NCBI GenBank assembly: GCA_047495785.1
Contig: JBLDXI010000029.1
Location: 1,302,001-1,366,000 of the forward strand
Source: Lepidodermella squamata
Taxonomy: Eukaryota > Animalia > Gastrotricha
DNA: 64,000 nt
Direction of reading: 5' to 3'
Within the stretch, counting starts at the first letter, position 1. Every line of letters starts with the position of its first letter. The translations under genes and the position numbers were made by a program. The notes beneath the pieces were generated by a model. The model worked only from the letters and a program-made list of their open reading frames with translations, was not told the origin of the DNA and made no database searches. Shown here one piece after another: positions 1 to 64,000 of the stretch.

Positions 1-156
1 CCCAGAGCAATTATGTGAAAGAAGGCCGGCTGTGAGATACTCTCTAAAGGTTTATTGGGAAAACAAAGTAACATTTCAAAGGAATTGTCAACGGGATGAG
101 AAGGAAAAATTCAAAATTGAGTTCCGTTAATCCGCTTGGAATCCCGTATAAGCTGG

Positions 157-852
157 TTAAACGGTGATACTCCCCACCACTTGAACGCAGACCGCAGTGT
201 AAATCTTGCTACCAGTTTTAGCTAACAGGTTCAGCGTTGAATTAGCTTGTAGGCCCTGCATAAAAAATGTCTGGGTTTGAGTGTTTAGCTCAAAACATGA
301 CTCACCTGGAGCAAAGATTGTGGAATTCCACGCGGAATGCTGTTCGGCAAATTGACTGTTCGACTCTGCGTTACCTGCTGCCCAACAATTAGTGGGCAAG
401 TGGGGAAGTGGGCACTACAAGGTTTGCCATGGGTGGTGGGGTCATTGTTAAAGGTTCTGGTGATGCCCATTGGCAATATAACGGTCGCTTGCTGGCTAAA
501 AACTGTCGAAGGGTTGGTCATGTCAGTACCCATCACGGAATCTATTACGGAACAGTTCAAATACTTCTGCTTTGTTGATAAATTAGTTTTTACTCGAGGG
601 CGTGAGTTTGATCGTGAATGTCATTTGTTGCCCCAGGGTGATCTTACAGTTGACCTGGTTATCTGGACATCCAGAAATTGTTATGCTGTTGACAACAGCC
701 GCCGTATTCACACCCGCTAAGATGGCATAAATCAGCTAGTCCAGCGACTAGGTAAGCTTCAGAGACTTACGGCAGTTCCTCCACTGAATCGCCAAGGCTG
801 GCGCAATCAGCAAACCGACGATTGCAGCAATTTGAGTGAGACCAATTGTCAT
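157..852 (-). CDS. NPC2/ML-domain lipid-binding protein, copy 1 (spliced, about 4 exons)
   Basis: Manual splicing: ATG 852 MTIGLTQIAAIVGLLIAPALA-IQWRNC, GT-AG intron 770-717, then VVNSITISGCPDNQVNCKITLGQ...TCPLIVGQ...AVCVQVVGSITV*. Six-Cys ML/NPC2 pattern after a signal peptide. Confidence 0.8.
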
Positions 853-1086
853 TTTTACGTCGAAGTTACTAAAAACTTTAGAAAATATCAAAATGCAGCT
901 GATTCAAAACTGAATGTCTTCAAAAATGAGGCGTAGGCTGATTATAAGCTGGCTAATACTAGTATTACAGGAACAAAGAAGATTTCCCTCATCACGACTT
1001 GTTCAAAAAAACCATTTGTTTATTCAACGAAGTAAAAAGTTGGAAAAGCTAAGCTTTCGTGTGGTAAAAAAACGACCTGCGGACAA

Positions 1087-1703
1087 TCATATTATTTTGA
1101 CGTTAAGAGCTACACATGCAATTTGTTCTCCAAGTTTATCCAACAGAGGAATTGCCGTTGTCATCGAGTCCTGAAAAGCAGAGCTTAGCATTGATACCTT
1201 AAAATTCGACAGCAAACTTACTAGAGGGGTCAGATCTGGAACTGCGAGCCATGTTTTAAAAGTAACTGCAATTTTCGCTCTTAGTGGACAGCTCCGCGGT
1301 GGGAAGAAATCAACGCAAGTTCCATCTTCGGATTTTACGATGAATTCACCATCCTTATTACGAGAGGCCACGGTTCGGAAGAAGACTGTAGAATTCGGAT
1401 ATGTCTTGGCTGAAAAGATTTAATGTTTTGTGGGAGAAGAGGCACTTTATTAGGTGCTAACCAGGGGCTAGGAAAATTTCCACGTCATGTAAAGATCCTC
1501 GCTTTAATTCGCAAACTTCTGTTTGGTCGCAGCCAGAAACTTGCACGGATTTGATGGCAGCTTTTCCTAAAATTTATTTGTCTTAAGCTTCATTTTGGAG
1601 TTTCAGCAAAGCGATAAATACCACATGATGACCAGAATGTCAATCCGACTACGCTACATGGCAGCACGAACGACGAGATCACGCATATTATGGTTAGCTT
1701 CAT
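1087..1703 (-). CDS. NPC2/ML-domain lipid-binding protein, copy 2 (spliced, 4 exons)
   Basis: ATG 1703 MKLTIICVISSFVLPCSVVG-LTFWSSCG / KAAIKSVQVSGCDQTEVCELKRG / ...TCVDFFPPRSCPLR... / LLDKLGEQIACVALNVKII*. Short GT-AG introns in a similar layout to copy 1. Confidence 0.8.
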
Positions 1704-2464
1704 ATGATTAATCGAGCTCATGCTCGATTCCCTACAAGTGAAATGAAAATTTCAAATCGTTATTTGAATGAAACACATAACTATGCTCATGCAAGGTCAC
1801 GCTTTTACACTTGCTATCATAATGTTGTACAAGGCTATGTAAATACTAAGCATTTTGCCGGTTGACGTGTTTATAGACTTCGAGCCTCTTTTCTTGCCGC
1901 AGTGTGACGTTATAGTCGGTTGTGAGTTGTAGTCCTGCGAAGGTCTCTATGTTCTAGGAAAATTACGCAACATCAAGCTCAGGCTAAGGAAAATACTGAA
2001 AACGATATAAATATTAGTCCGATGAATCGAAATGATTATGTTGTGCTACGAAGGCTTTATTTTGTTCCCGTGCTGGTCAAAATGTTAATTGAACAACTCT
2101 CAATAGCACTTCTCACAGAATAATTCATCGCACTTAACGATTATTGAATAGAAAAGAGGTTGTTTTCATGTTTAGATCCTTTATCTCTCTAAATGTTTCA
2201 TGCGATGTATAATCAATGAGGTAATCTTTCTAATTTGGGAACTGCGCATTCGCAAAATACATTGCTGCTGGGCAGATTTCAGAAGATAATCTGGATTAAA
2301 GTGAATCATCATTGTTTTTGCTTTGTTATTTCACCATACTGTAATTTTATCTAATTTTAATCACGCCTTGTTTATTGATTCAAGTTCATGTTTATGTTCT
2401 CCGACAATCGAACTGTACCTGAACAACAAAATAAAAGGCAAAATTTTGAAGTTGAAAAAAATCT

Positions 2465-2536
2465 AGGTCCCATCGAGAATCGAACTCGAGTCGCTGGATT
2501 CAGAGTCCAGAGTGCTAACCGCTACACCATGGAACC
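2465..2536 (-). tRNA. tRNA-Gln (anticodon CTG)
   Basis: Reverse complement GGTTCCATGGTGTAGCGGTTAGCACTCTGGACTCTGAATCCAGCGACTCGAGTTCGATTCTCGATGGGACCT: 72-nt cloverleaf with A/B boxes, followed by a T7 Pol III terminator (A run 2455-2461). Confidence 0.95.
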
Positions 2537-2900
2537 TTGTTATTAAACTCTAGTGCTTAACTCGCACATGTTGCTAGTTATGAGCGGCTATGAGACACCT
2601 GTATCAACAAACATGCAATTTAGTATTATAAAATTACCCTGGACTCTCAAGAAAGCCAGGTTTTGCAATTAAGAGTGCAACATATGCGGGTATATTATAT
2701 ATTTTCTCGGTGACTCATTGTACTGGCTGTAGATTCCTCGAATTCTTTGTTTCGAGAATCGGGAGATTTTCTCATTTGACACGTATTCCTGATGTTATCG
2801 AAAATAAGTGGATACTTATCAATTCTGCCATCTGTCGTCGCATTTTTCAATCAGCCATACTTAAGCAAAATCGTTCATTTCAAATTGCAAATTCGTGACT

Positions 2901-3260
2901 ATGCCTTCGATTAAAACCGGTTTTATTTTTGCGGCAGTTATTTTCGGCTTATTAAGCCAAGTTTCGGCCAATTTCAACGAGAGTAATGACGAAATTCTTG
3001 AATCAATCGTAGCTAAACGTGGACCAGCACCTGGCAAGCTCCACCCAGCAAACGCCTTCATCCGGAAAATCAACATAGCGAGCTCGAGTACGACTGAACA
3101 ACCGTCGCTACTTTACTTTTTCCCATCAAATCGCCAGCTACTGAAGCGATCAGTTGGTCATCACAACAATGCATACGGCAGGCGCCCTGTCGAACGCAAG
3201 GATGAGAGACGTCTTCATCCTCACCGCAGCTCGACGACAATGCGACCATATTGGAGCTAA
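2901..3260 (+). CDS. Secreted peptide precursor 1 (possible SVGHHNNAY-amide)
   Basis: Signal peptide MPSIKTGFIFAAVIFGLLSQVSA; KR sites; KR-SVGHHNNAY-GRR amidation signal; AATAAA at 3377. Confidence 0.85.
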   Translation: MPSIKTGFIFAAVIFGLLSQVSANFNESNDEILESIVAKRGPAPGKLHPANAFIRKINIASSSTTEQPSLLYFFPSNRQLLKRSVGHHNNAYGRRPVERKDERRLHPHRSSTTMRPYWS

Positions 3261-3573
3261 ATATGTAGCTGAAATGCGTGGAAATCTATGACGAAAAAAA
3301 ACAATGCAAATCAACGTTTTATGTCCCATTGGTGTACCGAGTGCGTTGCGCTAATATCCCGTGAGAGTTGATTTCAAATAAAACAAAGCTATAACCTCAT
3401 TTCCGATTTAGCGTTAATGATTCAGCGTATAAGCTATTAGTTCGCATTATTAAAAAACAATTGTTAGGTACAAAAAAGGCGTATCCCACAGGTCAACTTG
3501 CCCACATTCCATCGCGATCATTTCATTCGTTTTTTTGTGGTCTGATTGATATATTAGCGTTTTTTACGATATT

Positions 3574-3888
3574 ATGGCCTACAAAATTTTCATCGAGCTA
3601 ACCTTGGTCGCGTTTTTTCTGATAGCGATAATATCTGACGTCGAATGCGTTCGCCCGGGCTTCAGACTGGTTCCACCAGACCGGAGCGTCGAATCTAAAG
3701 ATTTGCAGTCATTTTACGGCGCTATGGACGAGGTGGAGGCGGAAGAAATGATTCAAGCTCTCCTGACGCAACTCATGAGCAAGCACATGATAATCGAAGC
3801 GCCGGCGCCGGCCAGAGTTGTCGCGAAGCCCCAAGCGCGCAGACTCCGATCGATCAACTCGAGCATGCATCGCAAGATAAGAAAGTAA
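3574..3888 (+). CDS. Secreted peptide precursor 2
   Basis: Signal peptide ending DVEC; intronless; AATAAA at 3955. Confidence 0.8.
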   Translation: MAYKIFIELTLVAFFLIAIISDVECVRPGFRLVPPDRSVESKDLQSFYGAMDEVEAEEMIQALLTQLMSKHMIIEAPAPARVVAKPQARRLRSINSSMHRKIRK

Positions 3889-4058
3889 TTATGCGGGGTT
3901 TACGAAAAACAATGCGGCACGATGATCCTCAACGCCATGTTTTTGTATAGTATTAATAAAACCAACCATTAGACCGATGACATGACGATCCCGTTGGGAT
4001 ACTGTGTTTTTTTCACGTGGTCACTGAAATGTCCGAAATTTCAGTTTTTCAAGCTAAA

Positions 4059-4241
4059 ATGAACGGCCTGAAGTTGTTACTAATATTGTTGACTGTGCTG
4101 TCGGCAGTCCTGATCGGCCAGGTTGCTTCAAGAAGATACCGCAGGAGGTGGTTTGACGCAGATTCCAGAGATTACTACTTTCGAGACGGCCAATTCGACG
4201 TTGATCCCTTTTCATTTGGGAAATTCTGGAAACACCGCTAA
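4059..4241 (+). CDS. Secreted peptide precursor 3 (paralog of 4)
   Basis: MNGLKLLLILLTVLSAVLIGQVAS signal; RRYRRR; YYFRDGQFDVDPF; AATAAA at 4359. Confidence 0.8.
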   Translation: MNGLKLLLILLTVLSAVLIGQVASRRYRRRWFDADSRDYYFRDGQFDVDPFSFGKFWKHR

Positions 4242-4481
4242 GCCGAGCATCGATGTCATTAGTCTCTATCGGAACTCCACTCCACTACGTCACTAATGAC
4301 TCATTTGAAAGAAAACCAAACGAGGCGTTGTAAATCCATTGTGAATGACAGGTCTTGAAATAAAAATGCGATGCATAATCACTTAAATGTTCCATAATTC
4401 CCCGATGTGAGTTCATTTTATCAGAACGCAGTGTCACAGAATTTTTCGAGATTTACAGACTCTATTACGACATAAGTTAAA

Positions 4482-4709
4482 ATGTCCAATTTGAAACTAA
4501 CTCTGCTATTGTTGGTACTCGCAACTGCTTTGATCATTCAACACATTTCAGCAGGACCAAGCAACAGACTGCAAATGTTAGAAGAAGGCGACGATGATGA
4601 TCTTGGCTACTTCAACAACGATCGATTCAGCAGCGATTTTTTCGCGTCTGAAATATCCAAGCGCCGACAAAATAGACATCCGGCAGCCCAGCTTGCTAAT
4701 AGGGCTTAA
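4482..4709 (+). CDS. Secreted peptide precursor 4 (paralog of 3)
   Basis: MSNLKLTLLLLVLATALIIQHISA signal; GYFNNDRFSSDFF resembles gene 3; KRR site; AATAAA at 4833. Confidence 0.8.
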   Translation: MSNLKLTLLLLVLATALIIQHISAGPSNRLQMLEEGDDDDLGYFNNDRFSSDFFASEISKRRQNRHPAAQLANRA

Positions 4710-5087
4710 CCGCGTAAAATCGTAAAAATGACTCATTTCAGCTACGCAAGAACTATTTTCGATCCGGAACGCAAGTAGAACCTTTCCTGATTTGTCTTGC
4801 TTCTAATTTTAGCCCTATTGCTTGATTAGCGAAATAAAATAGTATGACACACAACGCTTTTAGGTCTTGTTCCAACGGAAGGGAATCAGGGCGTGGCGGC
4901 GTTCAATCAAGCGGAAATCACTTGGCACACAGAAGCAACATGAATTCAATTAAGTGACAAATGTTGTCACAGCAATTAACTCCCCATTGGACACTTGGAA
5001 AACGGTGGATGCTACCCACGCATAATTTCCCATTGCCACTTTTTTCACCAGAACCTTCTATTTATTCGAAATTCATCAAAATTTGGG

Positions 5088-5336
5088 ATGGCTGTTTCAA
5101 AGCTCGTTTTGCCAATGCTTTTCGCTATCGTACTAGCGGCGGTTCTGTTCATGGCCGATTTTGCCGAGTGCAATGCGATTGATGCGGATGATACGAGTGC
5201 TGCCGATTTAGAATATCTTGCCGAGATCACCGGCAACAATGCTGACAGACTCGAGCTGTACAACTCGATGATCAAACGAGCGAATAAATGGAAGAATCCA
5301 GCAAGTGTGAGGCTCGAAATGGCCGGCGGAATCTGA
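5088..5336 (+). CDS. Secreted peptide precursor 5
   Basis: Signal peptide, acidic pro-region, KR-ANKWKNPASVRLEMAGGI; AATAAA at 5434. Confidence 0.85.
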   Translation: MAVSKLVLPMLFAIVLAAVLFMADFAECNAIDADDTSAADLEYLAEITGNNADRLELYNSMIKRANKWKNPASVRLEMAGGI

Positions 5337-5606
5337 AAATTACAGCCAACAAACTCAATTTTAGTGCGAAAGTCCCCTCCCCTAGTGCATTGACGTGCTA
5401 GATCTGAAATGAATTTTAGTGGACAGACTAAATAATAAATTTTGATTTTATATAACGTGCTATGGTCTCGTCTGTCAACTAATTACGAAACAAAAAATGA
5501 GACATGATTTTTGTGAGGGGAGAATTGATTGACATATTCATCAATACGTCTTTTCTCCTTCGTGAAGCGCGTGTAAATGCAGTACCATAGTATTTTTCGG
5601 CTGAAA

Positions 5607-5846
5607 ATGGGGAAACTAGTTATTATTGTTGCATTCACTTTGCTATTGGCCTGCATCTTAGTCACAGCTATCCCTCTACAAAGTTACTACCGTGTTGGAT
5701 CGCTGCATGGCCTTGATGATTTGAGCAGATTGGACAGCCACACTTACGATTCGAAATCAGACGAAAAAGCTGTTGATGGCAAACGATCAGCTAAAATCTA
5801 TCCGAAGACGCATAGTAGGAAAGGCGGACGCAAAGGCAAACGCTGA
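5607..5846 (+). CDS. Secreted peptide precursor 6
   Basis: MGKLVIIVAFTLLLACILVTA signal; internal GKR and terminal GKR (amidation-type) sites; AATAAA at 5923. Confidence 0.8.
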   Translation: MGKLVIIVAFTLLLACILVTAIPLQSYYRVGSLHGLDDLSRLDSHTYDSKSDEKAVDGKRSAKIYPKTHSRKGGRKGKR

Positions 5847-7042
5847 AGATGAAACAAATTACGCGAAATATTTTTCGACAGCTTATAATATTGACCATCT
5901 CTATATTCACATTGTTTCAGTAAATAAATCCCTTCAATGTCCCAATGAGGTCTTTAACCAGTTATCGATTCGTTTGTTTCTCGATTCGTTGTCAACCGTC
6001 GAAGTGAGTCTTATTGACTGCTTCGAATTCACTTTGAATTTAGGAGAACCGGTTGTAATAGTATTTTCAAAGAATAGTTTCGCTTGTGATTCATACTTGT
6101 GATGCATTCCGCATTATGGATCACAAAACCTGATTAACACGGACCTGTTGAATTGCTATCTTCCTAGTTGTTCTCACGGGCTAAGAGTCCGGGCTACGCC
6201 CACCTAGGGAATATTGCTGCGGACAACACAATATTCTGAAAATAACTAAATGTTTACGATCATGTTAAGGAGTGGCCATCAGCCTATCGTAATTGCACTG
6301 ATTCCGTGTCAGGACAAACATCATTGTTTATTTGAAAAACAATACTCCGCTAGCAGCAGTTATCCAAAGACACACGATAGATGCACATTGGTTTATTTTA
6401 AGAAGAAGCAGTTTTGTTAGAAAAGAACTCGCACAATAAATGTAGCGGTATAAAAAATTACGGTGGGTAACAATCTTATTGTCCCTTCCCCAGTAAAGCT
6501 CGAGGGAACAAGCAATAACAACTCTTACCATTGGTCAACTGCTGGCCTTTTCGTGACGAACGATGGGATTTACAAAATTGAGCATGCTCAGGCGTGAATG
6601 ATTGCGCTCGCGTAGTACTGTTAGCGATAAATTGGGACTGACTCGTTGCTATTTTGAATCAAAACATCCTATACCAAATTTGATACTGGCTAGAGGCTAG
6701 ACAGAATTGATTAGAAATACTATCGCGCGGCCACGCTTTAATTTAGAAACGCACTTTTCATACAACGGCTCAATTTCACTCACGCATCAACTGCGCACGA
6801 TTGATTTTACGATCAGTGACGCCACACCGGTCATTGCCTTATTGCTTTTATATGCAGTCAATTAAAATCAACTGCCGGAATAAACTAAACCCTCAGATTT
6901 ACGCTTATCCGTGATGAATCAAACACAGTACTAGGCAACAAATGCCCCCGGCTTCAAAACTTGGCCATTCACTGAAAAACACGTACTCATTGAATTTATA
7001 AGACGATATTTTCAATCTTTCGAAGCTTTTATACTTAGGAAT

Positions 7043-7393
7043 ATGAAAGGTATCGCATTTTTGAGCCAGGCTACGGTTGCGATTAGCCTTATCGCTTTCA
7101 CAGTGGCTGTTCCACCTTCATCTCGCGGCTACATCGATCATTACAGAGCTGCGAAGGCAATTCAATTAGCCGTCGAGGAGTCGAAAGCAGCGGATCGTCT
7201 CGCCGCCGCCGCGACGTCACCTGCGCGACTGTTCGTTCTGAGGACAGGTACAAATCGCAACTTGAACGTACCGAAAAATCCGACTACTATCTATCTACCA
7301 GGAGACGAGTATGTCGCGCAGCAACTACGTTCATCCAGGAAGCTTTTCCCTCGCGTCCCCGTTGCTAAAAACACCGTGGTTCAGTATTTCTGA
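7043..7393 (+). CDS. Secreted peptide precursor 7
   Basis: Hydrophobic N-terminus ending FTVA; Cys-free; AATAAA at 7431. Confidence 0.75.
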   Translation: MKGIAFLSQATVAISLIAFTVAVPPSSRGYIDHYRAAKAIQLAVEESKAADRLAAAATSPARLFVLRTGTNRNLNVPKNPTTIYLPGDEYVAQQLRSSRKLFPRVPVAKNTVVQYF

Positions 7394-7605
7394 TCGATTC
7401 GTCTGTGATATGATACGTTGACGTCACATTAATAAATCAGAGCGGCGGATGAGTCAAGCTTTCATTAATTTGATTAAAAATGGCCGTGGCCAGAGTTGGG
7501 AATTGGCGATATTTAAAATTCCACCCCTTTATTGAGCCCACTCAATAAAGTCGAATAATTTAAGGTTTACGATAAATACGAGCTAAATCAAGCGCATACA
7601 GCAAA

Positions 7606-7980
7606 ATGGCTACAAAATTGGTCGCTATAGCGCTGGCTCTAGCAGTCGCTAGTGAAGCTAGACCTTCTCTATTTCGTTGGGATAATGCTGGGCCAAAAAC
7701 AGTCACCACCGAGTATTTACGAATCGCAAAAATGCCACAGCGCAAGGTGAAAATCAATTCGCCTTACTTGCCTCACAGCAGCAATCATGGATTGAGGCGA
7801 TCTATAAGACGAGCGCCTGTTTTCGAGAAGAACGGTGGCAGTGACAAGATTTATCTGGACCTCATGCGAACGCTTGGACTCAGCAACGCATTCAGGAACG
7901 AAAGATTGCCGGCGATGAACAACATGTTAGCGGAGAAACTGCGAAACACGCTCAGTTCACGAGGAATCATATTCATGTAA
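7606..7980 (+). CDS. Secreted peptide precursor 8
   Basis: MATKLVAIALALAVASEA signal; RRSIRR site; AATAAA at 8026. Confidence 0.8.
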   Translation: MATKLVAIALALAVASEARPSLFRWDNAGPKTVTTEYLRIAKMPQRKVKINSPYLPHSSNHGLRRSIRRAPVFEKNGGSDKIYLDLMRTLGLSNAFRNERLPAMNNMLAEKLRNTLSSRGIIFM

Positions 7981-8025
7981 ACAAAAACACCGTTTTATAA
8001 CTTGGCTTGATGCCAGAAAGTTTCG

Positions 8026-8038
8026 AATAAAATTTATT
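8026..8038. terminator. Bidirectional polyadenylation signal between convergent genes 8 and 9
   Basis: AATAAAATTTATT gives AATAAA on both strands within the 74-bp gap between the two stop codons. Confidence 0.6.
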
Positions 8039-8054
8039 GCTATGAAATGTCATT

Positions 8055-8429
8055 TTAAGTTTCTTTTCTAACAACAAAACGAGATGGTCCTGCTGGTTTC
8101 CTGCTGCGATGAGTGTCTTCATGGGTTGGTTCTTTAGCGAGCCATACGGCAGCTCCAGGTTTGATAGCCGCTGGTTTAGTAGGCATCATATCCTGAGCAA
8201 GCCTGTTCATTGCCGCGGCCCATTTTCTAGCATTATCGACGTTTGAAGGTAGAATAGGATTTACGGTGCTTCGGTCAGCAGCATCCGCTACACGCATAAG
8301 CATTTCTTCGTTGATTTTCACCGCACTCGGCTTGCTGCCATCCAACACGCTGAACTTGGACGCGATTCGAGCAGATGCCACATTCACCAGGGCGAAAAGT
8401 GCGATTAGCAGATATAAATTCTGAGTCAT
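8055..8429 (-). CDS. Secreted peptide precursor 9
   Basis: MTQNLYLLIALFALVNVASA signal (internal ATG of ORF 8055..8549). Confidence 0.8.
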   Translation of the reverse strand: MTQNLYLLIALFALVNVASARIASKFSVLDGSKPSAVKINEEMLMRVADAADRSTVNPILPSNVDNARKWAAAMNRLAQDMMPTKPAAIKPGAAVWLAKEPTHEDTHRSRKPAGPSRFVVRKET

Positions 8430-9713
8430 CTTCACTAAAATAATTCGGAAAATAATTGGATGGTAATTTGTCTGACTCGGCACTAGAGTGAAAAGTAGGG
8501 AGACGGATATGTAATGCGTGGTGGCTAATTTACTTCCGATACGTGCCACAGGAAATTCGAGAATTTCTCTCCTGTAGATTAGCCTAGAGAGAATGATGTT
8601 GAGGTTTGAGGTCTTTTGAGTCTAACACCACGCTCCCGTAATACCCTGGGTATAGGTTCTCCAAGAATAGAATCACTGTTTTACGCGCTATTTTACGGTA
8701 AGTAAATTGAATACTCGTTTTAACACGGACGTGTTCTAATTTCACGCAAGAAGGTGGGAGGTAAGGAAATCAACATAATAGTACTGTCCAGATGACGCTA
8801 CGCTCAGGGTAAAAACTGGGGGAGAAATGCTGATGTGAGAGCGAATAATAGCTCCTTGAGGAAGCAACGTAATAAATTATTCGAAATAATTACGCATTTA
8901 TTACGAGTTACAAGGAGTTGCAAGGAGAGATCCTACAATTTTGAGAGAGGAAAATTTGACCTTTCGTTGTTTGCCTCCATTGAAGCAATTTCTGTCACAT
9001 TTACGTTGATATCCGCCCTAAGACTTCAAGCCAAAAACCAAAAACCGTTCTGCCTAATTTGGCGGGAATTCTGAAGCTATTTTTAAAGATATACGTTTTC
9101 AGCGGAACAAATTTCTGTGCTGAATTACAGCCGATGACTGGATTGTAAATAAATGAAGTGATACAATAATTGCAAAAGGGTGCATCAAGTCACTTTGGTT
9201 ACTACTCGTGTAGAAATCGTTTACCCAGCTGTTTATGCATCAAATGGCCTATTTTTCAAACGGTAAGGTAGAGGGATTAGGTCCTTATCGAAGCCTTGAT
9301 TGTTTACAGTTTACACGTCGGGGTGTTAATCTGAGTGGTTAAAAATATAATTATACTATAGGAAAAACATCCTGATGTAAAAAACGACAAAGCAGTTACA
9401 TTGAAACTAGCTTCTTCTCCCTCGTTTTCATCCTGCGTGGTGTTGTCTGGACAGTTTGCCCATCGTGATTTTCTTATTCATCCTACCCTGGACAAACATG
9501 ACGGAGAAATCACCGAGTTTGAACAGATGCAAGAGATGAGCACGTTTCGAACACCACGTTTTCCGGTAGTTTTAGTGGGACAAGGCTAATATCACGCTCG
9601 GCTGGGAACAAGCAGAGCGCGACGAAACTAATATGTGGAAGTGACCTAGACACTAATTATTAAGAATCCCATATGGCGAGTTTTTTGTAACAAAAAATAT
9701 ATTAGAGTTCGAT

Positions 9714-10226
9714 TTATTTATTCAGATCAACGGTTTCATTAGCTAAGAGTAGTCTGATGGGGATGCGCCGTACCGCAGTGTGACCGCTCATCGCCGTTCG
9801 CCGATTAAGCCAATTATCGACATTATTAACGGGCATCAGGATTCGGACCACCTCCGCCGCTTGATCCAGCCGGCTTTTTTGCCTCGGCTCGCGGAATACC
9901 TCCTTCAGCAAGAACGAATCGTCTGCCATGGGTACAGCCCACGCCGGACTCAAGAGGCCTAGGTGAAGTGTTGTAATCACGTGCCGCAGTACACGCCATG
10001 CGTCGTTTTGCTTCGACGCACTCCGCTCAATCGACCAGTCGTAGTAACGAGCCGATATCGGCGGCGGCTTATCGCTCGGCTTTTCCGCCCGCGTTCGATT
10101 CAGCACCGTGAGACTAGTCCTCACATTCGGCCTGACATTGCGGCAGCAAATTCCGTGAATGAACGCGAATCCTACGAACAGATTCACGGTTACGAAAGCC
10201 ACTGCCCGGGAATTGAATCGCTTCAT
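9714..10226 (-). CDS. Secreted peptide precursor 10
   Basis: MKRFNSRAVAFVTVNLFVGFAFIHGICC signal-like N-terminus; Cys-free mature region. Confidence 0.65.
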   Translation of the reverse strand: MKRFNSRAVAFVTVNLFVGFAFIHGICCRNVRPNVRTSLTVLNRTRAEKPSDKPPPISARYYDWSIERSASKQNDAWRVLRHVITTLHLGLLSPAWAVPMADDSFLLKEVFREPRQKSRLDQAAEVVRILMPVNNVDNWLNRRTAMSGHTAVRRIPIRLLLANETVDLNK

Positions 10227-10393
10227 GGCTGGAAGCTGAAAAATGAATGGAGCGAGGACACACATAGCCCCCTCCCCCTCTGGCTCAAGTGTTGAGGGTG
10301 TATGGGCGAAAAAATAGTTTTATTGTCCTACGATACATTAAATCAATGATAAAAAAGCAATATATCGGCTTTATGATGTCCTCAAGAACTAGC

Positions 10394-10813
10394 TTAAGGT
10401 CCGGAGAGCTGTTTAACCGGTCTGCCTTTACTGCCGCTGCTCAACTTCAGCGAAACGTAATTCGCAGCTGAATATGGCGTATTGCTTAGTGGTTCAAATT
10501 TTCGATTAAAATCACTGGGTGATGGCCTTTGCTTCATACGATCAGCTAATATTGCTGCGGCGATGCTTTTGTAGGCTCGGCCTGCGTTGAGAGCTACTAA
10601 TTGCTCCTCGGGGCGGGCCATGCTCATAGCATTTGAATGAGGTTGTTTTGCGCCTTTGATGATACTTTTGATCCAACCATTCACTTTTGCTGTCTCGCTG
10701 TTTGATTTGGTCGTTTCTGCTGTAAGGCGATTTGCATCAGCTTCAAGCAGCAGCAGGAGCAATTCGAAAGTCAGAGCCAATGATAGTAGATATTTGCGAG
10801 TGATAGAAATCAT
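10394..10813 (-). CDS. Secreted peptide precursor 11
   Basis: Leu-rich signal ending EADA; TATA-like sequence about 35 bp upstream. Confidence 0.8.
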   Translation of the reverse strand: MISITRKYLLSLALTFELLLLLLEADANRLTAETTKSNSETAKVNGWIKSIIKGAKQPHSNAMSMARPEEQLVALNAGRAYKSIAAAILADRMKQRPSPSDFNRKFEPLSNTPYSAANYVSLKLSSGSKGRPVKQLSGP

Positions 10814-11510
10814 TTTACCTCAGTGCGATTCAAAAGATTCACGTTATATAAGCTTTAGGTTTGGATATAAGTATCAGCCTCTGCAAAATGTTTGTCTGCT
10901 AAGATAGGAAACGGAGGCTGACTGTTCTGCAATGTTCCAAAGGTGTTGAACATCCAAATGTCCACTTGAAACTTCACGGAAGCTGGAGGGTTGAGTGGTT
11001 GCACCTCGTTGGCAACTTGACACTCAATATGGCAACCACGCCTTGATGAACTCATAGCGCCTATCTCTTATCCGGTGAATAATCTATTTTCATTCCATTC
11101 TTGCATTTGTTAGACTTCGAGTGAATAGGAAAATAAGGATTAAGCTTATTACATTATTCTCTCTAGTGGTGGATGAGGATTGGGACATCCCTCTTCTTGC
11201 ATTGCTTGCGTCGTATTTTCAAATGAAAACTTAGCAGTGCCTGTCTGTACGCTCAGAGCCAAATTCTGATTTTCGGTTTTGGAGCACGGATTCTAACTAA
11301 AACGAAGCTGATAGGTATATCAAGGATCCCCCATGTTGACATTGGGTAATTTAAGGTGAAGTACCTGTTCAGCTATGGGCATCTCAGTTTCTTTGTTAGA
11401 TTCGCATGGTAAATAGGACAAAGCTATGCAAGTGATATATTTTATTTTCGGTAAAGGGATTAGGAATGATACATTGTATTGTAGTAAAAATATAAGCCAC
11501 TGAAGTAAAA

Positions 11511-11950
11511 TCAATTCTTATTGAAATGAACAAATTGCCCATCGCCGTCTCCTGCAGCTTTGTTCAGGTAGAGCCAACCTTCTACCCCACCGGCATCATT
11601 CGGCTCGCTCATGAGACTGCGCTGATCGGCCGAATTGAACAAATCAGAAACAGCTAAAGCATGAAGGTCCCCTGCTTCCATTACATCCTTTGGAGTAGCA
11701 GTAGCTTGTTTGGCTCTGAGACAGCTGAATTTGATTGAGCTTTTGCTTTCTCGATGCTTTTCGTGAACGGGTTGCGGATTCCGCCTCTAAGCTTAAGTTG
11801 GGGTCGCTTGGTCGAGGTGACTGGCATTGTCAGCTTCTGCATACGAGCTTTATCTAAAAAGTAGCTGCTACCCTTACTGTAGGCCCTCGCTTCAATGCTT
11901 GCAGCGATCCAACCAAGAGCTGAAGCAACAAAAATCAAGCCAGCTCGCAT
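11511..11950 (-). CDS. Secreted peptide precursor 12 (stop at 11681 as read; probably extends to 11511 across a 1-bp frameshift)
   Basis: MRAGLIFVASALGWIAASIEA signal; a second frame continues QATATPKDVMEAGDL...HFNKN* to 11511; minus-strand AATAAA at 11441-11446. Confidence 0.65.
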
Positions 11951-12237
11951 TTTTTTGAATTTCGAAATATAAATAATGAGAGGTGTGGTGAATGAACGTC
12001 AGCAACCCTTACAATCACGGGGGCGAACCCCCTTCTTTTTATAACCTGCATTAGCATAAATTAACGGCCTTGAATTCGGGCAATCAGTTTTATTGCTAAG
12101 ATTTCGACCGTATCAGGCGTCATGTAAAAGACTTGGCTTAATTAGCCGAAAATGCTGTTATAAATAGACGGTGATATCTAATAGCGTAGGCTAAGGCTAC
12201 TATCAGCGTCTGACAGCATGAAGGATCAAAAATTGCG

Positions 12238-12513
12238 TCAGTTCTTGGGCGGGGCTCGGGCGAACCAAGTTCCTGCTGGCGCCCCGCCAGCTTGCGCCTT
12301 TAGTAGCTGAATTTTCTGCGAAATCCGAGCGCTTGGAGCCTCTTCAAATTGGCTTTCTTCGATAGCTTCAGCGGCGGAATCTCCGTCGTCGTAGAAGCCA
12401 GCTTCCTCCAGCTGCTGCTGCTGGTCCTGAACTGGCATCGGTCGCATTCGCAATTGCAGAGACAATGAAATCATCGCAAAAAGACATAGGGACAAAGTTG
12501 TAAAGTGAGCCAT
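12238..12513 (-). CDS. Secreted peptide precursor 13 (WFARAP family)
   Basis: MAHFTTLSLCLFAMISLSLQ signal; acidic middle; C-terminal GTWFARAPPKN. Confidence 0.85.
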   Translation of the reverse strand: MAHFTTLSLCLFAMISLSLQLRMRPMPVQDQQQQLEEAGFYDDGDSAAEAIEESQFEEAPSARISQKIQLLKAQAGGAPAGTWFARAPPKN

Positions 12514-12837
12514 TTTTTTACAGAAATTGCTGCTTCGATTCAAATTTTCTGCGATATATAAGCCAAAGCAGGGTGACAATTTACAGGAAGGATTAGGCTC
12601 ACGGGAGGATTAACGTGTTTTTGCAGGATTTAATTAAGATCCAAGCCTTAAAATAGTCCCCTCGACGGACGTACTGGTGTGAATCGCTACGTGTGACCGG
12701 ATATTGCTTTTTTATTAAACGCAAGCTCTTGGCAATTCGGAAACCTCACAGGGAATACACACAGTAGGCGTTAATCGTTAAGATTTCCTTTCCCCCCCAC
12801 AAGGATAAATGATAAAAGTGGTCCTTTTTATTCTAGG

Positions 12838-13074
12838 TCAGACTTTCTTCTTGTTCGATATCGGTAAGCGTCCCATCCATCGGCCTCGTTGTTGGCCCTT
12901 GCTCAAAATTGTTGTTATGTCCATTTCGCCCGATGAACTCGACCTCGATTTGCTCTTCGTTCGCCTGATTTGATTAGCCAGCAGCCATCCTAAACGCTCA
13001 TCATCTTCCTCCGGATTCGCGAAAACAGAGCTGATAAACAAGGTTAAAACAAACGCCACAAATATCGGCTTCAT
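12838..13074 (-). CDS. Secreted peptide precursor 14 (WMGRLP)
   Basis: MKPIFVAFVLTLFISSVFA signal; QQRGRWMGRLP near the C-terminus. Confidence 0.85.
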   Translation of the reverse strand: MKPIFVAFVLTLFISSVFANPEEDDERLGWLLANQIRRTKSKSRSSSSGEMDITTILSKGQQRGRWMGRLPISNKKKV

Positions 13075-13345
13075 TTTTAGCAATGTGAGAAAGTGACCAA
13101 ATGAAATGGAATAGAACCAAATACGATATGAAAATTAAAAATAAATCTAAATTGGTCAGCTGATAACAAAATTGCACTCGAAGTAAAGGGTCAAGAGGGA
13201 ATTTCTTCCTACGTTGCAGAAATAATATCGATTCTCTCTTAGGACACTATCAGAAAATTCAATCCCGTTAGGACAAAAATATAAAACAATGAGATTTTAT
13301 TGGCGTTTATAGAGTACATTTCATAGGGTACATTTCAGCCACAGG

Positions 13346-13645
13346 TCATGTAGACTTGATTGGCGGAGCTCGTCCAAACCAGGCTGCCTCTTGATTGTTG
13401 CCTCTCTGTTGCTGATGATTGTGTTGCTTCAACAGTTCTTCATAGACATTCATAAAACTCTGGCGTAAACTCGATCCATCACCTATAGCTCGTAATGAGT
13501 TGATAGCAACTATTCGCCTTTCGTTGTCTTCCGGAGTATTTTGATGTCGGGATAAGGCTTCGAGCCATAGCTTCTCGGGGTCTCGAACTATCCGTGCTGC
13601 TACCACGAGAATCAGCGAAGAGGCAATCGCAGTAACAAATAACAT
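13346..13645 (-). CDS. Secreted peptide precursor 15 (WFGRAP)
   Basis: Signal peptide; C-terminal AAWFGRAPPIKST. Confidence 0.85.
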   Translation of the reverse strand: MLFVTAIASSLILVVAARIVRDPEKLWLEALSRHQNTPEDNERRIVAINSLRAIGDGSSLRQSFMNVYEELLKQHNHQQQRGNNQEAAWFGRAPPIKST

Positions 13646-13997
13646 CGCTTTTCATCGAATACAAATTCAACCAAATCACTCCCAAGAAAAATAACGCAGC
13701 GTAGGCGAGGTCCGTCTGAGACAAAATTGCGGCCGTCTCTTATTAACATCTACAGGCTTAGTTTTTATGCAGTGATTTATGTTATTTTTACACACTTGGC
13801 TCAAGTGTGTGGAATCGCGGAAACCGATAAATTAAGTTTCTTCTAGGTTCTATCGCCTACGCTGCCAGCACTTAAAATAGAATCGATTTTATGCTTGGTC
13901 CACAACGTCCTGATTATAGTACTTATCTTCTTTATTACAAATCCATGCAATTACAATAAGGAAAACGGAAAAATGCGAGCTCAATAAGGATGACTAA

Positions 13998-14435
13998 TCA
14001 TCCTTCTCTGTTAACGATGTTGACCTGGTTTTTCACAGGCTTGCTGTCCGGGTTCCACATGGCACTGAAGAGTTTTTGAAACTTTGTTCCGATAGGAATT
14101 TTCGAGGCTTCAGTGTCGCTGTTTGTCATAACTTTGTTCCATTTCGGAGAGTTTTGAATTGCAGTTGCAGGCTGGTTGCTGAAAATTGAAAGTCGACTGT
14201 AGACATGGCTGCCTCTCATGAAGGACGGCATAGTCGGTTCTGGGGTTGTCGGTTGCATATTTTTCGTCGTCCTTCGTCTTGGCTTTCGGTCCTTTCTCCT
14301 AACAGGCATTTGAGGAGCTTTGGAGCTCTCCAGTTTTGCGGGGTCTTGAACTTCATTTCCAGTATTTAAGGTCGATGCATTTGCTAAAGCAAACACGCCG
14401 ATGAGGAAGAGAAGACATAAACTTTTGAGTAACAT
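13998..14435 (-). CDS. Secreted peptide precursor 16
   Basis: MLLKSLCLLFLIGVFALANA signal; basic cluster RRKDRKPRRR. Confidence 0.8.
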   Translation of the reverse strand: MLLKSLCLLFLIGVFALANASTLNTGNEVQDPAKLESSKAPQMPVRRKDRKPRRRTTKNMQPTTPEPTMPSFMRGSHVYSRLSIFSNQPATAIQNSPKWNKVMTNSDTEASKIPIGTKFQKLFSAMWNPDSKPVKNQVNIVNREG

Positions 14436-14930
14436 GTTGCTAAAATGAAGACAAATCAAATAAAGTCTTTTGGCATATATAAATGGCTAATGTCTGCTGG
14501 CGTTGAAAATGATGCGCATTTGTCATTTCCATCGATGGTAATCTGAATCAAGTTGCTAATGAGATAGGAACGCGTTGGAAAGTTACAGTTCTCTTAAGGA
14601 CAAAATGATTGAGCGGACATAATAATTGAATTGGCCTCCTAAGTGAATGACCGTAGATTAAACCGCGCGCATGACTATTTTGAGGCGCGGAATCGCCTAC
14701 GATGTGGCTATGATTATTCTATACTACGCACAGAATCAATAGCTTTAGTCAATTAAAATTCAGACGTGGTTGCAGAACACATGGGATTTTGAGCAGTGCA
14801 GTCGTGCTTTTTGACCGATTACTCATCATTTCGGACTTCCTTATTCATAAAATTACTCAGATTGAATTCAATGATTTATTGTTTTATGCTATAATTAACG
14901 CTAAAAGCTCGGCAAGTTCCAGCTTGCTTT

Positions 14931-15455
14931 CTATTCGCCGATTTGACGATTTGAAGTGCCTTTTCGTTCCAGATAGTCGATCAAGGCACGGCGAAGTTGC
15001 CCATTTTTGCTAATGAGATGCTCAATTAATTGCTGCTCGGTCTCGCCCTTGACAGCTGTCTTAGCCAACTCAGACGAAGTTGATGATTGAGTTGCCGCTC
15101 CTGTTTTCATCGGAGAGCGCCCGAACCAACTCTCCGCAGCTGTCCTAGATGGCGCAGCGGGGGAATCCTTCACACTACGGCCTTTGAATTGATCTACAAC
15201 GTAATTCTTCATGCTTTGTCGAGGTTTCTGAAACCCCGAAGGAACTGCATTGATCCTGCCGCGGACTGCTGAGCTCTTCACAACAGAATTAGGGGTCGGA
15301 CTCTCGACAACAGGCTCGTAGCCGCTAGGGTCTTGCTTCGCCATGTCAGAGGTTCCGCGGTAGAACGCGCTAGATGGGGGCCACCGGCTTGCTACAGGGC
15401 GGCCTAAGCAAACGCTGAAAACTACAGCCGAAATTAAAACAGTTAAATTTTTCAT
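14931..15455 (-). CDS. Secreted peptide precursor 17 (WFGRSP)
   Basis: MKNLTVLISAVVFSVCLG signal; internal ESWFGRSPMK. Confidence 0.8.
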   Translation of the reverse strand: MKNLTVLISAVVFSVCLGRPVASRWPPSSAFYRGTSDMAKQDPSGYEPVVESPTPNSVVKSSAVRGRINAVPSGFQKPRQSMKNYVVDQFKGRSVKDSPAAPSRTAAESWFGRSPMKTGAATQSSTSSELAKTAVKGETEQQLIEHLISKNGQLRRALIDYLERKGTSNRQIGE

Positions 15456-15611
15456 TTTAAATTGCATAAAAATGAGCGTGCATCAATTTTTGTCGTCGGT
15501 GATAAAAGAACCGGAATTCCCCTAAGGCTATTCGTAGGTGTTAAAAGCTTCGTCACAACTTTTTTATTTTTAATAACAAATAACAGAATTAAAAAAAATA
15601 CAGAACAAAAT

Positions 15612-15983
15612 CTAGTTCATGTTAGGTGAAAACTGCCTGTCGTAGGTTTCGATACTTCGTCGTTGTACCTCGAATTCCTTAAAGTCGTTGACGAAATCGC
15701 GCCATCGCCGTTTGTATTTGTTGTCCTGACGGCGTCTTGATTTCATGTAGGTCGGAACTTGGCTCTGGACTCCCCAAGCCTCGCCGAACTTGAGTGGCAT
15801 AGGCTGCGCTAGAATGACGATAACGCTGGTTGACGACGAACCTCCCCGGCCGTTGAGTATGTGATCATTCGGAATTTGAGGCTCGGCGGTTTTGACTTCA
15901 GAGTTTGTCAAACGAGGTGACCATTTAGCAGCTACAAAATGGAAGCAGATGCTGGTGAATATTGTTATCAGTAAAGCTGACAT
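15612..15983 (-). CDS. Secreted peptide precursor 18
   Basis: Signal peptide ending FVAA; RRR, KRR and RR sites. Confidence 0.75.
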   Translation of the reverse strand: MSALLITIFTSICFHFVAAKWSPRLTNSEVKTAEPQIPNDHILNGRGGSSSTSVIVILAQPMPLKFGEAWGVQSQVPTYMKSRRRQDNKYKRRWRDFVNDFKEFEVQRRSIETYDRQFSPNMN

Positions 15984-16300
15984 TGCTTTAAACGTGATTA
16001 AAAGATGTAATGATCATAAACTAGCATAAGGATGGTCAGCTATCAACGGCGAAATTAGGTAGATCATTCGAACGGCAGATCGGCGCGTGCAAGTGAGTAA
16101 TATCTTGATAGAAGTAAACAGATACTTCCCCACGTGGCAGCAGTGTTTGATTTCATGAATGAACCCGTCAGAGTGTGCATGTTATCTGATGAGGCTGCGA
16201 GGTTTTTCACGTCTAAGCAACCCTGGGTCATATATTACAAGAAAATTCGATCAATACAAAGCACTATTACTTCTGTTTCGTCAGAGATATGAACCTTCTT

Positions 16301-16759
16301 TTATGCAAGTTTGACGTCATTAACGTGGCAAGTGTTTTGCAAACACATATCCGGATGAGAAAGAGGAGCATTTCGAGTCAACACAATAGCCGGCCTAGGT
16401 TTAATGCTTTGTTTCGATGCGTCCATGAGCTGATTTGTTATTTTGGAGATCAGACTATGTTTGTAGTCGTTCGAATGGTTCGCGGGTGGTGAAATGCGAG
16501 ACGACCGAATGAATAACACCGCGTGGTGATTTGTCAATCGCGCGAGCACGTTCAGCTTATCGAAAAGCTTGAATCTCACGGGCAGGGGTGACGAAGCGGT
16601 GACTTTTTGGTCGCCGTCAAAGATGAAACTTGATCTCGCAGATTTTGACGCGTCATTCGACTGTTGGTGACCGATTTTAAAATTGGGCGTGGGTATCGGC
16701 CTTGCATTGCAAAGAACAAAGGCTGATACGATAAACGATAGCTCAAAATTTGAAGGCAT
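16301..16759 (-). CDS. Secreted peptide precursor 19
   Basis: Signal-like N-terminus ending LCNA-RP; one C-terminal Cys pair. Confidence 0.65.
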   Translation of the reverse strand: MPSNFELSFIVSAFVLCNARPIPTPNFKIGHQQSNDASKSARSSFIFDGDQKVTASSPLPVRFKLFDKLNVLARLTNHHAVLFIRSSRISPPANHSNDYKHSLISKITNQLMDASKQSIKPRPAIVLTRNAPLSHPDMCLQNTCHVNDVKLA

Positions 16760-17132
16760 TAAAAGTCACAGTATGAAAAGATTCCTCTTGCTGTATGGGA
16801 TCTCACTGTTCCCCTGAATTTCAACCTAGAATTCACGGTCTAATGCCTGAAGCACACGAATTATAGCGCGAAGGTCACGCTTTATGGAATTTGTTGAACC
16901 GCTGTTGTCACTCAGTTAAGAACTAAGGACCTATGAACCTATGAGTTGTATTTCTTCAGGTCAAAGCAGAGCAGCCCTTTCAAGTCAAAAAGCAAATATG
17001 ATCAATGCCATTCTTTATTTTGGGTAGCTGAGTGAAACACAAATTGTTAATCCCGTCATGTATTTCCATTATATTCAATCGAAATTACAAAGGACTGTGA
17101 ATCCAAAGTTTAGCAGAGCAAGAAGAATTTCT

Positions 17133-17591
17133 TTACTGATTATTAACTGGCCGGCCAAAATTCCGTTGAAGTTTCTGAGTATTACCAGGTCTATTGTAAG
17201 CCGACGCAGCAGCTACGTTAACCTGTTGCCGAGCTGAGTGGCTTAAAAACGGCTTAGCATAAACAGGCGCTGACACCTGTTGCTCGTCAGTTTCGTCGGC
17301 ATCATCGTCAGCAGCCGAATTCTGAGCAATCCATGCAGCAACTCGGCTGAGCTCAACCGAGGGGGTAGCCGACCGTACAATGCCGTTGTTGCTTTTAGCC
17401 AGCTGTTGCCGAGCCCCGATCGAGCCATGTCGCATTTGATTCATTCTAGTCCAAGCAGGGCTTACTTTCTCAATAGGAATCGCCACGGTTTCAATTGGAG
17501 ACCCATCGCTTGAGAAAACTACAGGACCAGGCCTAGCGTTTGCAGTCCCCAATGCAAGCAAAACCACTGGAAAAATGATTCGGGCTATCAT
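17133..17591 (-). CDS. Secreted peptide precursor 20
   Basis: MIARIIFPVVLLALGTANA signal; acidic spacer; C-terminal NFGRP. Confidence 0.85.
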   Translation of the reverse strand: MIARIIFPVVLLALGTANARPGPVVFSSDGSPIETVAIPIEKVSPAWTRMNQMRHGSIGARQQLAKSNNGIVRSATPSVELSRVAAWIAQNSAADDDADETDEQQVSAPVYAKPFLSHSARQQVNVAAASAYNRPGNTQKLQRNFGRPVNNQ

Positions 17592-17915
17592 TCCTGCTCA
17601 AAAGATATCTATTGCCAAAATTAAAATAAAAAAAAACGGATAATTTTTTTAATGAGTTTCAAATAAATTAGCCGTATTTTTTCCTTGTAAATCGCCGAAC
17701 GTGACGATGTAGAGCTAAACAGAATAGTCGTAGGTGTGAAAAGCATTAGCGTGTGATCATCGGCGATATTGCATCACCGCTCTTCCGAAACGTGTTTTCA
17801 TGCCCTTAATCCCGGCCGGATGCCCCCGCCTCTATGCGACAGATAACAAAAATAATAAAGTAATTCAATTACTAATTTATTGCGTGTTATTGTATCATAG
17901 TGCATTCTGTTTTTT

Positions 17916-18257
17916 TCACATTCCGTGCATGGCGGCCAGCGCTTCCTGCCGGCTAGCTATGTTGCCCATTTGCCAGAGGAATGCGAACCACTTAGCAGCA
18001 CGACCGGCCTGCCCCGGGTCTTCATCGATGATCTTATTATCAGCATCATGCATAACCATGTGCGATTCGCCATCTGTTGTTATCGCGAACGAATTCTTCG
18101 ACTGTTCTTTCAGCATATCGATATATTTTGCAGCTCGCTGAGTGATGATTTCAGCTCTCGGCGACACCGGTAGCATTACCTCACGAGGTATAACCCCTGC
18201 AAGTGCGCCTGAATTGAAAAATACGCAAAGAGTTACTAAAAAAGTCGAAAAATTCAT
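17916..18257 (-). CDS. Secreted peptide precursor 21
   Basis: MNFSTFLVTLCVFFNSGALA signal; AAKWFAFLW near the C-terminus. Confidence 0.75.
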   Translation of the reverse strand: MNFSTFLVTLCVFFNSGALAGVIPREVMLPVSPRAEIITQRAAKYIDMLKEQSKNSFAITTDGESHMVMHDADNKIIDEDPGQAGRAAKWFAFLWQMGNIASRQEALAAMHGM

Positions 18258-18454
18258 TGTGAAAAACACGCATAGTAACAACACGATGAGCTTTACTCAA
18301 AAAAACATCTTCAGGTACGACTTCCGGCTTCATGTCTAAAAAATCGATACAATTATCAATGTGGGAAATCTGATACGACACGAGTGCTTTATAAAATTTT
18401 CGACGCCAGTTATAATAGACTACAGACAATTTGATGATCAATTAATTAGCCCGA

Positions 18455-18991
18455 TCAATTGACAATGACTTTGCCACCGGCGTTGAAGAATTTGCGGAAA
18501 AACATCGCTGGGGCCTCTTCACCGGCTGGCTTTTGCTGCGGCACGACTTCTGCCTTGCCGCGATTGATCTTTGTGACAGGTTTTTGGCTCGGTGCCAATT
18601 GTTGCGCGTCCCAGCCCAATTCAGCGGCGATGGCTGCCGGGGGCATCATAGCCTTCAAGTTGTTCATAACGCGTCGCCTCATGCTCGCCATACCACTTTT
18701 CGTCATTGTTTGACGGGCGTTCTCTACTTCTTCCTGCGAATACCTGTGGTGAAGAGCGGCCGCAGCATCTGCCGCTCGATTGACGGTATACTCTGGGGGG
18801 TCTTGTTCGAGCATTTTGTCGAGAATAGCGTTGGTTGAATCAATAGCCTCGTCAGAATAAGGATTGCTGTCATCTTTGGCTGATCCGCCTGGCGATTGGT
18901 ACAAGCTAATCATTCCACCGCCGTAGATAGGAATAGCGGTAGCATAAGAAACCAGCCCGATAAAAGCGAACACACAAGTAATGCGCAGCAT
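18455..18991 (-). CDS. Secreted peptide precursor 22 (PAxFFR family)
   Basis: MLRITCVFAFIGLVSYATA signal; C-terminal APAMFFRKFF. Confidence 0.85.
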   Translation of the reverse strand: MLRITCVFAFIGLVSYATAIPIYGGGMISLYQSPGGSAKDDSNPYSDEAIDSTNAILDKMLEQDPPEYTVNRAADAAAALHHRYSQEEVENARQTMTKSGMASMRRRVMNNLKAMMPPAAIAAELGWDAQQLAPSQKPVTKINRGKAEVVPQQKPAGEEAPAMFFRKFFNAGGKVIVN

Positions 18992-19425
18992 GCTGAGTGT
19001 TTTAAACGTATACTAACTGACTGTGAAATGAATTTTTAGTAAATGTTCCGTGTGATATCAGAACTTGACGAGGTATCGACGATTCAACGGGAACGTGTTA
19101 GCGTGGCCGGTAAAAGAAGTACATCCTTTTCCGGCATGGTTAAAGCCTCCTCCTCATCAATCTTAGAAGAATTCTCGGCAAATGAATTGTGGGTTCCTAG
19201 GGCCAGCTATCAAATTACGCTGAGCTTGAACGGAAGAAGAAATTCAATTCATGTTAATCGACTTGATATGAGTCACAGAAAGATCATGTCGCGATTGTTA
19301 ATAAAGATCTTGTTTATTAGTTTTTAGGGAAATGTGCGCGGGAGAGACACAACACTGTTCAAACATAGATGAACATTGGTCCAATTCACTCAAATGAAAT
19401 TTTGTTAAGGCCGGAAGGCATGGAA

Positions 19426-19776
19426 TCAATATTCTGGCTTTGGCATGAACCCTCGGAAAAATTGTGCTGGAGATCGAGGAGCTGGAGTGGTAATATCTCG
19501 GCTGAATTCTCGAGCCCTTTGCCGCTCTTCTCGCAATTGCATCTTCTTCAGCTTTCTTATCAGCCGATTCTGCTGTTTTCGAGAATTCTCCGGCTCGTCC
19601 TCTTGCACCTCGGAGTCGTCGTTTGCAGCGAACGCAGACGCAGCGGTCTTCCGATCTTTCGGGCTTCCAGTGTCGTCCAGTTTTACATCTGTCTTGGCTG
19701 CTATGACTTCCTCGGAAGAAACTGTCAGTGCTGAACATACCAGGAAGGCTGCAAGAAGTACCTGCGGCGCAAGCAT
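19426..19776 (-). CDS. Secreted peptide precursor 23 (PAQFFR family)
   Basis: Signal peptide; basic helix; PRSPAQFFRGFMP; TATATAAA on the minus strand at 19842-19835. Confidence 0.85.
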   Translation of the reverse strand: MLAPQVLLAAFLVCSALTVSSEEVIAAKTDVKLDDTGSPKDRKTAASAFAANDDSEVQEDEPENSRKQQNRLIRKLKKMQLREERQRAREFSRDITTPAPRSPAQFFRGFMPKPEY

Positions 19777-20234
19777 TTTGATATTGTAAAATTGTCCGCA
19801 ACCAGAAAATGTGGGGAATATTCACGAAGCAATGTTTATATACCTAAACCCCGCAAAAAGCTATATTAAGAGTGAAATCAGCTTTTTAGCCCCGCTGAAC
19901 TTAGGCTGGAGCTAATTAACCGCAGAATAGCCAATACGGCCGCTTAGTCTCCTGAAATCCGCGGATAACGCAGGAGTAAATTGATTTTTTCCTGGCGTAA
20001 GTTTCGGTATCTCAGTTGATCCGCGATTCGCTTCCGTTTTGAACAGTTCAGACTGGAAAAGACTGTTAAATTGAAGGAATAATCGGGCGCAAAATGGAAG
20101 CTGTAAACCAGCAACGTTTCCCTGTCATCTTTACTGACAATTGACAGCATGTTTGCAATTATTAAAGTTTATTACATTCCAATCATTTCTACAATCAATT
20201 TCTGAATTTACTGGATAACTATTCGAGTATTATC

Positions 20235-20597
20235 TCAGTTTCCATCGTTGCGATGAATGAAGCTACGGAAAAACTGAGCCGGTGATCGTGGAGATGGACT
20301 CAAGTCTTTCACGGTACGGTATTTGTTCCGCCTTCGCTCCTCGCGCTCCTTCTGCCTCTGTAGCTTCCTCATTTGCTTCTTAGAGCTAATCAAATTTCCA
20401 ACCTCCGATTGCGCGTCCAGCTCGTCGAGAATCGCCGTTAGTTCGGGCGAGACACCGTTCCATAGCGTAGCACGATCGGTCTCTTCTGGATCATTTTCAA
20501 GGAAAATGAGATCACCAGCGTAAGTATCCGGATCTTCAGCTACTGCCATGTAGCCAACCAATACTGCAAAAGTAATAGCGACGAAAAGAATTTGCAT
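20235..20597 (-). CDS. Secreted peptide precursor 24 (PAQFFR family)
   Basis: Signal peptide; basic helix; PRSPAQFFRSFIH, clearly paralogous to 23. Confidence 0.85.
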   Translation of the reverse strand: MQILFVAITFAVLVGYMAVAEDPDTYAGDLIFLENDPEETDRATLWNGVSPELTAILDELDAQSEVGNLISSKKQMRKLQRQKEREERRRNKYRTVKDLSPSPRSPAQFFRSFIHRNDGN

Positions 20598-21956
20598 AAC
20601 TCAGAACTCCTGTAAAGGCAGCTAATTAATTTCGACCTAGCATGAACCAAAATTATATAATTCGAAAATGTATGTTTGCAAAAAAATCGAATATCGTTTT
20701 CAGAGCGGACGTACGAATTGATGCTGGATGGTTAAAAGCTTAACTCGCAACATGTTACTATTCAGGTATCGTATAAACTAGCGAAGGCAACTTTGATGAT
20801 AGAGTGAATTACGTATGAGATTTCTAGATTTTATAGTGCAACCATGGCACCAATTTATTTTTAGGCCTTTGCAGCCACACGTGAACTATTGTTATGGGCT
20901 TAATGCTTATTACGTTTGCAGGTCGGGGAGCAAGGAGCAACTCTGAAACTTAAATTATGCTGCTTCATGCGGGGGTCCAATCAAAGTGAGCCGTAATATT
21001 GTTGGATTAAAAAGTTAGGACATAGTATTAGATCACGAGGCTGAAACGAAAAAGGGCTATGTTACTACAGCTGGACGCCTTTGGGGTGTTTTGATCGTAT
21101 AGGAAGCCCCCGAAATATATGATTCAACGGAGTACGTGGGAAGCACGCCGTAAAAAAAAAGACAACTGGAAATAAAGGATAATAAGAAGGAAAAAGAAGA
21201 AGAATCATGTTAAACAGAAAACCTGGCGAAGAGGATTTTGAAATCTAAATCATTCCCAATTTTCAATTAGATGAATGGTTTTAATTTTTGAAAATAAATG
21301 ATGCAGAATTGTTACTCGATCGGAAATTTTACTAATATAATGCATACAACGTGGATTCTCCAACTGTGTGGGTGGATGAGAGTCCTTCATCGCTTGCCTT
21401 CGGCCACTTCAACAAACGGACGCGGTCTAGACGCTTGTCGGGCTGACTAAAACTACTATCACTATTATTATTATTAGGAATTTAGAGGCTTAAAGAGATA
21501 AATGTCTCCAAATCAGCGACTTCTGAAATACTTAAAAAGAGTGTCAACATCTAATAATAGAAGCTTTGATTTTATTAAGGCACTGAAGGAGTACTTTATT
21601 CCCGTGATGCCCCCTGGCGAAATGCGTAGTAGTTGTATCCAGGCTTTGCTCAATTCCGTAGTTTGGCAAATAACAATAAATTCCGTGAGCATCCGCTGAA
21701 TAGTCACTATATCAATAACAAACTTCAAATACGTAGGACGTAGGATGAGTAAACTTTTATCACTCCTACCTCATGGACTCCTATTACTCCGCACAGGAGC
21801 GGTTCAAAATTCATCGTCTTAACCTGGATTACTCAAATTACCCAGAGACAAAACCGTTCTCACATTTAATTTAATTTATTAACATCGATAAATTATGCAT
21901 TGAAATAATTTGTTAAGATGCATCATAAGCAGTGACTCCTCTACCTATTTCCGTGT

Positions 21957-22347
21957 CTAAGGCTTTCGAGGGTTGCCTTTCGGTTTTCGCGACAAACCTA
22001 AATAATTTCGGAAATGCTGCGCCGGAGTGTGAACGCCTGAAGCGTGCAGTTGATCAATGTATTCAGAATTTGCAGAAGACCGGTCTCTCCTGGCGGAGGA
22101 AGAAGTGTCCGCTTTCTTCCTCTTCACCGTTCGCAGCGCCTGTCCGGCTATGTGTCTCCAGACGATGGGCCTCCGTGGCACAGAAGTCATTCCATCCGCT
22201 TCCGCGTAGTCCTAAAATGAAGGTTCAAAATTAAAAATGGTGTGATATTTTTTCCCGAGAGTTTCTGACCCAATAGTCGTTGACAGAGAAAACTGCTTGG
22301 AAACTCAAAGCAAACAGCAACAAATAGCAGACAGGGTTCCTCAACAT
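21957..22347 (-). CDS. Secreted peptide precursor 25 (spliced; PAQHFR)
   Basis: Exon 1 22347-22270 MLRNPVCYLLLFALSFQAVFSVNDYW, 58-bp GT-AG intron 22269-22212, exon 2 DYAEADGMTS...KRKK...HTPAQHFRNYL...*; minus-strand AATAAA at 21875-21880. Confidence 0.75.
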
Positions 22348-22927
22348 TTGAGTCGCAAATTGTGTAAGAATAAAAAATTACAGACTGAGCTGGAAAATCC
22401 GAGTTGCACAACAAGTGTTGATTAGCCAATTTGTATTTCTATCAACGGAATTTTAATCAGACATATGACGAAATACTTTTGCTCCGCGATGAGTAATGCT
22501 TTATGGCTCGATAACTTCAATATCCGCATTAGGCAAAAATGTATTGCAACGCCTGCAAAACAAACACGCGGGGATTAGTATCTTGTTTGGCCAAGCGTGG
22601 CGAAGGGCCATGAGAAAAGATATATTTTGACCCATCATGATTTTTCATTCACATTAGCAATGATTTCATCTCCAGGGGTATCATGTGTCACATGTTTACG
22701 TGTGACAAACTCGTGGCCATCAATTGATATAACAAAAGGAAACGCGAATCTTCATTTTATTTGATCGATAATATTCATAAATCCATTCCCCGCGGAGATT
22801 TTGCGTAATAGGGGGCCGTAAATCTCACTTCATCCTCCATCATCTCAATTTGCAGGACGTCATTATCATGGCTAAGTCGGTGATTCTTCGCAAAAAACGG
22901 CTGCCACCGATAGTCGATAGCAAAATA

Positions 22928-23818
22928 ATGGGCAACGACTGCTGTGGCCGCATTTTTGGCAACGAATGGCCTGATCGAAGGGAGAGCACCGTTTCGGGAA
23001 CCTCCTTAATCAACAACCTCCCCAATGTACTTGGCGTCTGGGCTGCTGCGAAGAAAGAAGTTCCGATACCTCACGCTGATGTTTGCCTAGAAAGACTTAG
23101 GAATCACCTGAGCTACAGTGCCCCGAGTGTTAATCACAACCAACAACCCCCGTCTTCCCCATTCATGGCCTACCACAACACTGTGATAGCTCTAAGTACC
23201 ACTGCCAAGTCGAGGACAAGCATTTGCCACCAGGCCCTTCAAAGGCCCACCGATTCAACTGCAGGAGAGGTGGATTTGCAGCTGATTAGTCAAGCTACAG
23301 GCAGTTGTAATTCGCATTCATTCTCTGACCACGAAATTCGAGCCCTTGTTTCAAGTTACGAGCCAGTTCTAAAACACGACAGGCGGCAAATTGCTTGGCT
23401 TATGCATGATAGGTAAAAGACTTCGATTCTAGAACTTATCATTAGCTTTTCTATTTATAGAATTATGGAGCTTAAAGGCCTTTCTAGCATCATTCTACAC
23501 CAGGCTCATCTGTACGAAGGCTTCTCCTACTTCCGCCTGTGCCAAATGGTGATGGTGACCGTGGATGAGAGTTTGAAACGCCTAAACAATCTCAGCCTGT
23601 TACAAGACTACATCAGCTGGCTGAAAACTTATCACCTGCATGAACACGCTGTTTCAGCCAACATGATGTGCTACGTACTTCAAGCAGTTCAACCTGTTAT
23701 TATCCGTTTTGTTATCGCGAAGAGTCACGGTGAAAACGAGACAAACATTTTACAGACAGTCGCGAGTTGGCAAAAGTTTTTCGCATACCTAAGTGCCTTG
23801 CTTTTATCCACGATTTAA
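22928..23818 (+). CDS. Divergent globin-like protein A with MGNDCC N-terminal acylation motif (2 exons; upstream in-frame ATG at 22868 possible)
   Basis: A-helix-like FSDHEIRALVSSY; phase-2 intron 23413-23460 at the globin B12.2-equivalent codon; F-helix-like WLKTYH; H-helix-like ASWQKFFAYL. Confidence 0.7.
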
Positions 23819-24079
23819 GGTGAATTCGGCTATGAATAGCTTGAAGAACGTGCAACACCCACTAATAAAGTAACCACGACAGGAAGATCCGTGATTTCCC
23901 TCCTCTCAGCGTTGATTGTAATCGAAGTGCACTTACTTGGGTCACTCGTGAGCGTAAACACGCATCCTATCGTGAATTAATCCGGATGGAAATTTGACAC
24001 TCCAGACCATGCCGGCTGGACGCGTTATAAAAAGATGAGCGCTGATACATTTCGAGGCATTTCGAAATTTTTCATTAAC

Positions 24080-24725
24080 ATGGGAGCCACTTCTTCATCT
24101 TCACTGGGTAGGAAAAACAGTCTATTTCGAAAAAACAGCATCTTTGGCCGGCTGAGACGGGTCAAAAGCAACTCGAGACAATCAGAATGCGACCTCTTCC
24201 CAGATTACAGGCCTTCGGAGGGTAGTGATGCCTATTTTTCTCCTGGGGAAATAAGCTTACTACGTTGCAGTTTTGCTGAAATTTCCGAGGAAGAAATACA
24301 GTGCCTTACTGGAGCTATTTTCGAAGAGTAAGTCAATTGACGAATTGATAAATTTCGAATTTCTATCTTTTCAAATTTTCAGATTGATCATTTTCGAAAA
24401 AAATTTGAAGCTTGCTGGAGCTTGCATGGAAGCTGATCAATTATCAATTCTGTTAATGGAAACGATAAACCACCTTCTAGCAAGCATCGAAAGTCCCAGT
24501 AATCTGCAAATGCAGATTAGCGAAATGAAAACTCGGAATAAGCAGATGCATAATCTATCAGGCGAAATCACGGCGCTTTCCCTGAAGATTGTCTCCCCGA
24601 TTTTCGAGCAGGGTTTCCACATCGGCGAGAATTCTGACCTAGGTCTAGAAAGTGATGACAGCATAAGCCGGTGCTGGATGAAATTCCTGGGCTACATCAG
24701 CGAGTTGTTCTCATCCTCGATTTGA
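24080..24725 (+). CDS. Divergent globin-like protein B with MGATSS myristoylation motif (2 exons)
   Basis: FSPGEISLLRCSF; phase-2 intron 24328-24382 at the equivalent position; EMKTRNKQMH aligns to WLKTYHLHEH; CWMKFLGYISEL. Confidence 0.65.
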
Positions 24726-24904
24726 AACCTCAAAACTTCATTTCGCAGTCATAATGAGCTTTCAATTAATAAATTTGAAGATTAACAGCATGGCTTCGTT
24801 TTTTAAAGACTTTTTAGCAGGACATAAGCAGGACACGCCCCCTGAATAGCAGTAGTATAAATTTCCCACCTTTCATCAACAGCTCTTACAAACTTTCCTC
24901 GAAT

Positions 24905-25141
24905 ATGATTCAAATAAGATTTTTACTCTTGTTGATTTCCTTTCTCGCCGTAATCGCCTACTCGCGAACGGAACTGTTGTCACGCGCAGACGATTCTAGT
25001 CACGACTTTGCTATGCGAAAGCGATTTGGAGCGTTTGGACACTTCAACAAAGGCAGCAAGTTTGCTATCATTGCAGACATCATGAACGATCAACATCAAT
25101 ACGATCACAATGAAGATGAAACGCACCATCTGGAAGATTGA
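24905..25141 (+). CDS. Secreted peptide precursor 26 (GAFG family)
   Basis: Signal peptide; RKR-FGAFGHFNKG; His/Asp-rich tail; TATAAA at 24856. Confidence 0.9.
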   Translation: MIQIRFLLLLISFLAVIAYSRTELLSRADDSSHDFAMRKRFGAFGHFNKGSKFAIIADIMNDQHQYDHNEDETHHLED

Positions 25142-25373
25142 CTTTAGTACCGAGAAAACATTCCTGAAATAGAGTGCATTAGCCATTATTGCAACTTTGA
25201 ATCATGGAATTTCGCCAATTTTTAATCAAGGGGATTGATGACTAATAAATGGGAGAAAGCACCTACGATGGTACCACGCTTTGTGCTTAAAAGGAGTCGC
25301 AGTTCTCTTGAAGGGCACAATTTTCGAATCAAACCTCTTTTTCAGCCAGTTCCTTAGACAGGATAAGCGCATA

Positions 25374-25631
25374 ATGTCGATAACTCGATTTTCCGTTATT
25401 TTCGCAATTTGTCTGGCTCTTTTGATTGCCGTCATTAACGCAGAGCTGTTATCCCGTATTGACGAGTCAAACGACAATGGGAATCGTGTTTACGAAGATT
25501 TCTACGCCATGAAAAAGCGAGCTGGGGCGTTCGGGCATTTCGGCCATGGTAGCAGGTTCGTGTTCAATGTTGGCGGTGACAATCATGGCGATCACCATAT
25601 GGAGTCAGAAACCCACCATGTTTTCGAATAG
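25374..25631 (+). CDS. Secreted peptide precursor 27 (GAFG family, paralog of 26)
   Basis: Signal peptide; ELLSR; KKR-AGAFGHFGHG; tail ETHH shared with 26. Confidence 0.9.
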   Translation: MSITRFSVIFAICLALLIAVINAELLSRIDESNDNGNRVYEDFYAMKKRAGAFGHFGHGSRFVFNVGGDNHGDHHMESETHHVFE

Positions 25632-26248
25632 GTGTAATGAACCGACTATCATCTGCACGCTTTGTGAATTTTCATAAGTATTATTGTCATTTTTTTAATT
25701 GTCGCCAGATACTTGCGCAAGTTATCGCACTTCAATTTCAGTAAACGAGTAACAGTTCTCTTATTTATGTTTTGACCACAAGCAGGTGGAGGTATTTATT
25801 ATGAAGTTGGGAATAAAATGGTAGAATCAATTGAACTTAAAACACTTCAAGGCAGAATCATTAATCCAATTCTATTAACCAACTCAGCCTGGCAAAGTTT
25901 GAGCAAATCAATTACGGCCCTCGCAAAAAACCTCAGACAAAGTCATTCTGAATAGCGTGGAGGTAATAAATTATTTGTGAAGAGGTCCTGATATAGGGCT
26001 ATTTTATAAGGTGGCTGTGTCGAGGGCATAATGAAACTATGAACTCGATTCCTGACAGCGCATGATCGAATAGCTAGCCCCGAGCCATACTACGCGCTTC
26101 CTGAAATTCGATAAGCGATTCGTTCTACTTATCCTCTCTTAGGAGGAAGACAATTCTACAGTATATATAATATAAGGAATAACAAAAGTAAGTTGTTCAT
26201 TTTGTTGAAATTTCTTCAAGCTGGTTATTTTGCTTTTCGTTCAGAAAT

Positions 26249-26515
26249 ATGGAGTTTTCACACTCGAAACTTTTCGTAACAATGTTGATCCTAGCAGCAC
26301 TGGTCGCTGCCTCTCACTCTGCGGCTATCATTGACGACGAAGCATTTCTCGCTAGCAAACGTTTTGCTTTCGGCCATTTCGGAAAGGCTGGCGTTTCGCC
26401 ACTGGTCAACACCGAGGGCGGTGGATTCATGCAGACGATGCAGCGCGGCCTTGATAATTCAGCGGAATTCAACGAGATCGAAGATGAAGACGAAAATAGG
26501 CATTTAGTCAACTGA
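26249..26515 (+). CDS. Secreted peptide precursor 28 (GAFG family)
   Basis: Signal peptide; KR-FAFGHFGKAG; acidic tail. Confidence 0.9.
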   Translation: MEFSHSKLFVTMLILAALVAASHSAAIIDDEAFLASKRFAFGHFGKAGVSPLVNTEGGGFMQTMQRGLDNSAEFNEIEDEDENRHLVN

Positions 26516-27629
26516 TATCTTGATTTGAAGCAAATGCGAAGATGTTCTCAAAATAAAATACTTACCGTTGTAATACATGTTTTGGTTGACGCAAATTTAC
26601 GGTATAATTCACTCGAGTGGGATCGGAGCAAATGAATTAATCAAATGGCTGAATTAATAGCTGGTAGCTATTACTGATATTGCATTAATTATTTGTGGCA
26701 TATGCTGAAACATGTGCGACCAAATTTCCAGCTATGAAGTTGCGATACCTCTGCTTCTCGAGGGCTCCGTTCATTATTAAACCAGTGGGCGATGCGAATT
26801 GCAAAACCTGTCAACAACAATACTTGGTGTCATCCACATGTTCATTGATCAGCAATATCCGAAATGTTGTTTTTTTGCAATGCGGAAATTACGGATACAG
26901 ATGTTTTTTGCTCTTTGCTCTGAAACTCCAAAAACCGACATTTTTCGATTAAAGCATACAGTGACAACTTCGATTAGATACTCGATATAATGAGACACAG
27001 AACTTAGCAGGGAATTCTTGTCGGCGGATGACAGATTTTCCCTCGTGAGTCCTAAAAATGGGACAACTCGATTAGATGCATAGGAAACTGTCTGCCAATC
27101 TCCTAGATTTCTTGGTAACTCGGAACTCACCAAGGGCTGCCATGATGCAGCATCGTAAGGTGGATTTGTCTGAGATTAATGCCCTTAAATGCGACTGTGT
27201 GTTTACAGGAGCGGAAGGAGGGTGCGATGCAGAATTTTATCGGCGCCTTAGTGCAATTGCCACTTGAGGTCGCTTTGTAGGGCCTAACATTTCCGCTACG
27301 CACATGAACATCACAAACATTGCCAGATTCCTGGCTGTTGTAGCCGCCCATACGCGAAAAATTCGCTGCAGCGGATGCGCGACGCAAAAAAGAATTAGCG
27401 TGGTTTTAAGTGATTACTTAAGGCCGAAGACACAACGCAGAGTAGCATTTTAATTGTTATAACACCACGCGCTATTCAATTTCGCTTCCGTTTTGATTCA
27501 TCGCGAAGGCGCTCGACACGACACGATCACCCTACGCCTTTTTTTGCGAAAATTTGTTATTATTGCCATTGTATTTCTACTCTTAACTATAAAGTATAGA
27601 ATTTTACATCTGCCTTCACTTTACACATT

Positions 27630-28037
27630 ATGGCTGTAACTAAGTCGACCTGGTTATTGAGCTTAGCAGTTCTGGCAGTCGTTTTGGTTGCGTATGCAAC
27701 TGCTGAGGAGGATGCACCCGATTGGCCCTTGTTCGCTTTCAAGAGGAGCATCGCCGCTTTCAGCCGTCATGCAACGAAAAACAGCCGTGTGAGACCAGAA
27801 TCGGCCAGACGCCCATCAGGCCGCAATAACGGAATTTACAATAGATTAAAGACCAGCCCGTTCGAAGACGAGGATGACGATGAAGAAGAAGAATTTGATG
27901 GGCCAATGAAACGAGAGGCTTTCTTCGACCTGTACTCCGGTGGCTTAGTCGACGACGCAGCAGCTCAGTTTGAGGCGACTAGACAACAAGGCCAGGCTCG
28001 CAAGTTCGGCATCGGCAACGCTCGTGTTCTCGGCTGA
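27630..28037 (+). CDS. Secreted peptide precursor 29
   Basis: Signal peptide; KR-SIAAFS, KR-EAFFDLY and RK-FGIGNARVLG (terminal Gly, possible amide); TATAAA at 27588. Confidence 0.85.
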   Translation: MAVTKSTWLLSLAVLAVVLVAYATAEEDAPDWPLFAFKRSIAAFSRHATKNSRVRPESARRPSGRNNGIYNRLKTSPFEDEDDDEEEEFDGPMKREAFFDLYSGGLVDDAAAQFEATRQQGQARKFGIGNARVLG

Positions 28038-28599
28038 GGCGATCCTGACAGTGAATTGCGTGTTTTAATCTCAGTTTATGATTTCGCATTTAGCATAGTA
28101 TTTTCTTCAACGTCAACTTCTGCGAGGAATAGCGTGTTCTTTGACAGATATCACGGCAGCTTATTAAAATCAGTTAAAATAAAAATGTGGATGATCAATA
28201 TTGCGATTTGTTTCTCCAGGTGATCACTTTGAATGATTAATTTGGCCGAAATGCACTTTTAGACGGATGAAATCACTAAAATTTAAATATAGACGGTCGG
28301 TGGAAGGTGAGAGGCGTTATCAAAATACCATGAATTTTTAATTACCCAGTCATTTTAATTCACACAAACAAGCTGCCGAAGTCTTGAAGCGCGATGTGTC
28401 AGCACTCCAAAATATATCTATCATCCGTGCGAATCCTGTCATCGATGAAGCACGCGTTTTAATAGGGGTCAAATTGATCATCGATGCGGAAGGAAATTCG
28501 AATTTCTAGACCCCGTAAAATGTATATCGTAGGATTATTCACACATTAATTGATTTACGCTTTTAACGGTAGATATTTTTGTCGAGAAATATTATCAAC

Positions 28600-28833
28600 A
28601 TGCCAACCTGGAGAATGGCTTTCGTCGCTGTCGCTCTGCTCGCCTTTGTCTTTACATTGCCAACTGAAGCTTCACCTCTGGCGTTTTTGGACAACGTTGA
28701 GAATGCTGAGGATGCTGTTCCGATATTCGAAACCAAGCGAGTTGGTGCTTTCGGAACTTTTGGGATCAATCATCATCGGAACATGGAGAATGAGACTCCA
28801 AACCTGGAAGACGATGATGTAGAATTCTACTGA
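28600..28833 (+). CDS. Secreted peptide precursor 30 (GAFG family)
   Basis: Signal peptide; KR-VGAFGTFG; acidic tail. Confidence 0.9.
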   Translation: MPTWRMAFVAVALLAFVFTLPTEASPLAFLDNVENAEDAVPIFETKRVGAFGTFGINHHRNMENETPNLEDDDVEFY

Positions 28834-28950
28834 GCAAACAAACGGGGCCTAGTCAACCATGTCGAATTTGTATATCTATAGTGTCTGCTCAAATTCCATG
28901 GACGACATGAAAAACTTCAAATAATATTCTTGTAATCTCATCGCACTATA

Positions 28951-29186
28951 GGAAAAGGTATAGCTTTTTAGCTCGACGCCTATCGAAATGCTCTTGCTAA
29001 TAATCTTTTATTCCCATGCCCTTATTCAGCTATTTTTAGCTATTCAGCCATTTTGTGTTAAATCCTTTGATATTAAATCAATATGAATCATCGTTAAATA
29101 GCTAAAACAACTAAATAATGGTACGGAAAATAGAATATCAGCATGAGCATTTTGACGAAATCTAGCTAAAAAGCAAGATTTTTTCC
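28951..29186. mobile_element. MITE/foldback-like imperfect inverted repeat
   Basis: Left arm ggaaaa..gctttttagct..aaatgctc..tagctatt (about 28951-29045) mirrored at about 29096-29186. Confidence 0.55.
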
Positions 29187-29762
29187 TTGCGGGTATTTAG
29201 CGCTAGGCCGAATGACATTTACATCGCTGACTAAAAAAGCCTCTAAAAAAGCGACATCGTATGATCAATAATTATTTTCTCGAGATATTTTATAAATATT
29301 TTGAAATAAATTTTTAATTTCTGTGAATGCGTCTTTTCCAGTCAATTTCCTATCAGCTGATTTACATCAGTAGTAACATTCCTGGGCATGCCACGAATGC
29401 CGTATAGATCATGTGATCTTTTAATCCGTTTATCGCAGCGAAAGCTGGTTATTGAAGAGGAAAATAGGCCTTGGGCTGGTGGATAAAAAATCAGATTCGT
29501 CCTTACAGCATAATTATACGGGGTATATTGCTCCCACAATCGTGTTGATGTAAGCCTAGCTCACTACTCATTAGGCCGATGTAGCCCATGCCTTGCCGCT
29601 CAGAACACAATATCACATTTCTGTGTGGTCTTCAGATGTCACTTCATTAGAGTAAAAATTACTCTGCGATAAGGATAGGACAAATTAGTCATTTTCAAAT
29701 ATTTACGTTGAATCACTCGCAATTTGATATTGAACCTTCTTTTTAGGCCTTGTATGAAGAAA

Positions 29763-30017
29763 ATGGCGAATGGTTACATTGGGTTTGCGGTAACTTTCCT
29801 ACTTGCATCTTGCATCCTGGCAGTGAGCTATAGCGAGCCGTTATTCAAACGGAGCGGCGCTTTCGGAAATTTCGATAAAGTTTACTTTGATCGCCAGGCG
29901 CCGTCACGACTCGCCGGAATCAACACTGGGCTGAGTAGGGGCGCGAGCAGCAACTTCCTGTGGCAAGATCAACCTTTCTCTAACGATATCACCGACTACG
30001 AGGAAGCGAGCGCTTAA
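29763..30017 (+). CDS. Secreted peptide precursor 31 (GAFG family)
   Basis: Signal peptide; FKR-SGAFGNFD. Confidence 0.9.
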   Translation: MANGYIGFAVTFLLASCILAVSYSEPLFKRSGAFGNFDKVYFDRQAPSRLAGINTGLSRGASSNFLWQDQPFSNDITDYEEASA

Positions 30018-30288
30018 TATTAAAATCACATGAAAACACATGTTTATTATCGTCATTGTAAGCTCTGTCAAGTGTCTCTTTCTTCAATGAAGCTAATGGC
30101 TTATGAAATAAACGGTAGTCTTCGTCAAATTTGCGTCATTCAGAAACCTTTCATTGACAATTTTTCCCAATAATCTGATAATTTATTTATATCCAATATC
30201 GAGATTTACGAGATTTACGACTTTGAATCTCGTTAAAATAGCTTGCGGCTTTCACACCCACTTTATTTGAGACTTTTTTCGAGTTCAC

Positions 30289-30558
30289 ATGGAGTTCAAA
30301 ACAATAGCCATCTCTGCAATGATATGTGTCGTCCTGGTTACGGCCGATCAATCGCCAGCAGCTAATTTAGCTGATTACGGTGACAAATTTTCATTTCTGC
30401 GAAACGAACTAGCAATGGCGGGGGTTAAGCGCCGCAAACGGCCCTTTGGAGCGTTCGGTAATTTCGGAATCGCTGGCATGGGAACAATTTCGTCTCTTGG
30501 CAATGAAGACATAGCGCAGAACTTCGACCACGATTCACACGGCAGCGAGCAGGAGTGA
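30289..30558 (+). CDS. Secreted peptide precursor 32 (GAFG family)
   Basis: Signal peptide; KRRKR-PFGAFGNFG; AATAAA at 30626. Confidence 0.9.
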   Translation: MEFKTIAISAMICVVLVTADQSPAANLADYGDKFSFLRNELAMAGVKRRKRPFGAFGNFGIAGMGTISSLGNEDIAQNFDHDSHGSEQE

Positions 30559-30679
30559 AAAGTTGAACATTTGGGAATTAACTCTAATTAACGTAATTTC
30601 CCCGTGAATTCACTACAAATTTCGTAATAAAATCATTCAATTGTTTTTCAATTACCCAGTATTTTTCCTCATTAATAAA

Positions 30680-30964
30680 ATGTCAAAAATAATCATTTTT
30701 GTTGGGTTAACCGCTTTTCTCCTTCAGCTTGCGATTTCGAATGCAACTCCGGCGAAGAGATATGCGTCTTTGAATAATCTCATCAGCAAACCCCGCTACG
30801 GCCCCGGCTTGTTTGAACAGCCCGAACATTCGCCGTACTACGAAACTCCAGAAGAAGGGAATGATCACGACCACGAGCCTGAAGTCGCACGACGCTCCGG
30901 CCGGCGCCCACCATCCATGGGCCGCCAGAGCATGAGCTTGAATGGGGAACATTCTGGAAAATAA
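30680..30964 (+). CDS. Secreted peptide precursor 33
   Basis: MSKIIIFVGLTAFLLQLAISNA signal; KR-YASL; RR sites; terminal GK. Confidence 0.85.
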   Translation: MSKIIIFVGLTAFLLQLAISNATPAKRYASLNNLISKPRYGPGLFEQPEHSPYYETPEEGNDHDHEPEVARRSGRRPPSMGRQSMSLNGEHSGK

Positions 30965-31242
30965 GGAATACTGGCCCTATTCGAGAAAGACATTCATATA
31001 TAAGAACTCGGTGGTAGTGTGTATAATTCGCATTCCATAATTGCGTTGTTTTATTTCGAATAAAAAAGCATTCGATTTTTATCAGGTGGTGTATTTGCCA
31101 ATTTAATTCCTGTTTACCCTGCACGCTCCGTGTGCCTCGTTCCCGATGAGTGGGTGCTTGTATTTCTAGCAAATATAGGACCAGGACCATTTTTCAAATT
31201 TCACTTGTTAGAAATTTTAGGTTTTTATAGCTACCGCAGACA

Positions 31243-31491
31243 ATGTCGAGAAATCTGTTGGCCTTCGGAATTTTCGCTATTTTGGTCATCATGCTGATCA
31301 ATGTTGATAACAGTGAAGCTTCAGCTGTTGTCCTATCAAAACAACGCCAGCGTATGAAGCAGGTAGCTAGCAAGCGTGACTTCAACGGCAGAAGCAATCG
31401 CCATTTCCTCGAACTGGCTAAGTTCCTCCGCCCGTCAAGTGGTGTCGATACACAGGAAGAGGAGGAGGAGGACGCACTCGAGGATAAATGA
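31243..31491 (+). CDS. Secreted peptide precursor 34
   Basis: Signal peptide; KR-DFNGR; poly-Glu tail. Confidence 0.85.
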   Translation: MSRNLLAFGIFAILVIMLINVDNSEASAVVLSKQRQRMKQVASKRDFNGRSNRHFLELAKFLRPSSGVDTQEEEEEDALEDK

Positions 31492-31669
31492 TATCAACCT
31501 ATTGATCCGACTCAATGAGATAACTATTGATTTACAATGATAATCCCGATGCTTTTGTTTTGTGACTCATAATAATACCCCGTGACCGTATCGGCTTATT
31601 TGTCAATAAAGCCCGCGATGAAAATTTAATTAAAGAATTATGCTCGTCTCCCACCGCGTAGCAATCGCA

Positions 31670-31870
31670 GTTATGAGATTGATTTCTGGCAAGATTTGTT
31701 GTTTTGCGAATTTCGCTTTATAGCCATAGCTGTGGATGGATGGCAGGCCACAAATCATCGCCCAGAAGTATGAGATTGATATCTGGCTGAATTAGTTTGT
31801 TTTTGCGAATTTTCTTTCAGCCATATGCCGTGGATGGCTGAGGGCCACAAATCATTATTCATTGCCCAGA
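31670..31870. repeat. Two-copy imperfect tandem repeat of about 100 bp
   Basis: tatgagattgat.tctggc...ttttgcgaattt...agccata..gtggatgg..ggccacaaatcat..gcccagaa occurs twice head to tail. Confidence 0.8.
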
Positions 31871-32124
31871 ATTTTCATGGGCCTTTTTTTAGCATAATTG
31901 CCGACAAAATGCCAATTTAACGACCTCTACGCAAAACAAATCTCACCGCCCTTGAGTAAATATATGCGCATATCGATTCTCCATTAGGTGTCATTCAACA
32001 TTGCGCAGGCGTGTGGTTTGTTAGTCATTTGTTCACTTTGTCTGATTGGTTTCCGCCAAGACGTTTACAGGCTCCCTCTCAATTATCTCAATTTTCTTCT
32101 CTTAGACTTTTGAATTTTGAAATA

Positions 32125-32367
32125 ATGTTCTCCGGGTCCAAGCAACTTATCGTCTGTCTTGCGATAATCATCGTAATGGCGAGCTGCGTTCTTCATTCGA
32201 GCAATGCAATGCCTGGCCAGATTGTGGAGGTCTTCAAGCGATCAGCGGCTTTCGGCAACTTCGGGCGAGCTGGGCTCAAGCACTTTCAAGCGCGAGAGTT
32301 CATGCCGAGCGACATTGATTCAAATGATGAGCAGCTAGATGAAGACACCCAAGTGGATTATGAATAA
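32125..32367 (+). CDS. Secreted peptide precursor 35 (GAFG family)
   Basis: Signal peptide; FKR-SAAFGNFGR; acidic tail. Confidence 0.9.
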   Translation: MFSGSKQLIVCLAIIIVMASCVLHSSNAMPGQIVEVFKRSAAFGNFGRAGLKHFQAREFMPSDIDSNDEQLDEDTQVDYE

Positions 32368-32611
32368 TTAAGCCCTTTTTCGAGGCATATTTTCATGTTT
32401 CGCTAAATAAAAGCTGGACTTGCACTTTTGATAACCCGTCGTACTTGATATTCATCGGAGATTTCTGGCTTGTCAAAAAAGACGAGTAAAACTGACTCAG
32501 ACACCTCCCTGAGGGGCAGAGTGCGTGTACCATCGCTGAGATAATTACACAGACACACCATTATCTCAACTTTAAAGGCAAGGATCTTTTTGCTTTTTCA
32601 GTATATGATAT

Positions 32612-32830
32612 ATGATGGCGTTCACTAGCTTTCGAACGCTTCTGCTTGCGATCTTTGCTGTTTTTATGTTGGTTGCTATGGATGCTGTTTCGGCTATCCC
32701 GCGCTGGAAGCCCAGCGAGATGGGAGATCTGTTCGTCAAGCGAATGGGCTCGTTCGGGCGATTTGGCTTTAAAGGCGGATTTGTGGACCCGGAAGATGCT
32801 TCACAAGGCCACGCCTCGCATGAAGACTAA
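32612..32830 (+). CDS. Secreted peptide precursor 36 (GAFG family)
   Basis: Signal peptide; KR-MGSFGRFG. Confidence 0.9.
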   Translation: MMAFTSFRTLLLAIFAVFMLVAMDAVSAIPRWKPSEMGDLFVKRMGSFGRFGFKGGFVDPEDASQGHASHED

Positions 32831-33387
32831 GCGTCTAGTTTCCCGAGGTTTCGTCATTTTTGCTGTTTCCATCGTAACTTACCCTCAAATTATCGGAAAA
32901 ACCTGATATGCGCACATGGCAGAGCGAAAGAGCTGGAAACTTTTTTCATTTGCCTTGAATTTTGTTTCGCTTGTGTAAATGATAAATAAAAGCAAGCATG
33001 GTTTGCTGTGGTTGGTAATTTCGATCGTCTTAACTACTACTGCGAACGGAGATAAGGCTTTCGAACTAGACTGCGTACTCCCTTGACCTCTGGAGTACTA
33101 ATATAACCAGTGTCGCGAACGATGGTCCATAAAAAGAAATCTGCCAGTATCTGAAGCGATTAAGCAATTTGATGACGTTTAACTGACGATTCGGAGTCTT
33201 TTTGCAAGTTCAACGTCAAAAACCGAGTTATATTTTCTCATTATAGCTATTAGATAATATTATCTCCTAGGAAGCAACGAACTACGGAAGCTACTGCAGG
33301 CCTATTTGAAACTCAAAATTACATTTTTTCGCATTTCTTTAGTGTCTGAAATAGTCAAGGAGTACCGCTACAAAACGCAAAACGTAC

Positions 33388-33567
33388 CTAATTCCGAACC
33401 CTTAAACAATCCTGTGATATTCCTCGAAAAGTGTGTTTTGAGTTGTAGCATTCGAGTTTGCTTCTATATTTTTTCGACTTCCTGATGTGCACTCTGCTCG
33501 CCAAAGCAGCTGTACAGCCGAGAATGAGGATAAAAGTCATCACAACACGACTCGTCACGCGCTGCAT
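33388..33567 (-). CDS. Possible small secreted basic peptide with 2 Cys
   Basis: MQRVTSRVVMTFILILGCTAALA signal-like start; 59 aa; opposite strand to its block; no family motif. Confidence 0.4.
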   Translation of the reverse strand: MQRVTSRVVMTFILILGCTAALASRVHIRKSKKYRSKLECYNSKHTFRGISQDCLRVRN

Positions 33568-33971
33568 CTTACCATCCCCTGGGAATTCCTGATCCAATTA
33601 TTTCACAATGTGGACCTCAGGATTGAGCAACCTTAACCTCATTTAACCGCTCTCTCCCGCATTAATCATTATATTTAATAATTAATGATGAATCAGAACT
33701 AATAAGTTACTTTTTTTGTCTTGAGGTCACTGTTAAGACAACGGAAATTTCACATCGGCGAAATTTCCAGAAACTAGGGCGCGTGTGGGTTTGACACATT
33801 CCTCATTAATGATTTTCTCTTCTTTCTTCTTCGCTTTCCCGCTCGCAGAAAAGCTATTTATATTTCATGGACTCGCTGTGGATTAGTTTCAATATCACAA
33901 AAGCATAAAGCTAATTTCCGCTGACAAGCGAGTTCGAATTTTTCCGTTCGCATAACGTACGGTATTGAAAC

Positions 33972-34211
33972 ATGAACAAATCTTTCGCAGTTTTAATCGC
34001 GTTCGCAATCGTGTTGCTTGCCAACGAAGTCGTCAGCGCCTATGACGATGACATCGACACGGCTTCGCTGAACCGCTTCCTGGCCGGTGAAAAGCGATTT
34101 CTCAAGTCGGGGTTCGCGTCGGAAGACGGCAAGCGAGTATCGAAAGCGAAACCAGCTCAGTGGAAACGAGATGGTCACCGAATGGCTATGAAAATGAAAT
34201 CAAAAGCATAG
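33972..34211 (+). CDS. Secreted peptide precursor 37
   Basis: Signal peptide; KR-FLKSGFASED-GKR (amide) and further KR sites. Confidence 0.85.
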   Translation: MNKSFAVLIAFAIVLLANEVVSAYDDDIDTASLNRFLAGEKRFLKSGFASEDGKRVSKAKPAQWKRDGHRMAMKMKSKA

Positions 34212-34357
34212 GCTGCTTTTTTGTGAAAAACTAGCTTTACGCATCACCGCTTCCTAAACCCTTAACTAACCTTTGCTTTCAAATCAACCCAAATGAATTT
34301 TCTGTTTAGTAAATCAGTGAAACTGTTCAATATTTCGCAGCCGTTTTATTTAGGAAA

Positions 34358-34657
34358 ATGAAGGTATATTTGGAGTATCTCGCTCTTATCTATGGTTTAG
34401 CGACGATATCAGTGCAGGCCGATGAAGAAGTTCCGGATTTTAACCGAGACAAGCGAGCTGTGAAAAGCAATCTGGTCTATGTGAAGAACGGCGGCGGCGG
34501 AATTCTCTACAAAGTGAAAGGAGCGGGCAGTACGAAGCGCAACGAACCACTGCTAATATTCGATGATAAGTCTAAAGGGAAGCTATTCAAAGTAATGAAA
34601 GATGGACAATTATCGGCTTATCGCAAGCCACGGCACCGAATGTTTAGCAGAAATTGA
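34358..34657 (+). CDS. Secreted peptide precursor 38
   Basis: Signal-like N-terminus ending VQA; RDKR and KR sites flank two similar units (GGILYKV / GKLFKV). Confidence 0.8.
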   Translation: MKVYLEYLALIYGLATISVQADEEVPDFNRDKRAVKSNLVYVKNGGGGILYKVKGAGSTKRNEPLLIFDDKSKGKLFKVMKDGQLSAYRKPRHRMFSRN

Positions 34658-34940
34658 CAATTTGCGTGACGAATCTGCGACAAGTTGCAATAAAAATCCA
34701 ATTACGGCAGCTAGTTTCCATTGTCTAGAAGAGATTGTTCATTAATTCATTTTTTCCGCGTCACTTGCGCTACGTGGAGTGACCAGAATAGAAAAATTCG
34801 TGGAATCGATTTTACCCCGCAATTACTAGGTATACAATTATATCTTTCTCGCCCACAGAGCAGCGAGGCTCCTCAAAAGAAAAAGGAAGATAAATTGACA
34901 CCTCATTTTTCCTCGTCGAACTTCAGAAAGAATTACGTCG

Positions 34941-35231
34941 ATGAAACTTTCAATTTTCCTCTTCATTTCATTCTTACTATGCGTCCTAACCGAGGCTCTG
35001 GTACGGAATCCCAAACTTGCTGAAAAGGTCAACAACCGAAGAAATTCTATCAAAATGAAGCAAATGTTAAAGCAAGGCGCAGTCAAACGGACGACGCCAT
35101 GTGATCAGGTCGTCGCTGCACCGACTGCTTCGCCAATCCGGGCTCAAGCTCCGCAGGCTGTCAAACAGCTTAACTCGATCGATCGTGGCTATGATTCGCT
35201 GAAGCAACGAGCCGATCGCTTGCAGTTCTAG
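34941..35231 (+). CDS. Secreted peptide precursor 39
   Basis: MKLSIFLFISFLLCVLTEA signal; RR and KR sites. Confidence 0.8.
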   Translation: MKLSIFLFISFLLCVLTEALVRNPKLAEKVNNRRNSIKMKQMLKQGAVKRTTPCDQVVAAPTASPIRAQAPQAVKQLNSIDRGYDSLKQRADRLQF

Positions 35232-36855
35232 AAAATGCCATTGTATGCGTACATGCTAAGTCTAAGTCACTCTTAAAGGTAGCAATTCATCTCGGAGCTC
35301 CTCAATTAAGCTGTTGCCATTAATAGCTTTCACGTACCCGCATTTGGCTTTGATTTTGAACTCTGATTGTTAGGCGCAATTTACACGTATAAACTGTAGC
35401 TGATAATATTATATAACTAAATCGACGGAAGAGAGATTTTGTCGGGAGTATTTTGAGAAACAACCAATTTCTAAGCTTTTCATCAAACGCAAACCATGAT
35501 TTATTGTAATTTTCGCTGTGTCGTTAAAATACTGATCAGGCCTCGTACACAAATTTTGCAGAATTCTATGGTTTTTTATTTGGATTTTTTGATAAACTAA
35601 CGATGATATCTCAGCAACTTGAAAACGGCTTTGTTTTTACAAATGAAATATTCATAATTTTGTATGGCGATAAATTCGACCATTGCATGTCACGTTTCAG
35701 GCGTAAGGTAAAAACTGCTAAGCATCGTGTTAGCTTTATTTTTTTTTAATTTGCGATAATATTGGAATCTAGGCAGATCGTAATATATCGTGGAATTTTC
35801 ATGACATTTAGGACAAAACCCCGCATTACTGTCCATGATGCTTCCATTCATCGCCAAAAGACTATATAAATCTTGGACACTACGAGCAGACGAAATTCGA
35901 AACCTGTCGCGCTAAGTTTAGCCTATTATATTCAAATTCACCCTCAATAACAATGGACAAAGCTTCGTGTTGAAACGTTCGTTTCTAAAACCAGCAATGA
36001 AGCCAATGCCAGTGACCCTTTGAGTGCGGCAAATTCTACGCTAAACAGCCACTGAGCGGGACTACGCCAAAAATGACACTAGTATCAATAATGCGTATCG
36101 AAAGAGGCCTAAAAAACTTGACACGTGACGACTGACTGCGAACATTTTTGTCGATAAATGGCTTTAATTAATCATTCCTGAGGCGTAACTTCGGCAGTTC
36201 TTGTATCGTTTTTTGTATTTTTTAATGTTTATAAAATAGACTGTTTTTTGCTTTTTTGTTTGGTTGTTTTGGAGCAGTGCGTATTACAACTTATTTCTCA
36301 ACTAGCTTTATTTTGGACATTGAAAGGAATACTGAAGGCCATTGAAAGCCGTACAATTTCCCCCGTTCGATTCCGTTCTGATTTTTCGTTATTTCCTAAC
36401 TCAAAATTTTGAAAATAATTAGGTTAATCTCATTTCTGCCACCACGCGCACGCTTTTTCGAACAGAAGCCTGATTACCCTTGTAGGTCTCGCAAGTAACA
36501 AGAAATAGCGGGCAAGATGCCAATTGATAATCTTATGTGAAAGGAAAAAGCCATCACGCAGCTGAATTCCCACAGAGCTTACGACGCATCCGCTCTCGAT
36601 ACCGCACCGCCAAAGCCTTCTGATGAAATGAGGCAGAAAAAATGGCCCGCACTGACAGGAAAATCGAACGTGTTTTACGCGTTGATTGCGCTCGGCGGCA
36701 CAGCGATTATGTAATTAGCAGAGCCTAAATGTCGGCAATCCCGTCAAGTGGGTGTCCTCTTCCAGGCAATCTCCAGATTATTCTTTTTTCTACAAGAATA
36801 AGCACGGAAAATATCGAAAGTCAGCAGATTCCGTTACTCTCAGACAGCTAAAAGC

Positions 36856-37485
36856 ATGGCAGATACGACTACAATTTTCGCAACATTTTTGCTTGCAGGA
36901 TGTTTAGCTTGCTTCACAGAAGGCTTAGGAAATTTCGGTAACATGGGCTTTGTTGGGGCTAGTAAGCTTCGCCAACAAGACATTGTTATGGACGATAATA
37001 TAGTCGATGCTGGTGATTACGAATTCGTGGAGAAGCGAAACGGCCTCGGGCGTTTCAAAGGAGGTTACGGCGCCTCGGCTGTCAAGGTCAAACAGCCGCG
37101 ATCTCGTCGTCATGCCGATGAGGAAGAACACGAACACCTCACCTCAGTGTCAACGAAGCGTAGCGGCCTCGGTCGGTTGAAGGGCGGCTACGGCGTCACA
37201 GCTGTCAAAGTTCGCAAAACTCGCTCACTTGAAAAGCGAGCTAAAGCTGGCAAGGGAGCGTATGGCGTCTCAATGCTGAAGCCAACGAGTTCGAAACGAG
37301 CCCGGTCTGGCAAGGGGGCATATAGTGTCGTCGTGAATAGACCCTACGACAAACGAGGAAAGGCCGAGCAAAAGGACATCATTGCTGATTACGCCGATTT
37401 TTTTCTTCGAAAACGTCGAAGCATTGACTTAGGAACGAAACAAGGCGGTAACTTCATGATTGGCGATGTCTTCCAGGCTTACTAA
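36856..37485 (+). CDS. Multi-copy prohormone-like precursor 40 (KG[GA]Y repeats)
   Basis: Signal peptide; at least 6 KR sites; repeats NGLGRFKGGYG, SGLGRLKGGYG, AKAGKGAYG, ARSGKGAYS. Confidence 0.9.
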   Translation: MADTTTIFATFLLAGCLACFTEGLGNFGNMGFVGASKLRQQDIVMDDNIVDAGDYEFVEKRNGLGRFKGGYGASAVKVKQPRSRRHADEEEHEHLTSVSTKRSGLGRLKGGYGVTAVKVRKTRSLEKRAKAGKGAYGVSMLKPTSSKRARSGKGAYSVVVNRPYDKRGKAEQKDIIADYADFFLRKRRSIDLGTKQGGNFMIGDVFQAY

Positions 37486-37871
37486 CAAGCTAAGGACACA
37501 AATATGACGGGTCAGTGCGACATTCGTGGTACCCTGATACTTTTCATCATCATGATTTTGGTTCTTAATGAGTATCCGAGTGAATTGTAAAGTCTTCCCA
37601 ATCAAAATAAAGTTTGTGAGTATGTTTTGGTGTTATTCTTCGAGGCAATGCGGCCGTTTTCGCTTTTATCTACTTACATATTCCACAGACACGATCGTGT
37701 TATATCGAATTAGATAAGGGGCGAATTATACTCGTGGGTGGTTATCGCTGCGAGATCATTTTCCGTAAATTGAATTTACATGATGTCCGATACGAAGTCG
37801 AGTTTCTAAATAAACGTTTTATTCCGAGTGCGGTACCAATAAAACATTCACCCAGTTCCTATCCGAACAAA

Positions 37872-38282
37872 ATGCAGTTAGGCAGCAGGCCTTTGACCAT
37901 TTTTACCTTTGTCATCATCGGAGCCTTGACTCTACCATCTAAATCAACCCCCATTCCTGATGTTGTTGATGAAGATGAGGGCGAGGTTTATGCAGAAGAT
38001 CCTTACGAGGACCAGGTGGACGACCCTGAAGTCGAAAGTCTAGCTGTTTCTAAACGCATGGCACCTCGATGGTTATCGCGAATGAGGATGTCGCAGCTAA
38101 ACACAGACCGATCTAAGTATTTCGACATGGTGTATCCGCAACCGACGTCTGCGGAACTGACAGGCCTGGGAGCTAAGCGCGGAATTATGGTTTGGCGACA
38201 CAAATCTAGCTTTCCTTTCGTCTCTGAGAAACGGCGTGCTTTTGTGTATCCAGAGGACAATATCGCTAACTGGGACTATTGA
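37872..38282 (+). CDS. Secreted peptide precursor 41
   Basis: Signal peptide; acidic pro-region; three KR-delimited peptides. Confidence 0.85.
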   Translation: MQLGSRPLTIFTFVIIGALTLPSKSTPIPDVVDEDEGEVYAEDPYEDQVDDPEVESLAVSKRMAPRWLSRMRMSQLNTDRSKYFDMVYPQPTSAELTGLGAKRGIMVWRHKSSFPFVSEKRRAFVYPEDNIANWDY

Positions 38283-40351
38283 TCTCAGCCTTGTTATTTG
38301 ATATTTTAATGTAAAACAGACGTATTATGCGCTAATAAACTCATCGATTGTAATGCGCCTGCGTGGGAAGTTTCTCAAGGTATTACTTGAACTGGCTGAA
38401 AAGTGAAGAAATCAATTCATCAATATACAGTTGTTTGTGTATAGTCTAGACTTGTATCCCAGACTGTTTCTAGTGGCTGGCGCTGTAGACCTCCCAAGCA
38501 AAAAACATTGCACAATCCGCGGACTTCGAATATCTGATTCGGACTGATTCTAACGGCGCGATAGTAGTCCTAATTATGCCCAACTTCATACTATCACCTG
38601 ATGCACGGAGTAAGGAGCAAGCTATCTCTCAGGGTTATTCGCCTTTCCCCGATAAGATAAGGCCTAGCCGAGGGTAAGTATATATTGATCTGCCAGTCTA
38701 TGATAAAACCAATAAAAATCGAATTCGCACCCGCGCAATTCGATCGAGTGCGAAATTCTAGCCTGAAAGATAACGGGGTGCCTCGAATCTATGGCCAGAA
38801 TTTTCCTTTTTCCCGATCAGACTCAATATAAAATAATGATTTTTCAATTATTGATACTACTTCCTATTTCTCACCTTTCCAGCTCCCAAGTCCGGATATA
38901 AGTATTTGTTTACGCCCGCTCGCTTTTTGAGCCGATAAATGGGGGCGAGAAACAAATTACAGCCGCCTGATTTCCTTCACCTATGGCAACACCCTGGGTC
39001 CGACTTGTAATGAAAAAAAATCTCTAATCTGTCGGCGGGCGTGGTCAGCTGTCCTCCCCGCCGATTTGAACCAGGTGACCGCACCTAGGGGAATACGTGG
39101 GTAAGTAGGATAATAATGGGGGCTTGAAATCAAATATTATAACGCGTCTTTAGAGGGAAACAAGTCTGACACTAGTTGACAGACGTCATTAAACCCACAC
39201 TCAAAGCTTTATACTACAGAAGCCAGGCATCACTGACTAATCTCTATAAAGCCATTGTTGGTCAATTCTGCTTAAAACGGGCTATTTTAAATCGAAATAT
39301 TGCTATTTCAGCCGATTGAAAAATATGAGTGGGTATAATTTGGCCCGAATCATGGCAGAAATGAGCAATTTTCTCACTGAGAATTCTCCCACGCTTCGTG
39401 GTGACCATTCGAAACGCCCACAGCACTCATAGTGTCCTATTTCACGTTAATTTGTCTGATGTGCCCGTAGAATCGCTATTTGAAACCTTTCAGCAACTGC
39501 TTTATGCTGCTTATTTACTACTCCGCGCTAGGACACATCTAGTAGCTGTGAAATTAAATTTCCGTAGAAATTCAAGTTCTGCCCGCATGAATTTCTGACG
39601 TAGTAAACATCTATATGCTATGAGTGTGATATGAGGGAAATCCTTACGAACAAACATTTAGGAAGCCTTTAAGTATTTGAATAAAGGTGGCTTCGTTCCA
39701 AGTTCTTTACACTAATCAAGCATTTCATCATCGTTTTAAAACTGCAATAAATTCCCCATAAATCATCAACTGCGTCAGTAAATTGTAGATATACGTGCTC
39801 AAATTGCACCAGAAAACCGTAGGCCCAATCCTGAACGTTCACACGAATCCTAGCATTAACATCACCTTACCTAAATCCTTACCATATTATCGATCGAAGC
39901 AGCTCGAAGATTCCCCATTCTCGATTCGTGGTTAATCACCCTTAGCCTTTACTTATGCGTGTTTACTTGAAATCAATTCGAAACGCTAACCTTCCTTTGT
40001 TTTCCCTATTTTTAAATCTAATTGCTTCGCGTGAATTATGCCCAATCAATCACTTCTCAATGGGGCTGAAAGGGGTCACCATTTTCCGCTTGATTCATAG
40101 AGCAATGATCTCAACTCAGAACACAGAAAGGTTTAGTAATAAGGGCCATTTCGCATATTAATGTGATGGCAGTAGCTTCATGACACATGTTCCTCATATC
40201 CGCATGCATTTTACTAAAAGCCATGTGACTCTCGTTAATCGCTTGATACCTGGTACACAACAAGGTTCATATCTATCATATTTCAATAGCTAATAGCTGT
40301 TCGTCTCACTTTTTTAGATATTAAACGTTGATTTTATTTCCTTCAAACATA

Positions 40352-40693
40352 ATGAGCTCGAAGTTTCTGCCTTTGGCTGTCGCCGCTGTTGTCTGTCTCG
40401 TCATAATCCAAACAACTTCGGCTTCTGATCAGCTGCTGAACCGACAGAGACGTGGCTTCGGCGCTGTGACATGGCGTGGCCGTATGGGTATGGGCGGCCT
40501 GGCGCCGGCGAACAAAAAAGCCGTGCTAATCGCTATTCCGCTTGAAGAAAGCGAATCGCAATCTTACGATGCGTTGGCGGAAGCGCGGAAACGCGGTCTC
40601 GCTGGGTTCAGCTTCGGCCGCTCGGGCCGCATGGGAGTTGGATCGCTCGGGCGCAATCGGCCTGTCATCCAAACAATCGTCGACGACAATTAA
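40352..40693 (+). CDS. Secreted peptide precursor 42 (two GRMGxGxL peptides)
   Basis: Signal peptide; RQRR-GFGAVTWRGRMGMGGL and RKR-GLAGFSFGRSGRMGVGSL. Confidence 0.9.
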   Translation: MSSKFLPLAVAAVVCLVIIQTTSASDQLLNRQRRGFGAVTWRGRMGMGGLAPANKKAVLIAIPLEESESQSYDALAEARKRGLAGFSFGRSGRMGVGSLGRNRPVIQTIVDDN

Positions 40694-41480
40694 ACACAAA
40701 ACGGCAGCGCATTCACGATTATAAATCAACCCTAGATTTTCAAATCACGACTCTTACACCCGATTGCACTCGTTTTTTGTTTTGGGTCATGACGTCCCAG
40801 CGTTTTAGACGCCTTTGTTCTGTTCCGTTGATATGGCCACACAAAATGATTTGTTAGGGGTGGAAGTAATAAATTATATCGTGTGTTCTGTATAATGTGA
40901 ATCGATGCTAAAATAGTTACTCGCAAGAAACGGTTTTTTGAATAAAACGCAAACTCTTACGCGAAATTAGACCTTATTTCCGACCGCGGCAAATGCCCTC
41001 GGCCTCAGGCATTGTATTTTTTTCTTTCTTCGATTTTCGTCGATGATCATCTCACACTCCGAAGTGTATACGGGTCGATTGCAGGCGCTCGGAAGGCGTG
41101 GTCTATACTAACGAGAAAGCAATTTCCACGTGAGTGAAGCTGAAGAAACGAAATAGAAAATCAAGCGGGAGAAATAGTTTTAAACACAGTTTATTTATTC
41201 CCTGTAACTAATCGTATGAAGTTAAAAGGTAATAATAAAATAACAGAAATCACGATGCCCAACTTACCGAGAAAATTCCATTCCATGTTGAGCTCATTCC
41301 AAAGAAATCTATTATTTCACGCTATTTTAATCATTTTATGTATTTCTTGCCTCATAGGCACATGACACATAGCCGTTATCTATCGCCCTAGGCATTTTCG
41401 GTCTGATTCAATCGCAGACAAAAATGCTTGTCCTATTTTCTGTGGTCATGAATTGAAATCAGTTGAGCGCAAATCTCACA

Positions 41481-42993
41481 ATGTTCTCGCCAAGGACCAA
41501 TCCTAAAGATGCAACTGATGATGAGAATGCCGACATTTCGAAGGTGCTCATGGACGAGTACGGAATTCAGCTGACGAAGCTAAACTGCATGGCTGGGCTG
41601 TGCGACCGAACGTATCGAATCAATGATGCCTACATCTTCAAAGTTTTCGTCGATCCTTACACTCAGGATGAACAGCAAATCGGTGAGAGAAAAAGTGATG
41701 GTACCTTACATCTCTATCTTTCCCTTGTATAGAGGCTGAAATCAGCCTGATAAACTTTCTCAAAGACCGAAATTTCCCGGTGCCAGGTGTTGTTGCAACC
41801 CGAAGTGGTGCATATCACTGCATTACAGGTAAGGCCAAATTATTTGTAGATAATCACGAAGTGATCTTTTTTCTTTCAGAGTTGTATGACAGAAAAATTG
41901 GCCATAAAGTTCTGCGACCGGTGCGTCTCCAAACTTTCCTGAAAGGCCACTTGTTATGCAATAAAGAAATAACCCCTGATATATGTTATAAAGCTGGAGA
42001 ATTCACTGGAAAAATGGATCTAGCTTTAGAGGTAAGTCTTACGAATCTTTGAACTTTCCTTGAAGATTTATTATTGCTGTAGAGTTTCAGCCATCCTTTC
42101 TATGAAGAAGGAGAGCCTCTGTTCATCATTCGGTGCTCTGAAACATGGGATGCAAGGGTCTTGGTTGACCTAATCACTGACAAAAATCATTTCTATCTCG
42201 CCCAGCAAGCCCTGGAACTATTCGAGTGCTGCGTTATTCCTAACCTCGAACAACTGCCTAAGCGTAAGTAGGATAATTGAATTTCAGCCTACTTAATACG
42301 ATGGGCTAATGGATATCGGTCAGGCAGAACAGAAAGTCACAACAAATTAAAATCAAACGTTTTTTGAAACCCACGGCTTGGACAAAGGATGAAGTTTTCA
42401 ATGTAATCTAATCTTAGTGTAATCAGTTTTCAGCTCCCTCGGGCGGTCCGGGTCAGGTATTATTTCCACACCTCCCTTGATATTTAAATTGAAGCTGAAG
42501 TGAAATTCACGGCACTTAATTAACTAAATTAAATTAAATCAAATCCTATTTGTTGCCCTATTTTTTATCCACGGCAGAGCAAATTCACAACGATGCACAC
42601 ACTCGCAATTTGATTGTGGACGACGCTTGCAGCCGCATTTCCGGCATAATCGATTTTACGGATTCGCGATTCACGTGTCGAATTTACGAAGTGGCTATCG
42701 CCCTGCCGTCGATTCTGTGCTACGGCTCAGACCCATACGGCTGCGTGCGGCAATTCATGAATGGCTACCGCAAATACGTGAAACTGACGGCTCTCGAACA
42801 GAGCGTGCTAATGGCATGCGTTTGCGCCCGCTTGGTCATGGTGATGACGATCAACCAGTGGTTCAAAGTGCACTATCCCCAGAGTTATGACGAAGCTTAC
42901 GTCTGCAGCATGTTCGGCCGCTCGTGGCACGTTCTCGATGACCTTTTGAACAACATTGATAAACAGGGCGAATTTTTCCTGAGTACGAAGTGA
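41481..42993 (+). CDS. Hydroxylysine kinase-like / APH-family phosphotransferase (multi-exon)
   Basis: Brenner-type motif IHNDAHTRNLIV and ISGIIDFTD; YIFKV; VRLQTFLKG; GT-AG introns (e.g. 41683-41732). Confidence 0.8.
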
Positions 42994-43250
42994 GCGCGAG
43001 ATCACCTCGAAAAATTAACCTTGAAAGCCACGGAAACTTGATTTCTAACCCCCTCGAAGCTTTTGTTAAATTAATTTGCAAAAGCTAGTTCGCACGTGTT
43101 TAATAAATGAAATCGGGCTCATTACATGAGTCGCACTCGACGATATTTTATTTCACCTCGGAAAACAGATCATAAGGTCACGTTACAAAATAATGCTAAT
43201 AGTAAATCTCAAAAATTCCATATTATAACAATATTATTGAGATCAAGTGA

Positions 43251-45097
43251 CTAGTTTCTCGGGGTAAAAATGAGTCTAACCGGGTCTCTTGGAGTCATAA
43301 CAATGGCAACTTTAACATGGATTCGGCCAATATTAGTCTCATCAGCCGGGAGAGATATTTTGTATCTTTTTAAGATGTTAACTATCACATATTTCATTTC
43401 AAGTAAGGAAAACAGTTTGCCGATGCATTGATGCGGGCCAATGCCAAAGCTGAGAAACGCTGAACGCGTGAAACCGGCTGGTTGGTTTTCTGGCAGAAAT
43501 CGTTCCGGCCAAAACTGGTCCGTATGTGCTCCCCAATGCTCTGGATTTTGGTGCACAGACCAAACGTTGACTAAGACTTTTGTCACGTCTTTCGTTACTG
43601 GAACGTTGCAAATGTTTGCGTCTTCGGTTACCAGCCGATTAACAGCGTTGATTGCGACCGGATATAGGCGCAAAAGTTCGTAACAGACACAATCCAAGTA
43701 AACCAATTTAGTCATCAATGTGTCGTAATCAATTGTATTTTGCGATTGCCAGGTTGCTTTTGAAATTTCATCAGCTAATTTTTCCTGATTAAAAACACAC
43801 AGTTTTTTGAAGGGCGTGTTCACATGTAACCAACCTGAACTTCGGGATGGCGCGCTAGGACTGCGCACAAAAATGAAAGTGATATACTTGTTGTTTCGTA
43901 GCCAGACAGGAAAAACATGACAAGTTGCACTTTCAACTCTTGCTCACTCATATAACGTTCCGGATGGAAATTAGCCGCAATTGGGCATGTGATGTCGTGC
44001 GATGTTTTTCCCGGGCTCCGATCTCGCGAGCTGCTACGTGTCCTGCTGCGAATGTCGGGGTTTACATCTTTCCTGGATCTTTGCGTCGATTCGAAATTTG
44101 TCACGTTTATTAGCAGTTTCAGAAGATCAGGGCTGGTTTTTCCTTTCATCGGGCAACTTGCCTCCGACTTACGTTCGTGCTCGATTGCGTCAGTCATTAA
44201 CTTGAAGAAGCACATGAATGGGCTCAAAGGCCCTGCTGAGTATTTCATCACAAAATGCAGCACAAACTGAGAAAAGCTGAATTATGTACTGATGTGAGAA
44301 AATTGAAAGACAAACCTTCATAACAGGGATTATTTCGGGTAGAATCGTTACGACTTTGAATGCAAATGGTGTGTCAGCCAGGCAATTTGACATCATTTCT
44401 GTAGCTTTCTCGAAAACATCGTTGGGGATTTGATTATCCTCGTTAGCGTCCAGTAGCCGGAGTTTGAGACCGAAGGCTGCCTCGCCCAAGGAATCCATCG
44501 CATATCTTTCAAAAGGCTCACTCACATGCAAAGGCGTGCCCTTTGACCTCTCAATGATGGCAAGAAGGTCATTGATTCGAGATTCGAAAAATGGTAGCAC
44601 TGATCGCATTTTCGTTGAGCTAAAAAACTTGCTAGCTGTTAGACGAGGCCTTCGCCATCGATCGCCCTTCGCGATCATCATATTGATAAGGGGATGGTCT
44701 GGTTCTTTATCAGAATCTGGCTGAACTGGGGCAGCCTATAATTCAAGTTTCAGCTAAAGCCTAATAAACTAGATGATTTACCAACCATTCTACCGGTGAA
44801 AACGTTTGATTGCTTGATACAAACGTTTTCAATCCCAGCCGCACTTGAAACTACTAGGACCGGCCTTGAACCTTCGAAATAGCCAAATGTTTCGCCGTAC
44901 TTCTTCGACCATTCATGAATGACGATATGGCTATCTGGGACCCAGAGTTGAAGCATGTTGCCGAACAAGAAATGCGGCTCTGGGCCTGGGATTCCCAACT
45001 TTGAGAAATAGCGGTGGCAGAAGAACTTTCGATAAAAGTAGAAAATAGCGAGCAGAACAATTGCAGCCAGACATGTGATAATTAGAATATAGACCAT
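43251..45097 (-). CDS. Cytochrome P450, CYP3-clan-like (4 exons)
   Basis: N-terminal TM helix plus GIPGP; WxxxR; I-helix FFLSGYETT; ELLR; PERF; heme motif FGIGPHQCIG. Confidence 0.92.
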
Positions 45098-48000
45098 TGT
45101 ATTACAATTTATCTAAACGGTAACTTAATTGGAGATTGCAAAGTACACAAGTGTCCGATCTGTCTGATATTAGGAAAGAGAAATAATCATAGAATGTATA
45201 AAACTTGACTGTACTTGAGTCACGCATAACTGGTTTAATTAGATCGTTTGAACTACATTTTCGTCTAGATACCTTTTTAACACCGGAAAAAGTCGGATTT
45301 ATACTTGCTTTGATCAGTTGGAAGGTGACAAGTGACAAGAAATAAGGGGTTTTGCACGTTTTTATTACTAGAATGCATAAGCATAAGTAACAAATTGTTG
45401 CTTGACACATTCAAACCGAGCGTATAACCGAATTTTTCGGCGCAGCTAACGAAACCTATTAATGGTATCGGATCGACAGTAAAAGATGATCACGTTTGCG
45501 GTTAAGAGTGAAATTACGATTGAAAGACTTTACGTCGGTGATATTGCCAATTAGACATCAGGTTCATCGATAAATATGGGAGTAAATGACCCACGGCAGC
45601 GTGTTTAGTTTCCCACCTCCCAAAATACGACGGCAGACATTAAAATTAAGCGTACAAAAATAATCAACAGGTTCCACGTAGGCGTAATGTAACCAAAGTC
45701 CGTCCCGACCTTGCGTACTTATTTGGAAACTGAGGGGCCTAAGGTCGCCCGAAATAGCCTATGGGTATCAGTGGTGCAGGCTGGAGAAAAAAATGCCCCC
45801 AAGCGTTAGACATTATTTCCAGCAATCGGATAGCGCTCATTAATCTTTAATCTTATTAAAAACGCGCAGTGGGAAAAACACGGAATTCGGGAGAACCAGA
45901 GATGGCGCTACTGCAAAGGTCGATAGGAAAACGGGAATTAGTTCCTTTTCTGGTCAGAGAGGAAAATTTAATAGGGCGTTTCGAGCTCGTTGTAGTCAGT
46001 TTGGAGGTGACAGGTGACAGTCAATAAGTAGGGGATGAACGATTTTATTACGGCGCATTATTTCGCATGTCACATGTCTCCCTCGAACTGTGTTAACCTT
46101 AAACAAAGCGAGATCCGTACTTTTCGGCCAAGCTTTGATTTCAGATGCCAAGGAGCTAAGAATCGAAGGAAAGGCTCTAAAGCTGAAGACAAATCTAATG
46201 TGCACTGAAAGGCTGTAATCTAGCCTCTGAAAATATCAACGAGCAGCTGTAAAGCAAAGGTTCAGTTGGAGTAGGGTCAAAGAGAAGTTTCGGGGCCTGT
46301 TCAAGGTCTAACTGGCAGCTAACCAATTTATACCCTGTGAATGTGGTGAGTGATCAACGCTTGGGATTCGAAGCGATGACCAATCGTGCCTGGACGGCGA
46401 TGATCAACTGCCGTGCATTAACCGCATGTGCCGCTCTGGGAGGAGCGAGGCATAGTGTCGCGAATTTCATTCATTAATTCAGCCATTCATGGAAAAAACA
46501 CACGATATGAATCCCGTGAGATTCCGACGAAGCGCAGCGATATGAGTCAGGTTTGGCCAGTAAATGGCTAAAAACACCACGAGGTGTACCAAGTTAATTT
46601 AATTTTAGCAGACTTACCGGCTTTTTAACTACTTTCAATTAACTATGCCATGCGCTCTCAGATGTAGTACACACTGAGCTGACTGGACACAGATTTATAG
46701 CAAAAACCGCGTTAATTAGATTTCTCCAAATTGTTATGTCGACTAAGATAAGAACTTCCGTGTATGTTTAGGGTTCAGGTTCACTCAAGCGATGTGTTCT
46801 TTGCAACTTCGGACTGTAAGGTTAATTGTAAGTAATTTGGTATGTCACTATGGATTTGGTTAATGAAAATAGTTTCATGTCTTTCACTCGCAAGTTTGCA
46901 GAAATAGAATCTGCATTTCTGACTTCAATGAATGTAATAAATATACTTAACAAAGATTAATCACTTATCATTACTTCAAATCGTTATGTTCAAAAGTAGG
47001 TCTCTCAGCTGTCGGTAAAGTGTCGCAGGGCCATAATGCCTACCGTATTTTCAATTTCAAGACAAACGGCGCCGTGACACTTTTTAATGCATGTCTGCTA
47101 TTGCTAATCAAATAGGCTTCGAGCTTCGAAACCTCCCATCGACATCGTGTCAACATGTCTTGAACGCTAATAAAACAGGAAGCAATTTTAAACACAAGGT
47201 TTAATTGTGTATCTTTGATTGGATTAGAGCGATTAAAATGGTTGAGCGTAATGAGAACCGGCGGATGTCTGTTGTTTGCAGAACTAATTGCCTGAATTTA
47301 GTCTATTTCAATACGTGGATGAACTCTAATAGACAGAAATACAGACCCCCCGACTCCGATTGCGAACGATCCCTTGCGATGGCAACAGCCGGTTGATAAA
47401 ATCGTCGTCTGTGCGGAAAGGAGAGCTAAGTCCATAGTCCATACCAATGTCCATACCCAGCCGAAAATGACTCTTTGACGATGAGTTTTTTCGGATTCCG
47501 TCGTAACCAGAAAGTTTACCACAATTATTTGAAAGAAAGCTTTTCAGGGTAATCCTTCAATTAAGTTTCTTGCATTCAGAAACATCGTGTATCCTGTGTC
47601 AAAGATGCCATAGGTCAGAGGAATCTTGATAATAGGTAACCGCAAACGGGCCGCGATGCACATCATAGCGCGTCGTAAGTCGTAATTGCGGGTAAGCGGA
47701 GCAAGCAGTTTGATTTCAGATGTCATTGTAGGAACCTCTTTCTCCATGATCAACCTTATTAGTAAGATGCGGCAAATGGGTATGCTTTGTCCTCTACTCT
47801 CTCTGAATGCTTTAAGCTGGACATCCTCTCGAAATTCGGGTGTTAAAATTTGTAATTTTGACTGCTAAAGGAACATCATTCTATTTCAAAGCCTCACTGA
47901 TCACTTATATAAATTGGGTTTCGCGTTTCGCCTCGATTGTGCCTATACGGTCAACATTTTGATGATGACGCATGAGAACTTGGTCTGTGTTTGCCGATTT

Positions 48001-48329
48001 CACGATGTTGGACTGAACATGACTGGTGATGATACTAAATAAAATTTCCATAATTTAATCAACCCCTATTTTGATTTGAGCGCATGTCACCAATTAATTA
48101 ACTTCCAGGTATTCTTTCATTGAGTTAGCTTGGATACCTATTTACAATCGGAAGAACGCTTGAGCTCCATATCCGGGGGATTTGCGAAACCACACTCAGA
48201 AAGTAAATGGAAAACGTTCAAATATGTTCAAATCAATGCTCCAGAATCGGACTGAATTCCCGAGGTGTCTGATCTCCTAATTCGCTCATAAAACACTCCA
48301 GAGAATGTCGTGGGAAGCTTGTAAAAACA

Positions 48330-48474
48330 GTGCCCCGGAAATAGAAACAAATTGCGTTATGCTTTTGATGCGCAGAAATAACTGGTCTTCAGTTTTATTT
48401 GGCAATCAGGCTTTCGACTGACTTGAAGACTCAAAAAGTTACCTTTACGCCATTTGTTTCTATTTCCGAAGCAC
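48330..48474. mobile_element. Small MITE-like element with about 30-bp TIRs
   Basis: GTGCccCGGAAATAGAAACAAATtGCGTtA at 48330 versus reverse-complemented GTGCttCGGAAATAGAAACAAATgGCGTaA ending 48474. Confidence 0.6.
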
Positions 48475-48599
48475 GCAATGTGTCCTTAAACCACGAACAT
48501 GCCGCTAATCTATCAACCACAGACCTTGTTCTCTGCGGAGGCAGCATGAAGATTTCGCATCACTATAAAAAATGAAAAGCATGCAAATTATCACATACT

Positions 48600-48964
48600 G
48601 TCAACTGGGGTGACTTTACACAATGGGGTCACACTTTGACGTGACGAAATGGGGTGACTTACCAAAAATCGGAAATGGTAAGGTAAAGACGAAGTGAGTG
48701 GGTACCGTTGGATAGCCCAAGAAACGGTACAATGCACCTAACCCTTTCTGGAACCTACAAAATAACAGGTAACGTTATGGGAAACAATTGCTTAAACAAA
48801 GCCGCTTTCTCAAAATGGAAATCGTATGCCATTTTCATTGATTGCCCTCCTTCCTCCAGGTTATCCAACGGAATTCGACTCACGGGGTCTTTACCTTACC
48901 TTACAAAGTCACCCCATTTTGGTACGTCAAAGTGACCCCACCGCCCATAGTCATCCCAGTTGAC
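48600..48964. mobile_element. MITE with about 100-bp imperfect TIRs containing GGGGTGACT subrepeats
   Basis: gtcaactggggtgact...ggtaaggtaaagac..gtgagt mirrored by actcac..gtctttaccttacc...agtcatcccagttgac. Confidence 0.7.
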
Positions 48965-50386
48965 GTCTTTTCGAAATGGTCTATATGGTCGTTCGTTGAA
49001 GGGTTCTTACACTCAACTGCATCAATTATCACAAAACCAATTTCTTGCTCCATCAAAGCTTAATTAAAAACATTCATTAGCAGTGGCGTAGCCAGGATTT
49101 TTATTTGGGGGGTGATGTGGTTTTACCCTTGCACAAAAAAATTTGGGGCCTAAAAACTACTCAGGAAAAGTCGACTCGCGAGCTTTAGCTGACGCTTTTT
49201 CGGGCATTTCTAAGCTGAAAATGGGCTTAAAATGCACTAATAGTTCGAGGATCCATAGGAAATTTCTAGTTGGTGACCACTTTCTGGAATATTTTGGGGG
49301 TGTTTTATCACAGCAAGATTCGCTTTCGCCTGCATTCGGCGCTGCATTAGGAGTTTGGTATGGGCTATATTATATCTCATTATTTTCAACCATTTGAGTT
49401 TGATGCTCATTTCGCTGTCTTATCATTTTTAAGGTTCTGACTTGAAGCATAGTTTAATTTATAAATCCACAATGTCTGAACCCAATAGGACCAAAATTGA
49501 GTGAGTATGCAGTTTAGGTTCAGAAATGAAGCTTTTATGCAGATTTATGGCACCATCGAGCGAATGGGTTCTGAATGTTACCATCTGAATGTTTATGGTC
49601 AAAATATGAGCCCGGAGTTATGGAATGACAAGCGTTTGAAAAAAAGTGGAAATTGTTTATGCAGATTTAGGTAACCTTACCCTACGTATTTACGCGCTCA
49701 GCATTTGACCGAATTTTTGAGAAAATATTATTATTTTGCAGTTCATAAAATGCCTCCACTAACTGCGCCAATTAGATCAAATCTAATTGGCGGAAGTTAC
49801 TGGGGAGGCGCAGATGACAGGTCACCTAATATCTTGTCTTAAATTGCTGTTAAAAGTCTAGCTAATGAATTAGATCATAGCTGTCATAAACGATCCTCTC
49901 TCGGCATCACGATAACACCGGACCTAATCGAATATTAGGTACCACGCTTTTCGCAATGAAAGGCCATGGACGCCCGAATCTGAATCATTAATTATCCCGG
50001 TTAGAACTAGGAAGGCAATAGCGAATAGGAGCGGAAATTGAAAGGGAGACTTGAATGCGAAGTTCAGAAAACTACGCGAAAAAAACAGGTGACTTTCAAA
50101 GTTAAGCCGGAAGCCCATCATTCTACGACCAGGATGTAACCAGGGGCACCACTTGACTGGGACCCCATGGGCTCCAGTGGTGAATTTCGAAGTAACATGA
50201 AACCATCGAACTAATAATTTCGTTTAATTACTTAAACCATCGGAACCATCGAAATATAATTTTTATTCTACATTCATCGGAAATTCGTATTTAATATTTG
50301 AATAATATTCCGATGGTTTAAGACATCGTTAAATCACTAATTATGAAACGAGTCACGGGATAATATTATAGTATTCTTGTAGGATA

Positions 50387-50589
50387 CCAGCTCGACCGCG
50401 TCCACGGGTTATGCTACGAGACATCGAATTTTTTCAGGATACTCTGAGGTTAGATTCTCGCTAGAAATTCAAAAAATGTGGTGAATCAAGCTAGCGTCCC
50501 TGCGTCAACCTGAATCGGTAAAAAGTTCGATTGACACTTCAGAATTCCAGGGTCTAGTCAAACTGATCCTGGGTCTTTAATAAGGAAGA
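50387..50589 (-). mobile_element. Possible short non-autonomous Helitron
   Basis: Minus strand begins A|TCTTCCTTATTAAAG and ends CCCGTGGACGCGG-TCGAG-CTGG|T: 5' TC, weak 3' hairpin plus CTRR, A-T target, no TSD. Confidence 0.45.
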
Positions 50590-51585
50590 TAGGAGTTTCC
50601 TAGAAGTCTGAAATTTAAAAAGATACTCAAGAAAAACTTTCATCTTATATTATTGTTATTATATTTTATTCGATTCACGATTATATTATGTTATTATTGG
50701 AGTTCGAGAATAGCCGCATTTTTAAGTCCGTTGTGGCGATTTGCAGAAAAAAATAAGAAAATTCGCCAAAACCAACTGTTCACTTGTCAATGGTCATCTT
50801 ATTATCGACTGAAACCGTGGGAATACTGTGTGGTATTAAAGCGAGCTGAAAACAGGGAGCAAGTCGTTGAATTTAAGTCACAATTTGACTTATGAGCGTC
50901 GGAAAATACCTAAATCCTCATTTCCTAACCACTACCAATCCATTCATTTTCACGTGAAAGTGTCTCATCAGTCGCAATTCTTCGATGCCAAATGACAGCT
51001 CTATGGCCGTAGTAATATAACCAGACGAGAATGATTCTTGATAAGCCCCTCGCGAATGAAGGCTGCTCTCCTCATCATCAAAATCAACTTGGTCAGGAAG
51101 GGTCAAACCTAGATCTTAGATGATTGCGCGACCACAAAGAGCGGAGCTACAACCGAATTATTACGCCTCGCGAAATTACTCGGCACATACGAGCCGGATA
51201 ATGCCATCCTCATAAGCTTCTGATTTTACCTATTTATCATCAGTAACTCATAATTTCTAGAAAAATCTAATATCGAAGAGTAAAACCAAAGAATGATTGC
51301 ATGATGCGAAGTCATGCCGAGCTGTTTCAAATCAGGTCGCGCGCATTCCAATTTCCGACAGGTTAAGCTCGTGCTCCGATAAACTAAGATCGCGTTCCGA
51401 TAAATTAAGGTAATGTTTCGATGTAATACAAAGCGGACGGCTAAAAATCATATTATTGAACTTTTAACATCAAATAATTCGTTGACTGAAATGATAAATT
51501 GTGATGACCCTATAATCGCCAGAATAAATAAAACGCACATAACTAAGGAGATTTTCGAAATTTGATGAATTTTCACTAAGAAGAA

Positions 51586-53608
51586 ATGCCAGCCGCCTAC
51601 AGTTTTGAGGTGGACCTGGACTTAGAGTCAATCAAACACCGAATCGAGCGGATGCCAATTAATATAGGCGATGTTCAGAGGCGAACTCGGCGATCGAGGG
51701 CAGAGATGGCGCAAATGACAATCCTTAAAATGCTTCCCTCGTTGCCACATTTTGCGACAATTATGAATGGAGCTATAATCAAATCGGCGAAGTTGATTGT
51801 TGAGTATGATGAGACCATCGGTACCGTGGAAACCGAGTTACCTGTCGTTAAATCGATGTCCACTAGAGAGCGCTCTGATGTTGCGGCCAAAAGGTATTTT
51901 GTGCTGTCATAGATGAAATTCGCTTTTTTAAATATTTAGCACGCAAATCGGTTGAAGCAAATCGGTTCACTTTTCCCATCGTTAGGTTACGGCAAAAATA
52001 ATTATTTGTTACCCAAAATTTACAAATAATTCCAATATTTCTGATTTTTTCAAAAAATGAAAATAGTCATTCCAAACAGCGCATTTTACCGCAATATCTG
52101 CTTGTTAAAAAAATTGCAGAATTTTGTATAACATTAAAAGGAATTTTTCGTTTTAATATTTTTTATAAAATTAAATTTTTTATTAACATTTTTAATATTA
52201 ATTTAATTAATTTAATATTTAAAAATATTTAAGAATGCTTCTTGTATTTTACCTCTTCGTCCCACTAGATTGGTAACGTTAGGGTTGCGGTTCGGCATAA
52301 ATGCCAGTAAAATACTTGCCATGAAGGACCACATTGGTTTTCGATCAGTCTCGAAAGAAAGATTTTACGAAATAAGGAGAGAAATGGGTATTTTTCATCC
52401 GATAAACAGCATCGATGACGGCCTGGGGGCTTATCGCTCCATTTCTTCAATCGCAAACGTATGGGCACGTAGAGGTGAGCTGTCACCCACTGCTCCCAAT
52501 GATATTCGATTTCAGGTTTTCAATTTTTTAATTTCATGCGAATGACCGATTAACCAAGAAATTCAGGTTGATGGGCTGGCTGGACGCACCTCTTCATCTA
52601 ATCCGATAGTTACATCTTACGTTTGTGTTGCTAGCCGGAAACGCAAGGTTGGCATGGATGACGAGCATCAGTTTGCTGTCTATAACGAAGCTGAGTCCAG
52701 CGAAAATTTTCGGAAATATTTGCAATCGCCTGTTGATGAACTAGTAAAGCTAGTTGAGCAGGGTATATCAGTCGATGGAACAAACTATTCATTTAGGCTC
52801 CTGACTTGCTGTGATTACCCCGCTCTTGTGAAATTGTTCGGCTGCGGGCATCAAGGAGCTCATCATCGATGTGTTATTTGCGAAATCGACATACGTAATC
52901 CCAACTCACCGGCCAAACGTCGTCGGTTTGATGAGTATTCACCCGACCTAGCCGGTAAGTTGGGCTGGTCAAAGGACTATGGGCCAATGATTCGACTTGG
53001 ACCTGCTAAACTCGTCATCCTACCCGATTTTTTTCATATGCAAGTTAATCTTGCCAAGCCCTTGCTTACTCAGGTAATGATTGGACTAAAATTGAAATTT
53101 TTGAAAACAATTCTGGAAATTTTTCAGATCATTTCAAAGTTGAAACTTTTCGGCCAAAGAGAAGCTGTCAAACGATTGACTGAATATTTGAAAAATGACT
53201 TGCGCTTTTTATTTTCCAGCTCATTTTCCAAAAATCACATAATTTTTCGCTACAATCTCACAGTTAACGTCAAGACTTTTCAGAAAATCACTTCTTCTTG
53301 TACACGTACTCGCCCTCAAATCTGTCGAAATGCAATTCGAACTTATCCTCCGCGGACCAAGTAAAGGAGAAAAGGCCAGCACGACACAGCTGATCGATCC
53401 TGACAATTTGACGACAAATGGCGTTCAAACTTCGGCCCAACTCAAAGTCCAAATGTTCATCTTTTTGGCAGTTACGAATCCAAAACTTCAACAAACCAAG
53501 CGGAGCAGTTTCTACTTTCCGCCGTTTAGCGAAAAATGCGAAAACATGGCGAAGACGATTGCGGTCGTCATAGGTCCACTCCATGCGAGAATTTGTGAAA
53601 TAGACTAA
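51586..53608 (+). pseudogene. Degenerate intron-containing DDE transposase of the CMC/Transib/RAG1-core type
   Basis: Spliced IRFQ|VDGLAG (first Asp), YLQSPVDELVKL..G, TCCDYPALVKLFG...HHRCVIC (second Asp plus CxxC), LPDFFH; exon phases inconsistent; no catalytic Glu region seen. Confidence 0.65.
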
Positions 53609-54208
53609 ATTTGAAGAAAATAGAATAGGAATTTGAAAAATAGCTACAAGTCTCACTTTTATCATATTTTCTTGACGCGGCTCTGATAAAATTCCAAGTT
53701 CCAAAGGCAGCGCCAGATAAAGTTGAATTTAAAGTAGAGTTGGTTAATTCAAACATTTCTTGTTCTTCTTGTTGCTGCTGTTGCTGTGGCTGTTGCTGCG
53801 GCTGTTGCTGCGGTTGTTCCTGCGGTTGTTGCTGCGGCTGTTCCATCGGCTGTTCCATCGGCTGTTGCTGCGGCTGTTGCTGCGGCTGTTGCTGCGGCTG
53901 TTCCAGCGGCTGTTGCTGCGGCTGTTCCAGCGGCTGTTGCTGTTGCTGCTGGTGTACTGCAGGAGGTAGATGAAATTGGTCGTTATTGTTGTGAGCAACC
54001 GCGCCAGATTTCTTTTGCTGCTTGCCACGCGCGTTCTCACCAAAGAATGACCTAATGTCCCATGTCGTTTGGAGCGGTTAGCTTGCTGTTTTTCCAGAGC
54101 GGCTTGGCGATTACGATCCTTTTCGAGGGCTTTTAATTGTTTTTTTCTCTGGTTTTTCGACAGAGTCTTGGGCGTTGAGTGATTTAAATCGCCGTTGTCT
54201 TCTGCCAT
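53568..54208 (-). pseudogene. Frameshifted ORF: basic N-terminus, DIRSFF motif, QQQP repeat
   Basis: MAEDNG...RSKRHG joins DIRSFFGENARG...HQQQQQQPLEQP if one G is added at the GGG near 54060. Confidence 0.4.
53762..53951. repeat. 12-bp minisatellite (CTGTTGCTGCGG)n encoding QQQP on the minus strand
   Basis: Directly visible tandem units with variants ctgttccatcgg and ctgttccagcgg. Confidence 0.9.
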
Positions 54209-54311
54209 CGAAATGCGCTCACAAAATGACAGACGAAAAAATGACCGAATAACGCAGAGGCCGACAGCGCGACCTCACCACCACACCACCACCACCATCT
54301 AAACATGCCAG

Positions 54312-55141
54312 TGTTACGACCCAAGTCCGAAAGCGACCACATCGCGGTCTGGTCGACCAGACCCCGACGTGGCCATAGTCGATTTCCACGCCGCGCTCTG
54401 GTCGACCAGGATGCGACGGGCCTGCAATCTCTCTTATCAAACACCTTTGTCGGGCTTCGGCTCGTAGGTGTTAACCCAGGTACGGTGGGCTCCAAATCGA
54501 GAACAATGGACGCGCGTGCGCACTGTCCCGCCGTGCTCTGGCTCACACTTGTTGCGCGCGAGCCAGAGCCCGACCGCGCTTATTGACTGAGTTGAGTGGC
54601 CGAACATTTTTTTAATTAATATAAATTTACGAAAAAAATGGCAAAGTCACGAGCTGTATGTCTCACGCACTGTCTATATTCAGCGCGCCTTAACTGACTC
54701 GCGATTTTTGTTTGTTTTTGTTTAATAGTAATAATCGAGCCTTTTTTAAATATTCCGTTATTTTTTCTGACTCAAGCTGTGGCCGCTCACGTGCTAATAG
54801 ACACTTAAATACACTATTTTTACTTTGCTTCCACCTACATAAAAAATAGAATGACTAGTAAAAGTTGAAATCAAACTTATTCGGGCTCTGGCCCATGCGC
54901 GCGCGTGTGAGCCAGAGCACGGCGGGACAATGCGCACGCGCGTCCATTGTTCTCGATTTGGAGCCCACCGTACCTGGGTTAACACCTACGAGCCGAAGCC
55001 CGACAAAGGTGTTTGATAAGAGAGATTGCAGGCCCGTCGCATCCTGGTCGACCAGAGCGCGGCGTGGAACATGAGTAATGCCCAGTCGGGGTCTGGTCGA
55101 CCAGACCGCGATGTGGTCGCTTTCGGACTTGGGTCGTAACA
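54312..55141. mobile_element. Non-autonomous DNA transposon, Ginger-like (TGT...ACA ends, about 260-bp TIRs, 4-bp TSD CCAG)
   Basis: TGTTACGACCCAAGTCCGAAAG... at 54312 and ...CTTTCGGACTTGGGTCGTAACA ending 55141; CCAG at 54308-54311 and 55142-55145; arms nearly identical. Confidence 0.85.
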
Positions 55142-55299
55142 CCAGTACTGCACACATGATAGCTAGCAATAAATAACTGAGGATGATTCATCTAGGTCAC
55201 CCTGCAAACCCGGACTAGTATGTAATGCAGTAAAATGACTTTCCGATGGTTTAATTTAGTTTTCACCCTTTTTATATATTTCCGACGTTTCAAGTCAAC

Positions 55300-55435
55300 A
55301 AATGACACTGCTCCCTTCACGCGCATGGCGACCATCATCCAGCGTTGGAACGACCTGCCCAAGACCGTGTTTCCTAACATTATTGATCCTCATTTATTCA
55401 AAATATCTGTGAACGATCTAGGCCTAGTTTTTTAA
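55300..55435 (+). mobile_element. 3' fragment of CR1/L2-type LINE ORF2
   Basis: IIQRWNDLPKTVF...FKISVN matches the WNxLP...FK C-terminal signature of these clades. Confidence 0.55.
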
Positions 55436-56261
55436 CATCCGAAAACTGACCGAAAATTCTTCGTAAATAAAAAAAAAGTAAAAATGGTTCGCGGAAAGAA
55501 ATTATTAGTTCGATGGAATGATGTAGACCCCGAATTTCCCCGAAAAAATCACATTTTCATGTTGGGAAACTTAATTTCATAATTATCTTGATAACAACAG
55601 CAGTCAATGCATGAAGATGTGTGAATTTTCACTTTGAATTGATCGACTTATCAGTTGGAGGTGAAAGGTTCAGCAGAAAGTTTTGCGAAATTTATTCGTA
55701 ATTTTTTTATCACAAATAAATTGCGCTCTCCAAAAGTAAAAATCACCTTCGAGCTCGCTCAATTTTTGAAAATAATTTTTTCCTGATGAGTGTTGAGTGG
55801 AATTATGGCAACCAATTAAATTCATTGAAAAATTTTCCTTCGTATCAGATACAAATTATACTTCGCCCAAGTAATTGAGATAGATCGGAATCAGTTTTCA
55901 GTCTCCTCCTGGATAGTTTTGACGACTTTTTAATGACTCATCACCTCGTATGGATTAAGCAAATGTTACAACGTCTCATGTTTTATTCGATCAATCACGA
56001 ATGTCCGAAATATATCAATATTTTTTTACAATTTTTCTTCATCGAAGCACTTCGTACCACAGACCAAAGACTTGGATAACAAAATGCTAACGCAGGTGAA
56101 GAAAAATAGACACAAGCAGGGACTATTATTAGCTGTGAGCTGAACAGATATTTTTCTTCCTCCAAGCCAAGTTGACAGAGACAAGATAATTAGGTCAAAA
56201 AAATGGCGTGTGACTTGTAATAAAAATTACACAGTTTTTTCACCGAAATTTCGAAAAATAA

Positions 56262-56786
56262 TTAATGACTGCCGCCGAGGGTTTCCTTGTCGAACATGTA
56301 CTCGCCAAGGCCAGGGCCGACGCGCTTCAGGATAGCAACATAGTCCGAGAACTGCTTGATCGAATCGACCTGTTCCTTGAGGTACTCACCCTCCAGGAAA
56401 TCGCACATTTGCACGTCGTTGTGACGCGTGGCAACTGCGTGTAAGTCCAACAGCGACTGGTTGACCTTCTTCTCGAGGGCCAGGGCAGTTTCCATCGCAT
56501 TCAAACCACTGCCCCATTCGTCCTGTTCCGGCTTGGCAATCGGCTGGAGAACAACACGGCCGCCTCGCTTGTTCTGGTATTTCATCAATTTCTCGGCATG
56601 TTCGTGCTCTTCGTCGCTCTGCTTCTTGAAGAAAGCGTGGAAGCCAGGCAGGGCGATGTCGTCGCGGTCGAAGTGGAAGGCCATCGACAAGTAAACGTAC
56701 GAGGCGTGCAGCTCCATGTTGATCTGGCGGTTGATGCCAGCCTCAGACTCGGCGTTGTAATTTTGACGGGGCAGCGTAACAGACAT
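56262..56786 (-). CDS. Ferritin, H-type (intronless)
   Basis: Full-length ferritin: [45 protein letters not shown]; ferroxidase residues present. Confidence 0.97.
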
Positions 56787-57323
56787 TTTTGCGCAAAAAT
56801 AAAATTCCTAGCAACAAAAATGAAAAATCCACCTTAATTTTCAGCCGAGATGAATGCAATTTTTGGACGCGAATTGGTGGAATAAAAATAATGGGAATAG
56901 CTAGGACCTTCCATGTGTTTCTATGTGTGTGTATGTGTGCAGATTATTTTCAACTGCGTCAGCATGAATCAATGAAATAAGCCACAGTGCTTTTATTATA
57001 TTAGTGGGTCACTAATAAAAGAGAAGTGCTGCGTTCGTATTACGCTGCCTTGTTTTTGTAATCGCGTGCCGCTCATATAAGCAGACACACGCACACATAA
57101 ACAACGTGGCTTTTATTATTATTATGCCTGAACAAAACAGTTCTATCAAACGCATTTTCTGCCTGCTCATAAAATGGCGTATGTCTTGCCTAGGTCAACT
57201 CCGTTATTTCTGCCATTCATCGATTTTACTCAAATCGATATCTCGCGAAAACCACAACATTTTTGTTTATTTATGTATAGGTTTTACTGAATTTATAGTG
57301 ATAAATCGCTGAATTTTCGGAAA

Positions 57324-58793
57324 ATGTCGCAAACGACTTTGCCACGCCAGAATTTCCACCAAGAATCCGAAGCGGCCATCAATCGCCAAATCAACCTCGA
57401 ACTTTACGCCTCGTATGTCTACATGTCGATGGCGAATCATTTCGACCGCGATGACGTTGCGTAAGTTGCCGTTATTTTGTTAACATTCCCCCAAAATTTC
57501 CCCCTATGGGCGCGATTTTTCGAATTTGGTTTCTAATGAGCTGGAAAATAGCGTTGAAAAAACCGAAAATAGATACCCAACTTCATAGATTTTCTAGCGA
57601 GAATTACTGGAATGAAAATCTGCTTCATAATGAAAGAATCAGAGTCAAGGAAAGAGAGAAATGGGTGGAAGAGAGTTGAAGAATTTCGATAATTATAATA
57701 AAATTATCAATACCTATCCACGTAAAAGATTTTGTATTTTAAAATCGGCAATAATTTCTATGAATTTTCCCTGCGATTTGAAAAATGCAGGGCTAGCTGG
57801 ATTAACCCATCTATCGTTAAGCTATCTGTAGAATTTGAATTAAATTTATCTGCTAGCGGAAGCAAAATGCCCCTCGCGGAACTTAACTCGAAATGTTCCA
57901 AAATCCAAAAGTCATTCTTGAATAATTTTAAAAATTTCTGGCGAAGCATGAGTTGTGGATTGAACCCTCTGTCTTATAGGGAATGTTACGCTGAATTTAC
58001 TGGTGAATTTTTCTAATTATTTTGGTCACTCTTGACCCATAATAAAGTTCCGAATTTCGGGCCAATAGAAAATTCCAAAATTTGGTTCCGCCACGGCAAA
58101 TTATGTTACGCTTACCGTAAACTTGGATCCGCTAAAAGGAGGACCCAATTGAATTTAATAAAATGTTCAAATTCTCCATAAAATCGAGGGTCCCAGTGAG
58201 TCAGAGTACAGAAGTGGAATGTCACGAAACCGAGTTGAAAGTTGAAAAATCCCTAGAAAAACCTGAAGTGAAAATTCAACTTCAAGTTTTGAAGTTGACT
58301 TCAAAACTTTCACTTCAAAATCTTCGTTTTTATAACAAGAATGAATATTCCACATGTCTCACATTTTTAAGACGATTTCTGAAGTTAAAATTGGTTATTT
58401 TTTTCTAGTCTGCCCGGATTCAGCAACTTTTTCAAGAAAATGTCCGACGAAGAGCGCGAACACGCCGAGTTGTTGATGAAGTACCAGAACAAGCGCGGCG
58501 GCCGTGTTGTCCTGCAGCCCGTGCCGAAGCCGGAGAAGGACGAGTGGGGAAGCGGCCTGAACGCCATTGAAACGGCGCTGACGCTCGAGAAGAACGTCAA
58601 CCAATCACTGCTGGAGCTGCACGCGGTCGGCGATCGCCACAACGACGTGCAGATGTGCGACTTTTTGGAGGGCGAATTCTTGAAGGAACAGGTCGACTCG
58701 ATCAAGCAACTGTCGGACTACGTCGCCATTCTGAAGCGCGTCGGCCCTGGCCTTGGCGAGTACATGTTCGACAAGGAGACGCTGTCTGCTTGA
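57324..58793 (+). CDS. Ferritin, H-type (2 exons: 57324-57460, 58409-58793)
   Basis: Exon 1 [33 protein letters not shown]...DDV; phase-2 GT-AG intron 57461-58408; exon 2 LPGFSNFF...EEREHAE...DKETLSA*. Confidence 0.95.
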
Positions 58794-59650
58794 ATTTGGC
58801 ATCGAAAAACCGGAACCAGTATATAATTATTTCACAAGTCGTTTCAATTGCTGACAGAAAAACATTTGAAGGAAAAACCAGAGAACAGTTCTTTCTTGAT
58901 TATGCGATGTTTTGAAGGAATTTATTATTATTTTTGAGGGTTATTAAGGCTCCATTTTAGCTAGCTCAATGCTGTTGTACTACAGTACTGAAAGAGCTTC
59001 CTATTGCTGCTAATTCGTGTCTAGACATGGAAAGTGCAACTTTTAGCTAGAATTCTGATTGTTCCTCTGTGTCTTTTATCGATTTCGGCCAACAATAATT
59101 GACGAATAAAGACTTGATAGCTGGTTATTATTCTGGGTGCTTCTTCTCCTATGGGAATTAGCCTAACTGGGTGACCACAGGAAGCAGCTGAAAATTGCTA
59201 GCTGAACGCAATATCAAGCTCATTTTTAACTTGCAATCGTCATCATTCGTGGATAACTGATCTTGAGAAGAAATTTTTCTATCTCCAAAGGGATCGCACT
59301 TCAGTCAACTGAAATTGATCGGTTGACGTTGACAAAGTTTGACCTGGCCTGAAGTTTCCAACAGACGTGGAATTTGAAATGAAAGACTGAATTTGCAGGT
59401 GCTGAATTTTAATAATAATTCACATAAGATTTGCAGGCTGCAATTTAAGCGTTGAAGCAATCCTATTGTTAGGAGGTTATTCTTGGTATAAATTAAATTT
59501 TGGCATGGCTGCAATTGCGAATCACGATGGTGTACCTAGAGAAAGCCATAAAAAGTCGCAACTAAGCAAGTTGTATGCATGAAATTCAATTCTTCCTTGA
59601 TTAATTGGGCATCGGTTGTTTCGCTGGTTCTCTGGTAGGTTCTTCGTGGT

Positions 59651-62600
59651 TTATTCGTCACCGATGTAGCAATAGTTTAACACTTCGCTTTGGAGCCAGT
59701 AAGGATCGGCGATAATGTCGTCGCCGGTGTGTTCTGATGCCACGAAAACAATCGTCAAGGTTAGCGGGATTTCTCTGTTCCTTTTCCTCGGGACTTTTCC
59801 TGCCTTCAAGTCCTCGGCCAACTGCTTAATCACCTCACCAACCTCTTCCTTCAGCTCAACTGGAACGCCAACCATCAGTTCGCGGCTTTTAATTTCCTCG
59901 GGCTTCACTTCTGCTAAGTACCCGGTCTTCGTGTCCCAAGTTTTGTAGCCACAGTATCGCAGCAGCTCTCGCAAATAATCTAGCAAGTATTTTCTTATTG
60001 AAGAAAAGTCTCCCCTTTCGGCTGGAATATTGTCGGTTTGCATCAGCTTCGCACTGATTACGTGACCGCTACCTCGAATAATAACGTCAATCCCAGGGTA
60101 AAGATCTGGCGTTTCTTCAAGTCCGATTTTCTCGATTTCCTGCACGTTATATATGCCATATCGTGACATGATCAACGGCAAAACGACTTTCTCGAATCCG
60201 AGACCCTTCACGTTACGATAATCCCTTACACTTCCCCCTCCGACAGGTATGCGACCCTTCCCCCATTGAAGCCAACTCAGCCCATACCAAACAACGAAGG
60301 CAATCTGAACACCGGCGGATCGGATAGACTCAGCTATTTTCGCAAGGCCCGGATTGGGAATAGCCACGGGAGCAGGATGGGGAGGCTTTGTTTGAGATGG
60401 CTTCGGATCGTGATTCGGCTTAGCTTGGCTTGAATAAGTCAATGGGTGAACATTATCTGATGTAATTTCGCAGGGCGGTAGATCTGTTTTGGAAACTTTT
60501 GGATTGAGTGATACGCCTCCGTAAGCTATTCTCCTGGCGTCTGGCCTGTCCTCGATTTCACTTTGCTCGATAACAGCTGGCACCCATGGACTAGCTTCCA
60601 CAGCATTCCGGCCAGCAACCGCCGAAGCGTGGATTGCCTTCATTCGATCGAAGGTTGAGCGAAAGTTGTTCAAATCGGTCAGATATTCCCACCTAGATTC
60701 CAGAAATTTTCCATATGAGTAAAGCAAGTCGAGAGCTGTGAATAATTTGGTAAGCTCTTTCAAGCGTTTAAATTCAGGGAACCATTCAGCGATTTTGTCG
60801 TAATTTTGAGTCAGATCGCGACAAAATTCCTTCTCGGCTTTGAAAGGATCCTCCTCGCCATCTTCGCCATTGATAAGAGCGAATTCGTCGGTCCCATCTC
60901 TTACATGCCCATCGGCATTGAAAATCATAGGCTTGAAACGCACGGACATTTTCACATGATCGTCGAACGAATAAGTGATCCAATTGTCATCTTCGCGCAC
61001 GTCATAGCGAATCTCATCGGCTTCGATCCACATCCGCAGAGGCCTGTATCCACCTCGTTCAGAAACACTTCGCAAGATACCGTCTGTCTTCGAACTAAAA
61101 AAATCGGGCAGGTCCTTCAAGAATCCTTGCCTCGCGGAACGAACGTGGAACGGTTCTTTCGCGCTGATCTCAACACCCATTAACAGCTGTTTCAACAGGT
61201 AATCAGTGTGAAACAGGGTTGTGAAAATCAGCGAGTCCGATAGTTCGGCCGGGTTGAATCTGCAGTTTTGAAACGGATGCAGCGGCATCTTGTCATGCGG
61301 CGGGTCTAAGCTGAAGAAAACCACATGTCGCTTTTCGATCCCCAGCGAAAATACTCTAACGACATCTTCCCAGGCTACCAGGCCAATCCTCGCCTGTTCT
61401 GAGCTAAACAATTTACTGAAAAATCCAGGTGGTTTGTATTCGTTGGCCAGAAGTTGGACTGCGCCCGTCTGCTTGTTGATCCTGACGCCTGAGATAGTCG
61501 TGAGGCCAGCGCAGTTGAGCGGTCCAAGTAGTTGTTTGTTGTTAACCAACCATCCTTCCGGGTCCCTCTGAACAAGCGGGGATCTCATGAAGTGACTTAC
61601 ATGGTCGAACGTCATGCGACCATGATCATACAGAAAAGCCGACATGGCACTCTTCCGGCAGGCGACAACGGTCGGTAAAGCATGGCTCTTTGCGTCAAAT
61701 AACTCTTTCTCGTAAAGCATCAAGTTCAGCATTGGTTTGTAGTTTTCACCCAAGATTGCAGAGGCGCCTGGTAATATTATTAAACAGTCATTTTCACTTT
61801 AACTTTACGATGTGCTATGAATCTAACATACCTTCTCCGGCACGCTCGAGTTTCTTTAAAAACTCAGACTGCAATCGATCCATCAGGAGCTTAAGGCCAA
61901 TAGCATCGGCCACGCTCACCAAAGGAGGAAGAAGACTTGGCGTGTATGGGACGTAGAACATAGCAGCTTCGAAGTAATTCTTAGCTTTCTCAGCTATCTT
62001 GTTGTAGCCCAAAAGCTGACCAGCTTTCTCGACGATAATCGAGCACCATCGCGCGGTGTAGTACCTGATCGGAGTGATATTTGTTATCATATAAGACACA
62101 CCAATTGCTCCATCAAGCAGTTCAAACAACAATTTCAGTTTCGCAAATATCACTGCCTTGTCAATTTTTCCACTGTCATTTTCGATAGCCTTAACGAGCC
62201 ACACTGCCGCGTTGAGTTGGCAAAGGATATACTCAACTTGGTGATTGCATAGACTGATAAGGTCAATGTAGCTCAGGGCAACATCAATTGCGGTCCAGCG
62301 TTGCTTGGCTAAATTTCGGCGTACGGCTTGTTCGAACTTCCTTATCGGCCTGACATGTGGCAGCAACTGCCGCAGCGATCGCCACTCTTTCTTCAACCCA
62401 GGAGGTTGAACATCATCAGAATTTTTGAATAATTGAAGATGCTCCATTGCGAAGCCATATCGAAGCAGCTGTGCGCGAACTTTGAAGTTCATTAGCTGGG
62501 CTATGCAAATTTCAGCCAACTTTTGGCCCTGCATTTCTAGTGGAGCAGACCAAAAAGCATCTTCAATCAAAGTAAGGCCTTCAGCCAAGTTTGCATCGTG

Positions 62601-64000
62601 CGTTTTGACCTCGTTGGTTTTCAGGTGTAGAATTCCTTGTACGAGACTGAAGACCGGCTTTGATTTTATTTTTTGGAAATCGTCGTCTGCCTCTAACATT
62701 TCGACAGCCGCTTTAAAGACATTTCGCTCGCAATTTATAGCTAGATTAGTGGCAACCTGAACGTAGCCCCTCGAACAGTGGGTTCTGAGCTCTGAGACTA
62801 GTTGGTCGAACTGCTGCTCGCGTTTTATGGCACTCACCTGGCTTGTGAGAAAAATGTGGGCTTGTTCAACCATCTCGCTTAGCAAAGGAGAACTCGAGTC
62901 CAGGAACCCGAAATTGTGAAGCGATTTGCGGACTCGCAGCAGGAACTCAACAGCGTCGATCGATTTATCATTTTCATTTGCCATGCTGAGCGCTAGTCGT
63001 CCAGCGAGAATAAATGACTCTAGCTTGTTCCGTAATTCCGACCCACGCGGGCCAAACTTGTGCTGCAGTTTGCGGGCGAATCGTGTTCGGCTTTCGGCTG
63101 AACCTCCTAACTTTGCTATTTCAAATAGCCGAGCAGGATTTACAGCCACCCCTGAGAGCGATGTGTAAACTGCTAAGCAGCGCACAGCTGCAGCGGCATT
63201 TTTCAGCTCCATCATCCTCTCCGCGAGAGCAGCCCAAGTCGCAGGCTCCTTTTCCTTTCTGAACGTTACGATTTTGTTGACGCACGATTTGCACATGGGA
63301 TCGGCTTGTCCTGGGTCGTCCGTCAAGAGATAAGACGAGCAACAGCTCCATTGCGAACACGCATAGCAAGCTGAAATACAGCCGTAGCAGACCTCCTGTT
63401 TACCACAGCCGATACACTTTGGCACGAAACCAGGGCAATAAGGTTTTTTGCATTTTCTACAGGTCTTCAGGCAGCTTTCGCACGTAATCTTCTGACACCG
63501 CGAACAGTTCGTTGAGCTGCAAGAGGATTGCCCTAATCCAAATGAGGTGAAAAGACAAAGTTCTTTACGGCACGTGCCACATTCAGTTATGCAATTGCTA
63601 CAGTAACTGAGCCGACAAGTTGTGCAGCTCTCCTTGAAGACATTGCATGAAGTGCAGAAGGCTGACTTGCAGCTGTAGCAGACACGCAGGCATTTAGTCC
63701 TGCAAATGCATCCGCCACATTGTTGGCATGTTGTGAACGAGTCGCTGGTATCGGTATCGAACAGCTGTGAGATGAACGACGGGGTCTCTGCGCAAATTTT
63801 GCATTTAACTTGATCAGATTTTCTAAAACCGTGATGTTTAGGCGGATTGTTGACAATCGGTTTCGACGGCCGTTGTTGACGGCTGGTTGATGCAGGCTCC
63901 GGACTGCTCGGATTGTTGACATTTCCCGGATTTTCTAGGTACACCCTCCTGCCATTTGCGAGCTCTTTCTCAAGAATGGACTGGTCCAGTTGGAAGAAAT
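59651..64000 (-). CDS. Large protein (over 1400 aa, 5'-incomplete): Cys-rich CxxC array, helical region, DUF1598-like domain, Pro linker, C-terminal PD-(D/E)XK nuclease-like domain
   Basis: ORFs 61815..63944 and 59651..61753 join in frame via a 64-bp phase-1 GT-AG intron (61831-61768); frame stays open to the window end; domain calls by motif recall. Confidence 0.8.

Follow-up and report, generated by a model that had tools for sequence, protein, structure and literature searches.

Known clusters of secreted peptide genes

Neuropeptide precursor genes of animals are usually dispersed. Animal prohormones consist of a signal peptide, a spacer, a dibasic site and the peptide itself, and are cut by PC1/3- or PC2-type convertases. 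Clusters of lineage-restricted secreted-peptide genes are also known, typically with some ten genes that can be recognised as a single family. The roughly ten genes of the Drosophila Bomanin cluster at 55C belong to such a family, which has a CxxC motif (PMC4411088). Nematode nlp-29/cnc genes, originally named neuropeptide-like, form tandem clusters encoding small secreted peptides and were diversified by duplication (PMC2453101). Hydra antimicrobial peptides (PMC10945409) and the skin peptide gene clusters of frogs (PMC13128954) constitute species-specific secreted repertoires.

The locus described here lies in a 64,000-nucleotide window, the whole stretch of DNA that was analysed, from Lepidodermella squamata. 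It holds 42 small genes of 60–209 aa between positions 2901 and 40693, a density of one gene per 0.9 kb. Like the Bomanins, it is a tight and lineage-restricted cluster of short secreted peptide genes; unlike them, its genes are mostly unalignable with each other, avoid cysteine and did not show the CxxC motif. The tandem clustering of small secreted peptides is shared with nlp-29/cnc, but these genes form one family, contain introns and encode Gly/Tyr-rich cationic peptides with sequences unrelated to those of the present cluster, and the nematode markers tested were not found in this genome. Hydra and frog peptides share with this locus their orphan status, fast divergence and the order of signal, pro-piece, KR and mature part. 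However, in those peptides the mature part is cationic and follows an acidic pro-piece, whereas in the GAFG family described below it is an acidic tail that follows a conserved Gly/Phe head. Micro-exon secreted genes (MEG), with their many symmetric micro-exons, differ from the single-frame genes that make up 41 of the 42 found here. The locus is likely to be an old tandem array of 42 genes, diverged beyond recognition, that encodes secreted peptide precursors together with small secreted proteins.

Organization of the cluster

The cluster is divided into three co-oriented blocks, with eight genes on the forward strand (block 1, 2901–7980), seventeen on the reverse strand (block 2, 8055–22347) and a further seventeen on the forward strand (block 3, 24905–40693). 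The count, spacing and blocks given in an earlier note on this DNA remained the same after curation of the ORFs, as did its observation that all genes but one are intronless. On the left, the cluster is bordered by a tRNA-Gln gene (CTG; 2464..2537, reverse strand), which ends 360 nt ahead of its first gene. Blocks 2 and 3 are separated by a multi-ORF gene that is unrelated to the cluster and probably spliced (22850..24725, forward strand); neither a signal peptide nor a significant match in Pfam was found for it. The earlier note had also described the flanking genes as intron-rich; this applies to a P450 gene and one ferritin gene, which are spliced, but not to a second ferritin gene and two ORFs of approximately 700 aa, which are single-exon.

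No DNA repeat of 40 nt or longer was detected within the cluster. Nineteen protein pairs reached E<0.1, compared with 2.3 among shuffled sequences, and nearly all of these fell inside three small families, in keeping with the lack of mutual similarity that had been claimed for most genes. The array would most likely have grown by old tandem duplications, followed by fast divergence that left only short motifs and a shared layout.

Coding potential, transcription and constraint

Signal peptides were called with a hydrophobic-core heuristic on ATG-initiated ORFs of at least 55 aa. The interval 2901–40693 contained 41 signal-peptide-like ORFs while shuffling of the same DNA produced 1.6±1.4 (maximum of six in 100 shuffles), a 25-fold surplus. 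Six such ORFs occurred in the remaining 26 kb of the window and four in the 40 kb upstream of it, giving ten in 66 kb of flanking DNA. All cluster genes have a signal-peptide-like start according to this heuristic, as previously asserted, and secretion of their products is predicted on this basis. The mature regions, already described as almost Cys-free, contained seven cysteines in 3623 residues (0.19 %) as compared to 3.1 % in non-cluster ORFs of the window and 2.55 % expected from base composition, with avoidance present in all three blocks. A codon-usage model trained on non-cluster genes ranked the annotated frame best of six in 41 of 41 genes and, with stop codons excluded, in 30 of 41. 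A poly(A) signal was found within 250 nt after the stop in 36 of 41 genes versus 36 % of random positions and, in most genes, was situated approximately 77 nt 3′ of the stop.

Transcription was assessed with bulk cDNA contigs (run X1), which have poly(A) and SMART cDNA-adaptor loose ends and cover the block 3 genes between 24.8 and 30.8 kb. All seven genes tested, out of the 42, carried cDNA islands, with a depth of zero in between and no splice joints in the contigs over these genes. These seven genes are transcribed as separate unspliced mRNAs. Among the differences listed for the seven ORFs, 18 were synonymous (423 sites) and seven were non-synonymous (1494 sites), a pN/pS of approximately 0.11, and the genes look to be under purifying selection. 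The sole coding indel among the listed differences was of 3 nt; indels of 4 and 2 nt were located outside ORFs or preserved the stop.

These results bear on whether most of the ORFs are non-functional, having arisen by chance or recently de novo in DNA subject to pervasive transcription. Such an origin would accord with the lack of homologues for most ORFs, with transcription data that concern seven genes, and with the low confidence of AlphaFold models for two block 2 proteins, whose mean pLDDT of 41 and 47 is insufficient for a fold search. It is, however, rendered highly improbable by the surplus of signal-peptide ORFs, the strict strand blocks, the avoidance of cysteine, the codon-frame signal, the position of poly(A) signals, the low pN/pS with frame-respecting indels, and the fact that a second organism shares the conserved GAFG motif.

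Block 3 and the GAFG family

The seventeen genes of block 3 (24905..40693, forward strand) encode proteins of 72–209 aa with a predicted Lys-Arg-processed precursor layout. KR dipeptides were strongly enriched (29 versus 7.7 expected, P<0.001). Eight genes, perhaps nine, all of them in this block, form a KR-xGAFGxFG family whose members consist of a signal peptide, a pro-region, K-R, an x-G-A-F-G-x-F-G head and an acidic tail. The invariant Lys-Arg immediately precedes the sole conserved motif of the family, and the precursor layout suggests cleavage at KR. A second cleavage site is absent from most of the products. The predicted peptides of 28–54 residues with acidic His-rich tails are unusual when set against classical neuropeptides.

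The first member (24905..25141, 78 aa), supported by alignments and a cDNA island, is followed by its closest paralog (25374..25631, 85 aa), with which it shares 40 % identity (E 1e-15); the differences that fall in the KR-GAFG core of the paralog are synonymous. For the member at 26249..26515 (88 aa; alignment and cDNA), a cDNA contig begins at 26207, 42 nt 5′ of the ATG, and is preceded by 30 unmatched letters; a TATA element is present at −87 and TCATT at −52. The member at 28600..28833 (77 aa) has a long 3′ UTR, with cDNA contigs over 28665–29257, and that at 29754..30017 (87 aa) has low-depth cDNA cover. A cDNA contig over 30128–30599 spans the member at 30289..30558 (89 aa). The SMART-adaptor loose end at 30128 was considered as a cap site and dropped, its orientation being unfit for a simple 5′ end. 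The remaining two members were found at 32125..32367 (80 aa), the best match of the family profile in its own genome, and 32612..32830 (72 aa; alignment and family profile). A probable diverged member (27630..28037, 135 aa) has KR followed by S-I-A-A-F, additional KR/RR sites and a poly-acidic spacer. The cDNA of this gene has a poly(A) loose end at 28198, approximately 20 nt downstream of a poly(A) signal, and an in-frame 3-nt insertion variant is present within its Glu run. Profile searches detected no copies of the family elsewhere in the same genome.

Three other block 3 genes (all forward strand) have a distinct arrangement of predicted cleavage sites. In a 79-aa precursor (33972..34211), KR and G-KR enclose a candidate amidated peptide of ten residues. 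A 209-aa multi-copy precursor, single copy in the genome (36856..37485), contains two pairs of related, dibasic-flanked units of 15–22 residues (pairwise scores of 81 and 44). The last gene of the cluster (40352..40693, 113 aa) is a two-copy precursor in which both units carry G-R-M-G-x-G-x-L, each following a dibasic site. Related peptide copies inside one precursor were observed in these last two genes only.

Blocks 1 and 2

For blocks 1 and 2 the evidence consists of sequence statistics. Block 1 (2901..7980, forward strand) comprises eight intronless signal-peptide genes, identified with the ORF heuristic, that start at 2901, 3574, 4059, 4482, 5088, 5607, 7043 and 7606. Dibasic sites were weakly enriched (23 versus 16.8, P=0.04), and the first gene contains one candidate amidated peptide between KR and G-RR.

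The seventeen genes of block 2 (8055..22347, reverse strand) encode Cys-free proteins of 78–178 aa with a net charge of +4.6 per 100 aa and a depletion of KR (two versus 9.7 expected). They are longer, basic and probably disordered proteins, predicted to be secreted. Since KR sites are lacking, 'precursor' may be the wrong term for this block. Three adjacent genes (12238–12513, 12838–13074 and 13346–13645) align at a C-terminal W-F/M-G/A-R-A/L-P motif; a fourth candidate, at 14931–15467, has W-F-G-R-S-P, and no further copy was found in the genome. A second group of three adjacent genes (19426–19776, 20235–20597 and 21957–22347) encodes a basic helix and a C-terminal S/T-P-A-Q-x-F-R in the alignments, and this family has a fourth, dispersed member on contig C33. 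The gene at 21957–22347 is the sole gene of the cluster predicted to be spliced and encodes 110 aa. Reading of the sequence together with a script places the signal peptide in exon 1 (22347–22270) and the C-terminal motif in exon 2 (22211–21957), separated by a predicted GT..AG intron of 58 nt (22269–22212).

These differences between blocks qualify the prohormone architecture proposed in the earlier note, which holds for block 3, where KR directly precedes the conserved motif and two genes encode several peptide copies each, but not for the KR-depleted, basic and longer proteins of block 2. Likewise, the convertase and amidation sites (KR/RR/GKR) listed there stand as regards KR in block 3 only. 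Amidation-type signals were at the level of chance across the cluster (ten versus 8.8 expected, P=0.39), with only about three convincing C-terminal Gly amidation sites. Approximately half of the 42 genes look like precursors that are cut into peptides.

Possible neuronal or glandular origin of the products

Block 3 resembles animal prohormones in its signal peptides, its brief and frequently acidic pro-regions, the KR that precedes the conserved peptide, its Cys-free products and the presence of two multi-copy precursors. The genome also encodes at least ten convertase P domains and has 39 matches to PHM/DBH-like monooxygenases. All 42 genes might on these grounds be strict neuropeptide or hormone precursors of neuronal or endocrine cells that act on receptors, that is, a clustered peptidergic code. 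This is unlikely, however, given the KR depletion and length of the block 2 proteins, the chance level of amidation signals, the absence of a match to any described neuropeptide family in Pfam, and the long acidic GAFG products, mostly of 28–54 residues. Packing of 42 genes in 38 kb contrasts with the usual dispersal of neuropeptide genes. A broader version, in which peptide signalling has expanded to hundreds of Cys-free precursor genes in arrays with an enlarged set of processing enzymes, and in which single genes or subsets mark secretory or neuronal cell types, is more doubtful still.

Gland or epithelial cargo mass-secreted by one or a few cell types, with roles in defence, mucus or adhesion, or reproduction and pheromone signalling, is a possible but tentative alternative. 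The basic, disordered and Cys-free block 2 proteins are consistent with such cargo, as is the combination of fast divergence and orphan status that is typical of defence and reproductive proteins, and the Bomanins and nlp-29/cnc provide precedents for clustered effector peptides. On the other hand, block 3 encodes neutral to acidic rather than cationic products, the proteins do not have repeats or low-complexity blocks like those of structural secretions, present constraint is purifying and not diversifying, and a common promoter motif was not found.

The search for such a motif covered all genes together and each block separately, and no shared upstream 8-mer (up to one mismatch) was detected above shuffled controls. 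Many genes have their own Inr-like TCATT or TATA element no more than 100 nt from the ATG, and TCATT was present upstream of 17 of 41 genes, as compared to 18 % of random positions and three of 41 in antisense. Co-regulation, as suggested in the earlier note, is hence not supported, and without a shared upstream motif a single common regulator is not indicated.

The favoured reading, an old diverged array of peptide precursors and small secreted proteins, would operate as 42 independent mini-genes, each with a short 5′ leader and a signal-peptide ORF of 60–209 codons, whose products would enter the secretory pathway. In block 3 and part of block 1, a furin/PC-type convertase would most likely cut after Lys-Arg. 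This would free linear peptides whose conserved part begins at the cut site, with x-G-A-F-G-x-F-G in eight or perhaps nine of them, and would release the repeated units from the two multi-copy precursors. Block 2 would supply longer, basic and probably unstructured secreted proteins in which only short C-terminal motifs are conserved. An extracellular role, as signals or as gland products, is suggested by these features.

The locus would thus combine 42 expressed or expressible Cys-free genes of near-zero mutual similarity with one layout at one 38-kb address. Should the products be signals, they would represent a large and so far unexploited source of bioactive peptides, and the locus would be a case in which neuropeptide-like genes are arranged in arrays; should they be gland cargo, the cluster would list the components of an unknown secretion. 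In both cases, it suggests that the divergence of tandem duplicates can proceed until a seven-residue motif and a cleavage site are all that is left, which bears on the origin of 'orphan' genes.

Homology searches

No significant match to Pfam-A was obtained for 41 cluster proteins, the best being two chance-level matches with an E of 0.03, and PDB profile searches detected no match. A protein search with the S-P-A-Q-F-F-R family and scans of JGI metagenomes were also without a match, none of 20 window proteins was present in a protein collection on exact look-up, and no paper was found in a literature search on six cluster motifs. The GAFG profile had no match among 5.8 billion proteins and one true match among 1.84 billion representatives; a bacterial beta-helix protein that it also matched was rejected as spurious. 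The true match belongs to a metagenomic relative in which two GAFG genes are neighbours of a pair of ferritin genes; the ferritin of this relative is 81 % identical. This indicates that the GAFG family predates the present species. Extended with these sequences, the profile retrieved only the two genes of that relative. Apart from them, these searches agree with the earlier view that the cluster is not a described system.

Other searches of the genome detected no match to Innexin, Connexin, Troponin, cuticle collagen or Chitin_bind_4, to mitochondrial COX1 or to nematode SL1. A non-bilaterian origin, suggested by these absences, was discarded in view of an exact 20-nt match to miR-124, with a weak hairpin, that is present in the genome. 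No match to let-7 or to a rotifer spliced leader was detected.

Gene content and borders of the cluster

The window contains 42 small secreted-type genes at 2901–40693, arranged in three blocks (block 1, 2901–7980, +; block 2, 8055–22347, −; block 3, 24905–40693, +). Filtering of a six-frame ORF list for an ATG start, a length of at least 55 aa and, close to the N-terminus, a hydrophobic core free of charged residues identified 41 signal-peptide-like ORFs in this stretch, compared with 1.6±1.4 (maximum 6) in 100 shuffles of the same DNA. This filter is heuristic, so the signal peptides that an earlier note on this DNA had placed at every gene start are predicted. Curation gave 41 intronless genes and one spliced gene, which reproduced the previously proposed count of 42, the strand pattern of +8, −17 and +17 and the absence of introns from all but one gene (41 of 42 are single open frames). 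In the exception, at 21957–22347 (−), a predicted 58-nt GT..AG intron (22269–22212) joins a signal-peptide exon to a second exon carrying a T-P-A-Q-H-F-R motif common to its two neighbouring genes. The median intergenic distance was 324 nt, with 36 % of the stretch being coding.

The cluster borders are sharp, as the same filter returned only six ORFs in the other 26 kb of the window and four in the 40 kb upstream of it. A tRNA-Gln (CTG) gene at 2464–2537 (−) marks the left border, 360 nt ahead of the first cluster gene; tRNA genes can serve as chromatin boundaries, a role that this one may have. Two spliced signal-peptide genes at 300–1710 (−), with several Cys and introns of ~54–64 nt, resemble ML/NPC2-type lipid-binding proteins, so that, in contrast to the cluster, this flank has introns and Cys. 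On the right, the cluster ends before an APH-type kinase and a spliced cytochrome P450. Further along, the intervals 53568–54208 and 54305–55169 contain low-complexity Gln/Pro-rich and Ser/Asn/Arg-rich ORFs on overlapping strands, as well as a segment of ~280 nt repeated on opposite strands (54305–54586 and 54855–55169).

Coding potential and transcription

With a codon-usage model trained on the non-cluster genes of the window only, the annotated frame was the best of six in 41 of 41 ORFs, and in 30 of 41 (chance ~7) when stop codons were excluded from the score. Poly(A) signals were located within 250 nt past the stop in 36 of 41 genes (median +77; 36 % for random positions). An Inr-like TCATT occurred within 100 nt ahead of the ATG in 17 of 41 genes, as compared to 18 % at random and 3 of 41 in antisense, and a TATA element upstream of the ATG in nine of 41 (6 % expected). 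Every gene seems to be served by a core promoter of its own. No motif common to the upstream regions was found, leaving the co-regulation suggested in the earlier note unsupported.

A sequencing run from 2015 (X1) was compared with the window and represents cDNA, since poly(A) tails and sequence of the SMART cDNA adaptor are present at its contig ends. Contigs formed one island per gene on all seven genes of 24.8–30.8 kb, with a depth of zero in intergenic bins and no splice joints over these genes, and one poly(A) end (28198) was situated ~20 nt past a poly(A) signal of gene 27630 (genes are named by start coordinate). These are dense mini-genes that are transcribed separately (seven of seven genes compared). 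Of the listed X1 differences in the seven ORFs, 18 were synonymous (423 sites) and seven non-synonymous (1494 sites), giving a pN/pS of ~0.11; both changes within a KR-GAFG core were synonymous, the single ORF-internal indel was of 3 nt, and indels of 4 nt and 2 nt were in UTRs or preserved the stop codon. Purifying selection appears to act on these seven genes. That most of the ORFs are non-functional is highly improbable, being opposed alike by the shuffle, codon-frame, poly(A), promoter-element, cDNA, pN/pS and Cys statistics.

Families within the cluster

Most genes could not be aligned with each other, as had been noted from the sequence. An all-versus-all comparison of mature regions detected 19 pairs at E<0.1 (2.3 in shuffled sequences), nearly all within three groups, and no DNA repeat of 40 nt or more was found within the cluster. 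The GAFG family (24.9–32.8 kb, +) comprises eight genes whose products consist of a signal peptide, a pro-region, K-R, the motif x-G-A-F-G-x-F-G and a tail that is acidic and often rich in His. Gene 27630 is a probable ninth member that has diverged; no copy was found elsewhere in the 121-Mb genome. Three adjacent genes at 19.4–22.3 kb (−) share a basic stretch and a C-terminal S/T-P-A-Q-x-F-R motif, with one further member on another contig (C33), while three, perhaps four, genes at 12.2–15.5 kb (−) have a C-terminal motif of the W-F-G-R-A-P type, of which the genome yielded no additional copy. Two genes encode multi-copy precursors: in gene 36856 (+), single-copy in the genome, dibasic sites flank two pairs of related units, and gene 40352 (+) holds two related units. 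The remaining ~25 genes are singletons. The array most likely arose by old tandem duplication followed by very fast divergence. Members of a family lie side by side in one orientation but lack DNA-level similarity.

Composition and processing sites

Mature parts in all three blocks contained seven Cys in 3623 residues (0.19 %), in agreement with the earlier description of them as nearly Cys-free, compared with 3.1 % for the ORFs nearby and an expectation of 2.55 % from base composition. Cys avoidance is one feature common to all three blocks. Convertase sites, by contrast, differed between blocks, and their previously proposed wide occurrence was borne out in only part of the cluster. Lys-Arg was enriched in the 17 neutral to acidic proteins of block 3 (29 versus 7.7 expected, P<0.001) and depleted in the 17 net-positive proteins of block 2 (two versus 9.7; mean length 129 aa for the 16 intronless genes). 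In the eight genes of block 1, of mixed charge, Lys-Arg was not significantly raised (six versus 3.9), although all dibasic sites together were (23 versus 16.8, P=0.04). Amidation-type signals, previously attributed to many genes, were at chance level across the cluster (10 observed, 8.8 expected), with classical-looking sites in genes 2901, 5607 and 33972 only. AlphaFold modelled two proteins of block 2 with low confidence.

Lys-Arg following a signal peptide and pro-region is a recognition site of furin/PC-type convertases, and in block 3 it is placed exactly at the conserved motif. The interpretation as a secretory peptide locus is partly supported, by the precursor layout of block 3 but not by Lys-Arg depletion in block 2, chance-level amidation or the unsupported co-regulation. 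A strict neuropeptide locus is unlikely, and a gland or defence secretion set is a somewhat better, still tentative, possibility. As secreted products, block 3 proteins would be cut after KR to release linear peptides, the conserved N-terminal head probably being the functional part, while block 2 proteins may be secreted uncut or cut at other sites and act via their short C-terminal motifs.

Relatives outside the genome

No described clustered family was matched: none of the 41 proteins had a significant Pfam match (the best were two chance-level matches, E 0.03), PDB profile searches gave no match and neither did a GAFG profile against 5.8 billion proteins. Against 1.84 billion representatives, the GAFG profile recovered a single true relative, a protein of 71 aa in an ENA metagenome; further profile searches and metagenome scans for cluster families gave no additional relatives. 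The contig of this protein carries two GAFG-type genes immediately past a divergent ferritin pair, one single-exon and the other with an intron, which is kept in both organisms (L009, the relative's sequence, 2404–5992; window 56262–58793). The relative's ferritin is 81 % identical to that at 56262–56786, and a methyltransferase on its contig has an ortholog 380 kb away on the window's own contig. The two GAFG genes adjoin the ferritin pair directly in the relative, whereas the large array of L. squamata is ~16 kb from it, and only the KR-GAFG head is conserved. Presence in both organisms indicates that the family predates their split. Lineage-restricted clusters of secreted peptide genes are already known and this cluster belongs with them; its size, heterogeneity and cysteine avoidance are unusual.

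Genome-wide observations

In the whole genome, no matches were found for Innexin, Connexin, Troponin, nematode cuticle collagen or arthropod Chitin_bind_4, in a search that does recover convertase and monooxygenase domains. Neither let-7 (up to two mismatches) nor a mitochondrial COX1 contig was found. Mature miR-124 had an exact 20-nt match on C33 (2859271–2859290, −) with a weak hairpin, an apparently shortened 5′ arm and an Rfam mir-124 score of 19.5 bits, under the cut-off. At least 10 proprotein-convertase P domains were detected, and 39 matches to the PHM/DBH-type copper monooxygenase domain, many with in-frame stops and ~25 in one array (contig C13, ~1.99–2.36 Mb). These numbers may point to an expanded set of peptide-processing enzymes, or the expansion may be unrelated to peptide processing.

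Follow-up and report, generated by a model that had tools for sequence, protein, structure and literature searches.

A previously undescribed tandem family of peptide genes with a conserved Gly/Phe head after Lys-Arg in the gastrotrich Lepidodermella squamata

Described precursors and segments nearest to the locus

Classical neuropeptide precursors carry a signal peptide and short peptides that are conserved between species within an otherwise divergent sequence; each peptide is flanked on either side by dibasic sites and commonly, not universally, bears a C-terminal Gly for amidation. In opioid precursors, which are vertebrate and hold many peptides each, a short invariant N-terminal motif (YGGF) stands directly after Lys-Arg (KR) and is followed by variable C-terminal extensions, again between dibasic sites. 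Orcokinins and nematode NLP-14/15-type peptides are non-amidated and acidic, with a G-F-x-x-F-(D/N) motif; in orcokinins this motif is C-terminal, an NFDEIDR-like N-terminus is conserved as well, and multiple copies lie between dibasic sites. Amphibian brevinin and dermaseptin precursors comprise a signal peptide, an acidic pro-piece, KR and a Gly/Phe-rich head, are encoded by tandem, fast-evolving genes, and yield cationic amphipathic helices, often with a Cys 'Rana box', the pre-pro part being conserved. On the scale of single segments, the literature lists NFGAFS and GFGNFGTS as LARKS, which are intracellular, occur many times per low-complexity domain and are not proteolytically released.

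The gene family described here has in common with opioid-type precursors an invariant predicted mature N-terminus after KR followed by variable extensions, with no sequence similarity to them, but it encodes one peptide per gene, with no C-terminal site and with an acidic tail. It agrees with classical neuropeptide precursors in the signal peptide and in a short peptide kept across species while the remainder diverges, whereas KR is present on the N-terminal side only and the C-terminal Gly is lacking. Profile searches gave no link to orcokinins or NLP-14/15. The order of signal peptide, acidic pro-piece, KR and Gly/Phe-rich head is that of the amphibian precursors, as is the tandem, fast-evolving arrangement, yet the predicted products carry a net negative charge and no cysteine, and it is the head that is conserved. 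The local strings FGNFG and FGAFG are common to the family and to LARKS/FG segments; in the family, however, the segment is single-copy, predicted to be secreted and joined to an acidic tail.

Layout and motif of the eight genes

Inspection of open reading frames in the window, the whole 64,000-nt stretch of DNA analysed, revealed eight single-exon genes of 72–89 aa, all on the + strand within 24905–32830. All eight have a hydrophobic, signal-peptide-like N-terminal stretch with small residues at -1/-3 of a plausible site (a heuristic reading), a short pro-piece, an invariant KR, the motif x-(G/A)-(A/S)-F-G-x-F-(G/N/D) and an acidic tail. The motif strings that the first-pass annotation had read directly after a dibasic site were all present (8/8), each in its place on the + strand.

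Member 1 (24905..25141, +, 78 aa) has a pro-piece ending in RKR, the head FGAFGHFN and a His/acidic tail, with a profile E-value of 2e-26. Member 2 (25374..25631, +, 85 aa), with KKR then AGAFGHFG, and member 3 (26249..26515, +, 88 aa), with KR then FAFGHFGKAG, were recognized by ORF and motif. In member 4 (28600..28833, +, 77 aa) KR precedes VGAFGTFG and the tail ends in DDDVEFY, and in member 5 (29754..30017, +, 87 aa) a pro-piece of only ~6 residues precedes KR and SGAFGNFD. Member 6 (30289..30558, +, 89 aa) reads RRKR then PFGAFGNFGIAG, with zero basic residues downstream of RRKR. KR is followed by SAAFGNFGRAG in member 7 (32125..32367, +, 80 aa) and by MGSFGRFGFKGGF in member 8 (32612..32830, +, 72 aa), the latter recognized by ORF, motif and profile.

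When the window was translated in all six frames, the pattern [KR]R-x(1-3)-[AS]FGxF[GND] was matched eight times; 100 sequences simulated from it under a first-order Markov model contained 0.04 matches on average and never more than 1. The family profile recovered the eight members at E-values of 1e-15 to 2e-26, and the next best window ORF at 0.002. The observation of an eight-gene motif family was thus confirmed. Everything outside the motif had been described as divergent, which was overstated: KR is invariant, the motif is frequently prolonged to FG-x-(A/P/G)-G, genes 1–4 have in common a C-terminal E-(T/N)-x-x-(L/V) motif, and identity between genes 1 and 2 reaches 46%, pro-piece included.

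C-terminal amidation signals were absent, bearing out the first-pass remark that most members lack them, with 0/8 members having a terminal Gly, bare or followed by basic residues; the only FG-K/R monobasic contexts seen were in members 3 and 7 and in one gene of a diverged relative (L001a, see below). No member (0/8) had a dibasic site between head and stop codon. The pro-piece ranges from 6 to 32 residues, and the predicted products after KR are 28–54 aa long and cysteine-free, with a net charge of -1 to -7, a pI of 4.2–5.9 and one aromatic-glycine segment per protein, with no repeats. An AlphaFold model gave a confident helix only at residues 3–26, the signal peptide, and a pLDDT of 51–55 for the remainder.

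Neighbouring genes in the array are classical multi-copy precursors with dibasic flanks, Gly/aromatic heads and His/acidic spacers. One of them, at 36856–37485, resembles the family in a KR followed by a conserved Gly/aromatic head (xGLGRxKGGYG) and in its His/acidic spacers, and has GR-F..KGG-(F/Y) in common with member 8; it is, however, multi-copy with dibasic sites on both sides, unlike the family, and homology was not demonstrable by profile. Within the array, a 135-aa gene (27630..28037, +) encodes KR then SIAAFSRH, an acidic stretch and more dibasic sites. With an hmmsearch E-value of 0.059 and an hhalign probability of 9%, it is possibly a diverged member. Family membership of this gene and of 40352–40693 was not demonstrable in profile comparisons. 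An orphan stretch coding for AFGHFNK (21389..21409, +) matches the member 1 motif at 18/21 nt, has neither signal peptide nor KR, and is a possible relic.

Transcription, constraint and a diverged relative

Coverage by cDNA was checked for members 1–6 in two independent runs with cDNA-like contigs (X2 and X3) whose source is a sister strain or species. All six members (6/6) fell under discrete cDNA-like contigs, which overlay gene bodies, and the intergenic bins reached by them were empty. Member 1 (24905..25141, +) lay under X2 contigs, member 2 under an X2 contig at 25371–25585 and member 4 under X2 contigs at 28665–28906 and 28938–29257; X2 depth over member 5 was low, above zero. For member 3, an X3 contig (26245–26573) terminates in a poly(A) run, with AATAAA ~20 nt upstream of 26573, and a TATA-like run is found ~30–45 nt upstream of the X2 contig start (26207). 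Member 6 is covered by an unspliced X2 contig (30128–30599), abutting cDNA-adapter-like sequence at 30128, and by an X3 contig spanning 30301–30592. The gene at 27630–28037 is expressed as well: it is covered by cDNA contigs, and a poly(A) run stands at 28198, again with AATAAA upstream. Comparison of upstream regions found no promoter motif common to the family genes. The family genes are real, and the six examined are transcribed.

The paralogs share no similarity as nucleotide sequences, and synonymous differences separate their motif codons. Relative to X2 and X3, 15 of the 23 listed CDS differences were synonymous, as were all four inside the motif (4/4), these counts giving a partial dN/dS estimate that rests on the listed part of the X2 differences. 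In member 2 both motif differences (25526 and 25529) were synonymous, and in member 4 all three listed CDS differences, two of them inside the motif. KR is unchanged throughout, in the eight paralogs as in the relative's two genes, with neighbouring residues varying, and the conserved block extends over KR itself. Substitution patterns of this kind indicate purifying selection on both the motif and KR.

A profile search of 1.84 billion protein representatives returned one true relative (P0122). It consists of a tandem gene pair, KR-SGAFGNFGRPG and KKR-SGAFGVMGQAG, on metagenome contigs L001 and L002 of a diverged animal; both tandem genes are found by a profile based solely on the window genes (E-values of 2.5e-10 and 2e-7). 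The nearest member is number 7, which has KR-SGAFGNFGR in common with the L001 gene at an overall identity of 40%. Both L001 genes come immediately after a ferritin pair, and a ferritin pair in the window (56262-56786, -; 57324-57432 + 58411-58793, +) anchors the synteny, with 81% aa and 73–78% nt identity to the L001 ferritins and the same relative orientation. The 700-aa gene adjoining the window ferritins is not a homolog of the 776-aa gene of L001, so the synteny is restricted to the ferritin pair and the linkage. In this check on other organisms, the motif was therefore kept in a diverged relative, as a profile match beside orthologous ferritins. A 2858-aa bacterial beta-helix protein (P0121) in the profile search was rejected as a compositional match.

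The possibility that the ORFs are not genes, with the motif arising as a repeat artefact or by chance, could draw on the small ORF size and the scarcity of database relatives. It is hardly conceivable in view of the cDNA coverage with poly(A) tails, the excess of synonymous differences, the eight motif occurrences where 0.04 are expected, and the conservation of the family in another species.

The claim that the genes match no known family held in Pfam, in profile and word searches of protein databases and in the literature, none of which gave a named match. A Pfam scan of all members returned nothing below an E-value of 0.1, and word-index searches with two alignments against 5.8 billion proteins found only the relative's own gene (P0124). 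The best score of an ESM Atlas feature search was 0.80, below significance. The exact sequences of members 4 and 6 had no record in public assemblies. In JGI metagenomes, a strict DNA back-translation of KRSGAFGNFG gave 0 matches; a looser DNA pattern hit at least 120 loci, and the matches listed were all bacterial or chance, with no signal peptide. A literature search on the motif strings found only frog brevinin-2-RN1, and genes of this kind go unmentioned in the L. squamata genome paper. The eight genes are a real peptide family, previously undescribed, which we read as lineage-restricted.

Possible functions of the conserved head

We favour, tentatively and at somewhat short of an even chance, a lineage-restricted, tandemly expanded precursor family in which the Gly/Phe head freed by a convertase is functional, most likely as a ligand 'message'. 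Each gene would give a single-exon polyadenylated mRNA, and the signal peptide would direct the precursor into the secretory pathway, where a furin/prohormone-convertase-type enzyme would cleave after the invariant KR. Cleavage would free a cysteine-free, disordered, anionic peptide of 28–54 residues with the new N-terminus x-G-A-F-G-x-F-G-x-(A/G)-G. The freed head would be the functional determinant, probably binding a receptor, and the fast-evolving acidic, His- or Tyr-bearing tail may serve as the variable address, or may balance charge and keep the peptide soluble. We infer removal of the signal peptide, cleavage at KR and action as a ligand.

As to the cleavage itself, it is rather unlikely that KR stays uncut, with disordered proteins of ~5–8 kDa secreted whole and KR-GAFGxFG acting as an internal short linear motif for, e.g., a matrix or cuticle protein, a carrier or a sorting receptor. 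KR lies inside the conserved block, one member has Pro after KR and C-terminal processing sites are absent, all of which would suit an uncut protein. Against this, an invariant Lys-Arg after hydrophobic P3/P4 in a secretory protein is the standard convertase context, here near multi-copy dibasic precursors, and the variation in pro-piece length is expected of a discarded part.

Receptor ligands typically conserve an exact short sequence rather than charge or amphipathicity, and the conserved short head speaks in favour of the ligand reading, as do the nearby multi-copy dibasic precursors with their similar heads and spacers. The first-pass suggestion of a shared message with a variable address is consistent with this conservation pattern. 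Several features run against a ligand: unlike most neuropeptides, the precursors lack both a processing site and an amidation signal on the C-terminal side, the predicted peptides are long and strongly acidic, and Pro immediately follows KR in 1/8 members.

The amphibian likeness suggests instead secreted effectors, in which a KR-freed Gly/Ala/Phe-rich N-terminus would insert into membranes, in defence or in prey or microbe handling, after the model of frog-skin antimicrobial peptides or of the cleavage-exposed fusion peptides of viral glycoproteins. In addition to the common precursor layout and the tandemly expanded, fast-diverging array, brevinin-2-RN1 starts with GAFGNF, and the atlas feature search returned a bombinin cluster (score 0.75, below significance). 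We consider such a role unlikely, as the predicted products are all anionic, with no amphipathic cationic helix and no helix predicted in the model, and antimicrobial peptides usually conserve the pre-pro part and vary the mature part, the opposite of what the family shows.

The other proposal of the first-pass annotation, that a LARKS-like head, once freed of the pro-piece, would assemble reversibly, as fibrils or as a gel, in material secreted to the outside such as adhesive, mucus or egg coat, appears improbable and is the weaker of its two readings. It draws on FGNFG/FGAFG strings in the head, like the kinked-beta segments GFGNFGTS (Nup98) and NFGAFS (TDP-43), on disordered, cysteine-free products, and on the secretion of adhesives by gastrotrichs. 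However, the resemblance is a string of 5–6 residues, and each protein has a single segment with no repeats; the strongly acidic tail joined to the head should oppose assembly, its net charge arguing for solubility of the products. More improbable still is a specific version in which the KR cut is an activation switch that exposes the LARKS-like N-terminus for reversible extracellular assembly, tuned through the acidic His/Tyr tail by pH or metal ions, with the peptides making up a secretion of the gastrotrich, be it duo-gland adhesive, mucus or egg coat. Of the first-pass interpretation as a whole, the real family, the motif after a dibasic site, its constraint and the lack of a known-family match all stood, while the message/address and assembly readings keep the standing of proposals.

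To our knowledge, next to nothing is known about the secreted peptides of gastrotrichs, and a gastrotrich peptide catalogue was not found in the literature. With a short constrained motif, an invariant putative processing site and a syntenic counterpart in a second species, the family is a tractable entry to them. The assembly switch, if true, would bring kinked-beta chemistry, known to date from condensates inside cells, to an extracellular setting under proteolytic control. Should the peptides prove to be ligands, they would form a new family of invertebrate signals whose message lies at the N-terminus.

Gene layout and the conserved motif

Within the window (GC ~42%), the family consists of eight complete single-exon ORFs of 72–89 codons, all on the + strand between 24905 and 32830 and starting at 24905, 25374, 26249, 28600, 29754, 30289, 32125, and 32612 (members 1–8). 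Each encodes an N-terminal hydrophobic stretch resembling a signal peptide, a mostly acidic pro-piece of 6–32 residues, Lys-Arg (KR), a Gly/Phe-rich head of the GAFGxFG type, and a cysteine-free remainder with an acidic C-terminal tail, often containing His or Tyr. The eight motif strings reported in the first-pass annotation were all found in the sequence, and the full pattern, [KR]R-x(1-3)-[AS]FGxF[GND], matched eight times in the six-frame translation of the window, whereas 100 Markov-simulated versions of the sequence gave a mean of 0.04 and a maximum of 1. A family profile recovered the eight members with E values of 1e-15 to 2e-26, the next ORF in the window scoring 0.002. The annotation was correct that the eight lack C-terminal amidation signals, while its statement that everything outside the motif diverges was somewhat overstated: KR was invariant, the motif extension FG-x-(A/P/G)-G was common, members 1–4 shared E-(T/N)-x-x-(L/V) near the C-terminus, and members 1 and 2 were 46% identical, pro-pieces included.

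No nucleotide similarity was detectable between the members, and their motif codons differed synonymously (GGA/GGG/GGC/GGT, TTT/TTC, GCG/GCT, CGA/CGT/CGG), indicating that the motif is held at the amino-acid level and not by recent gene conversion. A stretch at 21389–21409 (+) encodes AFGHFNK and is identical to the member 1 motif at 18 of 21 nt; it lies in a 36-codon ORF with neither signal peptide nor KR, and is possibly a decayed family member.

Transcription and variation among sequencing runs

Contigs from three public sequencing runs (X1, X2, and X3) were compared with the window over 24800–30700, an interval that spans members 1–6. X1, probably the source genome, covered the interval in full; X2 and X3 coverage lay on gene bodies, with depth at or near zero in most intergenic bins. 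Poly(A) runs ended an X3 contig at 26573, 58 nt past the stop of member 3, and an X2 contig at 28198, downstream of the gene at 27630–28037, both with AATAAA ~20 nt upstream. Member 6 was spanned by an unspliced X2 contig (30128–30599), abutted at 30128 by what we recognize as an adapter used in cDNA synthesis. Because the adapter does not lie in the textbook orientation, the position is taken only as a cDNA end. The coverage pattern, poly(A) runs and cDNA end show that X2 and X3 behave as cDNA, and members 1–6 are transcribed as separate units.

Polypyrimidine tracts with CAG/TAG, resembling splice acceptors, immediately preceded the start codons at 25374, 29754, 32125, and 32612. The same type of sequence was present at 26242–26248, and one X3 contig began at 26245, exactly after CAG. 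An X2 contig carried 30 unaligned letters preceding 26207, which could be a spliced leader or, equally, a 30-nt cDNA adapter.

X2 was 95–99% identical to the window, although its organism label differs. Among the coding differences listed against X2 and X3, 15 of 23 were synonymous, a partial count with 33 further differences outside it; the four falling in the motif (25526, 25529, 28752, and 28758) were all synonymous.

A diverged relative and the linked ferritin pair

Pfam and the ESM Atlas yielded nothing useful for the family, and word-index searches of 5.8 billion proteins returned only P0124, one of the relative's own genes; for identity with a known family, a possibility raised in the first-pass annotation, neither a Pfam match nor a named family among the word-index results was found. 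Such genes are not mentioned in the L. squamata genome paper (PMC11660948), and no gastrotrich peptide catalogue was found in the literature. When 1.84 billion representative proteins were searched exhaustively with a profile, two matched. One, a 2858-aa bacterial beta-helix protein, was rejected as compositional. The other, P0122 (71 aa), matched the family layout exactly: SGAFGNFGRPG follows a signal peptide, a pro-piece and KR, and the tail ends in EYIYEY. Its gene lay on two metagenome contigs, L001 and L002, 99.3% identical to each other. A second paralog 0.7 kb downstream encodes KKR-SGAFGVMGQAG and a tail ending QYIYEYE. A profile built from the window's members alone recovered both genes among 741 ORFs (E 2.5e-10 and 2e-7). 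In P0122 and its paralog the head is kept, and KR with it, and the remainder falls to 22–40% identity. The two copies in the relative against eight in the window point to expansion of the family in the window's lineage.

In L001 the two genes directly follow a back-to-back ferritin pair (L001:2404–4158) that is orthologous to the window ferritins at 56262–56786 and 57324–58793 (81% amino-acid, 73–78% nucleotide identity); across the entire database, no ferritins matched those of the window better. Order and relative orientation are conserved between window 56262–58793 and L001, each pair having one intronless and one two-exon gene; apart from this pair, nothing aligns between the window locus and L001. 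These comparisons show that the relative is a clearly diverged animal. Cys-loop receptor genes flank the ferritin pair on its contig. In the window, a cytochrome P450-like gene at 43251–45097 (–) is spliced, with several exons, confirming an animal genome with short introns.

The surrounding array, predicted products and possible function

The eight GAFG genes form a single coherent group within a far larger array of genes for small secreted proteins, which comprises ~40 single-exon ORFs bearing signal peptides between 2901 and 40693, in strand blocks of + (2.9–8.0 kb), – (8.0–20.6 kb), and + (24.9–40.7 kb). Classical multi-copy precursors in this array support a peptide-precursor reading. One of them is the product of 36856–37485 (+; 209 aa), in which dibasic sites bound KR-NGLGRFKGGYG.. 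and KR-SGLGRLKGGYG.. units (KR-xGLGRxKGGYG) and a His/acidic spacer is present. A two-copy precursor at 40352–40693 (+), with RR-GFGAVTWRGRMGMGGL and RKR-GLAGFSFGRSGRMGVGSLGRNRP, is similar to the second paralog of the relative (..GQAGVGMLRNP), and its link to the family is weak (hmmsearch E 0.002, hhalign probability 15%). The 36856–37485 product also has LGNFGNMGFVG directly after its signal peptide, and shares GR-F..KGG-(F/Y) with member 8. Elsewhere, the neighboring secreted ORFs 19426–19776 (–) and 20235–20597 (–) share a C-terminal P-R-S-P-A-Q-F-F-R-(G/S)-F and differ otherwise, and by their sequences appear to be another mini-family conserved near the C-terminus; 12838–13074 (–), 13346–13645 (–), and 14931–15467 (–) have W-(F/M)-G-R-x-P in common close to the C-terminus and are possibly a third.

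Cleavage after KR would yield cysteine-free peptides of 28–54 residues with a predicted net charge of –1 to –7. Their N-terminal halves would be rich in Gly, Phe and Ala and uncharged to slightly basic, their C-terminal halves strongly acidic. AlphaFold with the family alignment gave only the signal-peptide helix, with pLDDT 51–55 for the rest, a result more in keeping with a disordered peptide than with a folded domain. FG-K/R, present in 3 of 10 sequences, could be a site of monobasic cleavage and amidation, and conservation of the (A/P)-G that follows speaks for a functional unit longer than the octapeptide. Tyr in acidic context, read from six of the 10 tails, is a lead for Tyr sulfation.

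The short exact sequence and its adjoining Lys-Arg stay constant while the pro-piece varies freely in length and the tail in both length and sequence. Receptor ligands are typically constrained in exact sequence; what antimicrobial peptides conserve is charge and amphipathicity. The exact constraint on the head therefore places a ligand ("message"), one of the two readings offered in the first-pass annotation, first. Membrane-active or defense peptides are an unlikely explanation; the layout resembles that of frog-skin antimicrobial precursors, and frog brevinin-2-RN1 happens to begin GAFGNF. In the ligand reading, taken in its simplest form, the protein would be secreted, a convertase would cut at KR, and the freed N-terminus with its Gly/Phe head would be the acting part. 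Against it count the long, acidic products, Pro after KR in one member, and the absence of C-terminal processing: dibasic sites are missing downstream of the head in all eight members, and in member 6 that part contains nothing basic at all. A secreted protein left uncleaved, with an internal linear motif, is slightly less probable still than defense peptides. Least probable of these rivals is the self-assembly also proposed in the annotation: the head does resemble NFGAFS and GFGNFGTS, accepted kinked-beta segments, and the likeness is real as a string, but one such segment per chain, next to an acidic tail, makes a poor case for assembly. Taken as a whole, the chain leading to secreted, KR-cut ligand peptides is plausible yet tentative.

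The family would work most like N-terminal-message peptide families following the opioid YGGF logic, yet it belongs to neither these nor the frog antimicrobial precursors: there is no sequence relationship to either, its predicted cleavage site is on one side only, and, compared with the frog case, the conserved part is reversed and the products are anionic. Judged from sequence, it may be filed as a new family of putative secreted pro-peptides with a dibasic processing site, itself a known kind of precursor.
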